Part shown: piece by piece, positions 1 through 64,000 of the stretch
How the letters are laid out: each line of letters starts with the position of its first letter
How positions within the stretch are numbered: position 1 is the stretch's first letter
The notes under the pieces: model-generated
The model's input: only the letters and a program-made list of their open reading frames with translations
The model's database searches: none
Told to the model about the DNA's origin: nothing
Source of the DNA: Armatimonadota bacterium
Lineage (GTDB): Bacteria > Armatimonadota > UBA5829 > DTLH01
Length of the DNA stretch: 64,000 nt
Assembly (NCBI GenBank): GCA_039680575.1
Contig: JBDKSP010000021.1
Location: forward strand, 13,239-77,238
Direction of reading: 5' to 3'
Program-made: the position numbers and the translations under genes

Positions 1-1
1 T

Positions 2-460
2 GACAGCACGACCGGCGTTCTCAAGACCACCGGTATTGTAATGATAAACGGCGATCTTGAGATTAATGGGAGGAATGGCAACCTCACATATGAGGGTAAC
101 GGCACCTTGTTTTCTACAGGTGACACGAGTATACACTGTAATGTACTTCCGAAATCGGGATTTCCATTGACAGACCGTCTCGGCATCATCGCCGGTCAGA
201 GTATGGGAGTTGCTACCGGCAGCGGCGATTCACAACTCACTATGGCGCTTGCAATGTATGCGCAGTATCGCATAAGTATAGGCAAGCAATGCGAAATAGG
301 CGGAACATGCGTGTCGAGTTTCTTCTCGATGAAGAACGTTCCGCATATCTACCAGGTGCCTAAGCTGTCCGAGAACCTGCCGCCCGGATTGCCGGGCTCG
401 GATCCGATCTGGATAGTCTCCATTACTATCAAGAGTTGGCAGGATTTGGGTGGCGGCTAG
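2..460 (+). CDS. 3' end of a hypothetical Gly/Asn/Thr-rich repeat protein; the ORF is open at the left window edge
   Basis: The reading frame is open from nt 2 and stops at 460. Composition is Gly/Asn/Thr-rich and beta-helix-like (INGDLEINGRNGNLTYEGNG). No family recognised. Confidence 0.3.
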   Translation, partial: DSTTGVLKTTGIVMINGDLEINGRNGNLTYEGNGTLFSTGDTSIHCNVLPKSGFPLTDRLGIIAGQSMGVATGSGDSQLTMALAMYAQYRISIGKQCEIGGTCVSSFFSMKNVPHIYQVPKLSENLPPGLPGSDPIWIVSITIKSWQDLGGG

Positions 461-532
461 ACTGATAAGATATTGAGGATAAAGGGACGTAGCGAGTATA
501 CTGCTTACGTCTCTTTTTTATGGGGATAGGAG

Positions 533-1348
533 ATGGCATTCCCTATACCTCATTACAAACAATTGGGGGTAGAGAAAACGCGTATAACATTTCTTGGCAC
601 GGGAACATCGCACGGCGTGCCTGTGATAGGCTGTAAGTGTCCGGTCTGTACATCGCAAGACCATCGTAACCGCCGGACAAGGACTTCAGCATTGATCGCA
701 TACAGGGGAAAGCACATAATAATAGATACGGCGCCTGAGTTCAGGCTCCAATGTCTCGCAAACAATGTGGACTATCTCGATGGTGTGCTGTTTACGCACG
801 CGCATGCTGACCACATCTTTGGCCTGGACGATGTCCGCGGGTTCAACAGGATACAAAAGAAATCGGTTCCATGCTACGGATCACAGGATACCCTCGCTGC
901 CATAAGGCGTGCGTTCGCGTATATTTTCATCGAGACTCAGGAGGGTGGGGGAAAGCCGAAGATCGAGCTGAACCCTGTAGACCGGCCATTCGAGTTCGAG
1001 GAGATAAAGATAACGCCGATTCCCGTGATGCACGGTGAGGTCCCGGTGTATGGCTACAGGATCGGAAAACTTGCCTATGTCACGGACTGCAGTTGTATTT
1101 CAGATGAATCGAAGGAACTTCTTCGCGGATTGGACCTTCTTATACTTGGGGTAGTCCGGAGAAATCCTCATGAGACGCATCTTTCACTTGTGGAAGGTGT
1201 GGAAATAGCAAAGGAGCTTGCTCCAGGAATAACGCGTTTCGTGCATATGTCCCATCATCTTGAACATGAAAGCACAAACAATGAGCTTCCGTCTGGAATA
1301 GAGCTTGCATACGACGGATTGAGTATAGAATTATCCGACCCGGATTAA
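533..1348 (+). CDS. MBL-fold metallo-hydrolase (PhnP/YycJ-like)
   Basis: Metallo-beta-lactamase motif THAHADH with downstream Asp/His ligands. Length 271 aa, typical of the PhnP-like phosphodiesterase subgroup. Confidence 0.75.
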   Translation: MAFPIPHYKQLGVEKTRITFLGTGTSHGVPVIGCKCPVCTSQDHRNRRTRTSALIAYRGKHIIIDTAPEFRLQCLANNVDYLDGVLFTHAHADHIFGLDDVRGFNRIQKKSVPCYGSQDTLAAIRRAFAYIFIETQEGGGKPKIELNPVDRPFEFEEIKITPIPVMHGEVPVYGYRIGKLAYVTDCSCISDESKELLRGLDLLILGVVRRNPHETHLSLVEGVEIAKELAPGITRFVHMSHHLEHESTNNELPSGIELAYDGLSIELSDPD

Positions 1349-1500
1349 GTCGAATCTCATGAATGGGTAATAAATCCGACACTATGCCGTCTTGTTACGT
1401 TAAGATTGCAATTGGTGTGTTGTCTGCGAATTTATGTGGTAGTATACGCATGTAGCCGCGCATTATGCATGGTTTACGGTTTTTGGAGGATAGAAGGAGA

Positions 1501-3837
1501 ATGAGAGTCAACAGACAGATGATCTGCCTGGTGCTGTCTCTGGCATGCTTGTGTTCGCTCGTCTCCGGGCGGACTGCAGCTCAGGCTCTTTCTTCATCAA
1601 ACCTTAATATAACATCTTCTCTCAGTAATTCAGAGTTGGTAAGCGATCTCTTTGTCGGTAAGGGGACTGTCGGTCCGTATATCCTGAGTTGGAAGAACAT
1701 TGAAGACGGAAGCGAGACAGTCACGATCGACGGACAGGTCCTTTCATCCAAAAAGGATTACAATATCAACTATTCCTCAGGATCATTGACACTGCAATCA
1801 TCTCTTCCTAAGGACAAGGTTGCCAGGGTAAGCTATAAACGTATCATTGGCAAATCACAGGCGAACAGTGGAACAAGTCTTCCTATAAATATGCGGCTTT
1901 TCGACCGTGGAAGCGGCAGTCTCGACGTTATCGGCCTCTATAGTTCGGGTGACAGCAAGAATAAGGAGAGCGGGATGTCGGTCTATGGGCTGAGCGGCGG
2001 GATGAAGCTGGGCGAAGGCTCGGATATATCGACTAAATTTATAGTAGACCAGCAGAGCAGTGAGAGCGGCAAAGACGCAGGCTTGTCTGATCGTTCAGCT
2101 ATGCAGCTTTCAGCCGCTACAGCGTTTGGAGGGCTTTCATTTAAAGGCTCGTTTTCGCGAGCAGGAGAACAGTTTACCTCTGCGAAGGAATACGGGTTCC
2201 AGAGTGCAAAGGAGTTGACCGATCTTTCGGCTGTATTCGGCAAACAGACTGATGTGGTCTATGCATCGTTCAGTTATAAGGAGCAGGAAGATCTGGGCGG
2301 CAATGTAAAAGGCGCAGCCCAGACCAGCGGCGAGCAAAAAGTAGTCCTGAACCTGGAGAATGCTCCAAAGATGACGATCTCCCGCTCGACAACTGAAAAA
2401 GAACAATCAAGCGGCACAAAAACAGGTACTACCATAGAAAGTCTTCAGCTTGATAAGAGCTTTGGAAAGAAAACGACTGCTACCGCGATGATGCAGACGT
2501 CGGAAGTCGATAATGGTCAAACAAGCGAAGAGACCAAAACTACGAGTTTCGGGATAAATACGACAGCAGTAGACAACCTGCAGGTTCAGAGCTCACTGAC
2601 GCAGAAAGACTCGGATAAAAACGGCGAAGAGACAGGATTCAATTTTAGTGCGAAAGCTGTCCTTGGACGCAGGTTGAATATGGATGCGTCCTACCTAAAC
2701 TGTGACTCGGATGCAGCAGGAACTGAGTCTAAAACAACTATAGGGATGTTGGTAGACCCGTTCGATTGGCTGAAGTTTCAGAGCAAATTGACGTGGAAAG
2801 ATTCCGATAAGACAGGCGGAGAGACAGGTCTTGACCTGGGACTGAAGGCAACGCCGGGTAAGCGGCTTTCGCTGAACGCCGGATACTCAAGCACCGATAC
2901 CGATGAAAAAGGCCAGGTTTCAAAGACGGATGTGAAGGTCTCGAGCAAACCTCTTGACAGTCTGGACCTGACGGCGGGTGTTTCGCGTTGTGACACAGAT
3001 AATGACGGCCAAACTACCACTGATGTTTCCATCGCTGCGAGACCCAGTGACCAGATGAAGATCGAAGGCGCGTATTCCGGTAAACAAGCAGACCAGGGAA
3101 GTGACGAGCAGCAGCGTTCTGTGAAGCTGGAAGCGAAGCCTACCGATTACATGAAGATAGCAGCAGGACTCGGTGAAAAAGAGGTAGATGTTCAGCTCAA
3201 GACAAGCAAGGAAGCTGGTGTCGAACTCACTCCAAGCGATAAATTGAAGATTACATCTTCGATCAAGGAGTGTACTGACGGTCAGCAGGTTACGACCGTA
3301 AAGGACTATTCAGGTTCGGTTAAGCCTGTGGACTATTTGGAAGTATCCGGCGCTTATAAAGACCGCGAGGACTCTACGGCTGAAATTGCCGACAGTAAAT
3401 CAATGAAACTCGCACTGGGAGCGTCTGAGTCTTTCAAGATTACCGGGCAGTATTCGTATAACCCGGAAGATAAAAAAGGCAATATACAGCGGCTGTCCAG
3501 TTCGACTCTCGGCCTGGAGATGAAGATCGGTATACTTAGTATAACAGGCGGATATGCAGAGAAAGACGACTACATAGCCGGGAGTACACAGATTGAAAGA
3601 GAGTTCGGACTGCGCCTCCCGCTTTTCGGAAATGGAAAGCTGTATACAGGCTACAAGCTGTCTGAAGCTGCCGCAGCAGCGGATCTATCGACGGAAACAT
3701 ACTCGGTAGGTTACACGCACGATCTCGGTTCACGGTTCAATCTGGCGCTATCAGGTGAACTGACACGTTCTACACAGGAATCGCTTTCGCTGGATGAGGA
3801 ATGCAAAGCAACGGCAAAGCTGGGAATGAAGTTCTGA
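1501..3837 (+). CDS. secreted Ser/Thr/Asp/Lys-rich repeat protein, probably an outer-membrane beta-barrel (C-terminal ...KLGMKF)
   Basis: GGAGG-like RBS ahead of the ATG at 1501. Hydrophobic signal peptide (MICLVLSLACLCSLVSG). Internal tandem repeats of KDSDKxGxETG(F/L)xxxxKA. Amphipathic beta-strand pattern near the C-terminus, which ends in Phe like outer-membrane barrels. Confidence 0.45.
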   Translation: MRVNRQMICLVLSLACLCSLVSGRTAAQALSSSNLNITSSLSNSELVSDLFVGKGTVGPYILSWKNIEDGSETVTIDGQVLSSKKDYNINYSSGSLTLQSSLPKDKVARVSYKRIIGKSQANSGTSLPINMRLFDRGSGSLDVIGLYSSGDSKNKESGMSVYGLSGGMKLGEGSDISTKFIVDQQSSESGKDAGLSDRSAMQLSAATAFGGLSFKGSFSRAGEQFTSAKEYGFQSAKELTDLSAVFGKQTDVVYASFSYKEQEDLGGNVKGAAQTSGEQKVVLNLENAPKMTISRSTTEKEQSSGTKTGTTIESLQLDKSFGKKTTATAMMQTSEVDNGQTSEETKTTSFGINTTAVDNLQVQSSLTQKDSDKNGEETGFNFSAKAVLGRRLNMDASYLNCDSDAAGTESKTTIGMLVDPFDWLKFQSKLTWKDSDKTGGETGLDLGLKATPGKRLSLNAGYSSTDTDEKGQVSKTDVKVSSKPLDSLDLTAGVSRCDTDNDGQTTTDVSIAARPSDQMKIEGAYSGKQADQGSDEQQRSVKLEAKPTDYMKIAAGLGEKEVDVQLKTSKEAGVELTPSDKLKITSSIKECTDGQQVTTVKDYSGSVKPVDYLEVSGAYKDREDSTAEIADSKSMKLALGASESFKITGQYSYNPEDKKGNIQRLSSSTLGLEMKIGILSITGGYAEKDDYIAGSTQIEREFGLRLPLFGNGKLYTGYKLSEAAAAADLSTETYSVGYTHDLGSRFNLALSGELTRSTQESLSLDEECKATAKLGMKF

Positions 3838-3894
3838 CAAAGATTCAGGTGTGAGTCACAACTGAACAGCTTAGAATCAATAAACGATTTTGTG

Positions 3895-3941
3895 AGATAA
3901 AAGAAAGGCCCGGTCGAGGGGGAGGGAGACGATCGGGCCTT
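3895..3941. terminator. GC-rich hairpin between convergent genes, probably a bidirectional terminator
   Basis: Stem ggcccggtcg...cgatcgggcc with T-rich runs on both flanks (ctttctttt on the minus strand, tgtttact on the plus strand). Confidence 0.4.
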
Positions 3942-3955
3942 GGGAGTGTTTACTG

Positions 3956-5047
3956 TCAATATGCCGGGATTTTCAAGTCCAACGGCTGGTTGATTGGTTC
4001 GGCTCCCAGTACAGCTATCTGGGAATCCTCATGAACGACTCTATTGGTCATTCTCTGCAATTCATTCACCTTTAGCCCGCAACCGATAACACAGTCAGTG
4101 ATCCTCGTTCCTTTGCCGATCAATGCGCCGCTTCCGACTATGCTTCTGGCGACACTGGCTGCCTCGTCCACGAGACTGTTTTCACCGATTACAGCGAACG
4201 GTTTCAGCGTTGCGTTTTTCCGTACTTCAGCGCCTGTACCAAGGAAAAGCGGTCCGACCAACTCAGCGGTCTGATGCACTTCAGCATCTTCGCCGATCCA
4301 GACACCTGGCTCTACTTCGGAACCTGTTATATCCAGTTGCGCTTTACCTGTCAATGCATCGAAATGAGCATTTCTATACTGATTAAGGTTGCCGACATCA
4401 CACCAGTAACCCGGAAGGCGGCAGCCATAAACAGGTTCCATATTGCGGAGCATCCTGGGGAACAGGTCGCGCGCAAAATCATAGACCGTGAAGTATGGAA
4501 TGCAGCTCAATGCTTCAGGCTCAAGAACATAAATTCCCGCGTTGATCGTGGAAGAGAATACTTCGCTGGATCTCGGCTTTTCGAGGAACCTGGTGATCCT
4601 GCCGTCTGGCTCATGCTGGACAATACCGAAGTCGGTAGGGTCCTCCACCTGGTGAAGAAGCATTGTTGCTATGGCTGATCTTCGTTTATGAAAGTCGAGC
4701 GCCGCTGTAAGATCGAAATCAGTAACGGCATCTCCGGAAACAACAATGAACGTATCATCTATGTAAGGTTGAACGAGTTTGACTGCGCCTGCGGTGCCCT
4801 TGGGTTCTTCCTCAAGGGAATAACGGATATTTACTCCCCATTTGGAGCCGTCGCCGAAGTGTTCCGCGATCTCCTGGGATTCTGAGGAGAGCGCTACAAT
4901 GATGTCTTGAATCCCATGCCGGCACAATAAGTCAATAGAGTGCTCCATGACGGGCTTGCTGAATAATGGAAGCAGCGGCTTGGGTGCGCTCATTGTGAGC
5001 GGATGCAACCTTGTACCGTTACCTCCTGCCAGAATCACTGCTTGCAA
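3956..5047 (-). CDS. sugar-phosphate nucleotidyltransferase (NTP-transferase domain plus C-terminal left-handed beta-helix)
   Basis: N-terminal motif AVILAGGNGTRLHPLT...KPLLP is the G-x-G-T-R-L signature of glucose/mannose-1-phosphate nucleotidyltransferases. C-terminal hexapeptide-like repeats. Confidence 0.75.
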   Translation of the reverse strand: MQAVILAGGNGTRLHPLTMSAPKPLLPLFSKPVMEHSIDLLCRHGIQDIIVALSSESQEIAEHFGDGSKWGVNIRYSLEEEPKGTAGAVKLVQPYIDDTFIVVSGDAVTDFDLTAALDFHKRRSAIATMLLHQVEDPTDFGIVQHEPDGRITRFLEKPRSSEVFSSTINAGIYVLEPEALSCIPYFTVYDFARDLFPRMLRNMEPVYGCRLPGYWCDVGNLNQYRNAHFDALTGKAQLDITGSEVEPGVWIGEDAEVHQTAELVGPLFLGTGAEVRKNATLKPFAVIGENSLVDEAASVARSIVGSGALIGKGTRITDCVIGCGLKVNELQRMTNRVVHEDSQIAVLGAEPINQPLDLKIPAY

Positions 5048-5267
5048 TGATATGCGCCTCCTTGCAGTACCGCCTTTGATAGCCGGACTGATATATCCGT
5101 GTCAATAACGCGAGTTCCGAGCCGGTAAAATTACCGGTCTCGGCTGTTTGTAATTATCGGCGGAGCACCTGTAAATCTTTACAGGTATATAAAGGTGACA
5201 GATAACAGGGAACAGGGACAGAAAAACTTTCAGCAATCAGCCGTCAACTATCAATTGGTGCTGCATT

Positions 5268-5451
5268 GGTAAGAGTTCACTCTTGCAAGAATTATATATC
5301 ACCCTGAGCAACCAGCACGTCATCATGGATAGAAGCACGTCACCCTGAACTTGATTCAGGGTCCACTTTCTTCCTGGATGCTGAGTCAAGCTCAGCATGA
5401 CGTTGTGATAATTCAGCATGGTGTTGTACTCATCAACTCTGAACTATTACC
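5268..5451. mobile_element. MITE-like palindromic repeat, copy A
   Basis: Near-identical to 25910-26091 and the reverse complement of 15164-15363, 18536-18643 and 28303-28571. Imperfect 18-bp TIRs (ggtaagagttcactcttg / caactctgaactattacc). Nested palindromes ccctgaa..ttcaggg and gctgagtcaagctcagc. Confidence 0.7.
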
Positions 5452-5523
5452 TGCATTGACAGACGATAAAATATCGGCTATATTGCAATGGTATTGCAAT
5501 ATAGCCGAAGGTGATGGTTTATT

Positions 5524-6747
5524 ATGTATCTATCTCGAACACTGGAAAACTTCGCCAAGGCAGTAGCAGGGCAGTTTCCAGTTCTGCTTGTCACGGGTGC
5601 ACGGCAGGTCGGCAAAACGACGTTTCTTCAACACCTGAGAGAGCAGGAGCGCACTTATGTTTCCTTGGATGATCCATTGGTATTGGATCTAGCTAAAAGA
5701 GAGCCCGCTTTGTTCTTCCAGCGGTTTCGTCCTCCACTATTGATCGATGAAATACAATACGCACCGGAACTCTTGCCTTACATAAAGATGGAAGTGGATA
5801 GCATACAGCAGCCAAATCTTTTCTGGATCACTGGTTCACAGCAGTTTCACTTGATGAAAGGTGTATCAGAATCTCTCGCCGGTCGTGTAGCTATTGTGCA
5901 GTTGCTGGGTTTTTCCAGACGGGAGATGATGGGCCAAAGCGCTGAATCGCAGCCATTCAGCTCTACGCCGTCTGACATAGCCGAAAGAGAGAAGAGCGGA
6001 GGTGTCCTTGGACTGCGCGAGCTTTACAGCTCGATCTGGAGGGGATCATTTCCGGCAATCACCCTTAATCCCCAAATGGACAGGAACCTGTTCTACGCGT
6101 CCTATATTCAGACATATCTGCAGCGAGATGTAAGGGATCTATCAAGGGTTGGAGACGAAATGGCGTTCCTGCGCTTCCTTCGGATCGCCGCCGCACGAAC
6201 TGGACAGATGCTGAATCTGTCGGAATTTGCTCGCGATGCCGATATTGCCGTCAATACGGCGAAGACTTGGCTTTCTATTCTCCAGACATCAGGTATCGTA
6301 TACTTGCTGGAGCCATACCATACAAATCTAAGCAAGCGAATCATAAAAGCCCCGAAGCTATATTTTCTAGACACCGGATTAGCGTCGTACCTTACCGAAT
6401 GGTCGAGTCCAGAGACCCTTGAGGCAGGCGCAATGTCGGGTGCGATTCTAGAGACCTGGATAATTGCAGAGTTGTTGAAGGGTTACTGGCACAATGGTCG
6501 GCAGGCACCTTTCTACTATTACCGGGACAAAGATAAGAAGGAAATAGACCTGCTGATAGTTCAAGATGGGATCATCCGCCCATTTGAGATTAAGAAAACC
6601 TCCTCGCCTTCCGTTGCCGATGTCCGTGCATTCAGTACGCTTGAGAAAATCGGCCTAACGGTAGGACCGGGTGGTGTAATATGCCTTGCTCAGCAATCAC
6701 TTCCGATTACGAAGTCAGCGACAGTGATTCCGGTAGGGACGATGTGA
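5524..6747 (+). CDS. AAA+ ATPase of the DUF4143 family
   Basis: Walker A GARQVGKTT. Overall architecture matches the archaeal-ATPase-like AAA_14/DUF4143 proteins. Confidence 0.65.
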   Translation: MYLSRTLENFAKAVAGQFPVLLVTGARQVGKTTFLQHLREQERTYVSLDDPLVLDLAKREPALFFQRFRPPLLIDEIQYAPELLPYIKMEVDSIQQPNLFWITGSQQFHLMKGVSESLAGRVAIVQLLGFSRREMMGQSAESQPFSSTPSDIAEREKSGGVLGLRELYSSIWRGSFPAITLNPQMDRNLFYASYIQTYLQRDVRDLSRVGDEMAFLRFLRIAAARTGQMLNLSEFARDADIAVNTAKTWLSILQTSGIVYLLEPYHTNLSKRIIKAPKLYFLDTGLASYLTEWSSPETLEAGAMSGAILETWIIAELLKGYWHNGRQAPFYYYRDKDKKEIDLLIVQDGIIRPFEIKKTSSPSVADVRAFSTLEKIGLTVGPGGVICLAQQSLPITKSATVIPVGTM

Positions 6748-6812
6748 AGGAAACTGACATCCGACAGCTATTCCTGATATAATCATACACCACATTTGGG
6801 GAGAACCGGACA

Positions 6813-7652
6813 TTGCTATTCAACAGACGAAAAAGACGATTCATAACGCGAAGCCGTATAGTGATTGTCCTGCTATTACTTGCGGCTGTCCTTCATGTTT
6901 ATGCACGGAAAATAGAGCCGCGTTGGATACAGGTGACACATTACGATGTGGAGCTTAATGGGTTGCCGAATTCGCTCGATGGCCTCAAAGTGGTTCAGCT
7001 CAGTGATACACATAGAAGCTGCAAAACCCCTGACTATATCATCAAGAAAGCTGTAAAGTTAGCCAACAGCGAATCTCCCGATATAATCGTCATAACCGGG
7101 GATTTTATCAACAAAGGTATCGAAAATGCGAAGCCCTGCGCGGAAATGCTGTCAAAATTGAAAGCGCCAAAGGGCATATATGGGGTGATGGGCAACCATG
7201 ACTGCTGGTACGGAGCGGCTGATGTGACTCGTGCGCTCGAATCTAAGGGGATTCACGTGCTGACCAACAAAAATCGCCAAGTAGCGCCCGGATTATACAT
7301 AATCGGGATAGATGATGTCTGGTCAGGACATCCTGATGTTAATCGCGCATGGTCCGGCGTTGATGAAAAAGCCGGTCAGATACTTCTCTCTCATTCACCG
7401 CTTGCCATGCCTGTCTTCAAAGATAGAAACTGTCTTGCGCTGACCGGTCATACTCATGGCGGGCAGTACACAATCCCGTTTATTCCCAGAAACAGGCTGC
7501 CGGGGCTAAGAGGCTCGCCCTACATAAGCGGATGGTACCGGGAAGGCAATGTTCAGATGTATGTGAACAGGGGAATTGGCATGGCTGTCGTACCCGTTCG
7601 TTTCCTATGCAGGCCGGAGGTGACCGTCTTCACGTTGCGGAGCAGAAAATGA
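6813..7652 (+). CDS. metallophosphoesterase (calcineurin-like), membrane-anchored
   Basis: N-terminal TM helix. Motifs LSDTH, GDFINKG, GNHD and GHTHGGQ of calcineurin-like phosphoesterases. Confidence 0.7.
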   Translation: MLFNRRKRRFITRSRIVIVLLLLAAVLHVYARKIEPRWIQVTHYDVELNGLPNSLDGLKVVQLSDTHRSCKTPDYIIKKAVKLANSESPDIIVITGDFINKGIENAKPCAEMLSKLKAPKGIYGVMGNHDCWYGAADVTRALESKGIHVLTNKNRQVAPGLYIIGIDDVWSGHPDVNRAWSGVDEKAGQILLSHSPLAMPVFKDRNCLALTGHTHGGQYTIPFIPRNRLPGLRGSPYISGWYREGNVQMYVNRGIGMAVVPVRFLCRPEVTVFTLRSRK

Positions 7653-7723
7653 AAAAGAGATCTGCTTGATGTTTTACCGGAAGTGTGGTACGCTTTCCCG
7701 TTGTTTATGGAGAGCAGTGCAAA

Positions 7724-9058
7724 ATGCCGTTATTTGATGATCAGGCAGACAAGATTGATTCAGGTGCGCCGCTTGCAGCAAGGATGCGTCCGAGGACTCT
7801 GGATGAATTTCTGGGACAGGAGCATATACTCGGCTCGGACAAGCTGCTCAGGCGCGCCATAGAGCGTGATGAGCTTACTTCCGTTATATTCTGGGGTCCT
7901 CCCGGCTGTGGGAAGAGCACCTTGGCTGGTATTATTGCAAATACGAGCCAGTCAGTGTTTGAAAACTTCAGCGCGGTCATATCGGGGATCGCAGATGTCA
8001 GAAAAGCCGTAGCAAAAGCAGATGAACGCCGCAAAACCTACGGGCAGAAGACGATTTTATTCGTCGATGAAATACATCGCTTCAACAAAGCCCAGCAGGA
8101 TGCGTTTTTGCCGCATGTGGAAAGCGGCACTGTGGTTTTGATCGGTGCGACTACGGAAAACCCCTATTTTGAGGTCAACTCACCGCTTATCTCGCGTTCA
8201 CGCATATTCAAGTTCGAGCCACTTACTAATAATAGCATCAAAGAGATCATATCAACCGCCATTTTGGACCCCGAAAGAGGGTTCGGAAGCCTGAATGTGG
8301 AACTCGATCAGGATGCGCTCGATCATATTGTGAATGTGGCTGCTGGGGACGCCAGAAACGCGTTGAACGCGCTTGAACTTGCGGTTATGACGACACCTCC
8401 TGATGAGGCCGGCGTGCGGCAGGTAACTTTACAAATTGCTGAGGAAGCTATACAGCAGAGAGTGTTGAACTACGACAAAAATGGGGATAACCATTACGAT
8501 ACGATCTCTGCATTTATAAAATCGATGAGAGGCTCCGACCCGGACGCAGCCCTTTACTGGCTTGCACGGATGTTGCATGTGGGCGAAGATCCGAGGTTCA
8601 TCGCCAGGAGGATAGTCATTCAATCCGCGGAAGATGTAGGCAACGCAGACCCGATGGCGCTTGTAGTTGCTACCGCGGCTGCTCAGGCGGTTGAATATGT
8701 CGGTATGCCGGAAGCTAGAATACCGCTGGCGCAGGCCGCGATTTATCTGGCCTGCGCGCCGAAGAGCAATGCAAGCTATCTGGGGATCAGCCGGGCTATG
8801 AAGGATGCCGCTGAGAGGCGCCCGGCTCCGGTCCCGGTGCATTTGCGTGATGCGGGCTATCCGGGAGCAAAAAAAATCGGGCATGGCAAGGGCTACAAGT
8901 ATCCTCATGATTTTCCAGGCGGATACGCTCCTCAGGAATACGTTCCTGACGATGCTAAAAGCGGCAGATATTATGAACCGACGGAAAGAGGCCATGAAGC
9001 AAAGTTCAAGAAGCGGCTTGAGGCAATAAGAAAAGGTGCGGAGGACGTCGAGGAGTAA
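7724..9058 (+). CDS. rarA: replication-associated recombination protein A (RarA/MgsA AAA+ ATPase)
   Basis: Walker [12 protein letters not shown], Walker [11 protein letters not shown]-terminal MgsA helical domain ([16 protein letters not shown]). GGAGAG RBS 10 nt before the ATG at 7724. The longer ORF begins at 7685. Confidence 0.85.
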
Positions 9059-10218
9059 TGAACAATCGAGTAGCTGTAGCCATGAGCGGCGGAGTCGATA
9101 GTTCCGTTGCCGCGGCGATCCTTGTCGAGCAGGGGTATGAAGTAATCGGTGTTACAATGTGTCTGCTTAAGGGGTCTTTGGAACGGTCTACAGGTGCATG
9201 CTGCACACCGGAGTCCGTTGAAGATGCACGAAGAGTCGCCGCAAAGCTCGGAATCAGCCATTACGTGATCCCGATGCAGGAACAGTTCGATAATTTTGTT
9301 ATAGATAATTTCATAGAGGAATACAAACGGGGGCACACCCCGAACCCATGCATAAGGTGCAACAGGTTTCTGAAATTCGATGTATTGATTGAATGGGCAA
9401 AATCAGTCGGAGCGGACAGGATTGCAACCGGGCATTACGCGGGAGTCAGATACGACGAAGAGTGCGGCAGATGGCTTCTTTTGCGCGGCAAGGACAGGTC
9501 GAAGGACCAGGCTTACGCACTCTATGCGCTTACGCAGCCGCAGCTGGAGAGGGTCATCTTTCCGCTTGGCGGAATGAAGAAAGTTGAGACGAGAAAGCGT
9601 GCAGCTGAGCTCGGGTTGAGAGTGGCGGACAAGCCGGACAGCCAGGAGATTTGCTTTGTACCGGGCAGAGATTATCCGGCTTTTCTGAGGGCTGTCGCTC
9701 CCGAGTTGGTCCAGCCGGGTCCAGTTGTCGATTTGGACGGTAAAGTGCTTGGCCAGCACCAGGGTATAGCTTTTTATACTGTCGGGCAGCGTAAGCGGCT
9801 TGGTATCAGTTCTCACGAACCAAGGTATGTAGTGAGGGTGGACAGTGAGACAAATACGGTTGTAGTCGGGGCGAATGAGGACCTTTTTGCTGGAACGCTT
9901 GTAGCAAAAGATCTGAACCTGATCTCGATTGAGAGCCTGCCTGATACCCTTGCCGTTACAGCGAAGATCAGATATAATACGAAAGATTCGCCGGCAGTCG
10001 TTCGCGGGCTGTTCAAAAATATGGCCGAGGTTGTATTCGAACAACCGCAAAGAGCAGTAACTCCGGGACAGGCTGTCGTGATGTATCAGGGCGAAATCGT
10101 GGTCGGAGGCGGGACTATCGCCGACGAACGGGAAGCCGAGGAGATAATCTCCCTTACGAAAGCACGAAAGGGAGAAAACACGAAAGAAGAGACAGGAAAC
10201 AGGGAACAAAGGGCGTAA
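9058..10218 (+). CDS. mnmA: tRNA 2-thiouridine(34) synthase MnmA
   Basis: PP-loop AMSGGVDSS. Catalytic Cys motifs NPCIRCN and EICF. Length 386 aa. Confidence 0.85.
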   Translation: MNNRVAVAMSGGVDSSVAAAILVEQGYEVIGVTMCLLKGSLERSTGACCTPESVEDARRVAAKLGISHYVIPMQEQFDNFVIDNFIEEYKRGHTPNPCIRCNRFLKFDVLIEWAKSVGADRIATGHYAGVRYDEECGRWLLLRGKDRSKDQAYALYALTQPQLERVIFPLGGMKKVETRKRAAELGLRVADKPDSQEICFVPGRDYPAFLRAVAPELVQPGPVVDLDGKVLGQHQGIAFYTVGQRKRLGISSHEPRYVVRVDSETNTVVVGANEDLFAGTLVAKDLNLISIESLPDTLAVTAKIRYNTKDSPAVVRGLFKNMAEVVFEQPQRAVTPGQAVVMYQGEIVVGGGTIADEREAEEIISLTKARKGENTKEETGNREQRA

Positions 10219-10408
10219 GAGATAATTTATGGAGAATATGCATCGGCAAGCAGTCCGAAGCAGAAGTCTCCACCAATCCGAGAGGCTGGCTTCGGCGCAA
10301 AAGACACGCACGGAAGCATACCTATAGAGTTTCAGGAGATAAAGTAACAGCCTTACAGCTATATAAACAGTTCTCTGATATAGCTTTATCTGTTAATTTT
10401 ACACTTAC

Positions 10409-10484
10409 ACCTGAAACTCTTCCGGAGGATTTTCGGCAACAGCCAAAATATGATTGGCCGTTAATTAATCAGCCGAAAATCTAT
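10409..10484. repeat. fragment of the MITE-like repeat family (shares the palindromic module of copy E, interrupted by a 37-bp insert)
   Basis: cctgaaactcttccggaggattttcggc ... gccgaaaatc is the reverse complement of the 28390-28460 module of copy E. Confidence 0.5.
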
Positions 10485-10517
10485 AGATTCTGAATCCTGT
10501 TTTGGAGGCATTGGCGA

Positions 10518-10937
10518 GTGCTGCAAGGTTTGTTAGTTGCCGCTGTAGTAATAAACAGCCTGGTCCTGCTGGCTGTGGTCATAGCAGGGATTCTGATTGT
10601 CAAAAGGATCAGCAGGGCTGCAGATGCAGCGGAAGATGCAATAAATAATGTTCGTGATGAGCTGCCGACAACAATTAAAACAGCGAACGATACGCTGCGG
10701 GCAGCTCAAAGCACGCTAAAGTCAGTAGACAGGCTGGCAGACAGGACCACTGAGGAGCTTTACAGGGTAGATGATATTCTGGCATCAATAGACAAGCTGC
10801 TTAGAGGTGTGACTGTCGCAGATGCCGCTGTAAAGGTGGTCAAAAGTACACATTCGACAGCCGCTGGTGTACTGGCTGGAATCAAGGAAGCTCTGCGGGT
10901 TTTTCATTCATCAGCAGGGAAAACAAAGGAGGATTAG
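10518..10937 (+). CDS. DUF948/YtxG-like membrane-anchored coiled-coil stress protein
   Basis: GTG start 9 nt after GGAGG. Single N-terminal TM helix followed by a coiled coil. Size and architecture match Bacillus ytxG-type general stress proteins. Confidence 0.5.
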   Translation: MLQGLLVAAVVINSLVLLAVVIAGILIVKRISRAADAAEDAINNVRDELPTTIKTANDTLRAAQSTLKSVDRLADRTTEELYRVDDILASIDKLLRGVTVADAAVKVVKSTHSTAAGVLAGIKEALRVFHSSAGKTKED

Positions 10938-10941
10938 GGAT

Positions 10942-11208
10942 ATGAGTAATAACGAAGAGAAAGGTGTTGCTCTGAACTTTCTGGCAGGAGTTGGTATAGG
11001 TGCAATAATCGGTGCAGGAATAGCGCTTTTGTTTGCACCCAAATCAGGTACTGAGACTCGCGATGATATCAAAAACGCGATGCATGAACTGTCAAAATCG
11101 ACGGAAGACCTTCGAAATAAAAGCGCTGAGATAGTCGAATCAGCGAAAGCCAGAGTCCAGGAGACCATAAATAGAAGACGGATAGGTGAAGAGTCTGAAG
11201 AGGCCTAA
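10942..11208 (+). CDS. YtxH-like general stress protein
   Basis: AAAGGAGG RBS. N-terminal motif GAGIALLFAPKSGTETRDDI is the hallmark of the YtxH family. Confidence 0.65.
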   Translation: MSNNEEKGVALNFLAGVGIGAIIGAGIALLFAPKSGTETRDDIKNAMHELSKSTEDLRNKSAEIVESAKARVQETINRRRIGEESEEA

Positions 11209-11366
11209 TCCAAAATCCGAAAACTCCTCAAAATGGAACGTTTCTATTTGGGATATACGTAGGCTTTCAGGGGAATGATTAGAGTAGGATTCACTACCGT
11301 GCTGTGGTCCATTTCAGGGCAGAATGGAGTGATATCGAAGTGAATTTCAGTATAGATACATACAAT

Positions 11367-11693
11367 ATGGAAAGCGGTGTGCCGGTCATAAAACTGACCG
11401 GTGAAGTCGACGTCTATACCGCGCCGCAGCTAAAGCAGCAGATGATAGGAATGCTCGAAGCAGGCGCGAATCAGATTCTCATTGATCTTACGGAAGTCGA
11501 GTACTTCGACAGCACAGCTCTTGGTGTGCTGATCGGGGGCCTCAAGCGGATGAGGGAACGTGACGGTAACCTATCGCTGATATGCCCGAACCCAAGGATC
11601 CGCCGGGTTTTCGAGATAACCGGGCTGGACAAGATTTTTGACATCTACAACAGCGCAGATGAAGCAAAAATCGCGATCCAACTGGTACCGTGA
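11367..11693 (+). CDS. anti-sigma factor antagonist (STAS domain, RsbV/SpoIIAA-like)
   Basis: STAS fold signature LTGEVDVYTAPQL...DLTEVEYFDSTALGVLIG, with the phosphorylatable Ser in DST. The ORF is open from 11304; the ATG at 11367 is preferred. Confidence 0.8.
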   Translation: MESGVPVIKLTGEVDVYTAPQLKQQMIGMLEAGANQILIDLTEVEYFDSTALGVLIGGLKRMRERDGNLSLICPNPRIRRVFEITGLDKIFDIYNSADEAKIAIQLVP

Positions 11694-11766
11694 TCACAAT
11701 GAGAATCGGTATAACCGGCGGAGCATTACTCCCGTTGGTTTCAGTAAGAGAAGGGAGCGTGGTTCG

Positions 11767-12183
11767 GTGGATGCTCAAAGTGAGCCCGCTGTTGTAGAGC
11801 TCAGGATACCTTGCAGGCCCGAATACGTCGGCGTTGCAAGACTGGCATTACTTGGCGTTGCAAGCAGGATGAAATTCTCATACGACCAGGTAGAAGATGT
11901 CAGGCTCGCTGTCGGAGAAGCCTGCACGACCTCGGTCGAGTGGGCCACAAAGAATAATCGGGCAGATACTGATATCGTTGTCAGAAGCAGTATCGCTGAT
12001 ACGAAACTGACAGTAGATATCATTGACAGTTCAGGTGAGCGGCGAGAGGCGCCCGCTGATCAGGAGAACGATAACGAGCCTGAAAGCCTTGGCGCGCTGC
12101 TGATAACGCTGCTCGTTGACGAGGTTACAGTGACACCAATTAACGGTGGCACACATGTCAAAATGGTTAAATATGCGGGTTAA
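11767..12183 (+). CDS. anti-sigma factor serine kinase (RsbW/SpoIIAB-like GHKL ATPase)
   Basis: HATPase_c_2-like block VRLAVGEACTTSVEWA. Position between the antagonist and the sigma gene. The start is uncertain: the ORF is open from 11638, and an in-frame GTG at 11767 is used here. Confidence 0.65.
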   Translation: MDAQSEPAVVELRIPCRPEYVGVARLALLGVASRMKFSYDQVEDVRLAVGEACTTSVEWATKNNRADTDIVVRSSIADTKLTVDIIDSSGERREAPADQENDNEPESLGALLITLLVDEVTVTPINGGTHVKMVKYAG

Positions 12184-12187
12184 TGCT

Positions 12188-12961
12188 ATGGCAACGCGAA
12201 GAAAGGGTGGCGTTGCGGGATGGACAGACGAAGAGACTGAGCAATTGTTTCGTCGTTATACCAGGACGCGAGACCCTCAAATTCGCGATCAGCTTGTCAT
12301 AATGCATCAGAACCTGGTGCGTTTTTTGGCGGGCAAGTTTGCGAACAGGGGTGAGGCACTTGAGGATCTCGTTCAGGTCGGCGTCATCGGGCTTATAAAT
12401 GCGATTGACAGGTTCGATCCTGAGCGGGGAACCAAGTTCTCGACCTATGCGACTCCAACAATTGTAGGTGAGATCCGACGCCATTTCCGCGACAAAGCAT
12501 GGAGCTTGAAAGTACCCCGCCGCCTGCAGGAGCTGAACCTTGCTGCAAATAAGGCTGCGGAGAGGTTAAGTCAATCACTCGGTCGCCCACCAACCATCCA
12601 GGATATTGCAAATGAAGTAGGCGCGACGGAAGAAGAGACGCTCGAAGCAATAGAACTTGGAAACGCCTACGACACGGTCTCTCTGGACAGCAAGCTGTCT
12701 CATGAGGGGGAATCCGCACCGCTTACTCTTGCGGAATTCGTAGGTGGGATGGATGGGTCGCTGCAGAACATAGATACTTACGGTGACCTGAAACAGGCGA
12801 TGGAGTGCCTTGAACCAAGAGAAAAGGCGATTATTTACTATCGCTTCTTTAAGGATATGTCTCAGACTGAGGTCGCGCGGAGACTGAACATCTCACAGAT
12901 GCATGTTTCCAGACTTCAGCAAAAAGCGCTGAAACGGTTGAAAGACCTGCTCAACGAATAA
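12188..12961 (+). CDS. RNA polymerase sigma factor, group 3 (SigB/SigF-like)
   Basis: Region 2 LVQVGVIGLINAIDRFDPERGTKFSTYATPTIVGEIRRHFRD, and a region 4 helix-turn-helix (MSQTEVARRLNISQMHVSRL). The ATG lies 4 nt after the stop of the kinase gene. Confidence 0.85.
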   Translation: MATRRKGGVAGWTDEETEQLFRRYTRTRDPQIRDQLVIMHQNLVRFLAGKFANRGEALEDLVQVGVIGLINAIDRFDPERGTKFSTYATPTIVGEIRRHFRDKAWSLKVPRRLQELNLAANKAAERLSQSLGRPPTIQDIANEVGATEEETLEAIELGNAYDTVSLDSKLSHEGESAPLTLAEFVGGMDGSLQNIDTYGDLKQAMECLEPREKAIIYYRFFKDMSQTEVARRLNISQMHVSRLQQKALKRLKDLLNE

Positions 12962-13026
12962 AAGAATGCATTCATCAAGGCGGAGGGGCTTACCATTGCC
13001 CTCCGCCATCACTGGTATCTCACACT

Positions 13027-14175
13027 ATGATTACAAACAGTTGGGTTCGTATTACCGCATGGGCTGCAGGGCTTCTGGCAGTCGCAGCAGCGCTTCACAT
13101 CATCCAATTATCATACCTGCCGGTCATCAAACCTGTGCTGGATGTACTGTTGCCGATTTCCATTGCTTTTGTACTGGCGCTACTTCTCGATTCTACTATC
13201 GACAGGATACAAAAACGGGGTATTTCCCGCGGCGCGGCCGTAGGGATTGTAGCGCTTGCCTTTGTGGCTATAATCGTTATATCGGCTGTTTTCCTGATAC
13301 CGGCTTTGATCGATCAGGCGAAAGAACTGGGGTTGAATGCTCCCGGATACACCCGCGATGCAGGAGTATATATAAACAGGTTCATGTCGGAGCATCGCAG
13401 TCTGCTGGAGCGTGTGCACCTGCCGACCACTATGGAAGGTATATCGACTCGTTATGGAAGCCAGATCGAAAAAGTGGCCGCAGCATCGTTTTCACGGGTC
13501 GGAACATGGTTGGGAGGACTCTTATCCAGCATCGTATGGCTGGTAATTATCCCTATTGTCACGATTTTCCTTTTGATCGATATCGATAAGATCAAAGCGA
13601 AGGCGCTTCTTCTTGCGCCGGAACGCCACAGGGAGCGGACAGCCTCGCTGGCAAGCTCCGTAGGACGTGTATTTGGAGCCTACATCCGGGGGCTCTTAAC
13701 TGTATCAGTTCTGTATGGAATAGCCTGCGGCGTTGTTATCTGGGCTTTGGGTGTGCCATATGCGGTGATTCTGGGAGCTGCGGCAGGCGTTTTGTCGCTG
13801 GTTCCTTATATAGGCACGATAAGCACTGTAATTCTAGTCGGCACCGTCGCAATGGTCGCAAGCGGGAACCCTGTGATGGGTATATGGGCTGCTCTCGCCA
13901 TTCTTGTGATGAACCAGGCCTTCGATAATGCAGTTACCCCCAAGATCGTCGGCAAGGCTGTAGGTCTTCACCCGGCACTTTCGATAATATCACTCCTAAT
14001 CGGTGCGAGGATGTTCGGGTTTATCGGCATGATAATCTCTGTTCCGGTCGCTGCGAGCATACAGATCCTTGTTTTGGAGTTCTACCCGCCGCTGAGGGGA
14101 CCGGAAGAGGAAGAAAAGCCCAAAAAACCGTCTCTTTTCACAAGATTCGGAAACCTCTTGAAGAAGCAGAAGTAA
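13027..14175 (+). CDS. AI-2E family (PerM/YhhT-like) transporter
   Basis: About 8 TM helices and a length of 382 aa, with the conserved AI-2E layout. A low-complexity acidic/basic C-terminal tail. Confidence 0.6.
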   Translation: MITNSWVRITAWAAGLLAVAAALHIIQLSYLPVIKPVLDVLLPISIAFVLALLLDSTIDRIQKRGISRGAAVGIVALAFVAIIVISAVFLIPALIDQAKELGLNAPGYTRDAGVYINRFMSEHRSLLERVHLPTTMEGISTRYGSQIEKVAAASFSRVGTWLGGLLSSIVWLVIIPIVTIFLLIDIDKIKAKALLLAPERHRERTASLASSVGRVFGAYIRGLLTVSVLYGIACGVVIWALGVPYAVILGAAAGVLSLVPYIGTISTVILVGTVAMVASGNPVMGIWAALAILVMNQAFDNAVTPKIVGKAVGLHPALSIISLLIGARMFGFIGMIISVPVAASIQILVLEFYPPLRGPEEEEKPKKPSLFTRFGNLLKKQK

Positions 14176-14352
14176 CTAATATACGATGGAGTATAATTTG
14201 ATTATATGTGTTCTGACAGAAAATATATAACTATATCTTGAATAGTAAGGTTGAATGCGATATACTTCGGTAGAGCCCGTGGCAGTATCTGAGGCTGAAT
14301 ATCAGTTTGAGGTAGTGCGCACGGGCATTTTCTCTGAAGGGGGGAAATAAAA

Positions 14353-15114
14353 GTGGGAGAAATAGTGGAATTTATAAATCCAGAGCCAAGTGAGGTTGCA
14401 GGCAAACAGGCCAGAACTGCAGTTAAGCGTAATGGGCCAAAATGGGAGATAGATGCACGTGAAAAACTGAAAGCTTCGATAAAACGATTCAATAAGGCCC
14501 TTGTTGATTTAAAGGATCGAGATGCAAATGAAGCAGATACTCGATTATTCGTTACTGATGTATTATGTGATGCTCTTGGGTTAGATAAATATACAGAATT
14601 ATGCACAGAGTATCGTGTAAAGGGTGAGTATGTAGACTATGGCATCCGTTTAGAAAATGATATGATTGCATTTGTTGAAGTTAAGCGGATAAATACGAAA
14701 CTAGGGACAAAGCATCTTAGGCAAGTTCAGAATTATGCGGTAAATGAGGGAGTCGAGTGGATTATTCTTACTAACGGAGCGCAGTGGCAGGTATATCACT
14801 TAAGTGGTGGGCTTCCACTCATCACTGATCTTGCAATAGAGATAGATTTGCTTGGCGATATTCCAATGGGGCAGAAGGTAAACACGATGTTTTATCTTAC
14901 ACGTGATGCCCTAAAACGCGGGAAGCTTATGGATCTTTGGCAGGAAAAACGAGTTACTGCTCCTAATTCTTTAGCGCGGATATTACTGTCTGATTCAATT
15001 GTTATTGCCGTTAGAAAAGAGCTGAAAAAGGCAACTGGCTATAATATAGATCCCACCGAAATAGTTCGCTTGGTTAAGGAGACGTGCTTAAAGCCAGAGT
15101 GTTTTGAGAAGTAA
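14353..15114 (+). CDS. stand-alone HsdR-N/Mrr-like PD-(D/E)xK nuclease-fold protein
   Basis: Motifs NEADTRLFVTDVL, VDYGI and FVEVKR, followed by YAVNEGVEWIILTNGAQWQVY, match the N-terminal nuclease domain of type I restriction R subunits. The gene and its 5' spacer are markedly AT-rich relative to the flanks. Confidence 0.6.
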   Translation: MGEIVEFINPEPSEVAGKQARTAVKRNGPKWEIDAREKLKASIKRFNKALVDLKDRDANEADTRLFVTDVLCDALGLDKYTELCTEYRVKGEYVDYGIRLENDMIAFVEVKRINTKLGTKHLRQVQNYAVNEGVEWIILTNGAQWQVYHLSGGLPLITDLAIEIDLLGDIPMGQKVNTMFYLTRDALKRGKLMDLWQEKRVTAPNSLARILLSDSIVIAVRKELKKATGYNIDPTEIVRLVKETCLKPECFEK

Positions 15115-15115
15115 G

Positions 15116-15141
15116 AAAAAGGGCCGGGCTTCAACCCGGCC
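15116..15141 (-). terminator. rho-independent terminator (hairpin ggccgggcttcaacccggcc plus T5 on the minus strand), downstream of aspS and MITE copy B
   Basis: Perfect 7-bp GC stem. A ttttt run follows on the minus strand. A similar hairpin recurs at 57790-57809. Confidence 0.5.
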
Positions 15142-15163
15142 AATAATCATCGATTTCTGTATG

Positions 15164-15363
15164 CGTAAGAGTTCAGAGTTGATGAGTATAATATCATGCT
15201 GAACTACCACAACGTCATTCCGAGCTTGACTCGGAATCCAGGAAAAACTGGACCCTGAATCAAGTTCAGGGTGACGTGTTTGCCGTCCAGGGTGACGTCC
15301 TTCCATAATGACGAGTTAGTTGTTCAGGGTAATATATAATTCTTACAAGAGTGAACTATTACC
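15164..15363. mobile_element. MITE-like palindromic repeat, copy B (inverted relative to copy A)
   Basis: TIRs gtaagagttcagagttg / caagagtgaactattac. Internal gctgagcttgactcgg... and ccctgaatcaagttcaggg palindromes. Confidence 0.7.
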
Positions 15364-15448
15364 TGTATGCTATGGAAGCAACATTGTATAATATTGCAGG
15401 CTTATGTTGAACAATCATTCCCACGGCCTTCAGTATGTAAAACTAACG

Positions 15449-17224
15449 CTACTCTTCTTCCTCCAAAACCTGTATGTGCAGTTCTTGGAGCTGCGCGTCA
15501 TCTACCGGTGCGGGCGCGGCAGTCATCGGATCGATTCCTGTCGATGTCTTCGGGAAGGCTATGACCTCGCGGATGCTGTCGTCGTCCGTGAAGAGCGTCA
15601 CTGTCCGGTCGATACCTGATGCGAACCCACCGTGCGGCGGCGCGCCATACTCGAAAGCTTCCAGCATGTGCCCGAACCGCTCCTGGGCGGCTTCTTCGCT
15701 GTAGTTCATAAGCTCGAAGACCTTTGTCTGGACATCGCGCCTGTGTATTCTTATGCTGCCTGAACCAAGCTCGAACCCGTTACAGACCAAATCATAACAC
15801 CATGCTCGGACTCTCGCCGGGTCGGTTTCGAGATACTGCATATCGTCCTCGTGCGGCGATGTAAACGGGTGGTGCATAGCGTCCCAGCGCTTCCCAGCCT
15901 CATCCCACTCGACCAGCGGGAAGTCTACTACCCAGCAGAACGCCATTTCATCTTTGTTCGCAAGTCCAAGGCGTTTACCCATCTCTGCTCTCATACGCCC
16001 AAGCGCGGAAGCGACCACTTCCGGCTTATCCGCAACAATTGCAAGAAGATCGCCGGTCTTTGCATGTGCTCGCTCGATGATGGCAGCCATCTGTTCATCA
16101 GTCAGGAATTTGGCAATAGAAGATTTGACGCCGTCTTCGAGAACTGCAATGGTAACCAGTCCCTTTGCTCCGAATGTCTTAGCGAACTGGGTAAGATCGT
16201 CTATTTCTTTTCTGCTGTAACCGGCGCAGCCAGGGAGAGTAATACCCTTAACCTGCCCGCCGGACTCCGCAGTGTTCTTGAAGACCTGGAAATCGGTCGT
16301 TCCGGCAATATCAGTAAGGTTATAGAGCTCCATTCCGAACCTGAGGTCTGGCTTGTCCGAGCCGTAGCGCTCCATTACCTCATTATAGGAATATCTCGGG
16401 AACGGTACAGGGAACTTGATCTTCTTATCTGAGAGCTTTTCGACCATCTGAGAATGGAGATCATCCATGAGCTCGAAAACGTCTTCCTGCTTGATGAAAC
16501 TCATCTCCAGGTCGAGTTGTGTGAACTCAGGCTGGCGGTCGGCTCGTGGGTCCTCGTCCCTGAAACATCTGGCTATCTGGAAATAGCGTTCGAAACCCGC
16601 AACCATCAGAAGCTGCTTGAGCTGCTGAGGAGACTGCGGAAGCGCGTAGAACGAACCAGGATAAAGCCTTGCGGGCACAAGATAGTCTCTTGCGCCTTCC
16701 GGTGTGCTCTTGATGAGAACTGGAGTCTCGACCTCGATAAAATTGTGCTCGTCCATGAAGTCTCGAATGAGCTTCACGATCTTGTGACGGAGGAATATCC
16801 TATGCTGCATATTGGGTCGGCGCAGGTCGAGATAACGGTACTTCATACGGATCATCTCGTCCACGTCGATCTGGTCTGAGATAGGGAAGGGCGGCGTCTT
16901 GGCGGTATTAAGCACTTCGATAGCGGACACTTCTACCTCGACTTCGCCGGTCTTCAGATGCGGGTTCTCGGTCCCTTCGGGGCGCAGTCGTATCTTGCCG
17001 GTAATCTCCAGAACGTATTCGCCTCGCACTCCTTCAGCGACTTTGAATGGGTCAGGAGTCTTTACCGGGTCGATGACCGTTTGGATGATTCCCGTCCTGT
17101 CGCGAAGGTCGATGAATATCAAGCCGCCGTGGTCACGAATCCGCTGAACCCAGCCGTTAAGCCGGATTTCCTGACCTGTCTGATCGGCTGTAACCTCGCC
17201 GCACCACACTGTTCTTTTTAGCAT
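15449..17224 (-). CDS. aspS: aspartate--tRNA ligase
   Basis: N-terminal OB-fold anticodon-binding domain, the bacterial insertion domain, class II motifs (FRDEDPRADRQPEFTQLD, GGFASGIDR). Length 591 aa. Confidence 0.9.
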   Translation of the reverse strand: MLKRTVWCGEVTADQTGQEIRLNGWVQRIRDHGGLIFIDLRDRTGIIQTVIDPVKTPDPFKVAEGVRGEYVLEITGKIRLRPEGTENPHLKTGEVEVEVSAIEVLNTAKTPPFPISDQIDVDEMIRMKYRYLDLRRPNMQHRIFLRHKIVKLIRDFMDEHNFIEVETPVLIKSTPEGARDYLVPARLYPGSFYALPQSPQQLKQLLMVAGFERYFQIARCFRDEDPRADRQPEFTQLDLEMSFIKQEDVFELMDDLHSQMVEKLSDKKIKFPVPFPRYSYNEVMERYGSDKPDLRFGMELYNLTDIAGTTDFQVFKNTAESGGQVKGITLPGCAGYSRKEIDDLTQFAKTFGAKGLVTIAVLEDGVKSSIAKFLTDEQMAAIIERAHAKTGDLLAIVADKPEVVASALGRMRAEMGKRLGLANKDEMAFCWVVDFPLVEWDEAGKRWDAMHHPFTSPHEDDMQYLETDPARVRAWCYDLVCNGFELGSGSIRIHRRDVQTKVFELMNYSEEAAQERFGHMLEAFEYGAPPHGGFASGIDRTVTLFTDDDSIREVIAFPKTSTGIDPMTAAPAPVDDAQLQELHIQVLEEEE

Positions 17225-18471
17225 ACTGCCTCCACAACTTTATCGATAGGGACTTCCCGCTGCTCTTTTGCAAGCATATCTCTCACGGATACTACGCCCT
17301 TTTTGATCTCATCTTCACCGATTATCAATACGAACTTCGCGCCGAGTTTGTCAGCAAGTTTCATCTGTGACTTGAGGCTCCTTCCGGTAAAATCGGTTTC
17401 TGCTGATATACCATTATCTCTCAGGTCATAAATAAGCCTGATTGCCGCTTCACGCGCTTCGTTTCCCATTACAGCGAGGAAAACACTCGGTCTGGTATCC
17501 ACTTCAAGGTCGATCCCGAGCTTTTCGAGTGTCAGGAGGAGCCTCTCCATACCCAGCCCGAAACCGAGCGATGGAGTAGGGGAGCCGCCCATTTCTTCGA
17601 TCATCATATCGTACCGCCCGCCGCCGCAAATGGTGTTTTGCGCGCCGAGGTGAGGAGTCTGGAACTCGAATATCGTCCTCGTGTAGTAGTCGAGCCCTCG
17701 AACAAGGTGCGGATCTAGCACATAAGGGATATTCAGCGCTGTCAGATAGCTCTTTACCGTCTCAAAGTGCGTCTTGCAGTCGTCGCAGATTATATCCACA
17801 ATCACAGGAGCATCAGCGAGGAGTTCCCTGCAGTGCTCATCCTTGCAATCGAGCATTCTAAGCGGGTTTTGTTCGTATCTCACCTGACATGTCGGACAGA
17901 GCTCTTTTACAAAAGGTGCTGCGAACTTGCGGAGCGCCTCTCGATATGTCGGGCGGTCTTCCGGGCCGCCGATTGAGTTTAGCCGCAGTTCTACGCCCGT
18001 AATTCCGAGGTCTTTGAAGAACTTCCACGCAAGAGAGATCACCTCGACATCGGCTGACGGGTCAGCAGCGCCGATCATCTCAAGCCCCATCTGGTTGTGC
18101 TCTCTGTAGCGCCCGGATTGAGGCCGTTCATAGCGGAAAATCCGGCTGAAATAGTAAAGTTTCGATACAGGTAGTTCTGTACCAAGATTGTGTTCCAGAT
18201 AAGCCCGTACCGTGGGAGGCGTACCTTCCGGTTTAAGCGTCAGGCTTCGTCCGCCCTGATCGGTAAAAGTATACATCTGCTTTGTGACGATATCCGTCGT
18301 CTTACCCGTGTGGCGAGTAAAAAGCTCAGTCTCTTCGAATGTTGGAGTCCGTATCTCCCTGAAGTCGAAAAGCCTGCATATTTCCCTGAATTTATTCTCA
18401 ATAAACTGCCAACGCGGGGTTGCAGACGGTAAGACATCCTGCGTTCCCCGCGGCGCATTGAACCTGGTCAT
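17218..18471 (-). CDS. hisS: histidine--tRNA ligase
   Basis: Class II aaRS motifs and HisS-specific regions (RGTQDVLP, YFSRIFRYERPQSGRYREHNQ). GGAGGAG RBS ahead of the internal Met. The ORF extends to 18504. Overlaps the aspS start by 7 nt. Confidence 0.9.
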   Translation of the reverse strand: MTRFNAPRGTQDVLPSATPRWQFIENKFREICRLFDFREIRTPTFEETELFTRHTGKTTDIVTKQMYTFTDQGGRSLTLKPEGTPPTVRAYLEHNLGTELPVSKLYYFSRIFRYERPQSGRYREHNQMGLEMIGAADPSADVEVISLAWKFFKDLGITGVELRLNSIGGPEDRPTYREALRKFAAPFVKELCPTCQVRYEQNPLRMLDCKDEHCRELLADAPVIVDIICDDCKTHFETVKSYLTALNIPYVLDPHLVRGLDYYTRTIFEFQTPHLGAQNTICGGGRYDMMIEEMGGSPTPSLGFGLGMERLLLTLEKLGIDLEVDTRPSVFLAVMGNEAREAAIRLIYDLRDNGISAETDFTGRSLKSQMKLADKLGAKFVLIIGEDEIKKGVVSVRDMLAKEQREVPIDKVVEAVC

Positions 18472-18535
18472 TTTATAATAGCTCCTCCACATGATATTAG
18501 CCAAAATGCCTTATTGTGTCAAACTGCAGGAGTTT

Positions 18536-18643
18536 GTAAAGAGCTCAGGGTTGATGAGAATAGCATCATGCTGGATTATCACAACGTCATGCTGAGCTTG
18601 ACTCAGCATCCAGGAAGAAAATGGACCCTGAATCAAGTTCAAA
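18536..18643. mobile_element. MITE-like repeat, truncated copy C (same orientation as copy B)
   Basis: Shares about 100 bp with copies B and E (gttgatgag...catcatgctg...caacgtcatgctgagcttgactcagcat...ggaccctgaatcaagttca). The distal half is absent. Confidence 0.6.
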
Positions 18644-18818
18644 GCGAATGCGTCTAAATTTTGAAACGCGAATTACGCGGATTTAACGGATTTTGCGATT
18701 CAGAATCTTTGGTAACGATTCGAAATAAGAGCGTTTGCCCTCCAAACTGCCTCTAGCCACATCGTATCCCAACTGATAAAATAACAACTGTATTCGATTA
18801 AATAGACAGCAGGTTGTT

Positions 18819-19733
18819 ATGGCTGATAAATACTATGTTGCCGGGATCGACGGCGGCGGGTCTAAAACAGAATGCGCGATAGTGGACCAGGACGGGCTTT
18901 GTGTGGCCATCGGCCTCGGTGGTCCTTCTAATATTTTTTATGCGGATATTTCAAATGTAATCGAGTCTCTCGATACAGCCATGGCTTCCGCAATTGAAAA
19001 CGCTGGTGAACACGTGAAAGTCGTACTCACCGGATGCACTCACCGGGCAGCGCGAATTCCCGAAGTTAAGGCTCGGATATCGGAACGCCTGGGCGGGGAT
19101 GTCCGCCTGTATACTGAGGGGGAAGCCGCGCTGGGAAGCGCCGGGTTTTCAGAGCGTTTCGGGATAGCTCTCATCGCAGGTACCGGCAGCAGCGCATTCG
19201 GATTTACACGTGATGGAAAGCGCTGCCGTGCCGGAGGGTGGGGGATGCTCTTGGGCGACGAAGGCAGCGCGTATGATATTGCCGTAAGCGGGCTAAGGTC
19301 CGCCACGCGGATGATGGACGGAAGAGGCCCGAAAACGGTAATTCTCGACCGTGCCTGCGAGCACTTCTGTATTTCCCCCGGCTTTGAGTCCTTCGTTCAG
19401 TTCTTCAAGGGTACGCCGAGGGATAAAATTGCATCGTTTGCGCCGATGGTCACAGCCGCTGCTCGTGAAGGCGATACGGCAGCTGAAACGATTGTTTCTA
19501 ATGCCGCAAGGGACCTTGCGGAGTGTGTCATCGCATTAGCGCGTAAGCTATTCTCACAGGATGATGAATTCCCGGTAGCGCTTCACGGCGGAGTTATGCG
19601 TGACAGCAGGACGGCGGAATGCATAACCGAGTTGATAAAAGAAAGATACCCTAATGCCGATGTCCGCACTCCGATATACAGTCCCGGTGTCGGGCTCGCG
19701 CTTTTTACACTGAATGATATGGTAGGTGGATAA
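18819..19733 (+). CDS. BadF/BadG/BcrA/BcrD-type ATPase (N-acetylglucosamine-kinase-like)
   Basis: ASKHA-superfamily N-terminal phosphate-1 loop VAGIDGGGSKTE and the ADENOSINE motif IAGTGS. Length 304 aa. Confidence 0.7.
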   Translation: MADKYYVAGIDGGGSKTECAIVDQDGLCVAIGLGGPSNIFYADISNVIESLDTAMASAIENAGEHVKVVLTGCTHRAARIPEVKARISERLGGDVRLYTEGEAALGSAGFSERFGIALIAGTGSSAFGFTRDGKRCRAGGWGMLLGDEGSAYDIAVSGLRSATRMMDGRGPKTVILDRACEHFCISPGFESFVQFFKGTPRDKIASFAPMVTAAAREGDTAAETIVSNAARDLAECVIALARKLFSQDDEFPVALHGGVMRDSRTAECITELIKERYPNADVRTPIYSPGVGLALFTLNDMVGG

Positions 19734-20928
19734 TTTGGTTGATGTCTTATTTGAAATTGGTCCAAAAATCATCCAAGAGGAGAATATCGACGGTTATAAA
19801 CGGATAACCGGAGAGTTTTGGACAGCTCGCCAGAGGCAGATGCACTCCATCCACTACGCCGTGTCATACCGCGCGTCTTTCAAGCCGGAATTGCCGAATT
19901 ATTTTATAAACCGTTATTGCAGCGACTATAAAAATGACATGGTGCTCGACCCGTTCGGCGGCCGAGGTACAACAATATTGGAAGCCAATATTCTCGGTTT
20001 TTCAGGCTATTCGAACGATGTGAACCCGCTTTCCGAACGGATCGCTCGCCCGAAATGCCGCCCGGTTACGCTGGAAGAGGCCAGTAAGCATTTAGATCGG
20101 ATCGATTTCAACGCCGATGTCGATATCAGCGATTACAGCGACTTTTCGCCCTTTTATCACATAGACACATACCGGGAGATGCTTGCGCTGAAGGAGTATC
20201 TGAAGAAAAACAGGTCGGACGCTGATTGCTTTATAGAGATGATAGCCCTTTCTCGCCTGCATGGACACTCGAGAGGCTTCTTTTCGGTCTATTCATTTCC
20301 TCAAATATCCATTCTAAGTGCCGCGCAGGCAAGGATCAATGAGCAGCGGAACCAGACTCCCGAATACAGGCAGGTCAAGCCGCTTATTTACCAGAAAGCA
20401 AAGAGAGTCCTAAAGGATTTCACCGGAGAAGAGATCGTAAAGCTGAATGAAACGGCCGCAAGGAACATCTTCACCTGCGAAGACAGCCGGAATATGGCCA
20501 GCATACCCCAGGACTCTGTCACGCTTATAGTCACTTCACCTCCGTTTCTGAATAAAGCCGACTATATTCAGGATAACCGGCTCGAGTTCTGGTTCCTGGG
20601 CATAGATCCTGAACCGCTGAAAGAGAAAGTAGTCCAGACCAAAAATCTCGATGAATGGATAGAGTTTATGAGGGACAGTATCCGGGAGATGTATCGGGTG
20701 TTGAGGACCGGCGGGGTCGCTGTGATAGAGGTCGGGGATGTGAAGCATAAAGGACATACGATTAATCTGGATGAGGTAATCGTCGAGCTTGGTAAAGAGG
20801 CCGGGTTCAGTGTCGTCGAGGTACTGATAAATTTCCAGCAGTTCACGAAACTCGCAAACTGCTTCAATGTAGATAACATGAGCAAGGGAACGAACACAAA
20901 CCGCCTCGTTATCATCAGAAAGGATTGA
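19726..20928 (+). CDS. site-specific DNA amino-methyltransferase, alpha-class topology (N4-cytosine or N6-adenine)
   Basis: AdoMet motif I VLDPFGGRGTT at aa 76, and catalytic motif IV SPPF at aa 270, separated by a putative target-recognition region. The GTG start as called overlaps the upstream gene by 8 nt. Confidence 0.65.
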   Translation: MDNLVDVLFEIGPKIIQEENIDGYKRITGEFWTARQRQMHSIHYAVSYRASFKPELPNYFINRYCSDYKNDMVLDPFGGRGTTILEANILGFSGYSNDVNPLSERIARPKCRPVTLEEASKHLDRIDFNADVDISDYSDFSPFYHIDTYREMLALKEYLKKNRSDADCFIEMIALSRLHGHSRGFFSVYSFPQISILSAAQARINEQRNQTPEYRQVKPLIYQKAKRVLKDFTGEEIVKLNETAARNIFTCEDSRNMASIPQDSVTLIVTSPPFLNKADYIQDNRLEFWFLGIDPEPLKEKVVQTKNLDEWIEFMRDSIREMYRVLRTGGVAVIEVGDVKHKGHTINLDEVIVELGKEAGFSVVEVLINFQQFTKLANCFNVDNMSKGTNTNRLVIIRKD

Positions 20929-20979
20929 GTTTCCATACCCAGCGGTATAAGTAAACGGCATCCTTAAACGGAGGGAAAC

Positions 20980-21258
20980 ATGTCGTTACCGTATTACGGC
21001 GGGATGAGGCACATTCATACCACTTCCGACAGATTCGATCAGGCCTGTGGCGAGATAAGACGACTATCCGATGAAGATGTGGGGCGGGTCTTGGAGTTTA
21101 TATACGGATTGAAGCGGGAACGCGGAGATGTGACCGGAAAAGCCGCAGGAAACCCGGAGTTGCTTGTAGGACACGCTGGTAAGTTCAGTTTTAATGCGGG
21201 TGAAACCGAAACCCTGCTCAAAATGGTGCTCGAAGCAAGGGAGACGGTTTCCGAATGA
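20980..21258 (+). CDS. putative antitoxin partner of the VapC toxin
   Basis: A 92-aa acidic protein whose stop overlaps the VapC start (ATGA). No recognised antitoxin fold. Confidence 0.4.
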   Translation: MSLPYYGGMRHIHTTSDRFDQACGEIRRLSDEDVGRVLEFIYGLKRERGDVTGKAAGNPELLVGHAGKFSFNAGETETLLKMVLEARETVSE

Positions 21259-21659
21259 AGGAATACATACTCGACATCGACCACATGGTCGGGCTGATGG
21301 CCGGCAATGAGACACTTGTCAGGCGGATCGGTAAGGTCAAAAAGGAAGAAAGCCGCTTCGGAATAACACTTGCGATCCTTGGCGGCCTCTATTTTCTTGT
21401 TCGATCAAGCCAGCAGATGGACATCAATATGGCCGCACTGACGGAACTTGTAAGTGACCTGCAGATATGGGAGTTCGACAGAGGCTCAGCGGAGATCACA
21501 GGTGAAATATTGACCCAGATGCACTCGCTGAACCGCCCAATAACCCCGATAGAAGCGCAGATAGCCGCCGTTGCCCGACAAAGGCAGGCTGTGCTCCTTA
21601 CGGGGCTTGAACGCTTCATCTATGTCCGCGATATTGAACTTCAGAACTGGCTGCGGTGA
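21255..21659 (+). CDS. vapC: PIN-domain toxin (VapC family)
   Basis: PIN acidic residues in YILDIDH, FDRGSAEITGEI and IEAQIAAVA...LLTG. Length 134 aa. Four-nt overlap with the upstream small ORF. Confidence 0.7.
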   Translation: MKEYILDIDHMVGLMAGNETLVRRIGKVKKEESRFGITLAILGGLYFLVRSSQQMDINMAALTELVSDLQIWEFDRGSAEITGEILTQMHSLNRPITPIEAQIAAVARQRQAVLLTGLERFIYVRDIELQNWLR

Positions 21660-21678
21660 AGATTGGTATCTTATTGCC

Positions 21679-23610
21679 TTATTGTTCAGTCATTACCCAA
21701 TCCAATTCCTCTTTGGTCAATTCTGGAGTAATTTCCACCGTGTCGGTATCGAAATCGACGGTAACGGTCGTTCCATCTGCAAAAGTTGTCCTCTGTTTGC
21801 GGCGATCCGGGTCAAGGAACTCATGCTTTGTCATCTCGAGCAGTCCCACACGCTTGTTAAGCCCGCAAGCCATTCGAACCCGGCTTAATTGCTCCTCTGA
21901 TAAGTCCGGGGAAATGTATGGAATCCCCGCGTGCAATAGGCCTTGCAGGTAACCTTTAGTCTCTTTTCCCTTAGGCCAGGGTATAAATATTGATTCATGA
22001 TATACGAGGCTGATGAGGGGTATCGTGACCCCTATAGTTGGTCCCTCTCCGGGTCCAGGGTGGTCTTCCGCATATGGGGCGTGATGCACCAGATCGAGAT
22101 ATGGAATAGCCCAGTCGGTCGGTTCCTCAGAACTTACTATACCGACCAGCGAGCTGATAATATTGAAGCATTCCGCTCTGTATTTGAGGCACGTGGCGCG
22201 TGACATCGGATGATTCGGGTCATAACACTCATCTCCCGGCACGATAGAGAAAACATCGAGGTAAGCGCCCTTCAGCTTTATGCCGTGACGAAGTATTTCG
22301 CTGTGGTTTCTCATCACATAACCGGGTGAAAAGCTGGTGCACAGTATACTCTGCGGTCCGCCGGTCCATGTGGCTTCGTATGGATGGCTCCCGTCTTCGC
22401 GGATGATGCTTCGCTTTGGATCATAAGAAGCTGCATCAAGATAGTAGTCACGGTAATTGTCATGGATCGCGTAGATAAACCCCAGCTTATCGCATACATC
22501 CGCGTATTTTCTCATGCCGTCCCAACCACCGGCTTCAGGAGACGGTGGAAGGATATCCGGGTGTTGATTGTCGTAACCGCGGTATCCCCAGCCGTCCTGA
22601 TGTATGTATAGCCTTTTGATCCCCTGTGCAGCTATGTTTTTTATCTCTTCAGTGCGTTCGATAAAGCTGTGAGTCCTGTCATTCGCTGCCGGATCATCTT
22701 TTACATAATAATATGACTTAGGATTACAATGCCAGGTGATGAAATCAGTGTGGAAGACGGGTGAGCCGATAAGTTTTTCAACAAGAGGCTTGCGCGCAAT
22801 CTTCTCTTCGAGTGAGACGAAACGTCCTTTGTCTTTCACATACTGCCTGTAGCGTTTTGCCATATCGACATAACTGCCATTATCTATAAAGCACATTCGC
22901 AGCCGCCGGACATAACTCATCCTGCCGAGAGAATGAAGCCATTTAGATTCTATGAACGTAGGTCCTCCTGCGGGATGCGTGAAATTGCATCCGACGTCAT
23001 CAGGCGTTTCGAATATCACCAAAACAGAGGAGTTGGCTTTCTGGTGTCCCCACCAGGGCATACCGAGCCCTCTTCCGTAACATGTGCTTGGTTCATGCAG
23101 CCACGCCTTGCTGGGCCAATCATTAGGAAGCAGCATTCCCTGCATAAAAGGGACTACCGTGAAGTCGTTTTCTTCCGGTTTGAATGCTTTCGGCCAACGG
23201 CACTTCTCGATTACGGCCGAAGACTCTTTCGGCACAATGCTGAAGACAAGGTCTTCGGTTGTACCATCCAAAGCGGCGATAAGCTGCAGCTCGAAGTCCA
23301 GGGTATTGCCATTATGCTCGAAACCGCTCAGAGCGATCTTCAACCCGGTTGCTGATCCGGTATCGTAATGAGAAATATCGATTTTACCGGCGTCTGTCAT
23401 GCTGAGGGAAAAGCTTTCCCCGCCAGATGCCACGGTCAGGTCCATCTCATTGGCTGGAAGCATAGTCCACTTGCCGGTTTTGGTCTCGACAGTCATCTCA
23501 AAATTAGAACCATCAAGAACGACAGAGTGCAGCTTACCGGCAATTACCCATTTGCCGCCGTCTTCTCGGACGGAGATAGTCTTATTCGATAAATAATCCG
23601 CTGGTTGCAT
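21679..23610 (-). CDS. hypothetical large protein, possibly a TIM-barrel glycoside hydrolase-like enzyme
   Basis: Length 643 aa, no signal peptide. Aromatic/Asp-rich blocks (YIHQDGWGYRGYDNQHPD, HDNYRDYYLD) are reminiscent of carbohydrate-active enzymes. The family was not identified. Confidence 0.3.
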   Translation of the reverse strand: MQPADYLSNKTISVREDGGKWVIAGKLHSVVLDGSNFEMTVETKTGKWTMLPANEMDLTVASGGESFSLSMTDAGKIDISHYDTGSATGLKIALSGFEHNGNTLDFELQLIAALDGTTEDLVFSIVPKESSAVIEKCRWPKAFKPEENDFTVVPFMQGMLLPNDWPSKAWLHEPSTCYGRGLGMPWWGHQKANSSVLVIFETPDDVGCNFTHPAGGPTFIESKWLHSLGRMSYVRRLRMCFIDNGSYVDMAKRYRQYVKDKGRFVSLEEKIARKPLVEKLIGSPVFHTDFITWHCNPKSYYYVKDDPAANDRTHSFIERTEEIKNIAAQGIKRLYIHQDGWGYRGYDNQHPDILPPSPEAGGWDGMRKYADVCDKLGFIYAIHDNYRDYYLDAASYDPKRSIIREDGSHPYEATWTGGPQSILCTSFSPGYVMRNHSEILRHGIKLKGAYLDVFSIVPGDECYDPNHPMSRATCLKYRAECFNIISSLVGIVSSEEPTDWAIPYLDLVHHAPYAEDHPGPGEGPTIGVTIPLISLVYHESIFIPWPKGKETKGYLQGLLHAGIPYISPDLSEEQLSRVRMACGLNKRVGLLEMTKHEFLDPDRRKQRTTFADGTTVTVDFDTDTVEITPELTKEELDWVMTEQ

Positions 23611-23631
23611 ATTACCTCTTATACCTTATAC

Positions 23632-24624
23632 TTATTGTCCGATGCTGTGTTCGACCATCATGCCGATAAAGTATCCTGCAGCGCCCAGCATCAATGCACC
23701 ACTCATGCCTTGAAAAAGGACCGCGGAAATATCAGATCCATTTATAAGTGCGGGAACACCGTGGCCGAGAAGCCCAAGCAAGAAGCCGGTTTTAACGCCG
23801 GTCATATCGTTGCCGCAAGTAAATCCGACCCAAAACCCGACTATAGCGCCGAGAATGATTCCCTCTATCGCCAGAAATGGGAGGTTCATCGATATAAGGA
23901 AGAACCTCAGCATGAAACCTGCCCCCAAAATCCCTACCGGCCCAGCAATTATACCATAGATTATACCGGCTTTTATCATACTGCGCTGCGCCTGCCGGGC
24001 TTTTTCATCAGATTCTCGTCCTCTAGCTTCCAGATGGCTCAAATCAGGGAGTTGGGGCGCTGCCGGAATCGGAGCGGACGGTATACCTACGGGTTGAAGG
24101 TCATCCAGCGGGGTATGAGCTGTCTTATTGCTGCAGGGAGCTGCGCCGCTGAGGTCAGCAGGCGTACAAGCCGTTGTCTGTGTAGTTGCTGCAGTATCAG
24201 CCTGATTATCGAGATGGTGAGGATACGCCTGCGGCTGCTCAGTAATCGGCGCCGCCTCCTGATCGCTCAATCTGTTCAGCGCTTCTGCCGCAGGCTGATA
24301 AGATGGGTCCGCATCTGCGGCATTTCGATACTCAGAGATAGCTTCTCTTATGCGGTCCGATTGTTCATAGGCTTTCCCAAGATTGTAATGGTTGCGGGCA
24401 CTCGGTTCAATATTGACGGAGTGCTCAAACGCGGCGATTGCCATACCCCGGTTCCCGGATTGTGCGTAAGCAGCGCCGAGTATTGAATACGATTTGGCAT
24501 CGTCAGGGTATGCCTCCAAAATCTTTTCTGTGCATTTGATGCAGTCCTTAAGCTTTCCCTCGCGGAAAAGCTGCATAGCTATGTCTTCTGAAGCAGGTCC
24601 TGTATAATCATCATTATTACTCAT
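23632..24624 (-). CDS. TPR-repeat protein with a Pro/Ala/Thr-rich linker and a C-terminal polytopic membrane domain
   Basis: Three TPR-like units at the N-terminus. About four Gly-rich TM helices in the last 120 aa. Confidence 0.45.
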   Translation of the reverse strand: MSNNDDYTGPASEDIAMQLFREGKLKDCIKCTEKILEAYPDDAKSYSILGAAYAQSGNRGMAIAAFEHSVNIEPSARNHYNLGKAYEQSDRIREAISEYRNAADADPSYQPAAEALNRLSDQEAAPITEQPQAYPHHLDNQADTAATTQTTACTPADLSGAAPCSNKTAHTPLDDLQPVGIPSAPIPAAPQLPDLSHLEARGRESDEKARQAQRSMIKAGIIYGIIAGPVGILGAGFMLRFFLISMNLPFLAIEGIILGAIVGFWVGFTCGNDMTGVKTGFLLGLLGHGVPALINGSDISAVLFQGMSGALMLGAAGYFIGMMVEHSIGQ

Positions 24625-24933
24625 CTTCCTGACACCTCCGAAAGGTTTTCAGCTATAATGGTTATAAGGCTGGTTATTGACTGAATAGCCGGATAATTGG
24701 TAAGCTCTGTTGAACTTGAATTCGATTTCCAATGGAGAATATCCTCCATACAGACAAAAATATACTGTTTGTAGTAATCAGTGTGTCATCAACAAGATAA
24801 ATAGCAACAGGGTCAACAATATATCCTTGAAAAGTACCCGATATAACACAGCAAATATCCGCGGAATATTGTCTCATTTATATAAGGGATTCCAGCGAAG
24901 GATATCCCAAACAAATGCAAGGAGGAGAGTGCA

Positions 24934-25836
24934 ATGCGATCATTTGTAATCGCGCTTGTCGTTGTCTGCCTGGTAGTTCTCTCTATCCCGCTGTATGCGC
25001 AGGCTACCACGCAGAATAGCGGCAATGAGGAGAAGGCGAAAGAATTATATCTCGCTGGGGAGAAATCTTACAAAGAAGGTAAACTGGAAGAAGCAATCGT
25101 AACCTGGAATAAGTCTCTCGATCTGAGTCCGAATAGTGAGGAAACTAAGAATTCCGTTGCAAAGGCAAAAGACGAGCTCTACAAAAATACAATGGAATTT
25201 TGCAATGATCCCAATCAAAAGGATCTTGTGACTGCGTTTGTCAATCTGATCAGTATACAGGCATTGATCCCGGAGAAGGCAACTGAGTTTCAGGAAAAAG
25301 CGAAGGCGGTTGTCGGTAGGTTCGATAATGATCAGAAAAGGGCAACCATCTATTATCAGCAGTCGGTAAAGAAGACTAATGAGGGAGATTATAACGTTGC
25401 TGCTCAGTATGCGACTATTTCCAAAATATACGCTCCTGACTCGGTTGCTGTCGGTAAGCTGATCGGTAAAATAAATGAAATCAGGGAAAAGAAAGCAACA
25501 GCGAATCCACCAAGTCAGCCGCAACCGGCTCAATCGTCTCATGTAGGCATTGGTAACGGTAAACCGAACTTGGTAATATTCTATGCAGACTGGTGCGCGG
25601 CACATGCAAAAATGTCTCCGATGCTCAAGGAACTGCAAGATCAATACAAAGACAAGGTGAATATCCTCTTTGTCGATGTCGATAATCAGTCGAATAAGGA
25701 CATCCTGAAAAAGGACCCTATTAAAGGTGTTCCGCTTCAGGTTCTCTACGACAAGGATCAAAAGGAAGTGTTTAGCAACCTGGGTGAGATAACGAAGGAT
25801 CAACTGGTGGCCGAGTTGAACAAAGTAGCCGGGTAA
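24934..25836 (+). CDS. secreted TPR-like / thioredoxin-fold protein with a degenerate active site (WCAAHAKM instead of WCGPCKM)
   Basis: Signal peptide. The C-terminal 110 aa align to thioredoxin (NLVIFYADWC...KVNILFVDVD). The resolving Cys is absent. Confidence 0.55.
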   Translation: MRSFVIALVVVCLVVLSIPLYAQATTQNSGNEEKAKELYLAGEKSYKEGKLEEAIVTWNKSLDLSPNSEETKNSVAKAKDELYKNTMEFCNDPNQKDLVTAFVNLISIQALIPEKATEFQEKAKAVVGRFDNDQKRATIYYQQSVKKTNEGDYNVAAQYATISKIYAPDSVAVGKLIGKINEIREKKATANPPSQPQPAQSSHVGIGNGKPNLVIFYADWCAAHAKMSPMLKELQDQYKDKVNILFVDVDNQSNKDILKKDPIKGVPLQVLYDKDQKEVFSNLGEITKDQLVAELNKVAG

Positions 25837-25868
25837 TCAACCCCTGAATTTATATATGTACAAAACAG

Positions 25869-25900
25869 GAGCCTCCCATAATCTTCAGGGAGGCTCTTTT
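25869..25900 (+). terminator. rho-independent terminator
   Basis: Hairpin gagcctccc-N10-gggaggctc followed by tttt. Confidence 0.7.
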
Positions 25901-25909
25901 GCAACAGTC

Positions 25910-26091
25910 CACTCTTGCAAAAATTATATATCACCCTGAGCAACCAGCACGTCACCCTTGAACTAAGGAGTTTTGGTATACCTGAAACTCTTCCTGGATG
26001 CTGAGTCAAGCTCAGCATGACGTTGTGGGCATTCCGAATGACGTAGTGTTCGTTCAGCATAATGCTATATTCATCAATTCTGAACGCTTAC
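25910..26091. mobile_element. MITE-like palindromic repeat, copy D (same orientation as copy A)
   Basis: About 85% identical to copy A across 180 bp. Lacks the first 10 bp of the left TIR. Confidence 0.7.
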
Positions 26092-26102
26092 GCTCTTTTT
26101 TA

Positions 26103-27512
26103 TTAACTCATTCTTCGCCAGATGGTCCCCTCAGGCCGGTCTTCGATTGTGATCCCAGCGGCGGACAGTTCATTTCGAATCTCATCAGCCCTGGCCCAGT
26201 TTTTCTCTTTTCTGGCCTTTTCTCTCTCGGTAATAAGAGCTGCAAACTCCGGATCCAGTTCCGTTTCTTGTGCTGATGCCGCTGATTCGTGCAACTTTAA
26301 CCCGAAAACTTTATCAAAGTCATACAATGCGTCGAGTACTCCGAACTCCTGCCGGGTGTTGGCTTCCTTTATCATCTCCCATGTGAGCGCGATAGCTCGC
26401 GGGACGTTGAGGTCATCACTTATTGCTTCTTTGAACCGTTCGCGATACTCGCTGACCCAGGGTTCTTCTGTTCCTTCTGCCCGGCTGGCGAGGTCAACGA
26501 ATGCTTTCAGTCGATTATAACCTGCCTGTGCAGCATCGAGTGACTCCCAGGTGAAGTTCAGTTTAGACCGGTAATGCACCTGCAGACATAGATACCTGTA
26601 TGCAAGAGGATCGTATTTCCGGTCTATAAGCGACTGAAGAGTGAGGAACCCACTGGCGGATTTTGCCATCTTTTCGCCGCCGCCGACTATCAGAAACTCG
26701 CCATGAAGCCAGTAACGAGCGAATTGCTTACCGGTCGATGCTTCGCTCTGTGCTATCTCGTTCGTATGGTGGACCGGTATATGGTCGATTCCCCCCGTGT
26801 GGATGTCCAGTGTCTCGCCCAGGTAATGCATAGACATCGCGGAGCACTCTATATGCCAGCCGGGGAAGCCCATGCCCCAGGGAGAATCCCACTGCATCAG
26901 ATGGTTCTCGAACCTTCCAACAGCTTTGAACCAGAGTGCGAAATCGGCAGGATTACGCTTATCCTTATCTTCCTGCACTTCGGCTCTGGCAGCGGTTATC
27001 TTTTCTTCCAGTGATTGACCGGCAAGTGCCGTATAGGTCGGGAACTTGGTAACATCGAAATAGACTGCCTGGTCCGTCTCGTATGTATAACCCCGATCCT
27101 GAAGCTGTTTTACCAGGTCGATCATCATCTGTATATGCTCAGTCGCGCGGGCAACTACAGTAGGCCGCGCGATATTCAATTTCTCGGTGTCTTTGAAGAA
27201 CGCGTCTTCATAGAACCTGGCAATGTCCCAGATGGATTTTCCCTCTCGGCGGGCTCCGGCTTCCATCTTGTCTTCGCCGATGTCATCATCGGAGGTAAGA
27301 TGGCCTACATCGGTTACGTTCATCACATGCTTTACTTCGTAGCCTTCATGTTCGAAAGTGCGCCGCAGAATATCGGCGAAGATGTAAGTGCGCAGGTTGC
27401 CGATATGCGCGTAGTTATAGACGGTGGGACCACAGGAGTAAATTCCCGCTTTCCCCGGTTTGAGAGGTATGAATTCTTCTTTCTTGCGTGTAAGCGAGTT
27501 ATACAGTAGCAT
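26103..27512 (-). CDS. cysS: cysteine--tRNA ligase
   Basis: Class I motifs HIGN (HIGNLRTY) and KMAKS. Zinc-binding Cys residues. Length 469 aa. Confidence 0.9.
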
Positions 27513-28191
27513 CGGTTATATCAGGTTTCTCCACAGGTTCCGACCGTTCATTCTGTCCGGTCTCCATTTGTGACATGCGATTGTCAAGCTGGTCAAGCCT
27601 TCGCTGGAGCGACTGGATCAGTTCACCTTCAGGATCGAGTCCGCGTCCATGCGTCAGCGGTTCAACTGTTACCTTTTTGCCGTTTTGGACGGCTATTCTA
27701 CCAGGAACACCGACGACGGTGGAATCCGCAGGTACATCCTTAAGCACAACAGCGTTAGCTCCGATCCTGGCGTTATCGCCTATGGTTATTGCGCCGAGGA
27801 CTTTAGCTCCGCATGCAATGACTACGTTGTTCCCAAGGGTGGGGTGGCGCTTCTTCTTTTCCAGGCTGACACCTCCAAGAGTAACCCCATGATAAATAAG
27901 GCAATTCTCCCCGATCTCAGCGGTCTCTCCGATGACGACACCCATTCCATGGTCTATAAAGAACCCTTTGCCTATCTCGGCGCCGGGATGAATCTCTATT
28001 CCGGTAAAGAAACGGTTTATATATGAGATTATTCGAGCGAGAGTCTGCAGGCGCAGCTTCCACAACCGGTGGGCGACACGATGCCAGAAAATCGCATTTA
28101 TCCCTGGATAGGATAAAACTTCCAGCCAGTTGCGCGCAGCAGGATCGCACCTAAATGCAGCTCTCCAATCACTTAGAAATGTTTCGAACAT
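27499..28191 (-). CDS. cysE: serine O-acetyltransferase
   Basis: N-terminal SATase helical domain ([11 protein letters not shown]...[11 protein letters not shown]) and hexapeptide-repeat beta-helix. Sits directly upstream of cysS, a common pairing. Confidence 0.85.
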
Positions 28192-28302
28192 TAATTAATA
28201 TCCCAGCTGAGTAATATCAAAAATAACGACAACGATGTTGTTGCCGTTATTAATAACAACACTCGAATATAACACGGACTGAGTGAAAGTTCAAGATAAA
28301 AT

Positions 28303-28571
28303 GTAAGACTTCACTGCTGATGAGTATAACATCATGATGAACCACCACAACGTCATGCTGAGCTTGACTCAGCATACAGGAAGAAAATGGACCCTGAATC
28401 TATGGATTTTCGGCTATAGCCGAAAATCTTCCGGGGAGAGTTTCAGGTAATACCTGAAACTCCTTAGTTCAGGGTGACGTGTTGGTTATTCAGGGTGACG
28501 TCCTTCCATCTATGGTGATGTGTTGGTTGTACAATTTGATGTAGGATCTCTCATTAAGAGTGAACTGTTAC
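28303..28571. mobile_element. MITE-like palindromic repeat, copy E (copy-B orientation, with an extra approximately 70-bp palindromic module)
   Basis: The same TIRs and core as copy B, plus the perfect palindromes ttttcggcta/tagccgaaaa and gagtttcaggta-a-tacctgaaactc. Lies in the divergent cysE / GH130 promoter region. TATAAT at 28584. Confidence 0.7.
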
Positions 28572-28614
28572 GATAAAATGAGGTATAATTTGGGGGTGTT
28601 GGAGAGGTGTTTTG

Positions 28615-29664
28615 ATGAAAGTAGATAGGTTTACTGAAAATCCAATCGTCACGCCTGCTGATGTTAAGCCATCGCGTGATGATTTTGAAGTTATATGTAC
28701 ATTCAATGCCGGTGTGATCCGCCATGGCGGCGAGATACTTTTGCTTATGAGAGTCGCGGAACGCCCTGCAAACCACGACTCTCGCATTGTGTCCGTCCCA
28801 TTTATGAATTTCGATGGGCTGAACCCTGCTTTGGAGATAGCGGAGCTGTCGCTTGAGGACCCGGAGTTCGATTTCAGCGATAGCAGGGTTGTGACCGGCA
28901 AAGGTAAGGTGTATCTCACGTCCATATCGCACCTCCGGCTTGCAAGAAGCCGGGATGGACGCCATTTCACCGTGGAAGAGCATCCGGCGCTTTGTCCTGA
29001 TAAGGCCGCAGAGGCTTACGGGCTCGAAGACCCGCGTATCACAAAGATCGACGATACTTATTACATAGTTTATAAGAGTGTTGCGCCCAACGGCATTACT
29101 CAGAGCCTGGCAACTACTAAAGATTTCGTGACATACGAAAAACGAGGGCTGATCTTCCCTCCGGAGAACATGGACGCGATGATCTTCCCGGAGAAAATCA
29201 ATGGCAGGTATGCAGCGATCCATCGACCGGTCCCCCGTATGATCGGCGAGCCGAATATGTGGGTCTCTTACTCGCACGATCTCATACATTGGGGCGATCA
29301 TAAGTTCATGGCAGGTGTGATGCCCGGAGGATGGGAAGGCGGCCGGATAGGCGGTGGCGCAATTCCGTTCATGACCGAGCGCGGCTGGCTGGAGATATAC
29401 CACGGCGCGACAGCGTGCCATCGCTACTGTCTCGGCGCGATGCTTATGGAAGCCGACAGGCCGGAGCGTGTTATCGCACGGACCATGCAACCCATTATGG
29501 AGCCGGAGGCGGATTACGAGGTAAAAGGCTTCGTTCCGAACGTTGTTTTTACCTGCGGTGCGCTCGTGGACGGCGACCGCGTCACCATTTATTACGGCGG
29601 TGCGGATACCGTGATAGCCGGAGCTGAAATGTCCGTCAGAGACATACTACGCGAGCTGGAATAG
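28615..29664 (+). CDS. glycoside hydrolase family 130 protein (beta-mannoside phosphorylase/hydrolase-like)
   Basis: Conserved blocks FNAGVIRHGGEILLLMRV and EDPRITKIDDTYYIVY. Five-bladed beta-propeller length (350 aa). GGAGAGG RBS. Confidence 0.7.
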   Translation: MKVDRFTENPIVTPADVKPSRDDFEVICTFNAGVIRHGGEILLLMRVAERPANHDSRIVSVPFMNFDGLNPALEIAELSLEDPEFDFSDSRVVTGKGKVYLTSISHLRLARSRDGRHFTVEEHPALCPDKAAEAYGLEDPRITKIDDTYYIVYKSVAPNGITQSLATTKDFVTYEKRGLIFPPENMDAMIFPEKINGRYAAIHRPVPRMIGEPNMWVSYSHDLIHWGDHKFMAGVMPGGWEGGRIGGGAIPFMTERGWLEIYHGATACHRYCLGAMLMEADRPERVIARTMQPIMEPEADYEVKGFVPNVVFTCGALVDGDRVTIYYGGADTVIAGAEMSVRDILRELE

Positions 29665-29749
29665 AAGATTAAGTAACATCCTGCGCTCGAAACAGAAACT
29701 AATAAGAGCCTGAGGGTAAGTGTCTTTCATCCTCAGGCTCTTATATTTA

Positions 29750-32008
29750 TTAATTGATCTTGACCTGGAATGTCACAGTTCCTTTCGCGCCTGCGGCCAG
29801 AGAGGATATAGTCCAGGACACCTTTCTTGTGGTGGAGTTATATGTCCCGCCTGATGAAGCGCTCACAAAGGTGGTGTCAGCCGGAACAGGAGCGGAAACT
29901 ATGACATTCGATGCAGGACCTGCGCCGGAATTTGTGTAGGTTAAGGTGTAAGTGATAATGTCGCCGGGAGCCGCCTTGCTCTTGTCCGATGAGAGCAAAA
30001 CCGATATTTTCGGCTCTGGAATAGTAGACCCGGAAGGCTTGATCTTTATTCCGACATCGACAGGCAGGTTCGATACGCTTACAGTAGCCACTCCATCGCT
30101 TCCGACAGTGATGTTGCTCTTCGATGTAACCTGTGAACTCAGGTTGGGATCGGTCGTGCTCCATGTCTCGACAGTATAGCTGCCTGGGGTCATTCCCATT
30201 ACCTTAATGGTCGCTGACTGGTTGGCAGGAGTCGGTATTTTCGATGAGTCTGCGTAACGGTCGGATGTCTGACCGTAATAGTATATGCGGTACCATGTAT
30301 CTGTCAGGTTCTTTACGTATAGGTAAGCCTTCGTCGCTCCATGCAGTGCGACGGCCATGACTTTGCCGTTCGAGCAGGTCACTTTTGGAGACGTGTTGAC
30401 TGGGTCTGAAACAGAATACGTCGTTTCTTGGGTAAGTCCCGCGAAATTCTCGCCTTTCACGAAGTTGACGAGTGGCCCGTAGACCCAGTACTTCTCACCA
30501 CCACCGTATTTACCGTTTATGTAGTCCAGTTTCCAGTGGGTCATGCTCATACCGGAGAGCATTCCAGCCCAGATGCAGTCTTTTACGTGCCTCGCTGATG
30601 TATCTATCGTATACGCCGAGGTCCAATCGGGAAAACTGCTGTCACCCGGTCTTCTGTAAATCAGTCCGAACTCAGTCCATGAGAGCGGCTTATTCCATCC
30701 GTAACGTTTGAACTGGATGCGGGCGAGCCTATCAGCCCAGACTGCCGTGTCCTCCCACGGGAACTCCAGTGTGGAACCAAGCGTTTCCAGGTTGTATGAG
30801 CTTTTCAAAGTCCATCCGCCGGTATACTTGGCATAATCGTGATAGTTCACATAGTCCATCGAGGCATCGGTCCAGGGAATGCCGCCGCCTGTTCTAAGCT
30901 CACCGCTGCCGTTGCTGGAAGATGCGAGGTGCGGCTGTTCGGTAAACGAGTGGATATAGTTACCCATATCGATATGCCAGGCAGGAGAATAGGATGTCGA
31001 TCCGCCCAACTCGTTCACGAACTCAAGGCAGGCAAGATTGGTGGAATAGCCCCATCGAGCCATCCAATAACGGATCTTTCGTTTATAAATCTCCCTTGCA
31101 GTGGTGGATGAGAAGAACCCGTTAACATCCGAACACGGAGCTTCTCTGCCGCTTACGCTGATATACTGATTGCTGGTGTCCTTAAGGTATGTCCAGTCAT
31201 CGAGAAGGAACTCAATGTAAATGCCGTTGGCGCGGGCGGTATCCATAATATCGTCGATTTTCGCTGCACGGGAAAGGTCATAGTTATTGAGCGACTTGGG
31301 GCTAGTCTTGTCCGATCCCACGCAATATGGCTCGATGTTAAGGGATGTAAAGAAAATCCTCGTATAGTTAGCCCCATAAGCCTTCATTTTGGGAAATGCC
31401 ACTCCCCAGGCTGTTCCTGTCCCTCCACTGTAGCCGGATATGTCGCAGCCTATAGGATGAAACGGCGTGCTGTTAGAAAAATCGAAAAACCTCTTGTCGT
31501 TTTGGTTCAGCCGGACGAATCCTGGGTTCGTGGTCTGGCTGGTCACCTGGAATGTACGCTCTGAAGATGCAGCTGTACCACTGGAATCCTTTGCGGTTAT
31601 CTTGACCTTCCAGGTGCCTGCCATTGCAGGGGCAAAACGGAGCTTCCACACTCCGGTGTCATACCAGAACGCAGGATGGGTGATGGTGCTGCCGTCAGGC
31701 GCGGTAAAAACGCCATCGACCAGTATACCGCGCTTGTTATAGTACTGAGAACCTAACGCGGTGGTATTCGGGTTGAACGGATTGTAGTCAGTGAACGCGG
31801 TCCCTACGCCTGTGATGCTGAAGGTCAGTTCGTATTTTTCATACTCGGGAACGATGCCGTTCGTATAACTCGATGTGTTATCGGACAGGCTGCCGATTGT
31901 CGGCGTGGAGAATGCCGCACTGCATGATAGCGCAAGCATAAGCGTAAATATGATGGTAAATCTATTGCCCAATGTTTCACTCCTTCCAAACTTCCGGAAA
32001 AGTACCAA
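29750..32008 (-). CDS. secreted carbohydrate-active enzyme-like protein (DUF5060/GH5-like core) with a C-terminal DUF11 repeat domain
   Basis: Signal peptide. N-terminal Ig-like block (WKLRFAPAMAGTWKVKITAKD). Central (beta/alpha)8-like region. The C-terminal 90 aa match the DUF11 'conserved repeat domain' (PGDIITYTLTYTNSG...TVTFQVKIN). Confidence 0.45.
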   Translation of the reverse strand: MVLFRKFGRSETLGNRFTIIFTLMLALSCSAAFSTPTIGSLSDNTSSYTNGIVPEYEKYELTFSITGVGTAFTDYNPFNPNTTALGSQYYNKRGILVDGVFTAPDGSTITHPAFWYDTGVWKLRFAPAMAGTWKVKITAKDSSGTAASSERTFQVTSQTTNPGFVRLNQNDKRFFDFSNSTPFHPIGCDISGYSGGTGTAWGVAFPKMKAYGANYTRIFFTSLNIEPYCVGSDKTSPKSLNNYDLSRAAKIDDIMDTARANGIYIEFLLDDWTYLKDTSNQYISVSGREAPCSDVNGFFSSTTAREIYKRKIRYWMARWGYSTNLACLEFVNELGGSTSYSPAWHIDMGNYIHSFTEQPHLASSSNGSGELRTGGGIPWTDASMDYVNYHDYAKYTGGWTLKSSYNLETLGSTLEFPWEDTAVWADRLARIQFKRYGWNKPLSWTEFGLIYRRPGDSSFPDWTSAYTIDTSARHVKDCIWAGMLSGMSMTHWKLDYINGKYGGGEKYWVYGPLVNFVKGENFAGLTQETTYSVSDPVNTSPKVTCSNGKVMAVALHGATKAYLYVKNLTDTWYRIYYYGQTSDRYADSSKIPTPANQSATIKVMGMTPGSYTVETWSTTDPNLSSQVTSKSNITVGSDGVATVSVSNLPVDVGIKIKPSGSTIPEPKISVLLSSDKSKAAPGDIITYTLTYTNSGAGPASNVIVSAPVPADTTFVSASSGGTYNSTTRKVSWTISSLAAGAKGTVTFQVKIN

Positions 32009-32539
32009 AAAGGGCGACTAACAGCTTGTATGTTTCCGCTTCTTGTGTGCTGCGGTAGTAGATTCAGCGCATATTGAAAGAATATATTGAATCTGCCGTT
32101 CCCGCAGTAGCTATGATACAATCAGCCGGGGATTTTTCTGGACTTTCAGGCAATGATGAGCGGTATAAGCTGCCAGTGGCCTATACATCACCTGAAAGTC
32201 TATGATCAATCGCTGGAGAAAGGCAGTGATGGAACATGGGCGATATCCTGCTCAATACCCAACCTCAGCGCTCAGTTTGTTTTGACGTGCTAAATTGTCA
32301 AATAGTTCCCGATATATCGTCTGAATAGTCAATATAATACCTTAAGCTGTGTCGGTAAAAATGAAAAATGTATCCCAGCCTGGTATATTAGCCTGACGAG
32401 CAGTCATCTGATTTACTTTACCCAGCCATAATCCATATGAACCACCCATTCCTTGCCTTCGCACTTGGCAATCGAGCTTTCGGGTGTTATTATTGGTTGT
32501 CTTTGCTATGTCAGGCAAGATTATACAGGAGGCGATAAA

Positions 32540-33655
32540 GTGTACGATCCAAGAATGAAAAAACTTGCCGATGTTCTCATTGGTCATTCTACAAAAGTAA
32601 AACCCGGCGAGAGGGTTCTTATAGATTCCGCGGAAGTCCCTGCGGAGATGATAACTCTGCTTATGGAAAGAGTTGTCGAGGCAGGCGGGATACCTTTCGT
32701 AGAGCTAAGCCACCCGAAAATCAGCCGTTGCCTGTATCTGAATGGTACTGCGGAACAGATGGATGTACTTGGCAAAAAAGACCTTGAGTTCATGAAGGAA
32801 ATGCAGTGCTACATAGCGCTTAGGGGCTCCAGCAATATCACTGAGATGTCCGATGTACCGGATGAAAAATTGAAACTTGCTGATAAACACTGGCGAAAGG
32901 CTGTGCTTGACTACAGGGTCAACCATACAAAGTGGGTCGTGCTCCGCTGGCCGACTCCTTCCATGGCACAGCAGGCTGGAATGAGCACGGAGAGCTTCGA
33001 GGATTTCTATTTCGATGTCTGTACGCTCGATTACGACAGGATGGCAAAAGCGGAAGAGCCGTTAAAAGAACGGATGGAGAAGGCCGACAGGGTCCGGATT
33101 ATCGGCTCGCAGGATACAAATCTCGAATTCTCGATAAAGGGAATTCCTGCAGTCCCGTGCGTCGGCGACAGAAACATCCCGGATGGCGAGTTGTACACTG
33201 CGCCGGTGAAAGACAGTGTAAATGGTGTAATCCACTACAATGCGCCGACCATAAGCCACGGAAAGCCTTTCGATAGTATCCGGCTGGTCTTCAAAAACGG
33301 AAAAATCGTAGAAGCCACAAGCACGGATACGAAATCGTTGAATGAGATCCTGGACTCTGATGAAGGAGCACGGTACGTAGGTGAATTCGCGCTCGGTTTC
33401 AACCCGCATATCAAGAGGCCGATGAGGGATATTCTCTTCGATGAGAAGATCGCCGGTTCGCTCCATTTTACCCCCGGACAGGCATACGGATCAGCCGATA
33501 ATGGCAACAGGTCGAAGATCCATTGGGATATGGTGCTCATCCAGAGCGAGGAATTCGGCGGCGGAGAGGTTTATTTCGACGACGAACTGATCCGAAAGGA
33601 TGGACGGTTCGTGCCGGACTATCTGCAGGGACTCAACCCGGAGAACCTTGTGTAA
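32540..33655 (+). CDS. aminopeptidase, M29 (AmpS/PepS) family
   Basis: N-terminus MKKLADVLIGHSTKVKPGERVLI and metal-ligand blocks characteristic of thermophilic metalloprotease M29. GGAGG RBS 7 nt before the GTG at 32540. Confidence 0.7.
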   Translation: MYDPRMKKLADVLIGHSTKVKPGERVLIDSAEVPAEMITLLMERVVEAGGIPFVELSHPKISRCLYLNGTAEQMDVLGKKDLEFMKEMQCYIALRGSSNITEMSDVPDEKLKLADKHWRKAVLDYRVNHTKWVVLRWPTPSMAQQAGMSTESFEDFYFDVCTLDYDRMAKAEEPLKERMEKADRVRIIGSQDTNLEFSIKGIPAVPCVGDRNIPDGELYTAPVKDSVNGVIHYNAPTISHGKPFDSIRLVFKNGKIVEATSTDTKSLNEILDSDEGARYVGEFALGFNPHIKRPMRDILFDEKIAGSLHFTPGQAYGSADNGNRSKIHWDMVLIQSEEFGGGEVYFDDELIRKDGRFVPDYLQGLNPENLV

Positions 33656-33721
33656 AGTGACTTGTAAATATCAACAAGAGGACTTCAGGCCGGGAAAATC
33701 TCCCGGCCCTTTATTTTGCAG

Positions 33722-36004
33722 TCAACTGTTAGGTCCAAGAACCGGAGCTTGGAGGGTGAAAGCTGTACCGACATCCTTTTTGCTCGAGATGGTGAGATTT
33801 GCCCCGATCATTTCCACTGTAGTCGCTACTATTGCGAGGCCGATGCCAAATCCCATCGGTTTGTGTTTTCTGGGATAGTCCAATTGCTGGAATTCATCAA
33901 AAATCGACCACATATCTGAGTTGCGTATTCCCATGCCGGTATCGGCTATGATTACTTCCATTCCTGTGATACCACTGGACAAGATCACATCGATTCCGCC
34001 CTTATCGGTGAATTTAACCGCGTTGGAAAGCAGGTTGGTGATTATAGCGATCAACTTCGCCTCATCGTAAATGCCCTGCTGTGAGTCATTTTCGGATACG
34101 ACGCTGATATTGAGCCCCTTGGCTTCCAGTTGAGGGCCGACGGCAAGAATGCATTTATCTACCATGTTTCTCGGACAGCATATTCTGGGGTTCAGTCCAA
34201 CTACACCGCTCTTAAGCCGGGCTATTTCAAGTATACTGCTGACCATTGAGAGAAGGTCATTGGTGCAGACAAGCATCTTCCTGAGTAACGATGCCTGCTC
34301 CTTATTGACAGTGCCGGTAAGGCCTTCCAGGATCATCTTCGCATAACCCTGGACTGCAGTAAGGGGTGTCCGTACCTCGTGTGTTATGTTGTTCAGGAAC
34401 TGCTGCTGCAATTGATACGCACGCTGCATATCCTCATGCGCCTTCTGGCGCGCCTCATTAACACGGCGTTCTTCGGTAATATCGGATATAACACCATCCA
34501 GGCACATGATTTTACCATCGGGACCGAAAATACCTTGCCCCTTCTCGAAGACCCATCTGATGCTTCCATCGGCATGAATGATCCTGTATGTTATAGAAAA
34601 CGGCTCTCGTTTCGCTATAGCTTGGTATATAGTATCGGTGACCAAAGACCTGTCTTCCGGATGGATGATATTGGTGAATCTGCGGACCCGGTTGACAAAA
34701 TCAGACGGCGGATATCCGGATAGGTCTTGTATCGCATTGTTAAGCAGTTGGATGGCCCAATTCGGATTGAGGTGGCACCTGTAAATGACATCCGGGAGGT
34801 TAGCGACAAGAGTTCGGAACCGTTCTTCGCTCTCTCTAAGCGCTTCTTCAGTGATCTTTCGCTTGGATATATCCCGCGCGATACCTTGAAAACCGATGGT
34901 TGAGCCGTTTGCCCTGATAACCGACCACGCAATTTCCATCCACACGGAAGTCTGGTCTTTTCTGATCATCTTTACTTCTATAAGTCCCTTAGGCAGGTCC
35001 GGGGGTGTATCCAGGAAATATTGTAGAAACATTTCATAGTGTGTGGAATCAGACGGATCGATGAAATTGGTCAGTTCTTTGCCGATGCATTCATCAGGGG
35101 TATAGCCCATTACATGAGTGACCGCTTGAGATATAAAAGAGAATATCCCTCTGGAATCGGTTTCCCAAAGGACATCCAAAGCGTTTTCCGCGAGGAGCCG
35201 GTATTTTTCCTCAGCCAGGGAAAGAGCTTCCGCGGTATTTTTGCGTTCCGTGATGTCGCTGATAACTATACATACAGCCTGAACATGCCCTTTTTTGTTA
35301 AGGATCGAGTGCAGGGAGATGGATGCCCAGAATTCGCTGCTGTCTTTTCTGATGAGTTTTATCTCAGGAATTCGAGTAGATACTCCACTGTTCAATGCGT
35401 TCAGATAAGCATCGCGCGCTTCATTTTCGGCAGGGGAGATCAAAAGATCAAAACGGCAAAGGTCATCGCTGGAATACCCGATCTGCTCAGCGGCATGGCG
35501 GTTCATATATACCACATTGCCCTGCTTGTTGGTGAGTATAAACCCTACCGGCATTTCCTCCGCAAGAGTCTTGTTGAGCTTCATCGCACTTTCCAGGACT
35601 TCTTTGTTGGTCTGTATTGAGTTGACTTCCTTGATATTTACGATCGTGACAGCAGAATCAAGAGGCCAGGGAATTACATTTACCTCGATCTTAATTACTT
35701 GCCCGTCTTTCTTAATGAAATCGCAAGCTACGGTCTCGCTCCGCCAGTTACCGGCTAGCCGATTCCAAATTCGGTTCTTTGCTACGGCTGCACTTTCTCT
35801 CGTCAAAATACGGGTGAGAGGTAATCCCACAATTTCATCTTTTGACTCATAACCCAGTGTTCTGAACGCAGATTCGCTGATATCGATTAGCTTTTCCTTG
35901 TGTAAAATGAGCAGCATATCTGATTCATTTTTCGATATGATCTCATCAAGCAGCCTGCGAAGGTCCGGGTCGGGTTTATAGCCATCGGTCACATTTGTAT
36001 TCAA
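33722..36004 (-). CDS. multi-PAS sensor histidine kinase (orphan; no response regulator adjacent)
   Basis: Four or five PAS/PAC units. HisKA H-box HEVRTPLTAV. HATPase_c N, G1 and G2 boxes (DTGMGIRN..., GFGIGLAIV). Confidence 0.8.
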   Translation of the reverse strand: MNTNVTDGYKPDPDLRRLLDEIISKNESDMLLILHKEKLIDISESAFRTLGYESKDEIVGLPLTRILTRESAAVAKNRIWNRLAGNWRSETVACDFIKKDGQVIKIEVNVIPWPLDSAVTIVNIKEVNSIQTNKEVLESAMKLNKTLAEEMPVGFILTNKQGNVVYMNRHAAEQIGYSSDDLCRFDLLISPAENEARDAYLNALNSGVSTRIPEIKLIRKDSSEFWASISLHSILNKKGHVQAVCIVISDITERKNTAEALSLAEEKYRLLAENALDVLWETDSRGIFSFISQAVTHVMGYTPDECIGKELTNFIDPSDSTHYEMFLQYFLDTPPDLPKGLIEVKMIRKDQTSVWMEIAWSVIRANGSTIGFQGIARDISKRKITEEALRESEERFRTLVANLPDVIYRCHLNPNWAIQLLNNAIQDLSGYPPSDFVNRVRRFTNIIHPEDRSLVTDTIYQAIAKREPFSITYRIIHADGSIRWVFEKGQGIFGPDGKIMCLDGVISDITEERRVNEARQKAHEDMQRAYQLQQQFLNNITHEVRTPLTAVQGYAKMILEGLTGTVNKEQASLLRKMLVCTNDLLSMVSSILEIARLKSGVVGLNPRICCPRNMVDKCILAVGPQLEAKGLNISVVSENDSQQGIYDEAKLIAIITNLLSNAVKFTDKGGIDVILSSGITGMEVIIADTGMGIRNSDMWSIFDEFQQLDYPRKHKPMGFGIGLAIVATTVEMIGANLTISSKKDVGTAFTLQAPVLGPNS

Positions 36005-36361
36005 GTCGTTTCCTCAACCATAAAAATACATATGATTATTATGAACAGTACTAAAGTATATCCTGCATAAAAGGAAGAGGTCAATTTTTCTCTTAATATA
36101 TAGAGCGATTATGACTTCCAATTTGTCTTGTGTCAATTGTCGAGAGGTGGGAATTGCTGGTATAATATCATGCCTGCTCGACGAGATGCTGTTACAAGAC
36201 GGAACAAAGTAGCCGGATATGTAGTCTAGCGTATTGAGTGGACCGCTATCTCTTGTCGCCATCGCTTGTGTATATGTTGGCGACAACTTGTATAAGCGTA
36301 TATTTGTGTTAAACTCTGAACAATAACATAATAAGGTATATAATTAGGAGTAGGTGTTTCG

Positions 36362-37303
36362 ATGAAGATATGTCCAGTATGCGGCGCCAAAAACAACCGG
36401 CACAGTTTAATATGCGGTAATTGCGGAGCATCATTCGAGTCTACCCCGGAGTTGCAACAGGCACCAGGCGAGGAAGTTTCCGATTTCGATGAAACTGTGA
36501 CTCCATATAAACCAGCTGTCGGTGGTCCTGATATGGTCACAGCTTACCGCCCCGCAGTAGGAGGCCCTGCTGGGGTAGATGACGGTACATTACAGGCAGC
36601 CAGACCTCTGGGTGGAGATAATCAGAAAAGCGATGAACCGCTTACAATGGTTGGGCAACCTTTGAACGCACAGTCACAAGTAAGTGGCGGACCACAGACC
36701 GATCCTTATGGAACGATTAATACCCCTCGTAAGCTCAAGTATAGGGAGACTCCTGATCTGGCTCCGGTAAAATCTAACGTACTGGTATCATCTATCGGCT
36801 CGATTATCATGCTCATCATCTTGCTGTCGGGAGGATGGTATTGTTACCAGAGGTTTGTAGTAAAACCCCGCCCGGTGCTTGAAGCTACACGTACCTTTAT
36901 CGATGCGGGGGTCCAGGGTAATTGGCAGGCTATGCAGAGCACGGTGGATCAGAACTCATCTATGCTTCTGGCAAAAGTCTACAAGAATATGACGGTCCGA
37001 AGGATTCCTGCCGGAGTAGATTTCTTCCTTACCAGGGGAGAGGGATTTACAGAAGGCAAGCAATATAAGGTAAAAGTCGTGAACATGACTGAAACGACTG
37101 CAAAGGTGCTGATTAGCCCCGGGCCGGATCCTATTCCAGCATTCGATGCAAATCAGATGCCGGTCAATTTCAAAGATGGCTACTATATAAACTTGACGAA
37201 TGTGAATGGCCAGTGGAAAATAAACCTGATGCAGTTTGTAATTGATCTGGCTTCATGCGGCGATCCATATGATGGTATGGCTAAGTATTTTGTTTCTCGC
37301 TAG
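36362..37303 (+). CDS. zinc-ribbon / Pro-rich / single-TM / extracytoplasmic-domain protein (paralog 1)
   Basis: CPVCGA-x10-CGNCGA zinc ribbon. Low-complexity Pro/Gly linker. TM helix IIMLIILLSGGWYCY. C-terminal region of about 150 aa resembling DUF4878-type periplasmic domains. Confidence 0.55.
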   Translation: MKICPVCGAKNNRHSLICGNCGASFESTPELQQAPGEEVSDFDETVTPYKPAVGGPDMVTAYRPAVGGPAGVDDGTLQAARPLGGDNQKSDEPLTMVGQPLNAQSQVSGGPQTDPYGTINTPRKLKYRETPDLAPVKSNVLVSSIGSIIMLIILLSGGWYCYQRFVVKPRPVLEATRTFIDAGVQGNWQAMQSTVDQNSSMLLAKVYKNMTVRRIPAGVDFFLTRGEGFTEGKQYKVKVVNMTETTAKVLISPGPDPIPAFDANQMPVNFKDGYYINLTNVNGQWKINLMQFVIDLASCGDPYDGMAKYFVSR

Positions 37304-37511
37304 CTCATCGTTCAAAAATCAATATTGAAGCGATTATAATATTGTCGCCGGGGTCAATGATTAGGTCCCGGCGATTTACTGTCTGCCGACATCCTCTTGA
37401 CTAACTGCTACAAAACGGTCATACTTCTTTTGCATGAATAATAACTATGACTGCATCGGGTGTATATGGTCCGGCGCAGCGGAATATGTATATTAAAGGA
37501 GAAAACATGTC

Positions 37512-38534
37512 ATGAAGAAGTGCCCGAAATGCGGCGCAGACAATAAGCCTGACAGTTCGGCTTGTTATAACTGCTTTGCACCACTCACGGATGTACGACC
37601 TGCCGCAACTCCCGGTCCTTTGAATGCTCAACCGCTGACCGGTCCTGAAAAGACTCAACCGATACCGCCTGCGCAGAATCAACAACCAACAGTATCTGTT
37701 CCATTGACTGGTGGTCAGACACCGCGTTCATCCGGACCATTAAACAGGCCGTTGAACGGTCCACTGAATGGTCCATTGACCGGCCAGTCACAGGATGAAA
37801 ACCAGCAGACAGTAGTCGGACAACCGTTGGGAGGGCAACAGCAGAAACCGCCGAGCCCTTATGGACCTCAGCCCGGACCATATGCTCCACCTTCTCAGCA
37901 GCAATATCGCAGGCGTGAAGAGTTCATAAGACCGGAGCCGGTAAAGAGTTCCGGACCGGGCGCGATGATCGCTATTATTCTGCTGGTTCTGGCGATAATA
38001 GGTGGTGGAATCTTCACATATATGAAGTACCACAAACCTGAAGACAATACTCCTATAGGTGTTGTTCGCGCGTTCACAAAAGCAGCTGAATCCGGAAATA
38101 AACAGGAGATGAAGAAATATCTGACAAAGGGATCGGAGGATAGTAAGATGATTAACGGCTTATTTGATCCAGATCGATTGGCAGATAGCAGCAGCAGTCG
38201 CATTGGAAAGAAAACCTTCAAGGAAGGCATAGACTATACCCTGCAAGTTACTTCGAGCGGCAATAACAGAGCCATAGTATCGGAGATAATCCAACAGACT
38301 GGATACAGCAAAATCGAGTCTATACTAATGGAGCAGCCCAATGTATCTGCAAAGCAACGGCAGATGTTTATAGATTTATTCAAAAGATCCTTTCAATCAG
38401 GCATACCGGTTGTAACTGTAGTTGAAGATGGCAAGTGGAAGATTGATGGTCCGCAGACCGAACAAGCCCTACAGGAATTGCTGCAGAAGTTTATGGTGGA
38501 AATGTTCCGAATGATCCCGCAAATGACCAGATAA
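37512..38534 (+). CDS. zinc-ribbon / Pro-Gln-rich / single-TM / extracytoplasmic-domain protein (paralog 2)
   Basis: The same architecture as 36362-37303 (CPKCGA...CYNCFA). GPLNRPLNGPLNGPLTG tandem tripeptide/tetrapeptide repeats. Confidence 0.55.
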   Translation: MKKCPKCGADNKPDSSACYNCFAPLTDVRPAATPGPLNAQPLTGPEKTQPIPPAQNQQPTVSVPLTGGQTPRSSGPLNRPLNGPLNGPLTGQSQDENQQTVVGQPLGGQQQKPPSPYGPQPGPYAPPSQQQYRRREEFIRPEPVKSSGPGAMIAIILLVLAIIGGGIFTYMKYHKPEDNTPIGVVRAFTKAAESGNKQEMKKYLTKGSEDSKMINGLFDPDRLADSSSSRIGKKTFKEGIDYTLQVTSSGNNRAIVSEIIQQTGYSKIESILMEQPNVSAKQRQMFIDLFKRSFQSGIPVVTVVEDGKWKIDGPQTEQALQELLQKFMVEMFRMIPQMTR

Positions 38535-38600
38535 AGCTCTTCGCAATGCAATAATAAATCAAGCCCCCAATTATGGGGGCTTGATTTATATAAGCTAAGC

Positions 38601-39893
38601 TTAACTCAACTGTCCTGATAAATATGCATCATACGCACTAAGGTCCAGGTAGCCGTTTCCGCTCAGGTTGAACAGAATTACCCGTTCCCTGCCTTCTTCT
38701 TTTGCCTTGAGTGCTTCATCGATTGCCGCGCGAACAGCGTGAGACGATTCCGGTGCAGGGATAATTCCTTCGGCTTTTGCGAAGCGGATAGCGGCATCGA
38801 AGACATCGAGTTGTGGATAGGCAACCGCCTCTATAAGCCCCTGGTCATAGCAAAGGCTGACTAGCGGAGCCATTGCATGGTATCTAAGTCCTCCGGCATG
38901 GATTCCAGGCGGGACAAAATCGTTTCCAAGGGTATACATCTTGAAAAGCGGCGTCATCTGCGCGGTGTCTCCGAACTCGTATCTGTATTCGCCCTTTGTG
39001 AGCGATGGACATGACGCCGGTTCGACTGCGATAGCTCTCAATTCTTTTCCCGCAATCTTGTCAGCAAGAAATGGAAATGCGATACCGCCAAAATTGCTTC
39101 CACCGCCGACGCAGCCTATGACTACATCAGGATAAGCGCCAGCCAGCTCCATCTGCTTTTTACACTCGAGACCTATGACTGTCTGATGGAGAATTACGTG
39201 GTTTGTTACGCTGCCGAGCGCATACTTGCCATTGTTTTTGATTGCGTCTTCGATGGCCTCGCTTATCGCCATCCCAAGACCGCCGGGAGTATCCGGGTCC
39301 TTTTCCAGGAATTTCTTCCCAAACTCGGTATTTGTGCTCGGACTGGCATAAACTGTCGCACCGAACGTTTCCATCATGGACTTTCGATAGGGCTTTTGCT
39401 GATAACTGACCTTTACCATATAGACGGTACATTCGAGCCCGAAGATGCTGCATGCGAGAGACAACGCGCATCCCCATTGCCCGGCGCCGGTCTCAGTGGT
39501 AAGCCGCTTTACACCGTCCTTTTTGTTATAATAAGCCTGTGCGAGAGCGCTGTTCAGCTTATGGCTTCCTACAGGGCTCACACCTTCGTACTTGTAAAAA
39601 ATCTTTGCCGGGGTACCGAGTGCCTTCTCCAGCCGTAGTGCTCGATAAAGGGGCGAAGGACGCCAAAGAGATAGTCCTTCTAATACTTCATCCGGTATGT
39701 CGATCCATCGCTTAGTGGACATCTCCTGTTCTATGATCGAATCGCAGAAGATCTGAGATAGATCATCCGGTCCCACAGGTTCTTTTGTTGCCGGATGGAT
39801 CGGAGGGGGAAGAGGGACCGGCAGGTCCGCGGCGATATTGTACCATTGTTTTGGGATCTGGCTTTGTTCCAGCAAGAACTGACGCTGCTGCAT
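38601..39893 (-). CDS. TrpB2-type tryptophan synthase beta subunit (PLP enzyme)
   Basis: Length 430 aa. TrpB2-specific N-terminal extension. PLP-lysine region GSHKLNSAL. Stand-alone, with no trpA adjacent. Confidence 0.8.
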
Positions 39894-40435
39894 TGAAAGA
39901 ACTCTCCTTACTTATCGTAAAATCTGTCATTTCAACGTAAATTTATTCGTTATCACAAAAGAAATATCGGTTGAAATGTGAAAAATAATGAGGGAACATC
40001 AATGGCAGTGAGTTCGTCTAATAACCGGGCTTCCGTGGTATCTTCGACTGAAGAGATGGTCGGCAATTGCCGATTATTTGAAACGTAAGCTTCGATTTGA
40101 CAATTTAAAAAGGAAAGGCAGGTGAATTGGATGCAGCTCACCCGATCCGTCGATTTGGTATTCCCTCGCAGCGGGCAGGTTGTTTCAGTTCAAGTGCCAG
40201 TGGATGTCTTCGATCAGGTAAGGCAGGTCAGTAAGTCGCTATTATCATTTGTATCATTTAGATACGCCTGTATTCCAATCGAGCTAATAAACAGGTTGCA
40301 TCCACAGTAAAAAGGGTCCGGTTTCTTTCTGGACCCTTTTTACTTGTACCTCTTCACTGCTTGTCAGGCATATTTATAGGCTTTTGTTGGTATTAACAAC
40401 AAAGATCGGCGCCGCTTGCAGAAAATGCAGAGGAG

Positions 40436-40651
40436 GTGTCTTGCATGACGAGAGGTATGGGCGGGAGGTCGCCTGCGAACATCGCTAATTTCCTGGAAGG
40501 AATCGATTTTCCTGCATCCAAAGACGAATTGGTCAACCATGCCGAGGATAATAATGCGCCACAGGATATTATAGATATCCTGGAAAAGCTTCCCAATCGG
40601 GAGTATACGAGCATGGCTGATATAATGTCGGGTGTGGGACAGGTGGAATAA
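40436..40651 (+). CDS. DUF2795 domain protein
   Basis: NIANFLEGIDFPASKDELVNHAEDNNAPQDIIDILEKLPNREYTSMADI matches the DUF2795 consensus. Confidence 0.55.
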   Translation: MSCMTRGMGGRSPANIANFLEGIDFPASKDELVNHAEDNNAPQDIIDILEKLPNREYTSMADIMSGVGQVE

Positions 40652-40723
40652 GGTCCAACCGCATCAAATTTGAGCCTCCGGGAGAAGCGGTGGGACTTCC
40701 GGAGGAATCCATCGCAATGATGC

Positions 40724-42748
40724 CTATAATTCGTTAGCCTGCCCAGACGCGCGCTTCAGAGCAGCCTTCAATTCCCTGTGAAGCCGTTCGAGTTCCTTTA
40801 TATCTCCGACGGTTATGTCGCGTCCACTGTAGCGCATGGACCCGAATAGATTCGCGGTTTCAAGTGCTATTGCGCTTGCGTCATGCGAGCGTTTAGTTCC
40901 AGCTATAGCTGCTTCGCATGGAGTAAGGTCCTTGTTCTTTACCTTCAGGCTTCGAAGGATCGATTCATACCTTGCCACGAAGATAGAATGGAGCTTGCTG
41001 GGGCTGGAATGCCTTTCGAACGGACGAAGTTTCCTTATATCCGATACGAATATGATACCTGCGCCAATAATAAGCAATACGGACATCAATGGAAGTATGA
41101 TCGACCCGCTCAATATATTGCGAAATAGTCGGCTGAAACTTGCGAATATTCGGCCAAACAGGCTCTCTGAATGTTCTCGGGTCAGTTCTGTCGGATCGAA
41201 AGTGACCCATCCACAGTCTGGAAAATAGACTTCCGCCCAAGCATGACGGTCCATATCACGTATTTTGAATACACCGGCATCAGTATCGTAGTCACCTGTC
41301 GCATATCCGGTCACGAGCCTTGCCGGGACACCTGTCTCTCTCATCATTACGACCATTGCGCTGGCAAAAACATCGCAATACCCGGTCCTGGACTTGAAAA
41401 GGAAATAATCGACCGGGTCCTGCCCGGCTGGAGCGGGAGGCGCGTTCAGGTCATAAGTGCAGTGTTCTCCAAGGTATCTGTTGATAGCTACAGCCTTGTC
41501 ATACGGATTATCGATGCCGCGAGTGATATGCATAGCCAGCCTGCCGGCTTTTACGGTACTGGTTGTTGTCTGCAGAAAGAAGGATCTGATACTCTCACTG
41601 TAATCAGTCGATGCTTTTCTCAAGCGGCTTTGGTCGGTAATCGGCATAGACGAGACTACGCGATAGCTCGGTAGGTTTCCGATAGCGGAATAACTGTAAT
41701 AGCAGTTGAAATCATTGCGTTTTAGGCCGGAGAATGGTCCCTCGATGGTTACCGGTTCAGTTGCAGCGATAACATCTCCTTCGATCAGAATGCGAGGGTA
41801 TATAATCTGTTCGATCAATTCTCCGTGTTCCGGCGGGATGGAGTTATAATGGTTCCAGCCATTACCGTACCTCCCGCTTACCTGTTCTATTGAGATTGGC
41901 ATGTATTGCGCGGTTGACTTCCAGCCATGACCTGTATAGCGGTCAAATATATTGCTGCGCCAGTATGTCCCGTAAGTTTCGCCCGTTTTCAATGAGTGAG
42001 ATTTGATGGACATAACAACTTTATCGGTCAAATGAACAGGTCCCTGTGAAATCTGTAGTGTGCTCGAATCGTCAACAGAAGCCATCAATGTACGGTCTCT
42101 TAGCTGTGTGAACTGAGGCATAGCTATGGAAAAGGCCTTTTTGCAGGCTAATCTGACCGGAATAACGGCGATGTAGCCCATCACAATCGACAGGCAGGTG
42201 ACAGCAATAGCCATCCTGAACCCCGGTTTGATCGATTGTTTGTTGCGTACAGGCTGGTGAGCCAGCGTAAATGTAGCAAGGACCAGATATATTATGAAAG
42301 CCGCCATTATCTCTGAGTTTATGTTGTTTGTTGCCGTCAAGCTGATAAGGACGACGGCTGGGATAGACGAGAAAACGACCGCTTCGTCCGAGACGAGAGT
42401 GAAGCTCCTCAATACTTCCAGCCAGAGAAGCATAGATGCGAGTTTCATCTCGGAAGAACCGGCTGCATTTATGGGGATTATGAGTTCGTTTATCGCACGG
42501 CCGCCGATTACCTGCAGGTAGACCAGTATGGCTGCGATTATGACTACAAACTCGATAAGGCGGGTAGTATAGCCGACCCTGCGAAGGATCAGGCTGGTAA
42601 TATAGCCGATGCACATGAGTGTGCCTGTCAGAATGGCGAATGAGTTGTCGGACACCACCGAATTAAGCGCAGTCAATGCGCATAGCATAGTAGCAAGACC
42701 GGCGAGGTATAACGGATAACTGATGTCAGGTCCTGTCGTCCGTCTCAT
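40724..42748 (-). CDS. transglutaminase-domain membrane protein (DUF3488 / TGase / DUF4129 architecture)
   Basis: N-terminal polytopic region. Transglutaminase-like core with catalytic Cys (TGYCDVFASAM). Third gene of the MoxR-DUF58-TGase triad. Confidence 0.75.
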   Translation of the reverse strand: MRRTTGPDISYPLYLAGLATMLCALTALNSVVSDNSFAILTGTLMCIGYITSLILRRVGYTTRLIEFVVIIAAILVYLQVIGGRAINELIIPINAAGSSEMKLASMLLWLEVLRSFTLVSDEAVVFSSIPAVVLISLTATNNINSEIMAAFIIYLVLATFTLAHQPVRNKQSIKPGFRMAIAVTCLSIVMGYIAVIPVRLACKKAFSIAMPQFTQLRDRTLMASVDDSSTLQISQGPVHLTDKVVMSIKSHSLKTGETYGTYWRSNIFDRYTGHGWKSTAQYMPISIEQVSGRYGNGWNHYNSIPPEHGELIEQIIYPRILIEGDVIAATEPVTIEGPFSGLKRNDFNCYYSYSAIGNLPSYRVVSSMPITDQSRLRKASTDYSESIRSFFLQTTTSTVKAGRLAMHITRGIDNPYDKAVAINRYLGEHCTYDLNAPPAPAGQDPVDYFLFKSRTGYCDVFASAMVVMMRETGVPARLVTGYATGDYDTDAGVFKIRDMDRHAWAEVYFPDCGWVTFDPTELTREHSESLFGRIFASFSRLFRNILSGSIILPLMSVLLIIGAGIIFVSDIRKLRPFERHSSPSKLHSIFVARYESILRSLKVKNKDLTPCEAAIAGTKRSHDASAIALETANLFGSMRYSGRDITVGDIKELERLHRELKAALKRASGQANEL

Positions 42749-43959
42749 TGCCGTGCCTCATGAATAATAAGCTCGACATTTGCACCGGCCTGCTCCAGTT
42801 CAGCCACGGATACTTCATCGGAAGACTGTTTTCTTCCGAATGGCGCAGGATCGACCAGCGCTACTACGAGCCTGATGTTACGTGATACAGCTTCCATTAC
42901 TGCTGCTATTGTTTCTTTTGTAGCCAGAGGCGAAATCAGTATTGCATCGGAACCACTGGAACATGACCTGACCAGGTCGATAGCGGAAAGTGATGAGTCG
43001 GCTTTTGCATCCGAAAGAGTGTTGAGCGCTGAGTTCATGCTGCCCGGGCTGTGGACATCTATGCCTAAGACAGCATTATTCCTGGGAATGACTAACCTGG
43101 CTGGCCGCCTGTGATGCAGAAATAACTTGAGTGCAAAAGCCGCGGCACCGGCCGCTGTATTGAGTGATGTTACCGGCTCAGTTCCGTAGTCGCATCCCTT
43201 CATTAGATCAAACATGATTATCACCGAACCGATGGTGGAATCCTCGAACTCCATAACCGACAGACGCTGAGTGCGGGCGGTTGTTTTCCAGTGTATACGC
43301 TTGAACTCATCGCCGGAACGGTATTCACGGACGCCCGCAAAACCTCCTCTTGGCGCAACCCGGCCTGCGAGGTTCTGATGATCGAACTCCCTGTTTCCGC
43401 TTGCCATCAGGTCGGTCCTGAAGGGAATTGGTCTTGGATGCACTATCAATTCAGTGACGCCAGGCACCTGATGATTCAATCTGAGCATACCGAGAGGATC
43501 AGAGGCCAGCAGACTGGCCGGGCCTATCTGATACCGGCCGCGCCTCAGCGTTTTGAACGATGAATGTATCTCGACACTTTGTAAATGGAAGACTTCCATT
43601 ACAGTACTGTCTTCGGCTTCGACCCATTGGGGTAACTTGTCCTTCACAATGAGCTCGGAAGGCAGCCTGCCAAGACGACATTCGATCTCTATAGCAGCGG
43701 ACGCTCTTTCACCCTGTGTTGTTACCACCAGTGGCTCGCGTTTGACCGCGCAATTCCTAAGCAGGATGATGCCGATGATATAACTGGCGGAAGGCAGCGC
43801 GAGAAGTATCGTAGCCATAGTAAAGAGATATGTTACATTGAGTACGGTAGCTACGACAAGACAGAATAAGCCAGCCAGACAGGGACCGACGAACCTGGGG
43901 TTTAGGATCAGGCTGCCGGTATCCACTTTGATGTTTTTGATCGTATCACGAGCGTCCAT
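42745..43959 (-). CDS. DUF58 (vWA-like) protein
   Basis: DUF58 signature GVREYRSGDEFKRIHWKTTARTQRL. Two N-terminal TM helices. Start and stop overlap the neighbouring genes. Confidence 0.75.
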   Translation of the reverse strand: MDARDTIKNIKVDTGSLILNPRFVGPCLAGLFCLVVATVLNVTYLFTMATILLALPSASYIIGIILLRNCAVKREPLVVTTQGERASAAIEIECRLGRLPSELIVKDKLPQWVEAEDSTVMEVFHLQSVEIHSSFKTLRRGRYQIGPASLLASDPLGMLRLNHQVPGVTELIVHPRPIPFRTDLMASGNREFDHQNLAGRVAPRGGFAGVREYRSGDEFKRIHWKTTARTQRLSVMEFEDSTIGSVIIMFDLMKGCDYGTEPVTSLNTAAGAAAFALKLFLHHRRPARLVIPRNNAVLGIDVHSPGSMNSALNTLSDAKADSSLSAIDLVRSCSSGSDAILISPLATKETIAAVMEAVSRNIRLVVALVDPAPFGRKQSSDEVSVAELEQAGANVELIIHEARQ

Positions 43960-44908
43960 ATCTCACCGGTACCGGGATAGATGATAAGATGTCACGAATA
44001 ATATCAGCTCCGGCATCTGACTGCCAAGTGTCCTGAGATACTATCAACCTGTGTGAAAGCGTAGGGACTGCGGCTGCTTTAATGTCGTCGGGGAGCACGA
44101 AATCTCTTTCGGATACGGCTGCAAGCGCGCGGGATATACGCATAAGGGCAAGTGAACCACGAGGACTTGCGCCAACAAGCACGTCTCTGCGGTTCCTGGT
44201 CGATGTGACGATCTCCACGATGTAATCCTTGAGAGAATCATCTATATAAATATTTTTTACCTCTTCCTGCAGAGACGCAAGCTCATCAGGCGTTATTACG
44301 GGGGTAATTGCATCGATCGGATGCTCTTTCATATGGCTGTCAAGTACCGCGGTCTCGCTGTGTTTGTCAGGATAACCTATCGAGACTCTGATGAGAAACC
44401 TGTCAAGCTGGGCTTCAGGAAGCGGGTAAGTGCTGCCATGTTCTATGTTGTTTTGAGTTGCAATCACAAGAAACGGTCTTGGAAGCGCTCTTGTCGTGCC
44501 GTCTACAGTGATCTGTAGTTCCTCCATACACTCGAGCAGAGCAGACTGAGTCTTCGGTGTAGCCCTGTTTATCTCATCTGCGAGGACGACGCTTGAGAAT
44601 ACAGGTCCCTGATGGAAATTGAACTCTCCGGTTTTCTGGTTGTAGATGGATGTTCCGGTAACATCGGACGGAAGAAGGTCCGGTGTGAACTGTATCCTGC
44701 TGAAGGAACTGCCGATAGCCTTTGCTACTGCCTTTGCGAGAGTGGTCTTTCCCACACCGGGAACATCCTCGATGAGTACGTGTCCTCCAGCCAGAAGGGA
44801 AGAAAGAACCATTCGCACTACATCATCTTTTCCGATTATCACGCTTCCCACTTTTTCCTGAACAGCCTGCATCCTGATACTTATGTCGTGAGCGCTCGTG
44901 GTATCCAT
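43946..44908 (-). CDS. MoxR-family AAA+ ATPase
   Basis: Walker A EDVPGVGKTTLA, Walker B VVLADEINRA. Length 320 aa. Confidence 0.85.
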   Translation of the reverse strand: MDTTSAHDISIRMQAVQEKVGSVIIGKDDVVRMVLSSLLAGGHVLIEDVPGVGKTTLAKAVAKAIGSSFSRIQFTPDLLPSDVTGTSIYNQKTGEFNFHQGPVFSSVVLADEINRATPKTQSALLECMEELQITVDGTTRALPRPFLVIATQNNIEHGSTYPLPEAQLDRFLIRVSIGYPDKHSETAVLDSHMKEHPIDAITPVITPDELASLQEEVKNIYIDDSLKDYIVEIVTSTRNRRDVLVGASPRGSLALMRISRALAAVSERDFVLPDDIKAAAVPTLSHRLIVSQDTWQSDAGADIIRDILSSIPVPVRYGRS

Positions 44909-45122
44909 CCGTCTCCTCCTGTGGTTATAGTTTCATTACAGAACCTTGTTATATGACTGTCAAGCCAGGTGAATAGGTTCCGTCCGGCGTGAAAGATAAT
45001 TGTCTCAGGTATTTGAGTTTATTTTATTACACGATTAACCTCCAGAGAGCTGTTATTAAACCAATAATTACTATTGAGGAGATGAATACTCAAGCGGCCG
45101 GTTTTCATCATGCAAAAACTGG

Positions 45123-46670
45123 TTGTATCGAGGATTCGACACTCCAATCTACCATAGAACAACTAAATTTAGGTGGAGTTTAGCACTTTTGGCAGATACA
45201 GTTAAACGAAAGAGCAGCTTTAGCGCGGCTCAAGGAACGGACAACAGTCCGAAAATGACATTCAGAGTAATATCTTACTTCGCTGGGATGATCTTTGCGG
45301 TAGCGACTTATGCAATTGGTGTGTGGGGCTACTCTGCGGAGTCCGCCGCGATGGGGCAAAAACCATTACCAAGTCTATTGCTTCAGATCGAGGAAATTCT
45401 GCCGCGTCATCCATTTACATTCATTGCCTGGGCTTGCGGGATTACAGGGCTTTCCGTCATTATCGGCTATCTCTTCGACCGCCAGGTCTACTTCAGAAGG
45501 CGGGCAGAGATGAAAGCGAATGTGGATGGGCTGACAGGCTGTTACAATCACCGCTGTTTTCAGGACAGATTGACTGCGGAGATAGAGAGAGCACAGAGGT
45601 ACGGCAGGCGATTAGCCTTGGTGATGTTCGATCTCGATGATTTCAAAGCGTTCAATGACCGCAGGGGCCACCAGGAGGGTGACCGCCTGCTGAGTTGGTT
45701 CGGCGAGATATGCCGTGCGAATATACGCACTATAGATGTGCTGGCACGCTATGGCGGCGAGGAATTTGTTGTGATCCTGCCGGAAGCCGGAGCTGAGGAA
45801 GCAAAGGTTGCCGCAGACAGGATCAGGGAGGTATTGGAACGCGACGCATCGCTCAAATTCCCGGGGGTAGCTTCAGTCACGGTCAGTGCGGGCATCGCTG
45901 CATACCCCGAACATGGCCAGACTCGTCATAACATCATCCTTAACGCCGACACTGCGCTATATTACGCAAAGCGAACTGGTAAGAATAAAGCCCTTATCTA
46001 TGAAGAGTCTTTTAAGCAATCATATCGCACTTCATCCGATACATTGAAGGCGCTATTGGTGGACCAGCCCATGGATGCCATAGAAGCATTATCTGCTGCG
46101 GTAGATGCAAAAGACCGGTTTACCAAGGGACATTCGGACGCAGTGACTCGTTATTCACTTGCACTTGCATCTAAACTGGGGTTATCTCCTACGGAAATCG
46201 AGAACCTTAAGGCCGCTGCGCTTCTTCATGACATCGGCAAGATCAGCACGCCCGAGTCTATCCTTCATAAGCCTGGTCCTCTCAAGATGGACGAATGGCA
46301 GATGATAGAAGATCATCCCAAGATCGGTTCAGAGATACTTGAGAAGGTACAGCAGTTGAGCTCGATAGTCCCTGCAGTAAGGCATCATCATGAAAGATAT
46401 GATGGGCTGGGGTATCCTAATGGGCTTTCAGGAAAGAATATCCCTCTGATTGCACGGATAATAGGGCTGGCTGATGCTTATGATGCTATGATCTCGGACA
46501 GAACTTACCGTAATGCGCTTTCAAAGGAAGATGCTCTGGAGGAGATCAAACGCTGCGCCGGGACTCAATTCGACCCGGAACTGGTCGACCTTTTTGTGGA
46601 GATCATAATATCCGGCAGTACCTCTGTGGATAAAAAGGACGATCATAAAGAGAAACCGGAAGCAGCTTGA
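45123..46670 (+). CDS. membrane-anchored GGDEF (GGEEF) diguanylate cyclase fused to an HD-GYP phosphodiesterase
   Basis: Two or three N-terminal TM helices (a later ATG at 45255 is possible). RYGGEEF A-site. The HD-GYP domain has HD...HHERYDGLGYP. Confidence 0.8.
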   Translation: MYRGFDTPIYHRTTKFRWSLALLADTVKRKSSFSAAQGTDNSPKMTFRVISYFAGMIFAVATYAIGVWGYSAESAAMGQKPLPSLLLQIEEILPRHPFTFIAWACGITGLSVIIGYLFDRQVYFRRRAEMKANVDGLTGCYNHRCFQDRLTAEIERAQRYGRRLALVMFDLDDFKAFNDRRGHQEGDRLLSWFGEICRANIRTIDVLARYGGEEFVVILPEAGAEEAKVAADRIREVLERDASLKFPGVASVTVSAGIAAYPEHGQTRHNIILNADTALYYAKRTGKNKALIYEESFKQSYRTSSDTLKALLVDQPMDAIEALSAAVDAKDRFTKGHSDAVTRYSLALASKLGLSPTEIENLKAAALLHDIGKISTPESILHKPGPLKMDEWQMIEDHPKIGSEILEKVQQLSSIVPAVRHHHERYDGLGYPNGLSGKNIPLIARIIGLADAYDAMISDRTYRNALSKEDALEEIKRCAGTQFDPELVDLFVEIIISGSTSVDKKDDHKEKPEAA

Positions 46671-46716
46671 TGGGAAAGTCGTCTATGTCCCGATAGCTAA
46701 AATCGGCTGTTTTTCC

Positions 46717-47661
46717 TTGCTTCTCAAGCAAGCATTTGTTATCCTTTTTGTTGTGAGTGTACTTTCGACTGTATCCGCCGTATTTCTGCTTCTGCTTGTA
46801 GGTTATGGAGCCAGGAAACTGGGAGTCCTTAAAAGCAGTGATACGGCGGTTGTTAATTCAATAGTGATAAACCTCACCGGGCCCGCGTTTGCGTTCTCGG
46901 CGTTATATGGCAAGCCGCTGACGCTCCAGATGATCGGAGCGCCGATGGTTATAATTATATCGTCGATGCTGGTGATGGGACTTGCATACATTGCGGGCGT
47001 AATATTGCACCTGGACCGTAAAACCACAGGTGCGATTATGCTCGTTTCGGCATTTGGAAACACGGGTTTTCTTGGCTATCCGGTCACGATGGCTGCATTT
47101 CCGAAAAGCGGAGATGCAATAGCGACTGCGGTCATGTGTGACCAGTTCGGAATGGCTCTTCCGCTTTATTCAATAGGAGTGGTTGTAGCCGCCTCTTTTG
47201 CCGCCGCGAAGACAAACCGAGCTCAAATACTCGAATTTATGAAAGCGCCTCTTTTACCGGCTACGATTATCGCGATCCTGCTCAGGCCGGTGCATCTTCC
47301 ACAGCCGATCGTTTCGTCGTTGACTATCCTTGGGCAGGCCACAGTACCGCTTGCGATGCTTTCTCTCGGACTGTCGCTTTCGAAGTCATCACTTAAGACA
47401 GCCACAGTACCGTTTACGGTAGGAATAGTCTTGAAGATGGTTGCGGTCCCGATTATTACGTTTCTAGGCCTCAAACTGGTGGGGATAGATGGAGTTGTGC
47501 GGAATGTTACAGTGTTGGAGTCCTCGATGCCTGCAGCGGTTATGACCGGGGTGATAGCAGGACGGTACAACACGAATGGCGCCTTCGTCTCCGCTGCGAT
47601 CTTTCTTATGACGCTTGCCTCCATAATCACAATACCGGTTATCCTTATGCTGCTGGGGTAA
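46717..47661 (+). CDS. AEC-family (auxin efflux carrier / malate permease-like) transporter
   Basis: Ten predicted TM helices in a 5+5 arrangement. Length 314 aa. Confidence 0.6.
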   Translation: MLLKQAFVILFVVSVLSTVSAVFLLLLVGYGARKLGVLKSSDTAVVNSIVINLTGPAFAFSALYGKPLTLQMIGAPMVIIISSMLVMGLAYIAGVILHLDRKTTGAIMLVSAFGNTGFLGYPVTMAAFPKSGDAIATAVMCDQFGMALPLYSIGVVVAASFAAAKTNRAQILEFMKAPLLPATIIAILLRPVHLPQPIVSSLTILGQATVPLAMLSLGLSLSKSSLKTATVPFTVGIVLKMVAVPIITFLGLKLVGIDGVVRNVTVLESSMPAAVMTGVIAGRYNTNGAFVSAAIFLMTLASIITIPVILMLLG

Positions 47662-47748
47662 TATTCCGCAAACGCCTTTACAGCCCCAGATTTAGCTGTT
47701 AAACTGACCCGGATAATATATTTCAACAAACAATTTCGAGGAGATCGG

Positions 47749-48882
47749 ATGAATCAGAGAGAACGATGGCTGGCAACGATGCATTTTCAGCCGGTGGACC
47801 ATGTGCCGGATGAAGAATTCGGTTACTGGAGTGAGACATTTCCTTTATGGCATGCACAGGGACTCCCGGAATATATAAACGACAACTGGAAGGCCGATAT
47901 CTACTTTGGTTTCGAGACCAGGCTAGATGTGCCTGTGAATCTGGGCATAATACCAGGGTTTGAATACAAAGTGCTGGAGGAAGATGACCGGCATAAGACT
48001 ATTCTCGACTATGACGGAGTAACGAAGGTAGTCGGTAAGTCCGGACACTCGTCCATTCCAAAATTTCTCAAATTCCCCATAGAATCTCGTGCGGACTGGG
48101 ATGAGTTCAAGAAACGGCTGGATTTATCGACATCCAGCCGATTTTTACAGGATAACGAATGGCAGGTTTGGAAATCAAAAGCTCAAGCATCGGATAAACC
48201 TGTCGGGATACCGATCGGCAGCCTGTTCGGCTGGATCCGAGATTGGATGGGGTTCGAGAACATATGCTATATGATTATGGACGACCCCGGACTTATCCAG
48301 GATATTATGGAACACCTGACTAACTTCATCCTGACCCAGATTGAGAGGTCAGTAACGGAGATGAAGCTCGATTATGCAGCGATGTGGGAGGACATGTGCT
48401 ACAACCATGGCCCGATCCTACAGCCTAAGCACTTCGAGGAATGGATGGTCCCGAGGCTAAAGCGGATCACAAGCTTCCTGAAAGATCATGGCTGTGATGT
48501 AGTCTATGTAGACTGCGACGGCAACATCAATGAGCTGGTATCAATGTGGCTGGATGCCGGTGTGAACTGTATGTTTCCTCTGGAGATGCGTGGTGGTACC
48601 GATGCTGTGAAGCTGCGGGAGAAATACGGGCACAGGGTGCTGCTCGCCGGTGGAGTGGATAAAACGGCGCTTATCGCGGGTAAGGATGAGATCAAGAAAG
48701 AGATTGCCCGGTTGAAACCGGTGGTGGATGACGGAGGGTTTATTCCTCATGTAGACCACCGCTGCCCACCGGATGTAACGTTCGAGAATTACCTCTATTA
48801 CCTGAAGCTCAAGAGGGATACATTCGGAATCCCAGAGCCGGAGCCCTGGGATTCACGTAAAGATAGATATAATTTTGCCTAA
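47749..48882 (+). CDS. uroporphyrinogen-decarboxylase (URO-D / MtaA-like) family protein
   Basis: URO-D-fold blocks (RERWLATMHFQPVDHVP... and a C-terminal DHRCPPDV). Size 377 aa. Confidence 0.5.
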   Translation: MNQRERWLATMHFQPVDHVPDEEFGYWSETFPLWHAQGLPEYINDNWKADIYFGFETRLDVPVNLGIIPGFEYKVLEEDDRHKTILDYDGVTKVVGKSGHSSIPKFLKFPIESRADWDEFKKRLDLSTSSRFLQDNEWQVWKSKAQASDKPVGIPIGSLFGWIRDWMGFENICYMIMDDPGLIQDIMEHLTNFILTQIERSVTEMKLDYAAMWEDMCYNHGPILQPKHFEEWMVPRLKRITSFLKDHGCDVVYVDCDGNINELVSMWLDAGVNCMFPLEMRGGTDAVKLREKYGHRVLLAGGVDKTALIAGKDEIKKEIARLKPVVDDGGFIPHVDHRCPPDVTFENYLYYLKLKRDTFGIPEPEPWDSRKDRYNFA

Positions 48883-48884
48883 CA

Positions 48885-49922
48885 TTAACCCTGTTTCTTA
48901 GGCGAAGCATTGAGCATAAGCCTGACGTCTTCAATCAACAGGTCAGCGACTGCGTTGATTTTTGCGTCGGGCTTTACTGTTTTTGGGACGGTTATTTCAA
49001 ATAGAGCCGCAGCCGATTTGGAATATCCTGGGGTTTTGACATTGACCGGCGACAGCGCTTTTACAGCCCAGTCTTTTGGGACATCCAGACGGATTTTCCC
49101 GGTAACACTTCTATCCGTCCAGTTCGTCAATTTCGCTTTGATCTTAACCTTGGCACCGGGGGAGATAGCCCCGGATGTTGTCAGATCGAAGTCGACAGTC
49201 GTTATATACGAGAGTGTATCATAGCGCAGGACCGCATTCCTGGTGTTTTTCTGGACATCACCTCGAATAATCTGTACTGCCTGGCCGAGATGCTTAGCAG
49301 ATTTGGGAAAGTCCGGCGGCTTATTGAATACATATCGCCCGCCGGGAAGCGAGAATGATGTTCCTGTAGGAACGATTATGATTGTAGTAGTACGAATAAG
49401 ATTATCGCCTCTTTCTATACTATCTACCCAATCTGCAACGGCTTGCATAACCGCCTGACAGCGTGATGTTTCGGCGTCCGAAGAGGGACATGCTTTGGCG
49501 CCTGCAGCAGCTTTTGCCTTTAGGCGGGTGTAATAGTCTCTGAGCGCCGGTGGAATATCAGAGCTCGAAAATGAGATGGGTATACCTGCTTCGAGCTGGT
49601 ATTTATTCTTCGTGCCCGCCAGATTACCGTCTATATAGAGGTCATACTCCGGTTCAGTAAGGCCAAGAATGCGTACGGTAATCTTTCTAGGCTCATAGAG
49701 GTCATTGACCATCGCAAAGTATGAAGTCTGACTGGGTGATCCGTTAACCGGTTTCAGTGTTATATTTTTGGCGGTTCCATCTAGCCATTTAGCCTGTTTA
49801 TCCTTGAGTTTATCAAAATGGACTATGGCGACTTCTTTTTTGGTTGAAGGCTGCACGACTGCAGCCATTGCTGTGGACACACATATCAATGCAACTAAAG
49901 CGATGCAGAACACCCTTGTCAT
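48885..49922 (-). CDS. secreted hypothetical protein
   Basis: Signal peptide MTRVFCIALVALICVSTAMAA. No recognisable family. Confidence 0.45.
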   Translation of the reverse strand: MTRVFCIALVALICVSTAMAAVVQPSTKKEVAIVHFDKLKDKQAKWLDGTAKNITLKPVNGSPSQTSYFAMVNDLYEPRKITVRILGLTEPEYDLYIDGNLAGTKNKYQLEAGIPISFSSSDIPPALRDYYTRLKAKAAAGAKACPSSDAETSRCQAVMQAVADWVDSIERGDNLIRTTTIIIVPTGTSFSLPGGRYVFNKPPDFPKSAKHLGQAVQIIRGDVQKNTRNAVLRYDTLSYITTVDFDLTTSGAISPGAKVKIKAKLTNWTDRSVTGKIRLDVPKDWAVKALSPVNVKTPGYSKSAAALFEITVPKTVKPDAKINAVADLLIEDVRLMLNASPKKQG

Positions 49923-50100
49923 ATCAGAATGTTTTCCTCCGGGATAAGTTGATATCTTATAATATTATCGGACTGATCACTACTATTACTATTACTGGTA
50001 ATTATACCTGAACATAAGGCGGATTGGAAAAGAGGGCAGGGGAGCGGCTGGTTAAGTGAAGGGATGAAGGCGCGAGCCCCTCATCCCTTCATAAAAAGTC

Positions 50101-52332
50101 CTATTTCTGGACCATTGCTTTCACTGTGGAGACGATATCGTTTCTTGTCGGAACGACCGCATCCTCCAAAGGCTCGCTCATCGGAACCGGGCAGTCCTTA
50201 CCGGAGAGCATCACGGGCTGAGCATCCAGCCAGTCGAATCCTGTGGTTCCGTCATCGAATTTATATTCAATGAGTTGTCTCACGATCTCGGCTCCGACGC
50301 CGCATCTCGGATAACCTTCGGATACGGTTATGAGTTTTCCGGTCTTTCGCACCGATTCGGCGATTGTCTTGATGTCGAGCGGGTTCAGCGTCCTCGGGTC
50401 GATAACTTCTATATCATAACCGTCTTTTTCAAGTTCCAGAGCGGCATCCATCGCAAAGTGGAGGAGTCTGGAGTAGGCTACTACAGTTATGTCCTTGCCT
50501 GGGCGTTTGATATCGGCAACACCGAGCGGGATTATATAATCACCATCCGGTACCGGGCCCATAGCCCCTGAATAAAGGACCTTGTGCTCGATATAGAGGA
50601 CAGGGTTGTCGTCTCTGATAGCAGCTTTCAAGAGTCCTTTTGCGTCATACGGCGTGGAGGGCATCACAATGTAGATTCCCGGCACGTTCATAAACATCGC
50701 TTCGAGGCTTTCCGAGTGGTGGGCTGCTATACTTCGTCCGACGCCGCCTTCGGTCCTGACTACACACGGCACTTTTGTTTTTCCACCGAACATATACCTG
50801 TTGTAACCGACATTGTGGATTAGCTGGTCGGAGGAAATGGTCAGGAAGTCGATATACATGATCTCGGCTATCGGCCTGGCGCCCCGCATTGCGGCTCCAC
50901 CGGCTGCGCCGACGATAGCAGCTTCGGAAATTGCTGTATCGATGACTCTTCTTGGCCCGAACTCGTCCATCAACCCTCTGGTCGCCGCGTATGCGCCGCC
51001 GTAGAGCCCTACATCCTCACCCAGGATAAAGACTGTCTCATCACGCTGCATCTCTTCACGCTGGGCTTCGAGAATAGCTTGTCCGAAGTTTATAACTCGC
51101 ATACCATGCTTGGCTTCTATAGCCTTCGATTGATCGGCTTTCAGCTTCGGTATGGCAGCTTTGGGAGCGCCGCCGGCTGCTTCTCGTGCGATTTTGCGGA
51201 TTTCGTCCTCGACCTGGTGTATCTTCGGCAGGACTTTTGCTTCAGCGGTTTTCTCAGACTCCAGCTTTGCTGTGTCGACCGGCACATAGACATCGTCCAT
51301 CAGCTCGGAAACGTGAGGGTAGGGGCTGTCGAGTGCAAACTTGGTGGCGTTCTCGATGGTTGCTTCTGCCTTATCGCGAACTGCATCCAATTCTTTCTCG
51401 GTCGCCATTCCGAGATCGGTCAGCTTATCCCGAAGGACAATGATCGGGTCTCGTTTTTTCCACTCTGCTTCTTCTTCGCGAGTCCTGTAGATTCTCTGAT
51501 CGCTGGAGGAGTGACCATACCACCTGTATGTCTTGAGTTCGACAAGGGTGGGTCCGTCGCCGCGGCGGGCTCGCTCGACAGCTTTGGAGACCGCTTTCTT
51601 GACCTCGAGCACATCCATGCCGTCAGCTGACACTCCGGGCATACCATAGGCGGCTGCGCGCTCGGAAATATCGCTTATCATGCTGGCTTGTCCTGCGCAT
51701 TCGACAGTTCTTTGGTTGAATGGGACTGACATGCCGTAAAGATTGTTTTCGCAGATGTAGACTACAGGAAGTCCACAGAAGAGGGTGCTTCCCATATTGA
51801 GTGCTTCATGGAATGAACCGGTGTTGGTGGAACCGTCACCGAAGAAACAGAGAGTGACTGCTCCGCTGCCCTTCAGTGATTCCGCAAGGGCTGCTCCCGT
51901 GGCAACAGGTATGTTGCCACCGACGATACCTGTGGATCCGAGGTTGCCTTTCTGGACATCGGCGATATGCATCGATCCGCCACGGCCTTTACAGTAGCCC
52001 GTGGACTTGCCCATCAGCTCGGACATCATCTTGTTCCAGTGCTCCTGACGGGCTTCTTCGGTTTTTGCGTGCTTGTTGCCGATTGCTCCGCAGTGGCCAT
52101 GGCCTCTGTGCGTACTCGCTATGAGGTCGCGGTCTTCAATAGCTGCTACAGCGCCGACTGCAGCGGCTTCTTCACCTGCATAGAGGTGGGACGCACCTTT
52201 GATGGTCCCTTCTCTCAGCAGGCTGTAGACTTTGTCTTCAAAAAATCTGATTTCGTAAATAGACCTGAGATAATCGAGCAGTTCTGCTTTGCTCTCCTTC
52301 ACAGTCGTAGAGGATCGTTCCTTGGTTGCCAT
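50101..52332 (-). CDS. fused 2-oxoacid dehydrogenase E1 component (alpha and beta subunits in one polypeptide)
   Basis: N-terminal half with the TPP-binding E1-alpha motifs (YRGHGH, GDG...N). A Lys/Ala-rich linker. C-terminal half is an E1-beta transketolase-like domain. Confidence 0.75.
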   Translation of the reverse strand: MATKERSSTTVKESKAELLDYLRSIYEIRFFEDKVYSLLREGTIKGASHLYAGEEAAAVGAVAAIEDRDLIASTHRGHGHCGAIGNKHAKTEEARQEHWNKMMSELMGKSTGYCKGRGGSMHIADVQKGNLGSTGIVGGNIPVATGAALAESLKGSGAVTLCFFGDGSTNTGSFHEALNMGSTLFCGLPVVYICENNLYGMSVPFNQRTVECAGQASMISDISERAAAYGMPGVSADGMDVLEVKKAVSKAVERARRGDGPTLVELKTYRWYGHSSSDQRIYRTREEEAEWKKRDPIIVLRDKLTDLGMATEKELDAVRDKAEATIENATKFALDSPYPHVSELMDDVYVPVDTAKLESEKTAEAKVLPKIHQVEDEIRKIAREAAGGAPKAAIPKLKADQSKAIEAKHGMRVINFGQAILEAQREEMQRDETVFILGEDVGLYGGAYAATRGLMDEFGPRRVIDTAISEAAIVGAAGGAAMRGARPIAEIMYIDFLTISSDQLIHNVGYNRYMFGGKTKVPCVVRTEGGVGRSIAAHHSESLEAMFMNVPGIYIVMPSTPYDAKGLLKAAIRDDNPVLYIEHKVLYSGAMGPVPDGDYIIPLGVADIKRPGKDITVVAYSRLLHFAMDAALELEKDGYDIEVIDPRTLNPLDIKTIAESVRKTGKLITVSEGYPRCGVGAEIVRQLIEYKFDDGTTGFDWLDAQPVMLSGKDCPVPMSEPLEDAVVPTRNDIVSTVKAMVQK

Positions 52333-52563
52333 GAGAATCTCCTGTTAAATTGCAACGCCGGAAGGCGGTTGCCATACATTAATCTTATTTTAGCCCTAAT
52401 ACATGTGCCAGTCAACCGAAGGTCAAACAAAAATGAATTCAAACCTCCTGTTCATCCACCGTTCCAGCGATGGAAAATAATGGCCGTTTGATGAGTATGG
52501 GTATACTCCAAAAGAAATAAAAAGCGAAGTTGGATGTGATCAGAGTGACAAAGGAGGTGTACG

Positions 52564-54327
52564 GTGAATCGCAATAATGGGAATACTGATGATAGACAGG
52601 CGGAGATAGAAAAACAGGGGGTTCCCGAGCCTGTTATGGCATTCGTTCACCAAAGTCCGATCAGTATGTGGGTTACGGACTCCAACGGCACGCTGGTCAC
52701 TGAGAATGAGGCGAGCAGGCAGTTATTCAGGCTCTCGGGTGATGATACACTTGTTGGAAATTACAATATTTTTAAAGACGATGAAATTATCAATCAAGGA
52801 TACGCACCTCGGATAAGGCGCGTCTTCGAAGAAGGAATATCCACTCATTTCGTAATAGATTATCAGTTCTCATACGTTAGGCGCATTCTGCATGTGAATC
52901 CGACACATCTTGCTCTTCGTGTCTTCATTTTCGTTGCGAAAGACATATCAGGTGGAGTCGGGTATGCAATCGTTCAGCACGAGGATTACACGGAGCAATG
53001 GCGGATAGACAAGTCGCTGGCCGAGTCTGAAGCCCATTATCGAAATATTGTCGAGCATATATCTGATTGGGTGTGGGTGATAGACACAGATGGAAGACTG
53101 CTTTATTCCAACCCCGTTGCGGAGACTCTGATCGGGCGGCGGACGGATTATATTCTTGGCAGATGCATAGTTGATTTCGTCGCAGAGCAGACTCGTGACA
53201 AAGTCCGGCAAGCGCTTAATGAAGCTATCCGTGCAAAAAAGAGAATAAACCATATGACAATGCAGATTGTGAGCACGGATGGATCAACGAGCTATCTTGA
53301 AGCGCGTGGGGAACCCATATTCGATCAGCGGGACAATCTGATCGGTTATCGCGGAATTGCCATAGACATGACTGAACGTCATTTAGCGGAGGAGGCTATC
53401 CGAAGGTCCGAAGAAAGGTTTCACACTATATTCGATCACGTACCCGCTGCAATATTCGTGTATGACCGGGACGGGGTAATTCTGCAGGCCAACGCTGCAT
53501 GTGAGCAGGTCTATGGTATATTGCAGGAGCATTTGGTTGGGAGGTCCATGATAGGCGCTGTTGCCAGAAGCGAAGAAATCGAGAGAGTGAAGGAAATTCT
53601 TGGAAGGGTCTTTTCCGGCGAGACTGTGAAGGGCGAAGAGTGGGAAATAGAACGCCCTGATGGGTCAGCGGCACTTGTTTCGGCTAATACGGCACCTCTC
53701 TACGACGAATCAGGCAATGTTGTATCGGGTATCGGCTTGAATATCGACATCACAGAGCGCACGCTGCAGGAACAGAGGAGACTGGAACTGGAGAAGAACA
53801 AACGTGATTTCTATCGCTCCACGATTCTCGCTGCAACCGGTGGTAAGCTGGTTGTCACCGATCATGAAGAGATAGAGAAGATGGCGGGACCAAGTTTGGC
53901 TTCATGGTCTATTACCGAACCGGAGGAGGTTAGGACAGTACGGCATGGTGTCGCTGATGTCGCAAGATCAGCAGGAATGGATGAGCCTAAAATAGAAGAC
54001 CTCGTTCTCTGTGTGGGGGAGCTTATGACAAATACCATAAAACATGCAGGTGGAGGTGATGCATCCATTCATCAGTTGCCGGATGCTCTGCTTTTTGTAT
54101 GCAGGGACCATGGCCCTGGGATTGAAACGATGGTTTTGCCTCAAGTGACGCTGGAAAAGGGGTATTCAACAGCTCATTCTCTTGGAATGGGCTATAAGGA
54201 AGTTATCCAGATCGGAGACAAGGTCAGCCTTGCCACGGATCCGAGGGGTACAACCGTTGCAGTCGAGATGAAACTGAAACATGAGCAAGTGTCTTCTGAA
54301 GCACAGGCGCTGCTCGACAGATGGTAG
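52564..54327 (+). CDS. PAS-domain sensor fused to an RsbW/SpoIIAB-like serine-kinase (HATPase_c_2) domain
   Basis: Three PAS/PAC units. C-terminal block LVLCVGELMTNTIKHAGGGD...CRDHGPGIE is typical of partner-switching kinases. No HisKA H-box. Confidence 0.5.
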   Translation: MNRNNGNTDDRQAEIEKQGVPEPVMAFVHQSPISMWVTDSNGTLVTENEASRQLFRLSGDDTLVGNYNIFKDDEIINQGYAPRIRRVFEEGISTHFVIDYQFSYVRRILHVNPTHLALRVFIFVAKDISGGVGYAIVQHEDYTEQWRIDKSLAESEAHYRNIVEHISDWVWVIDTDGRLLYSNPVAETLIGRRTDYILGRCIVDFVAEQTRDKVRQALNEAIRAKKRINHMTMQIVSTDGSTSYLEARGEPIFDQRDNLIGYRGIAIDMTERHLAEEAIRRSEERFHTIFDHVPAAIFVYDRDGVILQANAACEQVYGILQEHLVGRSMIGAVARSEEIERVKEILGRVFSGETVKGEEWEIERPDGSAALVSANTAPLYDESGNVVSGIGLNIDITERTLQEQRRLELEKNKRDFYRSTILAATGGKLVVTDHEEIEKMAGPSLASWSITEPEEVRTVRHGVADVARSAGMDEPKIEDLVLCVGELMTNTIKHAGGGDASIHQLPDALLFVCRDHGPGIETMVLPQVTLEKGYSTAHSLGMGYKEVIQIGDKVSLATDPRGTTVAVEMKLKHEQVSSEAQALLDRW

Positions 54328-54377
54328 AGAGATAGAGGAGTAACCTAACAAATGACTAAGCGCCCCTTTCACGCGCC

Positions 54378-54406
54378 TTGACACGGTTCCGGGTCGATGG
54401 TAGGAT
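54378..54406 (+). promoter_or_regulatory. sigma-70-type promoter for hrcA (TTGACA-17nt-TAGGAT)
   Basis: Consensus -35 hexamer, 17-nt spacer and TAnnnT -10, about 45 nt upstream of the hrcA start. Confidence 0.5.
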
Positions 54407-54452
54407 GAAACTTGGAAATTAAGCTTTCCGACAGAAACCTGCAGGTAATAGA

Positions 54453-55514
54453 ATGGGTGCGCACTTCGAATCATTGGATGATAGAAAGCGGAAAATTCTC
54501 AAAGCGGTAGTACACGAGCATGTAGAGACTGCCGAGCCCGTTGCATCGGAATCTTTGGTGCAGCATTATGACTTCGGCGTCAGGTCTGCTACTATCCGCA
54601 ACGAAATGGCTGAGATGGCGGATATGGGCTATCTCCGGCAACCGCACACATCCGCGGGACGGATCCCATCGGATTTGGGCTACCGGTTCTATGTAGACCA
54701 GTTGATGGATGCTCCGCATCTGCCAAAGAGCGATGCAGTTAAAGCAAAAGAGAGCCTCGCTTCTGCCGCTGCTGAGTTCGATCGTGCCGTCAGCCAGACC
54801 TGCCGTATTCTCACGGGGCTTACGCGCTACACATCTATCGCCACCCAGATAGTAGGCAGGGAGACGATTATCCGTCATATCAGCCTTTCCAGGATTACAG
54901 GCCGAAAACTGCTCCTTGTCGTCGTGCTCTCGGATGGACGTGTGGAACACAGGATCGTCGATCCGGGTATTCCGGTGCAGGACAGAGATGTAATCCATGC
55001 TTCGAACCTGTTTTCAGCGCATTTCTGCACAGCAAGCATCGAGACAGTGCTTTCAGTCGGTGATAGCGATTTTCCACAGCCTGTATCGCAGTCCGCCAGC
55101 GCAATCTATACAAAAGCGAAAGATGTTCTCAAGGATTTGGCTGAATCCTTGTCTTTTTCTGAGGCCAGTGTTCATATAGAAGGAACAAACTATATCCTGT
55201 CTCAACCCGAATTTCAAGATGTGCTCAGACTTACATCGATACTTTCAGCGCTCGAAGAGCGGACACGGCTCTACCAGCTTCTTTCCAGGCTGGTCCTCGG
55301 TCCTGATGTAACGGTAATCGTAGGCGCGGAGAACCCCTACAACGAAATGCAGGATACCAGCTTTGTCGCCGCAAGCTACAAGATCGGTGACAAGGTTGTC
55401 GGTACTATCGGGGTCATGGGACCGACTAGGATGAACTATCGGCGCGCAGTAGCAGCTGTTGAAATTATGGCAAGAAACTTGAGCAATTTGCTCACCGATT
55501 TGAGCTTAAGTTAA
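54453..55514 (+). CDS. hrcA: heat-inducible transcription repressor HrcA
   Basis: N-terminal winged-helix (RKRKILKAVVHEHVETAEPVASESL) and the HrcA C-terminal domain. Length 353 aa. Confidence 0.85.
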   Translation: MGAHFESLDDRKRKILKAVVHEHVETAEPVASESLVQHYDFGVRSATIRNEMAEMADMGYLRQPHTSAGRIPSDLGYRFYVDQLMDAPHLPKSDAVKAKESLASAAAEFDRAVSQTCRILTGLTRYTSIATQIVGRETIIRHISLSRITGRKLLLVVVLSDGRVEHRIVDPGIPVQDRDVIHASNLFSAHFCTASIETVLSVGDSDFPQPVSQSASAIYTKAKDVLKDLAESLSFSEASVHIEGTNYILSQPEFQDVLRLTSILSALEERTRLYQLLSRLVLGPDVTVIVGAENPYNEMQDTSFVAASYKIGDKVVGTIGVMGPTRMNYRRAVAAVEIMARNLSNLLTDLSLS

Positions 55515-55591
55515 CTTACTTTAATATAAGTTTTCAGACGTAATTGTTGGGTGTTGGTTCACGGCACCCAATACTTTTTGTGAGAGGTACA

Positions 55592-57166
55592 ATGACGGAT
55601 AACGTAAAGCAGGTTAGTAAAGGTGCGGAGGTCGATGAGCGTCTTGCCGCGCTTCTTGCAAACGCCGGAGCGATAAAGACTGTTGCTTCCGCTGTCGAAG
55701 GGACTATCGGGCCAAAAGGGCTGAACTGTATGCTTGTCGACAGGTTCGGCGATGTCATTATCACCAACGACGGAAGCGCAATACTCGATAAAATAGATGT
55801 GACCCATCCGGCTTCCCGGATGCTCATCAACACTGCGAAGGCACAGGATGATGAGGTCGGTGACGGCACTACCACCGCTACGTTACTCGCAAGCGCGCTT
55901 GTGACCGAAGGAGCGAACCATGTCGCCCGGGGCGTGCCTGTAACTAAGGTTATCGACGGGCTGCAGCTTGGTGTCTCTTCGGCGCTCTCTTTCATCAGGA
56001 GCCAGGCAAAGCAGATCGAAGGGTTCGACGACGAATGGCTCATCAAGACCGCGCAAGTCTCTGCGAGAGGACAGGAAGACCTGGCTGAGCTTGCCGTAAG
56101 CGCCGCGAAACTCGTCGGGCGTGAAAAGCTCTCTGAACCTGCATTCAAACTCTCGGATACCATCGTGGCAAAAGAAGGCGCGGAAAACGAGGTTTTTTCC
56201 GGGCTTGTCATCGATAAGGAACGGATTTCCAGACAGATGCCTTTCTCCATCGAAGATGTAAAGGTCCTTGTAGTCGATGATGCCATCGAGCCGGAGAAAC
56301 TGGAGGAAGACGCGCTTGCTACTGAAGCAGGATTCTCCCGTTATATGGCACTCCAGTCAGAGTTTCATGCGAACCTTAAAAAGATAATCGACCTCGGAGT
56401 CCGGTTTGTCGCGGCTGCAAAGTCTATAGATGACGCGGCAGAGGAGATATTTACGGATGCAGGAATACTCGCAGTCCGCAGGTTGTCTTCCAGGGATATA
56501 ACCCGGCTGGCAGACCATACCGGGGCACGTCCGATTAAGCGGTCAGGGCTTAAAAAGGATGCTGCAGAGCTTGAAAAGTTTCTCGGCAAATGCGACCGGG
56601 TATACGAAGATGAGCACCTGGGCCACATACGGGTAATCGGCGGCGAAGGAAAGCCCGCCGCGACGATTTTGGTCGGCGCATCGACACAGGAAGTCAAGGA
56701 AGAGCGTGACCGGATTGCGAAAGACGCGGCTTCGGCGGTCCAGGCTGCGATACTTAGCGGTGTAGTTCCAGGCGGAGGCTCAATTGAGCTTGCGGCCGCC
56801 CGCAAAGTCGGAGAACTCCGGCAGGAAGTCCGGGGAATGGCTGCCTACGGCGTAGATTGTGTCGCTGAGGCACTGAAACGGCCTCTTATGCAGATCGTGG
56901 CGAATGCAGGGTTCAATCCGCTTGAAAAAGTGGAAGATGCAATCGCCGCTCAGTCAAAAGACGGTAAATCATCGCTTGCCGTGGATTGCGATACGGGCGA
57001 GGTCGTCGATATGTTCGAACTAGGCGTCATCGATCCTGCTCGTGTCAAGATTCACGCGCTAAAAGCAGCGGGTGAAGTCGCGGAGGCGGTGCTGAGGATA
57101 AATATAATCATCAGGAAACGTGAGGACGGCACGGGACAGAAACCCGATGGCCGTATGTCGGGGTGA
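55592..57166 (+). CDS. group II-like (archaeal/thermosome-type, 'group III') chaperonin
   Basis: Thermosome/CCT-type blocks GPKGLNCMLVDRFGDVIITNDGSAILDKIDVTHPASRML and QDDEVGDGTTTAT. No GroEL-type GGM tail. GAGAGG RBS before the ATG at 55592. Confidence 0.75.
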   Translation: MTDNVKQVSKGAEVDERLAALLANAGAIKTVASAVEGTIGPKGLNCMLVDRFGDVIITNDGSAILDKIDVTHPASRMLINTAKAQDDEVGDGTTTATLLASALVTEGANHVARGVPVTKVIDGLQLGVSSALSFIRSQAKQIEGFDDEWLIKTAQVSARGQEDLAELAVSAAKLVGREKLSEPAFKLSDTIVAKEGAENEVFSGLVIDKERISRQMPFSIEDVKVLVVDDAIEPEKLEEDALATEAGFSRYMALQSEFHANLKKIIDLGVRFVAAAKSIDDAAEEIFTDAGILAVRRLSSRDITRLADHTGARPIKRSGLKKDAAELEKFLGKCDRVYEDEHLGHIRVIGGEGKPAATILVGASTQEVKEERDRIAKDAASAVQAAILSGVVPGGGSIELAAARKVGELRQEVRGMAAYGVDCVAEALKRPLMQIVANAGFNPLEKVEDAIAAQSKDGKSSLAVDCDTGEVVDMFELGVIDPARVKIHALKAAGEVAEAVLRINIIIRKREDGTGQKPDGRMSG

Positions 57167-57774
57167 GGGAATATTATATGCGCAGACAAAACGATTACGA
57201 CAAAAAGAAAATCGATATAGAAGTCGAAGAAACCAATAGTGAAGAAAGCCTTGAGCCGGAGACCGAAGCACTTACTCCATCGGTCGATGAACTACAGGGT
57301 GAGATAGAGCGCCTGAGGACCGAACTGGAAGAAGAAAAGAAGCGCGCCGATGAGGAACATGACCGTCACCTGAGGGCACTCGCGGACTTCAGCAATTATA
57401 AAAGACGGCACAATGAAGAGTCTAAACAGGCAATTCAGTTTGCATCGCAGGAATTGATACTCAAAATCCTCCCTGTCATCGACAACTTCCAGCGCGCGCT
57501 CGATTCAGCCGAAAAAACGCAGAGCTTCGACGGCCTTGTAGAAGGAGTCCGCTTGACCCTTCGTCAGTTGGGCGATATTCTCGAACGAGAAGGAGTCCAG
57601 CAGATCAAAGCCGCGGGCGAACAGTTCGATCCTGCGTATCATGAGGCCGTCATGCGGGTCGAGACTGACGAATACCCGGAAAACACCATTGTCGATGAGT
57701 TTCAACCCGGCTACATTCAGCACGATAGAGTAATTCGTCCAGCAAAGGTGAGGGTTGCTGTTTCACCGGAATAG
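57163..57774 (+). CDS. grpE: nucleotide exchange factor GrpE
   Basis: Coiled-coil N-terminus and GrpE signature LRALADFSNYKRR...ILPVIDNFQRAL. An alternative ATG lies at 57178. Confidence 0.85.
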   Translation: MREYYMRRQNDYDKKKIDIEVEETNSEESLEPETEALTPSVDELQGEIERLRTELEEEKKRADEEHDRHLRALADFSNYKRRHNEESKQAIQFASQELILKILPVIDNFQRALDSAEKTQSFDGLVEGVRLTLRQLGDILEREGVQQIKAAGEQFDPAYHEAVMRVETDEYPENTIVDEFQPGYIQHDRVIRPAKVRVAVSPE

Positions 57775-57789
57775 AACAATGAATATAGT

Positions 57790-57818
57790 GGCCGGGCTTC
57801 GTCCCGGCCTTCCTTCTC
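57790..57818 (+). terminator. terminator-like hairpin after grpE (ggccgggcttcgtcccggcc plus T-rich tail)
   Basis: Same stem sequence family as the 15122-15141 hairpin. Confidence 0.45.
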
Positions 57819-57829
57819 ATGCTGCATAT

Positions 57830-58162
57830 TTATTGTCGTTTTGGCCTGATTCCCACATACGAAAGCAAAGCCCTTCCGTTGTAGAAAATGTGTATTGTGC
57901 CAAGGAACAGGATAAGGATCCCAGCCAGTTTGTGCAGCTCTTCCGGGAAAAATCCGTGCCTTCCATGTGGTATTGGTGCAGGTGGAGCATCGCGGGTATC
58001 CACAGCGGAAGCCACTGCCGACCTGCCTCTATGCCCATCATGACCATGACTCGAAATCATGGATACCACTGTTACAAACATCGCGATAAAGCTGATCGCA
58101 AGCAATATTGATGTTACTTTTCTCATAGAATTCGTTTTCCTTATAAAGAGATAATAAAGCAC
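57830..58162 (-). CDS. small His-rich membrane protein (hypothetical)
   Basis: Two TM helices flank an HGHDGH / PIPHGRHG segment. Weak support. Confidence 0.3.
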   Translation of the reverse strand: MLYYLFIRKTNSMRKVTSILLAISFIAMFVTVVSMISSHGHDGHRGRSAVASAVDTRDAPPAPIPHGRHGFFPEELHKLAGILILFLGTIHIFYNGRALLSYVGIRPKRQ

Positions 58163-58225
58163 TTGCAGAAAGCCTCTGGCAACATTTAAGCATCCCCAAT
58201 TCTATCGCAAGAAGCTAACGTCGCA

Positions 58226-58978
58226 TTATTCGGAGGATTGCGGAACGTGTATTACCTTGACAACCTCAGGATCCATAAAATCTATCCTTGCTGCTAATGT
58301 ATTAAGCGCATCGATTGGAAGGCTTACTACCACCTGCGGGTTGCGCGGGCTGCATATGGACAATACTTTTACCTTGGCGTCATAGCTCGATACGGACAGG
58401 CTGCGGGTTCCCTCATCGAAGATTTGAGCATACTTCGAGAGTGTTTCCTCATTCGGCTCAGCCATCGTTATCACACAAGGCCGTTTCGGATGCCCATTCT
58501 TGTCTACATCCTTGACCAGCCTGGCTACCCCATCAGCAAGAGTTCTGTCCTTTTCCTGCTGATTATCGTAAACGACCCAATTACCAGTACCGACGTAATG
58601 CTTGAAATCCATTTTCCCATAGCTGAGTTTCGCTGTGACAGGGTCATAACCGCCGCTTCTCTTGCTGACAGCCAGAGAATAGATATTAATCAGATTATCC
58701 GGTTCTCCAAAGGAAAATCCGTTAGCCATCGACTTGTTCAGCTCCGGTTTAGCCACGAATGTCTGCCGACCGGCGAGTATGACCGCCCAACCACCGGCTC
58801 TTGGCGTGATGGCTGTCTTGAACGCTGCCGGATCGGTCTCAGCAAATGCCAGCGTATGCGAGTAAACAGCTTCAACATCCGATTTAGCCTGCTTGAAGCT
58901 GCCAATCACCTCATTAAAGGACGGTGTCTGAGCAGCAACCGCAATGTTCAACAAAAGAACTCCTAGAAACAACCCCAT
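58226..58978 (-). CDS. secreted hypothetical protein
   Basis: Signal peptide MGLFLGVLLLNIAVAAQT. The ORF is open upstream to 59074. No family recognised. Confidence 0.4.
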   Translation of the reverse strand: MGLFLGVLLLNIAVAAQTPSFNEVIGSFKQAKSDVEAVYSHTLAFAETDPAAFKTAITPRAGGWAVILAGRQTFVAKPELNKSMANGFSFGEPDNLINIYSLAVSKRSGGYDPVTAKLSYGKMDFKHYVGTGNWVVYDNQQEKDRTLADGVARLVKDVDKNGHPKRPCVITMAEPNEETLSKYAQIFDEGTRSLSVSSYDAKVKVLSICSPRNPQVVVSLPIDALNTLAARIDFMDPEVVKVIHVPQSSE

Positions 58979-59168
58979 TCCGATACAGATAGTTTTAAGT
59001 CTCAAAAGATACCTCCGCACAGCCGGAAAACCCGGATAATGACATATATTAATATGACTCAGATTTATTCGCATTATTGCTCACGTTGTAAAATCTTGAC
59101 TCTGATACCCATCTGAAGGGATAATCTTGAGAGAGGTACGCCAACTTTTCTGAAAAGGAATCTGACCT

Positions 59169-60269
59169 ATGTTCACCCACAAACTGACCGATGATGCCGA
59201 ACTGAGACTGATTGAACCGAGAAATGCTGAGGAGCTATTCCTGCTGATAGATCGGAACCGTGAGCGTCTCAGTCTGTGGCTGCTCTTTACCGATAAGACA
59301 ACATCCGTAGATGTAGTACGTGATTTTGCAAGAAGAGGCTTGCATCAGTTTGCGGACGGTGAAGGTTTTTACTGCGACATCATGCTAAATGGGAAGCTTG
59401 TAGGCGGCATTGGTATAAAGCCTGTGGATCAGTGGAATCGTTCGACTGATCTTAGTTACTGGCTTGATAAAGACGCGGAGGGGAAAGGACTCGTTACTGC
59501 ATCCTGCAGGGCGCTTCTGGACCATTGTTTCAACGGAATGAATCTAAACCGTGTTACGATCAGAGTAGCCGCAGGAAATTCACGCAGCCAGGCTGTTGTA
59601 CACCGCCTCAATGCCATTTATGAGTTAACACAAAGGCAATCGACAATGCCCCAGGACAAAATGTTCGACATAGATGTTTTTTCCATACTTAAGGAAGAAT
59701 GGACTGCCATTACTCCTAAAGATCGAGCATTCTTCACGCATAAACTAGACGATAAGACGGAATTGGGGCTTCTTGAAACAATACATGCGAAAGCAGTTTT
59801 CGAGTTGGTTGACCGCAACCGGGAACATTTACGCCGGTGGCTCTCGTGGGTGGACGAAACACAATCAGAAAGTGATGCACTCACTGCCCGCAAGAAGTAT
59901 CTTCATGATTTTGCCGAGAATGGCACAATCGCAGCCGGTATCTGGCACTGCGGGAGTCTTGCCGGGCTCATTGGTCTTCATGCCCACAATGCTAATTGCA
60001 TGGAGATCGGCTACTGGCTTAGTGAAGAGTATCAAGGCAAAGGTCTTGTTATAGCATCATGCAGAGAACTGATCCGCTACGCATTCGACGACCTTCACGT
60101 CAACCGCATCGAGATACACGCTGAGCCGGGCAACACCCGCAGTTGGGCCATACCAAGACGGCTTGGTTTCATCTGTGAAGGGACTCTCAGACAGGCAAGC
60201 GTAAGTTCGGATGGAAGCATGGCCGACTTGATGGTATTCTCGATTCTCAAGAACGAGTGGAATGCTTAG
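59169..60269 (+). CDS. tandem-GNAT N-acetyltransferase (two RimJ/RimL-like domains)
   Basis: Two homologous halves starting FTHKLTDDAELRLIEP... and FTHKLDDKTELGLLET..., each with a GNAT acetyl-CoA-binding motif (Q/RGKGL). Confidence 0.65.
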   Translation: MFTHKLTDDAELRLIEPRNAEELFLLIDRNRERLSLWLLFTDKTTSVDVVRDFARRGLHQFADGEGFYCDIMLNGKLVGGIGIKPVDQWNRSTDLSYWLDKDAEGKGLVTASCRALLDHCFNGMNLNRVTIRVAAGNSRSQAVVHRLNAIYELTQRQSTMPQDKMFDIDVFSILKEEWTAITPKDRAFFTHKLDDKTELGLLETIHAKAVFELVDRNREHLRRWLSWVDETQSESDALTARKKYLHDFAENGTIAAGIWHCGSLAGLIGLHAHNANCMEIGYWLSEEYQGKGLVIASCRELIRYAFDDLHVNRIEIHAEPGNTRSWAIPRRLGFICEGTLRQASVSSDGSMADLMVFSILKNEWNA

Positions 60270-60476
60270 CGCGATGAGTATTATTGCGAGATTTGTTATT
60301 TATGCTGAGGGAATGGCAGGTCTGTATAATCTACTGATTTACACAGATTTAATTCCCGCAGCATTGAGATATTTCACCCTCACCCTGTCCCTCTCCCGTC
60401 AAGGGAGAGGGGATTTCAGGCGCAAAGCTGCCTATGGCCGGCACGGAGACCGGCCACTACTTCTGTTCCCTGGATT

Positions 60477-62198
<1,722 letters not shown>

Positions 62199-62199
<1 letters not shown>

Positions 62200-63158
62200 T
62201 ACACCAGGATCTCCGCTTTTTCCATATATTTGATCGTCTCATCCCAGCTTTTCACGCCGGTCGTCGCGCCCATTGCGCTTGCGCAGATGGAACCCGTCGC
62301 ATTACCGAGCCTGCCGCATTCTTCCAGGTTCCAGCCCTTTGCTACACCGGCAAGAAAACCGCCTATCCATGAATCGCCTGCGCCGCAGGTGTCTACCACG
62401 TTCGTTTTGAAGGCCGGACAGTGTATTTCGATGTCTTTGTTCTTGAGAAAACAGCCTTCTGCCCCCATTTTGAGCCCGACGGTCTTGACGCCTTTATCCA
62501 TGAAGAACCTGGCTGTATCACTGACGCCCTTCTGGCCTGTCATCAACATGGCTTCGTCTATGCTCGGAAGGAAGTAGTCGAGATAGGGGAGCGACGGCTC
62601 CAGCGTTGCGTAACAGTCTATGGCGTCGTTCCAAACGGTATCGAGGCATGTGGTGACGCCCATTTCTTTAGCTTTTTTGAGGATTTTTGCAGTAGGCTCG
62701 CCGTCAAGGCCGGGCATGACGAAAGAACCGGCAACATGCAGAATGTGCGATTGCTCAATGATGGAAAAATCGACATCATCGATGCTAAGCGATCCGTTCG
62801 CGCCGACATAATGGAAAAAAGCTCTTTCTCCATCCGGCGCAACGATTACAAAGCTGAAGGATGTTCCAAGATCGGAACTTCGCATCATCCCTTTTGTATC
62901 GACATTGTCTTTCTTGAGGCTGCTGAGTATGAAGTCCCCGAAAACATCGTTTCCGACTTTTCCGATCACCCCGACCCGCATCCCAAGCCTGGCAAGTGTG
63001 GTTCCGGTGTTATTAGCGCATCCGCCGGTAGCGAGTTCGACATGCTCCACCACCTGAAGCTGCCGCCAGTCCGGCATTCGCTCCACTGGTTTTCCCAGTG
63101 TGTCAGCGACGAATATACCAAGACAAGTTACATCGAATTGTTTTTTTTGATTCAGCAT
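62199..63158 (-). CDS. PfkB-family carbohydrate kinase
   Basis: N-terminal CLGIFVADT...GG di-Gly motif and C-terminal DTCGAGD anion hole. The ORF is open to 63197; the internal Met is preferred. Confidence 0.75.
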
Positions 63159-63284
63159 TTTTAGTTCCCATACCACATCGAATCTGGCGTTCAGCACAAG
63201 TATATCACTGCCGGATTCTTTATTAAAGCGCTTTTTTGTTGACTAAGAGCCCGGCGTTTGGTATAATTCCAGTGCCATAAATGT

Positions 63285-63360
<76 letters not shown>

Positions 63361-63365
63361 TTCGC

Positions 63366-63443
63366 GGCGGGTGTAGCTCAGTTGGTTAGAGCGCCAGGTT
63401 GTGGCCCTGGAGGCCGAGAGTTCGAATCTCTTCACTCGCCCCA
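63366..63443 (+). tRNA. tRNA-His (anticodon GTG) with encoded G-1 and CCA
   Basis: Extra 5' G before acceptor GCGGGTG. Anticodon loop TTGTGGC. T-arm GAGAG-TTCGAAT-CTCTT. Discriminator C. Confidence 0.85.
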
Positions 63444-63463
63444 AAATCAAATATAATGTATTA

Positions 63464-63490
63464 TAAGCGCCTTATCATAGGCGCTTTTTT
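63464..63490 (+). terminator. rho-independent terminator after the tRNA pair
   Basis: Hairpin agcgcc-ttatcat-ggcgct followed by tttttt. Confidence 0.7.
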
Positions 63491-63652
63491 CGTGTGTTAC
63501 GCTTTTACGACCGGCAAACAGGAACACGTATCTCGTTAATGTAACGTTATTCTCATTATAATAAACAATTTTGACGCATAATATTCGTAGTGATATAATA
63601 ACTTGCAGATGTTCAGAGCTTATATAGCAGGTTTGCTGATCGGAGAATCAGT

Positions 63653-64000
63653 ATGCATGTTGTTAAGGAGCAAAAAGAAAACGTTGTCCGGCGCACGAGA
63701 TTAAGTCACATAATTGCAGCCGTAATATGTGCTCTTGGGGTAATTGCCGCTCTGTTTATAAGGGCATACTCAAAGGGTGCTATGTCGCCTTTTTGGTATA
63801 TCCCGCTCCACACAATTATCGAGTTTACCAGTATAGTCGTAAGCATCGCTGTATTCGTAGTCGGTTGGTATGGCTATCAGCAGAACAACAACCGCCGGGA
63901 CCTGTTCATTGCGAACGCTTTTTTGGTTATTGGTGTGTTGGACTTCATGCATACAATTTCCTTTAAGGGTATGCCTGATTTTATTGGTACCAATACTGTG
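63653..64000 (+). CDS. 5' part of a polytopic membrane (sensor-like) protein; the ORF runs off the window
   Basis: GGAGA RBS. At least three TM helices in the first 115 aa. No stop before the window end. Confidence 0.4.
   Translation, partial: MHVVKEQKENVVRRTRLSHIIAAVICALGVIAALFIRAYSKGAMSPFWYIPLHTIIEFTSIVVSIAVFVVGWYGYQQNNNRRDLFIANAFLVIGVLDFMHTISFKGMPDFIGTNTV

Follow-up and report, generated by a model that had tools for sequence, protein, structure and literature searches.

A lineage-restricted family of short palindromic repeats with IS66-type ends and a conserved central double hairpin in an Armatimonadota genome

The window analysed here, 64,000 nt of an Armatimonadota bacterium (UBA5829; DTLH01) (GCA_039680575.1, contig JBDKSP010000021.1, positions 13,239–77,238 of the forward strand), contains one repeat family with four full copies (182–269 bp) and one half copy, which are very probably non-autonomous DNA transposons (MITEs) carrying the ends of the single-ORF (ISBst12-like) branch of the IS66 family. 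The copies have inverted repeats, 8-bp duplications and ends identical to those of elements encoding IS66 transposases, and the family is limited to one lineage and missing at the orthologous sites of a sister species. It is an ordinary kind of selfish DNA in which a central double hairpin is unusually well conserved.

The same five copies were recovered by repeat finding, by alignment and with an nhmmer model (Table 1). A 17-nt end pattern matched the window six times (0.14 expected by chance) and a 25-nt core pattern five times (0.00 expected), so that the family cannot be attributed to chance. The limits differ by only 1–9 nt from those proposed for copies A to E in a first-pass annotation, which had counted six copies; five of these belong to the family, and the sixth (10409–10484) was rejected as a fragment of it, being part of a separate 164-bp element. 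The copies are non-coding, the ORFs that cross them being only spurious frames entering neighbouring genes, and their interior is one long imperfect palindrome with zero to three subterminal 21-nt units per side. Copy A (ends GTAAGAGTTCACTCTTG and CAACTCTGAACTATTAC; hairpin 1 at 5343–5361, hairpin 2 at 5378–5398) folds into a single long hairpin (z = −4.4). Copy B has one additional subterminal 21-nt unit and the hairpin-2 variant TTCCGAG/CTCGGAA, copy C extends from the right end GTAAAGAGCTCAGGGTTGATGAG as far as hairpin 1, within which it is truncated, and in copy D half of a nested module is kept and hairpin 1 is missing its right arm.

Table 1. Repeat copies, target-site duplications and associated elements in the window
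Feature	Position	Strand	Length	Description
MITE copy A	5269–5450	+	182 bp	Full length; alignment, nhmmer
MITE copy B	15165–15362	−	198 bp	Full length; alignment, nhmmer
Copy C	18536–18643	−		Half element, right half only; alignment, nhmmer
MITE copy D	25901–26091	+	191 bp	Interior rearranged; alignment, nhmmer
MITE copy E	28303–28571	−	269 bp	Full length, with nested module; alignment, nhmmer
Target-site duplication, copy A	5261–5268, 5451–5458			CTGCATTG
Target-site duplication, copy B	15157–15164, 15363–15370			CTGTATGC
Target-site duplication, copy D	25893–25900, 26092–26099			GCTCTTTT
Target-site duplication, copy E	28295–28302, 28572–28579			GATAAAAT
Separate MITE-like element	10323–10486		164 bp	Ends TATAGAG.../...TCTATAG; sequence comparison with sister MAG
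Two-hairpin module	28401–28466		66 nt	TATGGATTTTCGGCTATAGCCGAAAATC...GAGTTTCAGGTAATACCTGAAACTCCTTA; inside hairpin-1 loop of copy E

All four full copies terminate in GTAA...TTAC within inverted repeats of the form GTAAnAGTTCA...TGAACTnTTAC, copies A and B matching at 14 of the first 17 positions. The starts found in the window were GTAAGAG, GTAATAG and GTAACAG, together with GTAAGCG, the canonical IS66 start, at the right end of copy D. The imperfect terminal inverted repeats described previously are thus present, but the true ends are GTAAGAG.../...CTATTAC and the outer G/C counted in copy A belongs to the target duplication. Perfect 8-bp direct repeats flank each full copy (A, B, D and E), in copy D when the right end is placed at 26091; the copy D duplication is the T-tail that follows the upstream gene's terminator hairpin. 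Such termini combined with 8-bp duplications at all four full copies point to insertion by a DDE transposase. A TA-duplicating MITE of the Correia/RUP type was ruled out, as the duplications are 8 bp long and varied in sequence. All three tests named in the first-pass annotation came out in favour of transposition: most copies in the sister genome and in metagenomes are also flanked by 8-bp repeats, the inverted repeats are conserved between copies, genomes and metagenomes, and relatives with the same ends encode IS66-family transposases.

IS66 elements have inverted repeats of 20–30 bp starting with GTAAGCG and direct repeats of 8 bp (PMC11946415), and the ISBst12-group element ISDge4 encodes a single ORF of 449 aa, terminates in GTAACTGCTCAGCA and is accompanied by an 8-bp direct repeat (PMC12898284). 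The GTAA ends and 8-bp duplication, which the family shares with ISBst12 and ISDge4, are the IS66 signature, and its imperfect inverted repeats of about 22 bp are close to the ISDge4 end. Unlike the IS66/ISBst12 elements, the MITE has no transposase, is only 182–269 bp long and has an interior unrelated to any recovered IS.

Metagenomic elements of 1.5–1.8 kb whose single ORF is an IS66-family transposase have ends identical to the 22-bp end of the MITE (GTAAGAGTTCAGAGTTGATGAG). A metagenome scan with the 22-nt right end gave 20 loci, in four of which (L034, 1505 bp; L039, 1774 bp; L043, 1573 bp; and L036, partial) this sequence stood at both ends of an element whose only ORF was assigned to Pfam DDE_Tnp_IS66 (E 1e-35 to 5e-43) and zf-IS66; the ORFs of L034, L039 and L043 matched PF03050 (1e-35 to 5e-43). 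The right end of copy B and the left end of L039 agreed at 22 of 22 positions. Fifteen of the 20 loci were short MITEs (123, 138 or 153 bp) sharing both ends, with duplications of 8/8 in six and 7/8 in two of the 11 that could be scored. In another Armatimonadota MAG (JBDKUO010000069.1, locus L057, GC 50.7 %), a 1440-bp IS66 element is bounded by GTAACAGCTCAGTCTTGATGAGTA on the left and GTAACAGCTCACTTTCGATGAGTA on the right, encodes one 428-aa IS66 transposase and is flanked by a perfect 8-bp duplication (CGTATTCT); its two ends show the CAG/CAC asymmetry that is also seen in the MITE.

IS66 elements with matching ends exist in metagenomes and in another Armatimonadota MAG, but tblastn detected no IS66 transposase in the window or in 28 sister-MAG loci (~220 kb). 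The hosts of those elements whose end is identical at 22/22 positions have a higher GC content (56–64 %, vs 49 % here), and no target duplication was seen at three high-GC IS copies. No DNA is shared between L057 and the window, and the similarity between MITE and IS ends after about 25 bp, which indicates that the MITE did not arise from it by simple deletion. Duplications, inverted repeats and autonomous relatives all favour the MITE interpretation over the REP-like one with which it had first been paired; a REP or structured-RNA reading is superfluous for the copies and may hold at most for the internal double hairpin.

The copies were probably moved by an IS66-family transposase present now or formerly in this genome. 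This DDE enzyme, acting in trans, would bind the ~22-bp terminal inverted repeats (GTAAnAGTTCA[G/C]...TGATGAG) and insert the MITE at a cut staggered by 8 bp, the repair of which would leave the 8-bp direct duplication; insertions would survive only in intergenic spacers. The hairpins presumably serve the element itself and not the host, for example in donor-end synapsis or in shielding neighbouring genes from read-through.

As first described, the five copies occur in both orientations and always between genes: the flanking genes are divergent at A, C and E and convergent at B and D, so that promoter and terminator spacers are both occupied. The unusual density noted earlier was borne out locally, with five copies in 23 kb and none in the window's other 41 kb. 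In the same strain, short-read contigs end inside copies B/C and D/E, which supports a multicopy family there, and the copies account for short-read assembly breaks beside aspS-hisS and cysS-cysE in this lineage.

Of 185,579 species genomes, just one contained the exact core pattern; this congeneric MAG (the sister MAG) has at least 28 matches on contigs summing to about 1.7 Mb and none at the sites occupied in the window. The orthologous ~22 kb (21.8 kb) of the sister MAG, 88.5 % identical in DNA sequence, lacks copies A to C and contains no family copy. Copies A and B are inside window-only segments of 1.3–1.6 kb and copy C is about 10 nt from a synteny break, and no clean empty insertion site was obtained from this comparison. 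Three copies are located at indels or synteny breaks in the comparison with the sister species, and the family may mark, or help to cause, local rearrangement. Among 11 near-full copies in the sister MAG, the duplications were 8/8 in three (L007, L008 and L022) and 7/8 in four (L004, L017, L019 and L021). Old, immobile and decaying intergenic repeats kept similar by recombination could be seen in the half copy C, the internally deleted copy D and the many remnants without inverted repeats in the sister MAG, but such an origin is hardly tenable given four perfect 8-bp duplications of unrelated target sequences, insertion sites that differ between the two sister genomes and autonomous relatives with identical ends.

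The core is a 69–71-nt pair of inverted hairpins, each consisting of ACGTCA, one arm of a 7-bp stem, CTTGA and the other arm (ACGTCA...TGACGT); the two palindromes reported earlier, CCCTGAA-CTTGA-TTCAGGG and (AT)GCTGAG-TCAAG-CTCAGC(AT), were both found. The folds are strong (z = −4.4 for DNA, −4.6 for RNA), the stems are 99.5 % paired with three pairs changed on both sides, discrete stem variants are perfectly compensated across families, and hairpin 1 followed by CCAYTTTCTT has a terminator-like score. These features, and the position of copies B and D between convergent genes, are what would be expected of host-selected structures acting at the RNA level, as bidirectional terminators, mRNA-stabilizing hairpins or sRNAs. 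This explanation is nevertheless very unlikely. Copies A, C and E are in divergent promoter spacers with no consistent orientation relative to their neighbours, copy D was inserted into a pre-existing terminator tail, and the absence of copies from orthologous sites in so similar a species indicates that the neighbouring genes do not need them. The covariation amounts to only two or three events, and template switching can homogenize palindromes without selection. A known structured RNA was rejected for want of a covariance-model match: only two tRNAs in the window reached the Rfam gathering threshold, and copy B had no match at E ≤ 1. The spacers should be labelled as MITE insertions and not as regulatory RNAs.

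The most conserved part of the MITE is the central hairpin pair and not the inverted repeats: the core is 91–100 % identical among 20 copies from the two species, vs 40–90 % for the inverted repeats and subterminal parts, although the core value is inflated by the retrieval of the sister-MAG loci through an exact match inside the core. In the sister MAG, moreover, about 17 of the core copies are without inverted repeats and are linked to different hairpin modules. A purely selfish MITE predicts neither pattern.

REPINs lack both inverted repeats and target duplications and are accompanied by a RAYT gene; they reportedly consist of two palindromic units in inverted orientation. The core has this architecture, its units being about 29 nt long, and as in REP/REPIN, BOX and BIME mosaics the genome also contains further hairpin modules and heptamer runs in a mosaic arrangement. 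Further small hairpin modules are nested at the equivalent loop position in both core hairpins, giving element size steps of 15 or 66 nt. Together with the conservation of the core and its copies without inverted repeats, these features would fit a double hairpin that is itself what moves or is selected: a REPIN-like doublet, spread by gene conversion or by a REP-associated tyrosine (HUH) transposase, that would have invaded several backbones, the IS66-type MITE among them. This is unlikely, as all full copies in the window combine inverted repeats with an 8-bp duplication, which are not products of HUH transposition, and the composite with a nested module is flanked by duplications in both species (copy E; L004 at 7/8), indicating that the whole unit transposes. 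The 123-bp metagenome MITEs consist of inverted repeats and core only, so that the core looks ancestral to the MITE. A phmmer search with E. coli RayT gave no match at E ≤ 10 among 1285 ORFs (~330 kb of a partial genome, a weak negative), and membership of the REP/REPIN-RAYT system was rejected on these grounds.

While the TIR-bounded element remains the preferred transposing unit, there is a modest chance that the double hairpin is a functional module in its own right, whether a selected binding site, a selected structural element or a REPIN-like unit that spreads independently. It would then ride on IS66-type MITEs and other backbones, and its CTTGA/TCAAG loops would be specific landing sites for smaller hairpin elements. 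If true, mobile palindromes would be nested at three levels in a phylum that has hardly been studied.

Correia elements of Neisseria, RUP of Streptococcus pneumoniae and ERIC/IRU elements duplicate TA and are linked to IS630/Tc1-like or unknown transposases. Like them, the MITE is a small, highly self-complementary, non-coding sequence that ends in inverted repeats and is multicopy, lying between genes in both orientations; unlike them, it makes 8-bp duplications, has IS66-type ends and is more conserved at its centre than at its ends. The family belongs to a known kind and changes nothing in how MITEs are understood to work. No description of an IS66-derived MITE was found in the literature searched, and the family thus offers, for the single-ORF IS66 branch, which is poorly understood, a clean non-autonomous substrate whose 22-bp ends are defined.

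Small dispersed repeats are said to be nested in MITE-like sequences of Nostoc. Tiny palindromic modules likewise lie inside other repeats here, in hairpin loops, although the phylum and the sequences differ. The separate 164-bp element is 93 % identical to a sister-MAG sequence (L027:4654–4816) and absent from the orthologous site in that genome; the 66-nt module in copy E is a short form of this element.

Repeat finding over the whole window returned direct and inverted matches of 44–103 nt among positions 5268-5450, 15165-15363, 18539-18641, 25898-26047 and 28303-28543, and the five repeats aligned as one family after three of them were reverse-complemented. A 17-nt pattern for the ends had six hits in the window (0.14 expected) and a 25-nt pattern for the core had five (0.00 expected); similarity by chance is excluded. 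Boundaries of the five copies, A to E, were then fixed with an nhmmer model (see table). All five were intergenic, and the dense family of repeats lying between genes in both orientations that had been described in the first-pass annotation was thus recovered by repeat finding, alignment and nhmmer, together with the two nested palindromes claimed for its core. A further fragment that had been assigned to the family, at 10409-10484, belongs instead to a separate 164-bp element, the similarity arising because a 66-nt short form of that element is nested in copy E.

Copies of the repeat family and neighbouring features in the window (boundaries of A to E from the nhmmer model)
Feature	Position	Strand	Context or extent	8-bp duplication
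Copy A	5269-5450	+	nucleotidyltransferase gene / AAA_14/DUF4143 ATPase gene, divergent	CTGCATTG
Copy B	15165-15362	-	HsdR_N-like ORF / aspS, convergent	CTGTATGC
Copy C	18536-18643	-	hisS / BadF/BcrA-type ATPase gene, divergent; model positions 119-221 only	
Copy D	25901-26091	+	TPR-thioredoxin gene / cysS, convergent	GCTCTTTT (8/8 with right end at 26091)
Copy E	28303-28571	-	hexapeptide transferase (cysE-like) gene / GH130 gene, divergent	GATAAAAT
Second MITE-like element	10323-10486		164 bp	
Short form of second element	28401-28466		66 nt, nested in copy E	
Third dispersed repeat	60302-60467		between convergent ORFs 59169-60269 and 60477-61004	
Heptamer-like tandem runs	5186-5268, 10140-10320			
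Palindrome	5474-5508		just upstream of DUF4143 ATPase gene	
Sigma-70-like promoter match (11/12)	5456-5484		overlaps palindrome	
tRNA-Arg(TCT) and tRNA-His(GTG) genes	63285-63443		adjacent	

With the ends set at GTAA...TTAC, perfect 8-bp direct repeats of unrelated sequence flanked all four full copies, as the first-pass annotation had suggested should be looked for. Four perfect 8-mers are beyond chance and show that a DDE-type transposase inserted the copies at staggered cuts. The target of copy D was the T-tail of the terminator hairpin of the upstream gene, indicating that D inserted into a pre-existing terminator. Among 11 near-full-length copies in the related Armatimonadota MAG 8_bin.138 (JBDKUN01), duplications matched at 8/8 positions in three (L007, L008 and L022) and at 7/8 in four (L004, L017, L019 and L021). 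That the copies are immobile, decaying repeats is extremely improbable, and the MITE interpretation, the first of those offered in the first-pass annotation, was right.

The family is very probably a non-autonomous transposon of IS66/ISBst12 type moved in trans. IS66 elements are characterized by 20–30 bp inverted repeats beginning GTAAGCG and by 8-bp direct repeats (PMC11946415), and ISDge4, of the single-ORF ISBst12 group, encodes a 449-aa transposase between the ends GTAACTGCTCAGCA and has an 8-bp repeat (PMC12898284); GTAA ends and 8-bp duplications are thus common to the IS66 signature and the window MITEs. A transposase acting in trans would recognize the ~22-bp MITE ends and move the copies. 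JGI metagenomes were scanned for exact matches to the MITE right end GTAANAGTTCAGAGTTGATGAG, which yielded 20 loci. Four of these were insertion sequences (L034, 1505 bp; L039, 1774 bp; L043, 1573 bp; and L036, partial) in which the 22–23-nt MITE end sequence formed both terminal repeats and a single ORF of 461–522 aa matched Pfam DDE_Tnp_IS66 (E 1e-35 to 5e-43) and zf-IS66. These transposases were only ~40 % identical to one another, the ends nonetheless being conserved. In fifteen of the 20 loci the hit was a short MITE (123, 138 or 153 bp) that had both of these ends and internal hairpins of the same type; of the 11 that could be scored for duplications, six had 8/8 matches, two 7/8, one 6/8 and two none. 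The 1.5-kb element with MITE ends in L049 was rejected as a parent: it is a MITE of the same superfamily interrupted by an IS4-family insertion (L049:79-1484; 409-aa ORF, DDE_Tnp_1 and DUF4372).

A profile search with three of the metagenome transposases led to an annotated IS66 transposase (P0277) in an Armatimonadota MAG. The locus (L057; JBDKUO010000069.1, GC 50.7 %) carried a 1440-bp element at 3876-5315 with one 428-aa ORF, left end GTAACAGCTCAGTCTTGATGAGTA, right end GTAACAGCTCACTTTCGATGAGTA and a perfect flanking 8-bp duplication, CGTATTCT; the left/right asymmetry of its ends (...TCAG.. vs ...TCAC..) was also that of the MITE ends. This host had no DNA in common with the window. Relatives of its transposase (L063–L069) had further GTAA[G/C]AGCTCA ends, and none came from the samples of the window. 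Four of these relatives (L066–L069) were Logan contigs of ~1.43–1.48 kb from four runs, each carrying a circularly permuted ISBst12-type element; two of them (L066 and L067) had the right IS end joined to the left one through the 7-nt spacer TCTGCGT. Two explanations fit: a multicopy repeat was assembled into a loop, or the contigs contain the junction of an IS circle or tandem. Autonomous elements with matching ends, as envisaged in the first-pass annotation, were found in metagenomes and in L057; no parent IS was found in the window or the 28 loci of JBDKUN01 by scanning for TIR-like sites, by multicopy ORFs or by tblastn with IS66 transposases. Three high-GC IS copies lacked a target duplication. 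No IS66-derived MITE was described in the literature searched.

An exact scan for 22 specified bases of the core, in one genome for each of 185,579 species, matched only JBDKUN01, in 28 stretches, none of which overlapped the window. Its aspS product was 95 % identical in amino acids to that of the window, and one of its loci (L051) was collinear with window positions 2439-18524 at 88.5 % DNA identity, which makes JBDKUN01 a sister species. The window CysS was 100 % identical to an NCBI protein labelled Armatimonadota. No family copy was present in L051, which makes A, B and C particular to the lineage of the window; no clean empty site was obtained from this locus, the segments around the copies differing too. 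Relative to the sister MAG, copy A lay inside a 1.58-kb window-only segment (5186-6765) with the DUF4143 ATPase gene and copy B inside one of 1.3 kb (14139-15448) with the HsdR_N-like ORF. Neither segment looked like a composite transposon, there being no terminal repeat on the far side of either accessory gene. Copy C began ~10 nt from the end of synteny upstream of hisS (window 18526), a region rearranged among relatives: LplA was found there in the sister MAG, GH130 in the more distant relative L053 and the BadF-type ATPase in the window. GH130, which adjoins hisS in L053, was 10 kb from it in the window, and the interval was bounded by half copy C and, at 28303-28612, by copy E. Two relatives recruited via CysS (L055 and L056) were discarded as sources of empty sites, being too diverged and non-syntenic. 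L001 and L054, short-read contigs from the same strain, terminated inside B/C and D/E, as expected of a multicopy repeat.

The element is a single long imperfect palindrome (folding z of -4.4 when A was folded as DNA, and of -4.6 when B was folded as RNA). Inward from each end it comprised a terminal repeat of ~22–26 nt, 21-nt subterminal units (zero to three per side; ACGTCA, 7 nt, ~8 nt) and the central 71 nt. The latter ran ACGTCA-CCCTGAA-CTTGA-TTCAGGG-TCCA (hairpin 1), a T-rich spacer and TGGA-T[G/T]C[T/C]GAG-TCAAG-CTC[A/G]G[C/A]A-TGACGTTGTG (hairpin 2), an order indicating one hairpin unit present twice, inverted. A census of GTCA followed by a 7-nt stem, a loop and the perfect complement gave the stems CCCTGAA (20), TTCCGAG (17), TGCTGAG (14), TCCCGAA (7) and TGCTGAA (4). 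Over 20 aligned cores 99.5 % of cells paired, the two-sided changes at three pairs amounting to no more than two or three events. In one orientation, hairpin 1 with CCAYTTTCTT after it scored as terminator-like, as a consensus match only. It is very unlikely that the copies are host-selected RNA structures or terminators. No Rfam family matched: only tRNAs reached the gathering threshold in the whole window, and nothing was found on the element in copy B in E-value mode.

Several features were at odds with a purely selfish MITE. Across 20 copies drawn from both species, identity was 91–100 % in the 71-nt core and 40–90 % in the terminal repeats and subterminal parts. The figure for the core is inflated, as an exact match within the core had been the criterion for retrieving the MAG loci; the five window copies, which were not selected in this way, showed the same trend. 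In the sister MAG some 17 core copies, bordered directly by other hairpin modules (TGCTTCGGGAC...GTCCCGAAGCA) and by heptamer-like runs, had no IS66-type terminal repeats. The 66-nt module was nested at one and the same place in the loop (TC|...|G), within hairpin 1 in copy E and several MAG copies and within hairpin 2 in an L026 copy; metagenome MITEs lengthened in 15-nt steps via a hairpin nested in either loop. Composites with the nested module were flanked by duplications in both species (E, and L004 at 7/8), so MITE plus module still transposes as a unit. From these features, the double hairpin may have a function or a mobility of its own. That the core is an independent REPIN-like unit, which would be compatible with trans mobilization of the MITE, is unlikely. 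A phmmer search with E. coli RayT found no RAYT-like ORF among 1285 local ORFs (~330 kb). The link to a little-studied single-ORF branch of IS66 and the over-conserved, loop-nested double hairpin are the main points of interest, which is modest overall.

Other repeats occurred beside the family. The second MITE-like element had the ends TATAGAG.../...TCTATAG, which may be flanked by TA, and two hairpins (GAGTTTCAGG...CCTGAAACTC and GATTTTCGGC...GCCGAAAATC); a 93 % identical copy was present in the sister MAG (L027:4654-4816), whose orthologous site lacked the element (27 nt vs 223 nt in the window). The third dispersed repeat, with hairpins CCCTCTCCC-GTCAA-GGGAGAGGG and GGCCGGCACGGAGACCGGCC, was 89–97 % identical to sister-MAG stretches L009:183-246, L027:69-135, L005:5369-5398 and L026:7604-7637. 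Heptamer-like tandem runs (AACAGGG, AAACAGG, ACGAAAGC and TCAGCYR) were found in the window and in L002, L014, L016, L025 and L028, accompanied by the hairpin modules GCAAGCAGTCCGAAGC and TGCTTCGGGAC...GTCCCGAAGCA, forming mosaic intergenic repeats beside MITE copies in both genomes; runs like those at the TIR-less sister-MAG cores flanked copy A and the 10.2-kb spacer of the window. The near-perfect palindrome with a 16-bp stem upstream of the DUF4143 ATPase gene (TCGGCTATATTGCAAT-ACC-ATTGCAATATAGCCGA) looks like an operator. The two adjacent tRNA genes were the sole Rfam hits in the window.

What the first reader, a model, noticed from the sequence alone, without database searches (positions are those of the whole stretch)
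14176..15141. AT-rich islet encoding a solitary HsdR-N / Mrr-like PD-(D/E)xK nuclease domain
The 253-aa protein at 14353-15114 has the NEADTR...D-x(n)-EVKR core and the ILTNGxxW block of the N-terminal nuclease domain of type I restriction R subunits. It lacks helicase domains, and no hsdM/hsdS gene is adjacent. The gene and its 5' spacer are visibly AT-richer than the surrounding roughly 50% GC DNA and are followed by MITE copy B. This suggests horizontal acquisition. Stand-alone HsdR-N proteins are widespread but functionally uncharacterised and could be minimal defence or DNA-repair nucleases.
Basis: partly seen in the sequence, partly recalled or inferred. Interest (0 to 1): 0.55.

Follow-up and report, generated by a model that had tools for sequence, protein, structure and literature searches.

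The report
Horizontally acquired solitary HsdR-type nuclease gene
A single foreign gene for a small DNA-cutting enzyme, related to the nuclease head of type I restriction enzymes, has been inserted between two housekeeping genes of an Armatimonadota bacterium; it is most likely a one-gene anti-phage/anti-plasmid defence, is a member of an already catalogued but untested protein family, and is only moderately interesting.

Summary
ORF 14353-15114 encodes a 253-aa protein with an intact HsdR-N-type PD-(D/E)xK nuclease core (E60, D95, E109-x-K111, Q124xxxY128). A C-terminal helical domain is conserved across the family.

The gene has the lowest GC of 44 long ORFs in the window (GC 0.407; GC3 0.336 against 0.536, z = -5.3). 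A sister genome, about 89% identical in DNA, has an empty site: AI-2E transporter and aspS lie 61 nt apart there, against 1273 nt here. The insert is a 939-nt cassette bracketed by the 8-bp repeat AGAAGTAA. "MITE copy B" (15165-15362) is a true MITE with its own 8-bp target duplication, inserted separately.

Across 81 loci from four or more phyla the gene has no recurrent neighbour: no hsdM, hsdS or helicase. It is usually AT-shifted against its host and does not follow phylum phylogeny. Homologues sit in a temperate Thermus phage's lysogeny module and in toxin-antitoxin-rich plasmid regions. A few are fused to RAMA, DUF5655 or TerD domains.

Best reading: a horizontally acquired, self-contained defence nuclease, type IV-like or otherwise able to tell self from non-self. 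The "Mrr-like" label is not supported. It is a new member of a known, biochemically uncharacterised family (Pfam HSDR_N_2; the COG2810 link rests only on JGI names).

The parts
14168..14175 (+). Left copy of the 8-bp direct repeat AGAAGTAA. These are the last bases of the AI-2E transporter gene (...Q-K-stop).
   Evidence: Read directly from the sequence. The junction was defined by alignment to the empty site in L109.
14176..14352 (+). 5' spacer/leader of the cassette (GC 0.379). It holds a promoter-like site at 14238-14266 (TTGAAT-17-TATACT) and a long hairpin at 14275-14326. A small hairpin at 14327-14348 pairs the GAAGGGGGG ribosome-binding site.
   Evidence: Promoter scan. RNA fold z = -5.35, with 0 of 200 shuffles folding as well. 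The structure is not conserved in homologues' leaders. The segment is absent from the sister genome.
14353..15114 (+). Gene for the 253-aa solitary HsdR-N-type PD-(D/E)xK nuclease. Residues 1-24 are variable and disordered. A long helix spans 30-55. The nuclease core spans about 56-165 (nt 14518-14847), with E60, D95, E109, K111, Q124 and Y128. The conserved helical C-terminal domain spans 172-251 (nt 14866-15105).
15107..15114 (+). Right copy of the 8-bp direct repeat AGAAGTAA. These are the last bases of the nuclease gene (...E-K-stop).
   Evidence: Read directly from the sequence.
15116..15141 (.). A-tract plus GC-rich hairpin (GGGCCGGG-CTTCAA-CCCGGCC), terminator-like on the minus strand. 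It is probably the ancestral bidirectional AI-2E/aspS terminator, now also serving the nuclease gene.
   Evidence: Terminator scan. It aligns at 73% over 30 nt with the L109 intergenic hairpin 11156-11185.
15157..15164 (.). Left target-site duplication of MITE B (CTGTATGC).
15165..15362 (+). MITE copy B, 198 nt, with terminal inverted repeats GTAAGAGTTCA / TGAACTATTAC. It is an independent transposition into the 3' flank.
   Evidence: Four intact copies have perfect 8-bp target duplications; shuffled controls gave 0 such hits in 18 of 20 runs.
15363..15370 (.). Right target-site duplication of MITE B (CTGTATGC).
15371..15448 (.). Residual AT-rich intergenic DNA up to the aspS stop codon. It contains 'cccacggccttcag', which resembles the right arm of the sister genome's terminator hairpin. 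Its origin is unresolved.

Best explanation
The interval 14176-15114 is a 939-nt single-gene cassette that entered this Armatimonadota lineage by horizontal transfer. It landed immediately after the stop codon of the AI-2E transporter gene and upstream of the terminator shared with aspS. A MITE later transposed into its 3' flank.

**What it encodes.** The product is a free-standing version of the endonuclease domain of type I (HsdR) and type IIG restriction enzymes. It has a PD-(D/E)xK core with a complete metal-binding and catalytic set (E60, D95, E109, K111) and the RecB/HsdR-type QxxxY helix (Q124, Y128). A family-specific helical C-terminal domain follows the core.

**Proposed mechanism (inferred).** The protein acts alone, probably as a homo-oligomer, as a DNA endonuclease that protects the cell against phages and plasmids.
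- It has no cognate methyltransferase, translocase or specificity subunit.
- Self/non-self discrimination must therefore lie in the protein itself. It could recognise modified or otherwise atypical DNA (type IV-like logic) through the conserved N-terminal helix and C-terminal helical domain. Alternatively its activity or expression could be kept low until infection.

**Shown:** gene reality, fold, intact catalytic motifs, insertion polymorphism, compositional foreignness, absence of any conserved partner, carriage on a prophage lysogeny module and on plasmids.

**Inferred:** nuclease activity, the defence role, and the mode of target discrimination.
For: **Identity of the protein**
- Pfam HSDR_N_2 is above its cutoff, and 130 of 150 family representatives match it.
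- AF2 mean pLDDT is 83.5, with alpha-beta-beta-beta-alpha-beta order. D95 sits at the start of a strand, E109/K111 at the end of the next, and Q124/Y128 in the following helix.
- D95/E109/K111 align to EcoKI D298/E312/K314 with the same spacing.
- The QxxxY motif lies immediately after Motif III, as described for EcoR124I (PMC2475608).
- The catalytic residues are invariant or at least 90% conserved across 150 divergent representatives.

**Acquisition**
- Empty site in GCA_039679675.1 and SRR15035648, with 61 nt against 1273 nt.
- More distant relatives also lack the gene next to AI-2E.
- GC3 z = -5.3.
- The 8-bp repeat AGAAGTAA sits at both junctions.

**Solitary and mobile**
- The largest shared-neighbour cluster covers 7 of 81 loci, and those neighbours are metabolic.
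- No Pfam family occurs in more than 3 of 137 immediate neighbours.
- 60 of 78 homologues are more than 3 GC points below their flanks.
- Identity within Armatimonadota (0.60) is no higher than identity between phyla.

**Defence context**
- The Thermus phage Riverbug homologue (38% identity, 85% coverage) lies between the CI/LexA-like repressor and the integrase.
- phrog_17239 matches full length, E = 3e-51.
- Plasmid copies sit among HipA, Fic, PIN, HigB and MazF modules.
- Relatives are fused to RAMA, a predicted reader of methylated DNA found on restriction nucleases (PMC4738411), and to DUF5655 and TerD.
- The only other gene-sized difference from the sister genome nearby is a PADLOC defence candidate, PDC-S01.
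Against: - No nuclease or defence assay exists for any family member that I could find.
- PADLOC has no model for it; the only hit is a weak one to a type IIG nuclease head.
- Many chromosomal loci have ordinary metabolic neighbours rather than recognisable defence islands.
- Members are 50-70% identical between phyla, and the whole length is constrained. That is atypical for restriction nucleases. It would fit a conserved cellular role or partner at least as well.
- RAMA's preference for methylated DNA is itself not confirmed biochemically (PMC11037411).
Confidence: 0.55

Rival explanations
1. Accessory DNA-repair or recombination nuclease. The protein would cut a DNA structure (flap, junction, stalled fork or damaged base context) and be retained for genome maintenance, not defence.
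For: - Purifying selection is unusually strong over the whole length. 50 of 253 columns are invariant across four phyla, and identity between phyla is 50-70%.
- The QxxxY motif is shared with RecB-family repair nucleases (PMC2475608).
- Many loci lie among housekeeping or metabolic genes.
Against: - The gene is absent from a sister genome that is 89% identical, with a clean empty site.
- Distribution is patchy: 182 pattern-confirmed hits among 185,579 species genomes, which is a lower bound.
- Synteny is not conserved, even within genera.
- Composition is foreign here and AT-shifted in most hosts.
- Copies occur in a prophage lysogeny module and in toxin-antitoxin-rich plasmid regions.
- No association with repair genes was seen.
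Confidence: 0.17
2. Selfish free-standing endonuclease gene. It would be homing-endonuclease-like or an addiction element that spreads by cutting empty sites, or persists by killing cells that lose it, with no benefit to the host.
For: - It moves as a single-gene cassette with its own leader.
- It is inserted precisely in an intergenic site and bracketed by an 8-bp repeat.
- Locations are variable, and it is carried by mobile elements.
Against: - Insertion sites in different genomes are unrelated, so there is no homing to a cognate site.
- There is no intron, intein or transposase context.
- No antitoxin-sized conserved partner ORF was found.
- Synonymous sites have adapted to each host while the protein stays conserved. 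This implies long residence under selection, not the decay cycle typical of homing endonuclease genes.
Confidence: 0.1
3. Trans-acting restriction subunit. The nuclease would dock onto a methyltransferase or specificity complex encoded elsewhere. One candidate is the Type II DNA methyltransferase at 19726-20928; another is a type I M2S complex. The result would be a split R-M enzyme.
For: - The fold equals the nuclease head of type I and type IIG enzymes, with 161-163 residues aligned to EcoR124I HsdR and BpuSI.
- MmeI_N gives a sub-threshold hit.
- A DNA methyltransferase gene lies 4.6 kb away.
Against: - No methyltransferase, specificity or helicase gene recurs near the 81 homologues.
- The window's methyltransferase is separated from the nuclease gene by aspS and hisS, and has host-like codon composition (GC3 0.593), unlike the foreign nuclease gene.
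- The family's fusions are to reader-like or TerD domains, not to methyltransferases.
Confidence: 0.06
4. Catalytically silent DNA-binding or regulatory protein derived from a nuclease fold.
For: Some PD-(D/E)xK proteins have become regulators. The leader is elaborately structured.
Against: All catalytic residues (D95, E109, K111, plus E60, Q124 and Y128) are invariant or nearly so across the family. This argues for retained chemistry.
Confidence: 0.03

Closest known systems
Endonuclease domain of type I restriction R subunits (HsdR; Pfam HSDR_N PF04313 / HSDR_N_2 PF13588; structures 2w00 EcoR124I and 3h1t)
   Same: - Same motif set and spacing: D-x13-E-x-K followed by QxxxY in the next helix.
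- HSDR_N_2 HMM above its cutoff.
   Different: - No SF2 translocase or C-terminal helical HsdM-contact domains.
- No hsdM or hsdS nearby, here or in 81 homologous loci.
- A family-specific, highly conserved C-terminal helical domain of about 85 residues, with no specific structural match.
N-terminal nuclease heads of type IIG/IIL enzymes (BpuSI 3s1s, DrdV 7lo5, MmeI_N PF20464)
   Same: - MmeI_N HMM hit in this protein and in 15 of 150 relatives.
   Different: - MmeI_N scores below its Pfam cutoff here (24.2 against 27).
- No fused methyltransferase or target-recognition domain.
COG2810 'predicted type IV restriction endonuclease' / phrog_17239 (stand-alone HsdR-N proteins)
   Same: - JGI names many close homologues this way.
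- Steczkiewicz et al. 2012 place HSDR_N_2 and COG2810 together as predicted type IV enzymes (PMC3424549).
- Full-length match to phrog_17239, E = 3e-51.
   Different: This is a prediction only. I found no biochemical or genetic characterisation. The COG itself could not be searched with the tools here.
Modular single-protein modification-dependent nucleases (e.g. wH-fusion 6mA-dependent enzymes, PMC11037411; END nucleases, PMC12191111)
   Same: - One polypeptide, with no methyltransferase.
- N-terminal catalytic domain plus C-terminal accessory domain.
- Some relatives carry a RAMA reader-like domain.
   Different: - The catalytic folds or sensors differ: END nucleases use a PLD nuclease plus inactive EndoIII.
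- No known reader fold is detectable in this protein.
Mrr (EcoKMrr; Mrr_cat PF04471)
   Same: Both belong to the PD-(D/E)xK superfamily and are solitary genes with no cognate methylase.
   Different: - No Mrr_cat HMM hit at E up to 1.
- hhalign to EcoKMrr is not meaningful.
- No Mrr_N winged-helix domain.

Membership tests
HsdR-N-type PD-(D/E)xK nuclease domain (Pfam HSDR_N_2, PF13588) | Match to the family HMM at or above the curated gathering score | tested here: met
   27.4 bits against a cutoff of 25, residues 86-150. The margin is narrow, but 130 of 150 family representatives also match.
HsdR-N-type PD-(D/E)xK nuclease domain (Pfam HSDR_N_2, PF13588) | Catalytic Motifs I-III (E ... D ... 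E-x-K) present and conserved | tested here: met
   E60, D95, E109 and K111 are invariant in A1. D, E and K are at least 90% conserved in A3. They align to EcoKI D298/E312/K314.
HsdR-N-type PD-(D/E)xK nuclease domain (Pfam HSDR_N_2, PF13588) | [quoted passage not shown] | tested here: met
   Q124 and Y128 are invariant and lie in predicted helix 119-132. The motif definition comes from PMC2475608.
HsdR-N-type PD-(D/E)xK nuclease domain (Pfam HSDR_N_2, PF13588) | Restriction-endonuclease-like alpha/beta fold closest to solved HsdR nuclease domains | tested here: met
   [not shown]
HsdR-N-type PD-(D/E)xK nuclease domain (Pfam HSDR_N_2, PF13588) | Metal-dependent DNA cleavage | not testable with these tools
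   Needs purified protein.
Type I restriction-modification system (as its R subunit) | SF2 helicase/translocase domains in the same polypeptide | tested here: not met
   253 aa. Only nuclease-domain HMMs hit.
Type I restriction-modification system (as its R subunit) | hsdM and hsdS genes in the same locus | tested here: not met
   The neighbours are AI-2E transporter, aspS and hisS. No methylase or specificity genes recur in 81 loci.
Type IIG/IIL restriction enzymes (MmeI-like) | MmeI_N nuclease head above cutoff, fused to gamma-class methyltransferase and TRD | tested here: not met
   MmeI_N scores 24.2 bits, below the cutoff of 27. No methyltransferase domain is present. The PADLOC REase_MTase_IIG hit covers only residues 92-151.
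Mrr family type IV enzymes | Mrr_cat catalytic domain (PF04471) and Mrr_N DNA-binding domain | tested here: not met
   No hit at E up to 1. hhalign against EcoKMrr gives E 0.21 and does not reach the catalytic motifs.
Type IV (modification-dependent) restriction enzymes in general | Nuclease without a cognate methyltransferase | tested here: met
   Solitary in the window and in 81 loci. The only methyltransferase in the window is 4.6 kb away and compositionally unrelated.
Type IV (modification-dependent) restriction enzymes in general | A recognisable modified-base reader domain (SRA, EVE/PUA, wH, RAMA, etc.) | tested here: not met
   [not shown]
Type IV (modification-dependent) restriction enzymes in general | Cleavage requires modified DNA | not testable with these tools
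   Needs biochemistry or phage assays.
Known anti-phage defence systems (PADLOC-DB v2) | Significant match to a system component model | tested here: not met
   The only hit is a weak partial match, E 3.3e-4.
MITE (for the downstream repeat, copy B) | Short non-coding element, multiple copies, terminal inverted repeats, target-site duplication | tested here: met
   The element is 198 nt, with 4 intact and 1 partial copy, 11-bp TIRs and perfect 8-bp TSDs that differ at each site. At least two copy sites (A and B) are unoccupied in the sister genome. The autonomous partner element was not sought.

The most novel reading that the evidence does not exclude
This tightly conserved ~250-aa clade (nuclease core plus an invariant C-terminal helical domain, 50-70% identical across Armatimonadota, Acidobacteriota, Chloroflexota and Actinomycetota, and also present in a Thermus prophage) could be a previously unrecognised, fully self-contained one-protein immunity system. 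Its non-catalytic helices would sense a conserved feature of invading DNA or a conserved host or phage protein. That would explain both the absence of any partner gene and the unusual sequence constancy. It would be a minimal restriction logic distinct from Mrr, McrBC and reader-fusion type IV enzymes.
Probability: 0.25. Interest if true: 0.6.

Novelty: new member of a known kind. Interest (0 to 1): 0.36.

Why it matters
If the defence reading is right, this is one of the smallest candidate immunity genes: 253 aa, with no partner. It also comes with a ready-made natural control. Two genomes about 89% identical in DNA differ at this site by exactly this cassette. The catalytic triad is clear and can be mutated.

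The family is widespread in soil Terrabacteria and is carried by at least one temperate phage and several plasmids. A functional assignment would therefore annotate thousands of 'HsdR N-terminal domain-containing' orphans.

Its unusually high conservation raises the question of what a solitary nuclease recognises. Otherwise the locus is a routine example of a small horizontally acquired islet plus MITE activity, and the protein family is already catalogued.

Tried and rejected
1. **Sequence search against PDB.** Neither the single protein nor the family profile found a significant relative. Only fold comparison linked the protein to HsdR.
2. **Inversion between MITE copies A and B.** I had proposed this to explain the different gene order in more distant relatives. 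I dropped it because the close sister genome already has the convergent AI-2E/aspS arrangement without either MITE.
3. **Terminal inverted repeats around the gene cassette.** None is convincing. Only the 8-bp direct repeat AGAAGTAA was found.
4. **Hidden partner inside the islet.**
   - Small ORFs are unconvincing.
   - Rfam found nothing at gathering score or at E up to 1, apart from a 23-nt chance match on the terminator hairpin.
5. **A conserved leader RNA.** The leader hairpin is significant here (z = -5.3) but is absent from seven homologues' leaders.
7. **Active-site geometry.** Model coordinates are not exposed to scripts, so distances could not be measured.
8. **Literature.** No experimental paper on stand-alone HsdR-N proteins was found. 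One C. jejuni comparative study lists such a gene as a difference between phage-resistant and phage-sensitive strains but did not test it.
9. **Donor lineage.** It was not identified. The closest homologues are only 68-71% identical and have higher GC.
Full report

The ORF at 14353-15114 (+ strand, GTG start, 253 aa) is present. A purine-rich ribosome-binding site (GAAGGGGGG) precedes it.

It is a real gene. A search of 5.8 billion proteins returned 1917 homologues. The best 120 are all about 250 aa and 55-71% identical over 87-100% of the length. [quoted passage not shown]

- N59-E60-A-D62-T63-R64
- D95
- E109-V-K111-R112
- L139-T140-N-G ... W145

**2. Composition**

Formal calculation confirms the AT-rich impression.
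- Gene GC is 0.407, spacer GC 0.379 and window GC 0.493.
- Among 44 non-overlapping ORFs of 150 aa or more, this gene ranks lowest for both GC (z = -4.8) and GC3 (0.336 against a mean of 0.536, sd 0.038, z = -5.3).
- The 966-nt interval is in the lowest 0.35% of sliding windows, and every one of the lowest windows lies here.
- The low-GC stretch continues to 15448, the aspS stop codon.

**3. What the protein is**

Sequence-level evidence:
- Pfam gives HSDR_N_2 at 27.4 bits (cutoff 25). Hits to MmeI_N (24.2 against 27) and HSDR_N (20.3 against 25.1) fall below their cutoffs.
- NCBIfam and PADLOC give only weak partial hits, to a type I R subunit and to a type IIG enzyme head.
- There is no PDB relative by sequence.

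Structural evidence:
- An AlphaFold2 model built on A1 is confident (mean pLDDT 83.5, pTM 0.69).
- It has a disordered, variable N-terminus (1-24), a long helix (30-55), an alpha/beta core (60-165) and a helical C-terminal domain (172-251).

Catalytic residues:
- A profile alignment to EcoKI HsdR is statistically weak (E 0.024). It nevertheless places D95, E109 and K111 exactly on D298, E312 and K314, with the same 14-residue spacing. From my own knowledge, those are the EcoKI nuclease-motif residues.
- Q124xxxY128 sits in the helix right after Motif III. This is the position described for the RecB/HsdR QxxxY motif in EcoR124I, Q179 and Y183 (PMC2475608).
- I could not measure active-site distances, because the coordinates are not exposed.

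The "Mrr-like" label is not supported beyond superfamily level. There is no Mrr_cat hit and no meaningful alignment to EcoKMrr.

**4. Family-wide picture**

An exhaustive HMMER search of 1.84 billion cluster representatives finds 2358 clusters at E up to 1e-3, 711 at 1e-10 and 131 at 1e-30. The full module, residues about 30-250, is recognisable down to about 30% identity.

Of the 150 best representatives:
- 130 match HSDR_N_2.
- Most are 220-290 aa.
- A minority carry extra domains: N-terminal TerD (3), C-terminal RAMA (3) and C-terminal DUF5655 (3).

RAMA was defined as a domain fused to restriction nucleases and adenine methylases and was proposed to read methylated DNA (PMC4738411). That preference has not been confirmed biochemically (PMC11037411).

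**5. It is a lineage-specific insertion**

The flanking AI-2E transporter has a 90%-identical orthologue on a 210-kb contig of another Armatimonadota MAG (GCA_039679675.1; also in SRR15035648). The two genomes are 88-91% identical in DNA over 4000-18524.

At the orthologous site the sister genome has the AI-2E stop, 61 nt holding a bidirectional terminator hairpin, then the aspS stop. The window has 1273 nt there. More distant relatives (AI-2E 74%) have AI-2E followed by GrpB, again without the nuclease gene.

Fine mapping shows three things.
- The cassette 14176-15114 (939 nt: leader plus ORF) is bracketed by the 8-bp direct repeat AGAAGTAA. The left copy, 14168-14175, is the end of the AI-2E gene. 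The right copy, 15107-15114, is the end of the nuclease gene.
- The A-tract plus GC hairpin at 15116-15141 aligns with the sister genome's terminator (73% over 30 nt).
- This suggests the cassette went in between the AI-2E stop codon and the pre-existing shared terminator.

The 8-bp repeat could be a target duplication, a microhomology joint or a coincidence of two "...K-stop" gene ends. I cannot decide between these.

Deletion in the sister lineage is formally possible. It is disfavoured by the foreign GC3 and by the gene's absence from outgroups.

**6. The MITE**

The repeat after the gene is a real MITE. Four intact copies have 11-bp terminal inverted repeats (GTAAGAGTTCA / TGAACTnTTAC) and perfect target-site duplications that differ at each site:

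| Copy | Coordinates | Target-site duplication |
|---|---|---|
| A | 5269-5450 | CTGCATTG |
| B | 15165-15362 | CTGTATGC |
| D | 25901-26091 | GCTCTTTT |
| E | 28303-28571 | GATAAAAT |

A fifth, partial copy lies at 18539 to about 18660.

Copy B therefore transposed on its own into the 3' flank of the cassette and is not part of it. Contig L001, an independent assembly, ends about 80 nt after the gene's stop codon, just short of the MITE, as expected for a repeat.

**7. No partner gene**

- I fetched 80 loci from species-representative genomes: Armatimonadota, Pyrinomonadaceae, Chloroflexota, Acidimicrobiia, Rubrobacterales and many Streptosporangiales.
- I clustered all ORFs within 5 kb by all-against-all BLASTP. 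The largest neighbour cluster occurs in only 7 of 81 loci and is a peptidase. The next clusters are SDR, ABC-F and MFS proteins.
- At domain level, 137 immediate neighbours hit 146 Pfam families, and none occurs in more than 3 neighbours.
- Pfam-annotated contigs for five homologues show the same heterogeneity.
- The window does hold a Type II DNA methyltransferase at 19726-20928. It is 4.6 kb away beyond aspS and hisS, and has host-like codon composition.

**8. Evidence for mobility and a defence context**

Mobility:
- Homologues are AT-shifted relative to their flanks in most hosts (mean -0.058; 60 of 78 below -0.03).
- Their GC3 ranges from 0.51 to 0.94 (0.34 in the window gene), tracking host composition, so many are long-resident.
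- Identity within Armatimonadota (mean 0.60) is no higher than identity to other phyla (0.59-0.62). Two Armatimonadota copies have Actinomycetota or Acidobacteriota nearest neighbours.

Carriage on mobile elements:
- The family matches phrog_17239 over its full length (E 3e-51).
- In temperate Thermus phage Riverbug the homologue (38% identity, 85% coverage) lies directly after the LexA/CI-like repressor and before the integrase. From general phage biology, this is the position where prophages carry exclusion or defence genes expressed in lysogens.
- Plasmid copies in Arthrobacter and Leptospira sit among HipA, Fic, PIN, HigB and MazF modules and IS elements.

Local context:
- The only other gene-sized difference between the window and the sister genome in this region is 5186-6765. 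It holds MITE A plus an AAA_14/DUF4143 ATPase, which is a full-length match to the PADLOC defence candidate PDC-S01.

**9. Mechanism**

The most likely reading is a self-contained defence endonuclease.

Chemistry (inferred from conserved residues and fold): two-metal or one-metal PD-(D/E)xK hydrolysis. D95 and E109 would bind the metal, K111 would act as the general base or positioner, E60 comes from the first helix, and Q124/Y128 would stabilise the site on DNA.

Target discrimination (inferred): there is no methyltransferase. The enzyme must therefore either require a feature absent from host DNA, which is type IV logic and is in line with the RAMA-fused relatives and the COG2810 label, or be kept inactive until infection.

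The window-specific leader could limit expression. It has a long hairpin (14275-14326) and a hairpin that sequesters the ribosome-binding site (14327-14348), with z = -5.3. It is not a family feature.

Confidence:
- About 0.95 that this is a horizontally acquired solitary HsdR-N-type nuclease gene.
- About 0.55 that it works in defence as described.

The main counter-argument is the remarkable sequence constancy: 50 invariant columns of 253, and 50-70% identity across phyla. That is unusual for restriction nucleases and keeps a repair or partner-dependent role alive.

**10. Novelty and verdict**

The protein belongs to a catalogued family. These are Pfam HSDR_N_2 and group 48 of the PD-(D/E)xK census (PMC3424549). 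The census groups HSDR_N_2 with COG2810, and JGI names many homologues accordingly. This exact sequence already carries an NCBI name.

I found no experimental characterisation of stand-alone members.

The finding is correct, well delimited and now backed by an empty-site comparison. It is a new member of a known kind rather than a new kind of system. Interest is moderate, at 0.36. Its value lies in being a compact, clean and testable candidate for a one-gene immunity function.

Noticed in passing
window 5186-6765: This is a second window-specific insertion relative to the sister genome (1580 nt against 17 nt). It holds MITE copy A (5269-5450) and gene 5524-6747, an AAA_14 + DUF4143 ATPase. That gene is a full-length match (E 6e-105) to the PADLOC candidate defence gene PDC-S01. 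Both gene-sized differences between the two genomes in this region are therefore solitary defence-like genes lying next to a MITE.
   Followed up: partly
window 5269-5450, 15165-15362, 18539-~18660, 25901-26091, 28303-28571: This is a MITE family of 180-270 nt with 11-bp terminal inverted repeats and 8-bp target-site duplications. The density is five copies in 64 kb, all intergenic. Internally it carries repeated GTTCAGGGTGACGT motifs and a conserved CGTCATGCTGAGCTTGACTCAGCATCCAGG palindromic core. The autonomous transposase partner was not sought.
   Followed up: partly
window 18525-21680: Synteny with the sister genome ends at 18524, beside the partial MITE copy C. A small variable island follows. 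It has a BadF/BadG-type ATPase (18819-19733) and an orphan-looking Type II DNA methyltransferase (19726-20928; N6_N4_Mtase, SPPF motif; PADLOC MTase_II E 1e-100). Two short ORFs overlapping by 4 nt follow (20980-21258 and 21255-21659), laid out like a toxin-antitoxin pair. They have no PADLOC hit and were not Pfam-tested.
   Followed up: partly
window 14275-14348: The leader of the nuclease gene folds into a 52-nt imperfect hairpin followed by a U-rich run, plus a second hairpin that pairs the ribosome-binding site. The fold z-score is -5.3, and 0 of 200 shuffles fold as well. It is not found in seven homologues' leaders. It could terminate AI-2E transcription or throttle nuclease expression.
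   Followed up: partly
window 14168-14175 and 15107-15114: An identical 8-mer, AGAAGTAA, sits at both junctions of the 939-nt cassette. Each copy is the last 8 nt of a gene (AI-2E ...QK-stop and nuclease ...EK-stop). It may be a target duplication, a microhomology joint or a coincidence.
   Followed up: partly
window 10278-10500: A 223-nt low-GC intergenic segment corresponds to only 27 nt in the sister genome. It is another small indel between the two genomes.
   Followed up: no
window 24934-25836: This TPR + thioredoxin-domain gene has the second-lowest GC of the window's long ORFs (0.446; GC2 0.31). It lies immediately upstream of MITE copy D.
   Followed up: no
L090, L093, L111, L112 (relatives of the window genome): Gene order around AI-2E, aspS and hisS differs among related Armatimonadota. 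In L090 and L093, hisS and aspS lie upstream of the RarA/MnmA/sigma-factor block on the same strand. In L111 and L112, AI-2E is followed by GrpB and the DUF5696/TPR/cysS block, which lies 7 kb further on in the window. The region is a rearrangement hotspot.
   Followed up: partly
L117 (Thermus phage Riverbug PQ109080.1, 31115-31909): A full-length family member, annotated 'restriction endonuclease', lies in the lysogeny module between the LexA-like repressor and the integrase of a temperate Thermus phage.
   Followed up: partly
P0173, P0182, P0307; P0222, P0225, P0232; P0285 (family representatives): Rare fusions of the whole nuclease + helical module occur with an N-terminal TerD domain, a C-terminal DUF5655 or a C-terminal RAMA domain. 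Each is seen in 3 of 150 representatives. About 20 further long members have extra regions with no Pfam match.
   Followed up: partly

Follow-up and report, generated by a model that had tools for sequence, protein, structure and literature searches.

Described systems and the present locus

Bacterial epigenetic regulation is known to run through conserved DNA methyltransferases (MTases) that lack a restriction partner, such as Dam, CcrM, LomA and the haloarchaeal CTAG enzyme; very few of these use N4-methylcytosine (m4C). Leptospira LomA and Haloferax HVO_0794 are conserved orphan m4C MTases whose target is CTAG (PMC7708080; PMC5867850). The family considered here resembles these two, and Dam and CcrM, in being lineage-conserved, vertically retained and, to all appearance, restriction-less, and for those enzymes regulatory or housekeeping roles are known; LomA and HVO_0794 are, however, beta-class proteins with an N-terminal TSPPY and are not close relatives of the enzyme at issue. 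Nearer in architecture is M.DraR1 (DR_C0020) of Deinococcus radiodurans, an alpha-class MTase experimentally shown to make m4C at CCGCGG (PMC6712171). Its FxGxG precedes a central recognition region, which SPP[YF] follows, and the enzyme described below, with which it is collinear over some 320 residues, has the same order. M.DraR1, encoded on a plasmid and restricted to a single species, comes with a cognate GIY-YIG nuclease whose gene is 10 ORFs away (PMC10855626), whereas the present family is chromosomal, occurs in several phyla and has no nuclease partner that we could see.

Two other types of system are pertinent. BadF-family GlcNAc/MurNAc kinases (NagK/MurK) are one; coupling to an MTase gene is not described for them. 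The other is the toxin-antitoxin (TA) pair in which, as in VapBC systems, a small upstream gene overlaps that of a PIN-domain toxin: among the PIN antitoxins listed for Synechocystis is DUF2281 (PMC4963859), and one VapC/DUF2281 pair has been validated in E. coli (PMC12654330).

The window analysed, by which is meant the whole stretch of 64,000 nucleotides, comes from an Armatimonadota metagenome-assembled genome (MAG). Four of its genes follow one another closely: one for a BadF/BadG/BcrA/BcrD-family (ASKHA) protein (18819-19733), an MTase gene (19726-20928), a 92-aa ORF (20980-21258) and a PIN gene (21255-21659). All four, together with the features described within and just upstream of them, are on the plus strand. 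On balance we consider it probable that they amount to three functionally separate units sharing a strand of an Armatimonadota chromosome, namely a solitary MTase, a sugar kinase and an independent TA pair.

Gene junctions

An earlier note on this DNA had given the four ORFs, their coordinates and their motifs, all of which were confirmed, and the close spacings it pointed out, a BadF/MTase stop-start overlap, a 51-bp gap and an ATGA overlap, were each reproduced from the DNA. With the GTG at 19726 as its start, the MTase gene would overlap the BadF stop codon, TAA (19731-19733). NCBI's 397-aa MTase product starts instead at the TTG at 19735, 1 nt past that stop and preceded by the Shine-Dalgarno-like AGGTGGA, and this TTG is likely the true start rather than the GTG; with either start codon the two genes are tightly coupled. 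From the MTase gene to the 92-aa ORF is the gap of 51 bp, and the ATGA shared by the latter and the PIN gene is at 21255-21258. Sequence prediction gave no convincing terminator between the four genes. Upstream of the BadF-type gene a promoter-like site at 18754-18782 (TAGCCA-17-TAAAAT, with TG upstream) may mark where a BadF-MTase(-TA) transcript begins, a candidate only, since such sites are no commoner than in shuffled expectation. The MTase gene would probably ride on the kinase promoter.

The probable sugar kinase and its coupling to the methyltransferase gene

That the upstream neighbor is of ASKHA/BadF type, as had been claimed, is borne out by a full-length match to PF01869 (E 3.7e-44; 151.7 bits against a cut-off of 31.5; residues 9-292), a match shared with NagK/MurK. 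The translation contains the segments GIDGGGSKT, AGTGS and GGWG..LGDEGS, which we take to be kinase signatures, and its wider homologues carry the source names N-acetylglucosamine kinase or N-acetylmuramic acid kinase. Unlike NagK itself it scores 94 bits with the NCBIfam model NagK_SO3507 (NF046058, an equivalog model), below the cut-off of 370, and its gene is coupled to an MTase gene. Judged by these matches it is most likely a GlcNAc/MurNAc-kinase-like sugar kinase, not a NagK equivalog.

A BadF gene directly 5' of the MTase gene, with stop and start overlapping or abutting, is present in the window and at loci L001/L093, L006, L008 and L094, and is limited to MTases of 65-100% identity from one Armatimonadota sub-clade. 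Is the kinase then a partner, the two proteins forming a functional pair that links the state of sugar or cell-wall recycling to DNA methylation, for instance by co-regulated expression? The junction persists in at least 5 lineages while the flanks change, which could exceed what promoter sharing yields, and it does so though BadF identity drops to 42% and that of the MTase to 65%; six more BadF and MTase matches come from contigs of identical length, and divIVA, the partner of the MTase gene in Riflebacteria, is likewise envelope- or division-related. Against this, most lineages have the MTase without the kinase, and relatives of the kinase are widespread without the MTase. Even within the same sub-clade, the genome that holds L003 and L007 has no kinase gene beside its MTase gene, and its BadF paralogue adjoins a SIS-domain gene. 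Genes often share an operon with no functional tie between them. We consider such a pair quite unlikely and treat the kinase as a separate unit.

A probable DNA methyltransferase of alpha order

The MTase matches Pfam PF01555 (N6_N4_Mtase) in two permuted stretches (E 1e-17; 65.3 bits against a cut-off of 26.7), and PADLOC's REBASE-derived model for Type II MTases (MTase_II, PDLC03325) matches it end to end (E 1.2e-100). Motif I, for AdoMet binding, is DPFGGRGTT at 19948-19974 (residues 75-83), and the catalytic motif IV is TSPPF at 20533-20547 (residues 270-274); SPPF, residues 271-274, is 196 residues beyond DPFGGRGTT. In 27 homologues TSPPF is invariant, as are D75, P76, F77, G79, R80, G81, T82 and T83 of motif I. 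Motif I aligns with motif I of TTHA0409, of the N4CMT chains (8s9n/8s9m) and of M.DraR1, and motif IV with the TSPPY/TSPPF of TTHA0409 and the N4CMT chains and with VTSPPYLN of M.DraR1; a match to M.PvuII falls on the motif IV region (residues 252-293).

Positions 1-79 of the PF01555 profile map to residues 265-368, the motif I region being residues 63-93. Between motifs I and IV is a putative target-recognition domain (20071-20457, residues 116-244) which, in the secondary structure of an AF2 model (pLDDT 86.7), consists of helices only. It is strongly conserved and includes SRLHGHS.GFFS.YSFPQIS, invariant among the 27 homologues. The permuted profile match and this helical insert uphold the alpha topology that had been proposed: as predicted from the sequence the order is that of the alpha class, motif I followed by the target-recognition domain and then by motif IV. 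Each half of the protein finds its best sequence matches among beta-class PF01555 enzymes (M.PvuII, bdelloid N4CMT, TTHA0409, M.MboIIA, M.RsrI and CcrM), which share with it the TSPP[FY] catalytic motif and a helical segment after it, while in the present enzyme the halves are swapped (a circular permutation) with some 130 helical residues inserted between them.

In pairwise alignment the enzyme and M.DraR1 are collinear over residues 41-362 (E 1e-20), sharing DPFGG.GTT and VTSPP[FY]LN. At 22% identity and with the recognition insert of M.DraR1 not conserved, its target motif is not transferable to the window MTase. In a search with the family profile every match below E 0.01 was a DNA amino-MTase, solved m4C/m6A enzymes among them, and the top three characterised matches are m4C enzymes. 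M.DraR1, N4CMT and M.PvuII, the nearest relatives with a known activity, all make m4C. With an invariant TSPPF, collinearity with M.DraR1 and profile matches headed by m4C enzymes, cytosine-N4 is probably the likelier specificity, as was the earlier suggestion. The serine of motif IV marks a tendency, not a rule, M.CbeI being an m4C enzyme with DPPY (PMC3425538).

A family conserved across phyla

Relatives of the MTase, found with the patterns used, are in at least 190 of 185,579 species-representative genomes, a lower bound. Identity within the family exceeds 50% between Armatimonadota, Riflebacteria, Bdellovibrionales-like bacteria, members of Chlorobiales and other lineages, and the family tree (neighbor-joining, 76 sequences) tracks taxonomy. 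Conserved gene context differs by lineage (80 loci): about 30 Riflebacteria loci have the order xdhC / MTase-divIVA-yggU with gaps of 10-26 bp. Matches in phages (two) and in viral contigs (one) are all distant, and those on plasmids have at most 35% identity. The MTase is best read, from these comparisons, as a conserved solitary DNA methyltransferase that is inherited vertically in several uncultured phyla.

So strong a conservation, with identity above 50% across phyla and a recognition insert that is almost invariant, is unusual for a DNA MTase, and vertical inheritance in housekeeping contexts can be added to it in favor of a housekeeping enzyme that arose from the DNA amino-MTase fold and modifies RNA, e.g. 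at N4 of cytosine or N2 of guanine in rRNA or tRNA. There are also weak matches to PF01170 and TIGR01177 at motif I, and the Riflebacteria gene is near an rRNA operon. That operon is, however, divergently transcribed with xdhC in between, and the distribution, to go by the lower bound of 190 species, is patchy. In the family-profile search the first RNA MTases come in at E 0.014, each half of the protein matches DNA MTases far better, and the collinear M.DraR1 is a proven DNA m4C enzyme. SPP[FY] followed by a long helical segment past motif IV is typical of DNA N4/N6 enzymes (Malone et al. 1995, cited in PMC6712171). The earlier note would have abandoned its own interpretation had the homologues been RNA methyltransferases; it is DNA amino-MTases that lead, and we judge an RNA substrate to be very unlikely.

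Does the solitary MTase have a nuclease after all? The absence of an adjacent restriction enzyme gene, remarked on previously, holds for the window, and 80 loci of the family show no recurrent cluster of nuclease-like neighbors. A missing restriction enzyme within about 6 kb is no proof of orphan status, because the nuclease of M.DraR1 is 10 ORFs distant. The enzyme could accordingly be the modification partner in a Type II restriction-modification (R-M) system whose nuclease is elsewhere in the genome or is encoded by the HSDR_N-domain (PD-(D/E)xK-like) ORF at 14353-15114, four genes and 4.6 kb upstream. This is the sole nuclease-like gene within about 10 ORFs of the MTase gene; it has a D...E-V-K nuclease-like motif and a low local GC of 0.42. 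At L092 the same relative position, upstream of a crp-like gene and the TA pair, is taken by a fusion of an HSDR_N domain with another, different MTase of alpha order. The similarity of the window ORF to the N-terminus of that fusion is, however, marginal (E 0.003), and the ORF is without a counterpart in 84 other loci. MTases of R-M systems are normally mobile and diverse in specificity, unlike this vertical and uniform family. Judged from the 64 kb of the window and from 6-kb flanks at the other loci, a distant nuclease partner is in our estimate highly improbable, and the MTase is probably solitary.

The putative toxin-antitoxin pair

The small ORF downstream had been described as acidic, and an acidic excess exists, though a mild one (15 acidic and 12 basic residues, counted in the translation). 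The gene is real and conserved: invariant N- and C-terminal motifs are shared by 11 orthologues, and in 8 of 8 loci it is directly upstream of, and overlaps, a PIN gene. Only about 14 sequences of the protein are known. The protein itself has no Pfam match, PF10047 included, at E values up to 10. A profile built from these orthologues picks up small proteins (E 8e-8 to 5e-4); among those scanned four pass the PF10047 (DUF2281) threshold and five match below it. While this connects the protein to known VapC/DUF2281 systems, it differs from them in its extra invariant N-terminal motif MSLPYYGGMRHI and in lacking a Pfam match of its own. We consider it a candidate divergent DUF2281-type antitoxin.

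The PIN protein exceeds the PF01850 cut-off (26.6 bits against 23.6). NCBIfam VapC models match it over its full length (residues 4-132; E 1.6e-13), below their cut-offs, and its nearest solved relatives, with which it also aligns full length, are structures of tRNA(fMet)-specific VapC (E about 2e-7). The VapBC-like pair that had been proposed thus stands as regards a PIN toxin with an overlapping, antitoxin-like small gene upstream; the part that does not is the antitoxin type, which is DUF2281-like and not VapB-like.

The conserved acidic active-site residues of VapC are Asp7, Glu42, Asp98 and Glu119 in Shigella numbering. In an alignment with Shigella VapC, whose sequence from residue 30 on was taken from the printed structure match, the window protein has Asp7 and a Glu at the position of Asp98, and unlike Shigella VapC it has glycine in place of Glu42. 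At this residue, Gly44 (codon GGC, 21384-21386), 6 of 6 orthologues have Glu or Asp, and a single A-to-G change from GAC (Asp) would yield the GGC. With its acidic set incomplete the toxin of the window may, to go by this alignment, be weakened or inactive. The two genes would constitute an independent type II module, of a VapC-like PIN RNase and a DUF2281-like antitoxin.

There remains the proposal, made in the earlier note, that MTase and TA pair are one cassette. Whether homologues co-occur in other genomes was looked into, and each is found without the other: the 92-aa/PIN pair has no MTase nearby in 3 of 7 other loci (L089, L090 and L091), and the MTase lacks the pair at L001/L093, L006 and L094 and in all other phyla. 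The window region has no integrase or transposase, the neighbors being housekeeping genes; the GC of the block (0.49-0.53, against a window mean of about 0.49) is not anomalous, and the flanking 100-nt repeat is dispersed through the window and not specific to the block. That the MTase and TA genes, with or without the kinase gene, move and act as one mobile, addiction or defence module is therefore scarcely credible, even though the four genes are co-directional, overlapping or 0-51 bp apart and without a predicted terminator, L008 repeats their order among different flanking genes, at L007 and L092 an MTase and the pair are separated by about 1.1 kb at most, and the closeness of the MTase in 4 of 8 TA loci is above random placement: shared ancestry of the genomes suffices to explain that proximity, the MTase family is vertical and essentially absent from phages and viral contigs, and PADLOC recognises the MTase alone and no multi-gene system.

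Proposed role and outlook

For the MTase the alternative that it may be regulatory, also raised earlier, is the better reading than the cassette. Its Rossmann core would be a circular permutation of that of beta-class N4/N6 enzymes, ordered as an H..SFKPELP segment and motif I, the helical target-recognition insert, a part from motif IV (TSPPF) to motif VIII, and a conserved C-terminal loop. Most likely it flips a cytosine out of one fixed short DNA motif, and N4 methylation would be genome-wide. With no partner nuclease evident, the mark would then be housekeeping or regulatory in function rather than a protection against restriction.

One may go further and envisage a Dam/CcrM-like housekeeping m4C mark of several uncultured phyla, laid down by a single ancient orphan enzyme with one fixed motif, kept vertically since before the lineages split and wired into the expression of envelope or division genes, by co-transcription with divIVA-yggU in Riflebacteria and with the MurNAc/GlcNAc-kinase-like gene in Armatimonadota. 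This is unlikely; if true, the adenine-based cell-cycle methylases would gain a widely conserved counterpart acting on cytosine-N4, the first of its kind.

For annotation, the TA pair should be entered as an unrelated, possibly decaying VapC/DUF2281-type module, and the MTase as a solitary DNA methyltransferase, probably forming m4C. The alpha-order family to which it belongs is uncharacterised so far. Given identity above 50% across phyla and no evident nuclease, one cloning experiment would assign a motif for hundreds of uncultured genomes, and the methylation signal of the family could help in metagenome binning.

Gene order and coupling

The kinase-like BadF-type gene, the MTase gene, a 92-codon ORF and a PIN gene all lie on the + strand, and their order and coupling can be read directly from translation of this Armatimonadota MAG sequence, each ORF being where the earlier note had placed it. 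The BadF-type gene (18819-19733; PF01869, E 3.7e-44) is followed by the MTase gene (19726-20928; PF01555, E 1e-17, well over the gathering score), the 92-codon ORF (20980-21258) and the PIN gene (21255-21659), for which a PF01850 match just over threshold is joined by full-length NCBIfam VapC alignments. The motifs and junctions pointed out at that stage check out too. In the MTase, DPFGGRGTT spans residues 75-83 and SPPF spans 271-274; the GTG at 19726 runs into the BadF-type stop codon (TAA, 19731-19733), 51 bp separate the MTase gene from the 92-codon ORF, and an ATGA is common to the end of that ORF and the start of the PIN gene. The NCBI product for the MTase gene is 397 aa, fitting a TTG start at 19735, one base past the BadF-type stop and shortly 3' of AGGTGGA. 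Judged by these sequence features TTG looks more likely than GTG as the start; the BadF-type and MTase genes are coupled whichever is used.

A permuted methyltransferase of probable N4-cytosine specificity

PF01555 matches the MTase in two pieces of swapped order, the profile start (motif IV) falling on residues 265-368 and the motif I region on 63-93, so the enzyme is directly seen to be a circular permutation of the beta-class N4/N6 DNA methyltransferases, i.e. of alpha order. Its family membership is equally direct: a PADLOC Type II MTase model built from REBASE covers it from one end to the other (E 1.2e-100) and several further PADLOC Type II models are collinear with it. One match, on Deinococcus radiodurans plasmid CP1, is DR_C0020 (M.DraR1), by experiment an alpha-class N4-cytosine methyltransferase with the target CCGCGG (PMC6712171); pairwise the two proteins are collinear over residues 41-362 (E 1e-20, 22% identity), with DPFGG.GTT and VTSPP[FY]LN common to both. 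When a 27-member family profile was compared with solved structures, the ranking was TTHA0409, bdelloid N4CMT, M.PvuII, M.MboIIA, M.RsrI, CcrM, an entry named 'Methyltransferase' (8urk) and DpnA-type, and no RNA methyltransferase scored better than E 0.014.

AlphaFold predicts with confidence (pLDDT 86.7, pTM 0.86) a Rossmann core broken by an all-helical insert, residues 116-244, the presumptive recognition domain. A Foldseek search of the PDB with this model got no further than generic Rossmann methyltransferases (NNMT; TM about 0.33), which tells us nothing, given the permuted order and the large insert of the query. Roughly one position in four is invariant in a 27-sequence alignment of the family, including the long blocks SRLHGHS.GFFS.YSFPQIS inside the insert and FTK.....F.....GTN..R in a C-terminal loop, a pattern that argues for a single conserved specificity. 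TSPPF is also invariant there and, taken with the m4C relatives, makes N4-cytosine the more likely specificity; the motif IV specificity rule has an exception in M.CbeI (PMC3425538).

Three candidate pointers were set aside. LomA and HVO_0794 are not family members, being beta-class with an N-terminal TSPPY; they are functional analogues rather than relatives. M.CbeI/DmtB, alpha-class m4C yet annotated as D12 class (Dam-like) with DPPY, was also rejected, that annotation putting it in another family than PF01555. Finally, among palindromes in the whole window CTAG is strongly under-represented (23 observed against 76 expected), GGCC, GTAC, GCCGGC and CGATCG are also depleted, and CCGCGG is at expectation. 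CTAG scarcity is common in bacteria, and the depletion signal is not attributable to the MTase. On sequence grounds the M.DraR1 target motif cannot be transferred at 22% identity.

The nuclease question

The M.DraR1 nuclease is encoded ten ORFs away from its methyltransferase (PMC10855626), and for this reason about 10 ORFs on each side of the window MTase were annotated too. They include mnmA, rarA, a partner-switching sigma-factor module, a transporter, aspS, hisS, and GH-like, TPR, thioredoxin and GH130 genes. The module (11304-12961, +) comprises STAS anti-anti-sigma, HATPase_c_2 anti-sigma kinase and sigma-70-family genes in tandem with overlaps; two adjacent tRNA genes near the window end (63285-63357 and 63367-63440, both +) are unrelated to the finding. 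The sole nuclease-like gene in this range is a lone HSDR_N-domain ORF (14353-15114, +), whose 253-aa product carries the nuclease-like motif D95...E109-V-K111 in an HSDR_N_2/MmeI_N-like domain. None of the other MTase loci examined has a counterpart of this ORF, and as it is unlinked to the MTase in every one of them it was rejected as the cognate nuclease. The 1 kb around it has a low GC of 0.42 and a dispersed-repeat copy adjoins.

ORFs were also called in all the relative loci and clustered, and no recurring nuclease-like neighbour of the MTase was present among the clusters. The original reading of an alpha-class, probably m4C MTase that is likely an orphan is supported.

Spread and descent of the family

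Conservation and phyletic pattern were observed directly. The homology search yielded 4,860 proteins at E 1e-5 or better, with full-length relatives of >50% identity in Riflebacteria, Planctomycetota and others. Among species-representative genomes at least 190 MTase loci were found, nearly all of them in MAGs, a lower bound since the scan used two peptide patterns; the labels are Armatimonadota, Riflebacteria/Ozemobacteraceae, Bdellovibrionales, Chloroherpetonaceae/Chlorobiales, Bacillota, Planctomycetota, Acidobacteriota and spirochaetes. In a neighbour-joining tree of 76 MTase sequences the clades agree with the taxonomic labels. The MTases of four loci (L039, L043, L056 and L057), from MAGs labelled Erysipelotrichia, Candidatus Avigastranaerophilus and Methylomirabilis, nest in the Riflebacteria clade, which suggests that these contigs are mis-binned or mislabelled.

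Each lineage keeps its own gene context, as judged from the clustered neighbours. In about 30 Riflebacteria loci (e.g. L005 6001-8115 and L033 6001-7614) the MTase gene is followed, after a gap of 10-26 bp, by a DivIVA-domain gene and a YggU/DUF167 gene, with a divergent XdhC-like gene upstream, an apparent MTase-divIVA-yggU operon conserved across Riflebacteria. On the closed Ozemobacteraceae chromosome that provides L033, a 16S-23S rRNA operon (1-4342, -) lies just past the xdhC-like gene; about 20 Riflebacteria MAG contigs stop 1.2-2 kb upstream of the MTase, probably because the rRNA operon interrupts assembly. Upstream of the MTase in four Chlorobiales-type loci, a Fur-family-like regulator gene, so assigned by reading the sequence, ends 13-15 bp before it.

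Mobile elements carry only distant relatives: two matches of 25-27% identity in a phage collection, one of 28% in IMG/VR, and plasmid relatives at 35% identity or less. Taken together, this marks a solitary methyltransferase kept by vertical descent rather than a roving R-M gene.

The kinase-like gene upstream

The BadF-type protein matches PF01869 over its full length. Homologues further afield go by the name of N-acetylglucosamine kinase or N-acetylmuramic acid kinase, and the protein scores far under the NagK equivalog cut-off. A BadF-type gene directly 5' of the MTase gene, with stop and start overlapping or abutting, is found in the window, L001/L093, L006 (and L098), L008 and L094, at 65-73% identity to the window for the MTases and 42-58% for the kinases; six further kinase matches lie on contigs whose reported lengths equal those of MTase matches, and so are probably co-located with MTase genes. 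A metagenome scan with a single protein gave three loci, two of them duplicates (the contig of L093 and a locus resembling L006). One genome of the same sub-clade (L003/L007) lacks the pairing, a paralogous kinase gene there sitting beside a SIS-domain gene, and so do the more distant Armatimonadota loci L009, L010, L014 and L075 and the loci of all other phyla. The genes around the pair vary from lineage to lineage, so the two have stayed adjacent despite rearrangements. We take this to be an operon particular to the clade, with the MTase using the kinase promoter, and a functional link between the two is possible. A candidate -35/-10 is present upstream of the BadF-type gene at 18754-18782, in a stretch where such sites are not above chance. 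Of the relatives, L096 has the BadF-type gene most similar to that of the window (84% identity); after it come an IS200/IS605-type (Y1_Tnp) transposase gene (6006-6434, -) and then the contig end.

An autonomous toxin-antitoxin pair downstream

The 92-aa protein has no Pfam match. It has only about 11 close relatives, all apparently Armatimonadota, with an invariant N-terminal MSLPYYGGMRHI...DQACGEIR and C-terminal H.G.FSFN.GE...LL, and by these motifs the ORF is clearly a real gene. Its profile, run against 1.84 billion representatives, retrieved a handful of proteins of 77-95 aa; among the ones scanned with Pfam, four pass the DUF2281/PF10047 threshold and five match more weakly; the pattern common to these small proteins is ..LP.E...V.DF..FL...GS.E.IL.H.G.W.FE.GE.E.LL. 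A Synechocystis catalogue lists DUF2281 proteins as antitoxins to PIN toxins (PMC4963859), and work in E. coli has validated one VapC/DUF2281 pair (PMC12654330). A profile match of 1,847 aa (P0255) was rejected as a relative, being a DUF11-repeat surface protein whose chance resemblance is multiplied by 11 identical repeats. The predicted structure of the 92-aa protein has a pLDDT of 55.

The window PIN protein aligns full length with tRNA(fMet)-specific VapC, and a PIN gene overlaps the end of the small gene in every locus having the latter (the window, L008, L003/L007, L089, L090, L091 and L092). The earlier proposal of a VapC-like pair is sustained as to the pair, with the qualification that the antitoxin is DUF2281-type and the toxin possibly defective. 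Residue 44 of the window PIN is Gly (GGC, 21384-21386) versus Glu or Asp in all six orthologues, and its counterpart is the active-site Glu42 of Shigella VapC; Gly at this acidic position means that the toxin may be attenuated or inactive. A single A-to-G change, GAC to GGC, would account for it, and it may instead be a consensus error in the MAG.

The independence of the pair was seen directly. No MTase is nearby in L089, L090 or L091, and the neighbour in L092 is a different enzyme, of 753 aa, DPPY-type and with an HSDR_N fusion. Constant PIN pairing, these MTase-free loci and the different MTase of L092 make the pair an autonomous two-gene module. The L092 gene (122-2383, +) encodes an HSDR_N-like domain fused to an alpha-order MTase (DPFGGSGVT ... 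TDPPYG) upstream of a crp-like gene and antitoxin-PIN, the place where relatives have the TSPPF MTase, and may mark the replacement of one MTase by another at this locus or encode a Type IIG-like enzyme. In L090 (3865-7751) antitoxin-PIN is directly beside aspS-hisS, its PIN being the closest copy found (79% identical to the window's); in the window aspS-hisS is upstream of the BadF-MTase genes, the region being rearranged between relatives.

The suggestion that MTase and toxin-antitoxin genes form a combined mobile or defence cassette is accordingly not borne out: the pair occurs without the MTase in L089-L091, the MTase family is vertical, and across genomes MTase, kinase and pair are not a constant set, the pairing varying by locus. 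Where some relatives carry the two close together, common descent is the best explanation, a likely ancestral order being kinase-MTase, a crp-like gene on the opposite strand and antitoxin-PIN, followed by differential losses. Flanking repeats as element ends were also dismissed. An intergenic repeat of about 100 nt, containing the palindrome GTCATGCTGAGCTTGACTCAGCATC (matched 4 times in the window when 3 mismatches are allowed, where 0.01 would be expected), is present at 5377-5401 (-), 15167-15268 (+), 18539-18641 (+), 25989-26041 (-) and 28352-28376 (+). One copy sits between hisS and the BadF-type gene, and with others at 5.4, 15.2 and 28.4 kb it is dispersed; it looks like a REP/MITE-type element.

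Proposed mode of action and significance

We envisage that the MTase would bind one fixed short DNA motif through the helical insert and C-terminal loop, flip the target cytosine into the TSPPF pocket and use AdoMet to methylate its N4 throughout the chromosome. As no partner nuclease is evident, the mark would have a housekeeping or regulatory role, like that of the conserved orphan methylases Dam, CcrM, LomA and the haloarchaeal CTAG enzyme. In the window's sub-clade the MTase would be expressed together with the sugar kinase; separately, the DUF2281-like protein would neutralise the PIN RNase by direct binding.

Alpha-order m4C MTases (M.DraR1), orphan m4C regulators (LomA, HVO_0794) and VapC/DUF2281 modules are already described, and the public annotation of the window gene is already DNA methyltransferase; the literature searched held no description of this MTase family. 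Its hallmarks are unusually high cross-phylum conservation, vertical descent and lineage-specific operons with divIVA or a cell-wall-sugar-kinase-like gene, and it offers a genuine, if modest, lead to a possible conserved m4C epigenetic system of uncultured phyla.

Follow-up and report, generated by a model that had tools for sequence, protein, structure and literature searches.

A group III chaperonin gene between hrcA and grpE in an Armatimonadota bacterium: a probable trimmed dnaK operon

We identified a gene for a group III chaperonin, cpn, between hrcA and grpE in an Armatimonadota bacterium (GTDB UBA5829/DTLH01). The stretch analyzed, called the window below, comprises 64,000 nt (GCA_039680575.1, contig JBDKSP010000021.1, positions 13,239-77,238 of the forward strand), and coordinates are those of the window. 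The locus is most probably a class I heat-shock (dnaK) operon trimmed to three genes, an arrangement typical of its lineage, which is Armatimonadota wherever a taxon is named. The variant is real and of ordinary to moderate interest, a modest departure within a described system, and its regulation we infer from sequence. The three genes form a single compact plus-strand unit, cpn and grpE being closely joined, set between a near-consensus sigma-70 promoter and a GC hairpin, beyond which lie convergent genes. Its features are:

54378-54406, plus strand: predicted sigma-70-type promoter, TTGACA-17-TAGGAT with TG extended -10 (consensus scan)
54453-55514, plus strand: hrcA, heat-inducible transcriptional repressor, 353 aa (TIGR00331, PF01628)
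55545-55583, plus strand: intercistronic stem-loop with U-rich tail CTTTTTGTG (terminator-like scan, RNA folding)
55582-55587, plus strand: cpn ribosome-binding site GAGAGG, outside the stem-loop (read from the sequence)
55592-57166, plus strand: cpn, encoding a 524-aa chaperonin of group III, bacterial thermosome-like (PF00118, tree, fold)
57178-57774, plus strand: grpE, DnaK nucleotide-exchange factor, 198 aa (PF01025, NF010738)
57790-57809, plus strand: GC-rich terminator-like hairpin GGCCGGG-N6-CCCGGCC with a weak T tail (hairpin scan)

Layout of the unit and its relatives

An earlier reading of this DNA, made from the sequence only, had placed the chaperonin gene in an HrcA unit of the order hrcA-cpn-grpE, and open reading frame calls together with family profile matches confirm this. 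HrcA matches the TIGR00331 equivalog at 279.7 bits (cut-off 197.2) and PF01628 at 5.9e-52; GrpE matches PF01025 at 5.1e-53 and NF010738 at 160.7 bits (cut-off 137). The grpE reading frame opens at GTG 57163, overlapping the cpn stop; the ATG at 57178 is the likelier start, and the GAGGG ribosome-binding site before it overlaps the cpn stop as well. The hairpin and oppositely oriented genes described after grpE are indeed there: the hairpin has seven GC pairs and only a weak T tail, and the next open reading frames (57830-58162 and 58226-59074) are both on the minus strand. The typical dnaK-operon context is kept in part: cpn has hrcA before it and grpE after it, like the prototype gene, but the unit lacks dnaK and dnaJ. 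By tblastn neither of these, nor groEL or groES, is in the 64-kb window, in agreement with the earlier claim that dnaK-dnaJ lie outside the unit.

Is this layout peculiar to one genome? We compared 12 distinct loci, termed type C (the window, L002, L004, L006, L008, L022, L112-L114, and L117-L119), of which those with a named taxon are Armatimonadota. The order hrcA-cpn-grpE is present in 12/12, the cpn-grpE junction measures 0-31 nt in nine of the 12, and hairpins also follow grpE in L002, L004, L112, and L118. No dnaK was found downstream in any of them, within flanks of up to 10 kb (about 0.1-5 kb in L117-L119). The trimmed three-gene layout is standard among relatives in the lineage and no peculiarity of one genome. 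Elsewhere, grpE-dnaK follows cpn in 26 loci, and most non-type-C loci carry grpE-dnaK-dnaJ. The adjacency of hrcA and cpn is the one linkage common to all three hrcA-containing operon types seen.

We queried CIRCE as TTAGCACTC-N9-GAGTGCTAA with mismatches allowed. The whole 64 kb holds no match at up to three mismatches, and the best CIRCE-like site between 300 nt upstream of hrcA and the cpn start has 6/18 mismatches, a level that shuffled sequence reaches equally; the reported absence of CIRCE thus holds under degenerate matching as well, which returned nothing above chance. CIRCE was also absent, at up to four mismatches, from 12/12 type C loci, whereas a perfect CIRCE lies 30-129 nt before hrcA in 34/34 other loci having a region upstream of hrcA, mostly named Bacillota. 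Given the kinship among the 12 type C loci, a single evolutionary event, and not selection acting repeatedly, may lie behind this difference from the Bacillota loci. Neither HAIR nor CtsR boxes were found near the operon, and Rfam gave no match to a thermometer or to any other RNA family.

How might the unit be transcribed? The TTGACA-17-TAGGAT promoter noted earlier is present and agrees with the consensus at 10/12 positions. Eight more type C loci have, upstream of hrcA, the pattern cTTGACA-N17-TAnnnT with GATG before the -10; L022 has a variant, in which the TTGACA boxes lack the GATG extended -10, and in L113 and L114 the box reaches 11/12 and is the only plus-strand promoter-like site in the operon. 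A promoter scan found no such site between hrcA and cpn. These observations suggest a functional promoter from which hrcA, cpn, and grpE would be co-transcribed, without autoregulation by HrcA. The protein itself shares with HrcA from perfect-CIRCE loci the N-terminal winged-helix motif SATIRNEM...QPHTSAGRxPS..GYRxYVD. Because its DNA-binding domain is unchanged, HrcA probably acts on genes with a CIRCE at other places in the genome; groESL, constant in the HrcA regulons of other bacteria, would be one candidate, and dnaK a possible second. DnaK and DnaJ would themselves be encoded elsewhere in the genome, since GrpE has, to our knowledge, no role when DnaK is absent.

The hrcA-cpn stem-loop

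The spacer between hrcA and cpn is 77 nt long and carries a terminator-like hairpin. The sequence-only reading had noted an inverted repeat here, TTGGGTG-N11-CACCCAA; the repeat exists, at 55547-55571 and not at 55538-55562 as first given, and is unique in the window, where 0.05 matches are expected by chance. It lies at the heart of a 12-pair stem-loop (55545-55573), which leads into the tail CTTTTTGTG and stands immediately before the ribosome-binding site of cpn, with an RNA centroid energy of -17.7 kcal/mol (z -2.1). The base of the stem is kept, around longer inserts, in L002, L004, and L117, and L006, L008, L022, L114, and L119 have different hairpins at this place. Overall, spacer z is -2 or lower in nine of the 12 type C loci, the exceptions being L112, which has no hrcA-cpn spacer, L118 (z -1.3), and L113 (z -1.8). 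No stem-loop was found at this position in 24 type A (Bacillota) loci, in which spacers long enough to fold gave z values of -1.7 to +1.6 and the remainder were shorter than 15 nt.

By analogy with a known operon discussed below, the hairpin may uncouple the mRNA levels of repressor and chaperonin, through partial termination and/or through processing and stabilization. As a counterpoint, we note that partial termination behind hrcA would reduce cpn compared with hrcA, opposite to the expected need.

Could the hairpins instead be functionless, chance or dispersed REP-like palindromes in a tolerant spacer between genes that are co-transcribed constitutively? Their sequences are unrelated across subclades, L112 does without a spacer altogether, and the window hairpin is the weakest of those called. 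Moreover, L006 has similar, very long palindromes upstream of hrcA and in both the hrcA-cpn and the cpn-grpE spacers, and because these recur, some hrcA-cpn hairpins may be dispersed repeats. We nevertheless regard this explanation as unlikely: 9-11 of 12 loci keep the position though neighboring genes vary, the subclade of the window preserves stem base and U-rich tail while the interior changes, no foldable type A spacer is structured, and the motif is single-copy in the 64-kb window.

A more ambitious version of the trimmed operon, which we hold to be quite doubtful, would make hrcA-cpn a self-contained module detached from CIRCE and DnaK-DnaJ, in which the RNA element sets the repressor-to-chaperonin ratio and the cpn product, not GroEL, keeps HrcA active. 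The RNA element would then be lineage-specific and perhaps make this ratio temperature-dependent; bolder still, these genomes might be without GroEL, which would leave the group III protein as their sole chaperonin.

It is very improbable that the HrcA operator has changed, such that TTGGGTG...CACCCAA replaces CIRCE and HrcA represses cpn-grpE from there. The uniqueness of the repeat in the window, the preservation of its arm sequences in four relatives (the window, L002, L004, and L117), and its placement where a regulator of cpn is expected while CIRCE is missing would all suit an operator. However, the arms are 11 nt apart in the window and about 60-75 nt apart in L002, L004, and L117, and such variation is unfit for the operator of a dimeric winged-helix protein and fits the base of an RNA stem. 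In addition, the hairpins found at this position in more distant type C loci are unrelated in sequence, there is no promoter-like site between hrcA and cpn to control, and the DNA-binding domain of HrcA is conserved as in CIRCE-bearing genomes.

Class of the chaperonin

The protein encoded within this trimmed operon is a group III chaperonin, of which Ch-CPN is the prototype, by sequence, phylogeny, signature residues, and fold. The earlier reading had proposed this class for a product of 525 aa; its coordinates stand, and the length is corrected to 524 aa because codon 525 is the stop. The product is 100% identical to one NCBI Armatimonadota MAG protein and matches PF00118 at 1.4e-114 over residues 31-510. 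In phmmer it matches 5x9u (Carboxydothermus Ch-CPN) at E 1.9e-131, versus 3e-68 for the best thermosome. Identity is 42-88% to bacterial and 31-35% to archaeal sequences, with a clear gap between the two ranges, and 26% to E. coli GroEL. The description of group III chaperonins as rare proved overstated, with at least 4724 homologs of cpn among 8000 candidates scored in a protein database, the best 120 all at least 61% identical.

Phylogeny had been named as the check on this class, with placement in GroEL as the contrary outcome. In a neighbor-joining tree built from 60 sequences (495 columns), among them 22 from archaeal group II, and with GroEL for the outgroup, the cpn product and 5x9u fall together in a bacterial clade in 100/100 bootstraps, apart from archaeal group II. 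The cluster of type C (plus cpn-alone) sequences is weakly supported in this tree (52%).

In group III chaperonins the built-in lid is shortened relative to group II, and Leu237, Phe243, Tyr246, and Phe253 at its tip are strictly conserved (PMC5635000). The lid region of the cpn product has a 4-residue deletion relative to thermosome and ACII, and L242, F248, Y251, and F258 align with these four residues of Ch-CPN; all are invariant in a 12-sequence alignment, and L242, F248, and F258 are each at least 90% conserved among 56 sequences. The nucleotide-sensing loop is absent, as seen in a pairwise alignment only, with a 6-residue gap opposite GK165NAESHK of T. KS-1. In the alignment, R159, which is invariant in 56 relatives, falls opposite the Arg that replaces Lys165 of group II in the AGRGD motif of Ch-CPN. 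When an AF2 model of the product (pLDDT 89.1, pTM 0.82) was submitted to Foldseek, the top matches were all chaperonins, the best being 5x9v and 5x9u (TM 0.86-0.93). Like Ch-CPN, the product would form a lidded, ATP-driven double-ring folding chamber.

Other classes were tried and rejected. The group I (GroEL) model TIGR02348 reaches 162 bits (cut-off 582), in two terminal stretches only, and CCT models reach 158-219 bits (cut-offs 456-800). For group II, TIGR02339 and NF041083 both give 307 bits, against cut-offs of 671 and 400; the deleted nucleotide-sensing loop and the position outside the archaeal clade also rule out thermosome/CCT. That cpn is an archaeal group II thermosome, recently transferred or brought in by a mis-binned or chimeric contig, was tested and rejected as extremely improbable: the motifs ITNDGSAIL, HPASRML, and QDDEVGDGTTTAT, rightly reported in the product as thermosome/CCT signatures, are common to thermosomes and CCT, and the best NCBIfam models are thermosome models (300-307 bits), but these scores are far under the cut-offs of 400-671 bits, and the identity gap, the 100% bootstrap of the bacterial clade, the group III deletion and lid residues, and bacterial hrcA/grpE flanks in 12 independent assemblies, with contigs of 1.6, 3.8, and 5.4 Mb among them, all argue against it.

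Meaning and comparison with known systems

Further criteria for group III chaperonins are a hexadecameric double ring, ATPase and refolding activity, and the presence of GroEL/GroES in the same genome. These chaperonins have been discussed as relics or early offshoots of chaperonin evolution and, from operon context, as possible direct partners of DnaK. What does this locus add? The definition of a group III chaperonin is unchanged. Armatimonadota emerge as a second phylum in which the family is widespread; the links to dnaK-dnaJ and CIRCE can be lost, that to hrcA being kept in all three hrcA-containing operon types; and a post-transcriptional-looking element stands at the hrcA-cpn junction where CIRCE is absent. 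Together these weaken the case for essential co-regulation with DnaK. The conserved partner indicated is HrcA, which is a testable idea.

Ch-CPN and the dnaK operon of Carboxydothermus hydrogenoformans were reportedly described by Techtmann and Robb in 2010. The product resembles Ch-CPN (An et al. 2017, PMC5635000; PDB 5x9u/5x9v) in sequence (44% identity), fold (TM 0.86-0.93), clade, absence of the nucleotide-sensing loop, and the L/F/Y/F lid tip, and in both cases the gene directly follows hrcA and precedes grpE. Group III chaperonin genes occur in dnaK operons (PMC5635000, PMC5220055), an association that is typical "with one exception" (PMC5635000) and not part of the structural definition. 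In the Bacillota-type loci sampled, dnaK-dnaJ follow, a perfect CIRCE lies about 45 nt upstream of hrcA, and the hrcA-cpn junction is short and unstructured, whereas the window lacks CIRCE and dnaK-dnaJ and has a 77-nt, hairpin-bearing spacer.

With the thermosome of Thermococcus KS-1 (1q3r), the product shares the Cpn60/TCP-1 fold (TM about 0.80), a built-in lid, the ATP-binding motif GDGTTT, and independence from a GroES-type partner. The thermosome differs in its separate clade (32-35% identity), its nucleotide-sensing loop (six extra residues around K165), its longer lid, and its lack of an hrcA/grpE context.

There is precedent for an hrcA gene that lacks a CIRCE. Desulfovibrio has CIRCE at groESL only and hrcA has none of its own (PMC545781), and groESL is the sole member that stays constant in HrcA regulons of other bacteria (PMC545781). 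Unlike the window, genomes with CIRCE-less hrcA such as Desulfovibrio have no group III chaperonin beside it. The hrcA-grpE-dnaK-dnaJ operon of Bacillus subtilis differs in having CIRCE and dnaK-dnaJ and no chaperonin gene; it is alike in that hrcA comes first with a gene of the DnaK system downstream. RNase Y cleavage in its hrcA-grpE spacer uncouples HrcA from the remaining operon (PMC11313650). In the window, too, an element follows hrcA, and from its sequence it is a candidate for the same uncoupling role.

Architecture of the operon and identity of its chaperonin

Three same-strand ORFs fill positions 54453-57774 of the window (ORF call), and together with their signals they form the following unit.

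Features of the window operon
54378-54406, + strand: promoter TTGACA-17-TAGGAT with a TG-extended -10 (sequence scan)
54453-55514, + strand: hrcA, ORF 1, 353 aa; TIGR00331 equivalog, 279.7 bits against a cut-off of 197; PF01628, 5.9e-52
55545-55573: 12-pair stem-loop in the 77-nt hrcA-cpn spacer
55592-57166, + strand: cpn, ORF 2, 524 aa; Cpn60/TCP-1 chaperonin; PF00118, 1.4e-114
57178 (likeliest ATG start), + strand: grpE, ORF 3; PF01025, 5e-53
57790-57809: GC-rich hairpin 3' of grpE

The ribosome-binding site of grpE, GAGGG, overlaps the cpn stop codon, so that cpn and grpE are tightly coupled. Beyond the grpE hairpin, the next two ORFs lie on the opposite strand. The stem-loop core in the hrcA-cpn spacer, TTGGGTG-N11-CACCCAA, spans 55547-55571 and is followed by CTTTTTGTG and then by the cpn ribosome-binding site, GAGAGG. 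The sequence-only reading had recorded this inverted repeat with coordinates 9 nt too low; the repeat itself and all other features of that description were found in the sequence.

To which group does the chaperonin belong? NCBIfam thermosome models rank top (~307 bits), yet they fall far under their cut-offs of 400-671; GroEL models reach 162-179 bits (cut-offs 352-582). Among solved structures, a match is 5x9u, the Carboxydothermus hydrogenoformans chaperonin (Ch-CPN) that is the prototype of group III, the bacterial thermosome-like Cpn60 (E 1.9e-131; thermosomes ~1e-68). The signatures of group III have been set out previously (PMC5635000). In alignments, the window chaperonin carries a deletion of 6 residues that falls exactly opposite GK165NAESHK, the nucleotide-sensing loop of the thermosome; its R159 is aligned to the arginine in the AGRGD motif of Ch-CPN, and its lid is shortened with the four lid-tip hydrophobic residues present (L242, F248, Y251, and F258). 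In a neighbor-joining analysis (60 sequences, GroEL as the root), it falls with Ch-CPN in a bacterial clade in 100/100 bootstraps; 22 archaeal sequences, T. KS-1 among them, lie outside that clade. Its AlphaFold2 model (pLDDT 89) best matches 5x9v and 5x9u (TM 0.86-0.93, 44% identity), with group II structures next at TM ~0.8. By scores, signatures, tree, and model matches, the earlier assignment to an archaeal-type, group III chaperonin is therefore correct, and this protein adds a new member to a family already described. It has a generic NCBI annotation, 'TCP-1/cpn60 chaperonin family protein'.

Such chaperonins had also been called rare. We scored 4724 homologs, the best 120 of which are at least 61% identical to the window chaperonin; the word therefore no longer fits the family in metagenome-scale data. 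One match, from an NCBI Armatimonadota MAG, is 100% identical, and the taxon-named matches among those listed are mostly Armatimonadota, with two from Bacillota. A metagenome scan with the window chaperonin returned one further close relative only, a duplicate of locus L004.

A separate observation concerns PDB 9rwq, named 'Ancestral Group II Chaperonin (ACII)', which aligns to the window chaperonin with one single-residue gap (E 3e-193), a much better match than any thermosome gives. PDB 9rwp (E 4e-83) behaves as a true group II ancestor. Probably, 9rwq is the ACIII of PMC12696368 under the wrong molecule name.

Operon layouts among relatives

Loci gathered from genomes, metagenomes, and assemblies were typed by tblastn and by scans for CIRCE, the HrcA operator; taxon names exist for only part of these relatives. 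Four layouts were found.

Operon layouts among the window and its relatives (L-numbers denote relatives' loci)
Type A: hrcA-cpn-grpE-dnaK-dnaJ; 24 complete loci, together with L013 and L034, whose downstream genes are the same; named ones are Bacillota
Type B: hrcA-cpn-dnaJ; L009, L011, L012, L088-L091; perfect CIRCE
Type C: hrcA-cpn-grpE only; window, L002, L004, L006, L008, L022, L112, L113, L114, L117, L118, L119; no CIRCE
Type D: cpn alone; L007 10001-11554, L020 10001-11500; no CIRCE

A perfect CIRCE is present in 34/34 loci outside type C for which the region upstream of hrcA is available, lying 30-129 nt 5' of hrcA in type A, and in 0/12 of the distinct type C loci, where absence was judged at ≤4 mismatches. 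No type C locus contains dnaK in its covered flank (≤10 kb downstream; ~0.1-5 kb in L117-L119), and three of the 12 sit on contigs of 1.6-5.4 Mb. The large type C contigs are ERZ25039554 contig_4527 at 5.37 Mb, ERZ21831265 ctg82149l at 3.78 Mb and ERZ21831007 contig_12 at 1.56 Mb. Type C chaperonins are 54-88% identical to that of the window. The genes flanking these operons differ between loci, and the three-gene unit itself is therefore the conserved part. The cpn-grpE junction is tight in types A and C alike. In type D, none of hrcA, grpE, dnaK, and dnaJ flanks cpn within 10 kb, or less at contig ends. Types C and D group together weakly (52% bootstrap) among Bacillota sequences in the neighbor-joining tree. 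Because type C loci are phylogenetically related, the sharp contrast between types A and C may reflect a single ancestral rearrangement.

Type B is a third layout in which CIRCE is followed by hrcA-cpn-dnaJ, a unit without grpE and dnaK. The hrcA-cpn linkage is the only one always retained across types A, B, and C; type B and the window's type together show hrcA-cpn to be the constant pair, with interchangeable DnaK-system genes. In L040 (Paenibacillus sp.), the chaperonin match falls into two pieces in different reading frames (10001-10903 and 10906-11553), pointing to either a frameshift in the gene or an error in sequencing.

Several neighboring genes deserve mention. A protein of ~250 aa, with a hydrophobic, signal-like segment at its N terminus, is encoded convergent to grpE in the window (58226-58978, - strand) and, at 36-37% identity, in L004 (7383-8177, - strand) and L112 (12234-12998, - strand). 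It is thus a conserved neighbor, one that has no Pfam or NCBIfam match. A fused E1 alpha+beta 2-oxoacid dehydrogenase or transketolase-like protein near hrcA in the window (50101-52332, - strand, 743 aa) and in L112 (4062-6263, - strand, 733 aa) marks what is left of local synteny in the subclade. A PAS-PAS-HATPase_c_2 protein with an RsbW/RsbA-like anti-sigma serine kinase domain (52564-54327, + strand) ends 50 nt 5' of the hrcA promoter on the same strand, a position not conserved in relatives. In type C loci L113 (12561-15346) and L114 (2720-6047), a corA-hsp20-RskA_C (anti-sigma-like) group lies a few kb from hrcA-cpn-grpE, on opposite sides of the operon.

Regulatory signals, present and absent

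The hrcA promoter is conserved: cTTGACA-N17-TAnnnT, with GATG before the -10, lies upstream of hrcA in nine type C loci, with a variant form in L022; across the whole operon of L113 and of L114, no other + strand site looks like a promoter. A sigma-32-type promoter was rejected, the -10 being TAGGAT with a TG extension and not CCCCAT. At 10-25 nt 3' of the -10 box, the leader carries a TGGGGAAC-like motif (window 54413-54430; equivalents in L002, L004, L006, L008, L113, and L114), which could be a leader element or merely shared ancestry.

The claim that CIRCE is missing stands with degenerate matching allowed. The whole 64-kb window has no match at ≤3 mismatches, and between a point 300 nt 5' of hrcA and the start of cpn the closest site has 6/18 mismatches, equal to shuffled sequence. 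Degenerate scans (3, 4, and 5 mismatches; spacers of 7-11 nt) found none near the operon; 5-mismatch sites at 20388, 32465, and 45180 are far from it and at chance level. HAIR (HspR) and CtsR boxes are likewise absent near the operon, with chance-level matches elsewhere. That dnaK-dnaJ lie outside the unit was borne out as well: tblastn with E. coli DnaK, DnaJ, GroEL, and GroES found none of these genes in 64 kb, the sole match being a weak one of GroEL to cpn (26% identity).

Has HrcA itself changed? Its N-terminal winged-helix region (…SATIRNEM…QPHTSAGRxPS..GYRxYVD…) is conserved in type C equally to types A and B, and its CIRCE specificity has therefore probably been kept. In other bacteria, the HrcA regulon has a single constant component, groESL, and Desulfovibrio species with hrcA have CIRCE at groESL only (PMC545781); thus, an hrcA without its own operator is not unusual.

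The hrcA-cpn spacer measures 57-414 nt in 11/12 type C loci, L112 having none. Stem-loops at z ≤ -2 occur in nine of these spacers, from -2.1 in the window to -13.7; folds are weaker in L113 (-1.8) and L118 (-1.3). By contrast, type A junctions are 4-78 nt, and the foldable ones are unstructured (z -1.7 to +1.6). Within the subclade of the window, conservation extends to the stem base GTTGGGTG...CACCCAAC and a U-rich tail, and the interior varies from 11 to ~75 nt; the L117 hairpin has a T6 tail. This variable arm spacing led us to reject a DNA operator for protein and argues that the repeat acts as an RNA or terminator hairpin. An RNA thermometer was rejected too, the ribosome-binding site being uncovered and the relatives' stems reaching -40 to -100 kcal/mol. 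An Rfam search of 54000-58500 (E up to 5) gave one spurious miRNA match only; the region thus holds no RNA thermometer or leader of a known kind. L006 carries very long near-perfect palindromes 5' of hrcA, in the hrcA-cpn spacer, and in the cpn-grpE spacer (8560-8660, 9875-9985, and 11552-11662; up to -102 kcal/mol, z ~ -14). They share a core, CTTCGGCAGCG...CTGCTACCGAAG, and resemble a REP-like element dispersed in that genome.

Proposed mode of action and relation to known systems

With this gene order, tight cpn-grpE coupling, a conserved promoter and intercistronic hairpin, and neither CIRCE nor dnaK-dnaJ, the operon would be read as one transcript from the hrcA promoter, with its start expected a few nucleotides 3' of the -10 box, near 54413, and its end 3' of grpE, and would escape HrcA autoregulation. 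We know of no function for GrpE without DnaK, and DnaK and DnaJ would therefore be encoded elsewhere in the genome. In Bacillus, GroEL affects the solubility or the DNA binding of HrcA. The chaperonin is expected to form a lidded, ATP-driven 16-mer, as Ch-CPN does (PMC5635000). The hairpin and its U-rich tail may uncouple the mRNA level of the repressor from that of the chaperonin, through either partial termination or processing and stabilization. A precedent exists in B. subtilis, where RNase Y cuts the hrcA-grpE spacer and separates HrcA expression from the remaining operon (PMC11313650).

Published group III genes, one exception aside, lie inside a dnaK operon, a setting read as suggesting a functional tie to DnaK/DnaJ (PMC5635000, PMC5220055). 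The present data add a lineage-wide variant from which dnaK-dnaJ and CIRCE are gone and in which a structured spacer appears. This hrcA-cpn-grpE variant is a modest, checkable refinement of the known arrangement and not a new kind of system.
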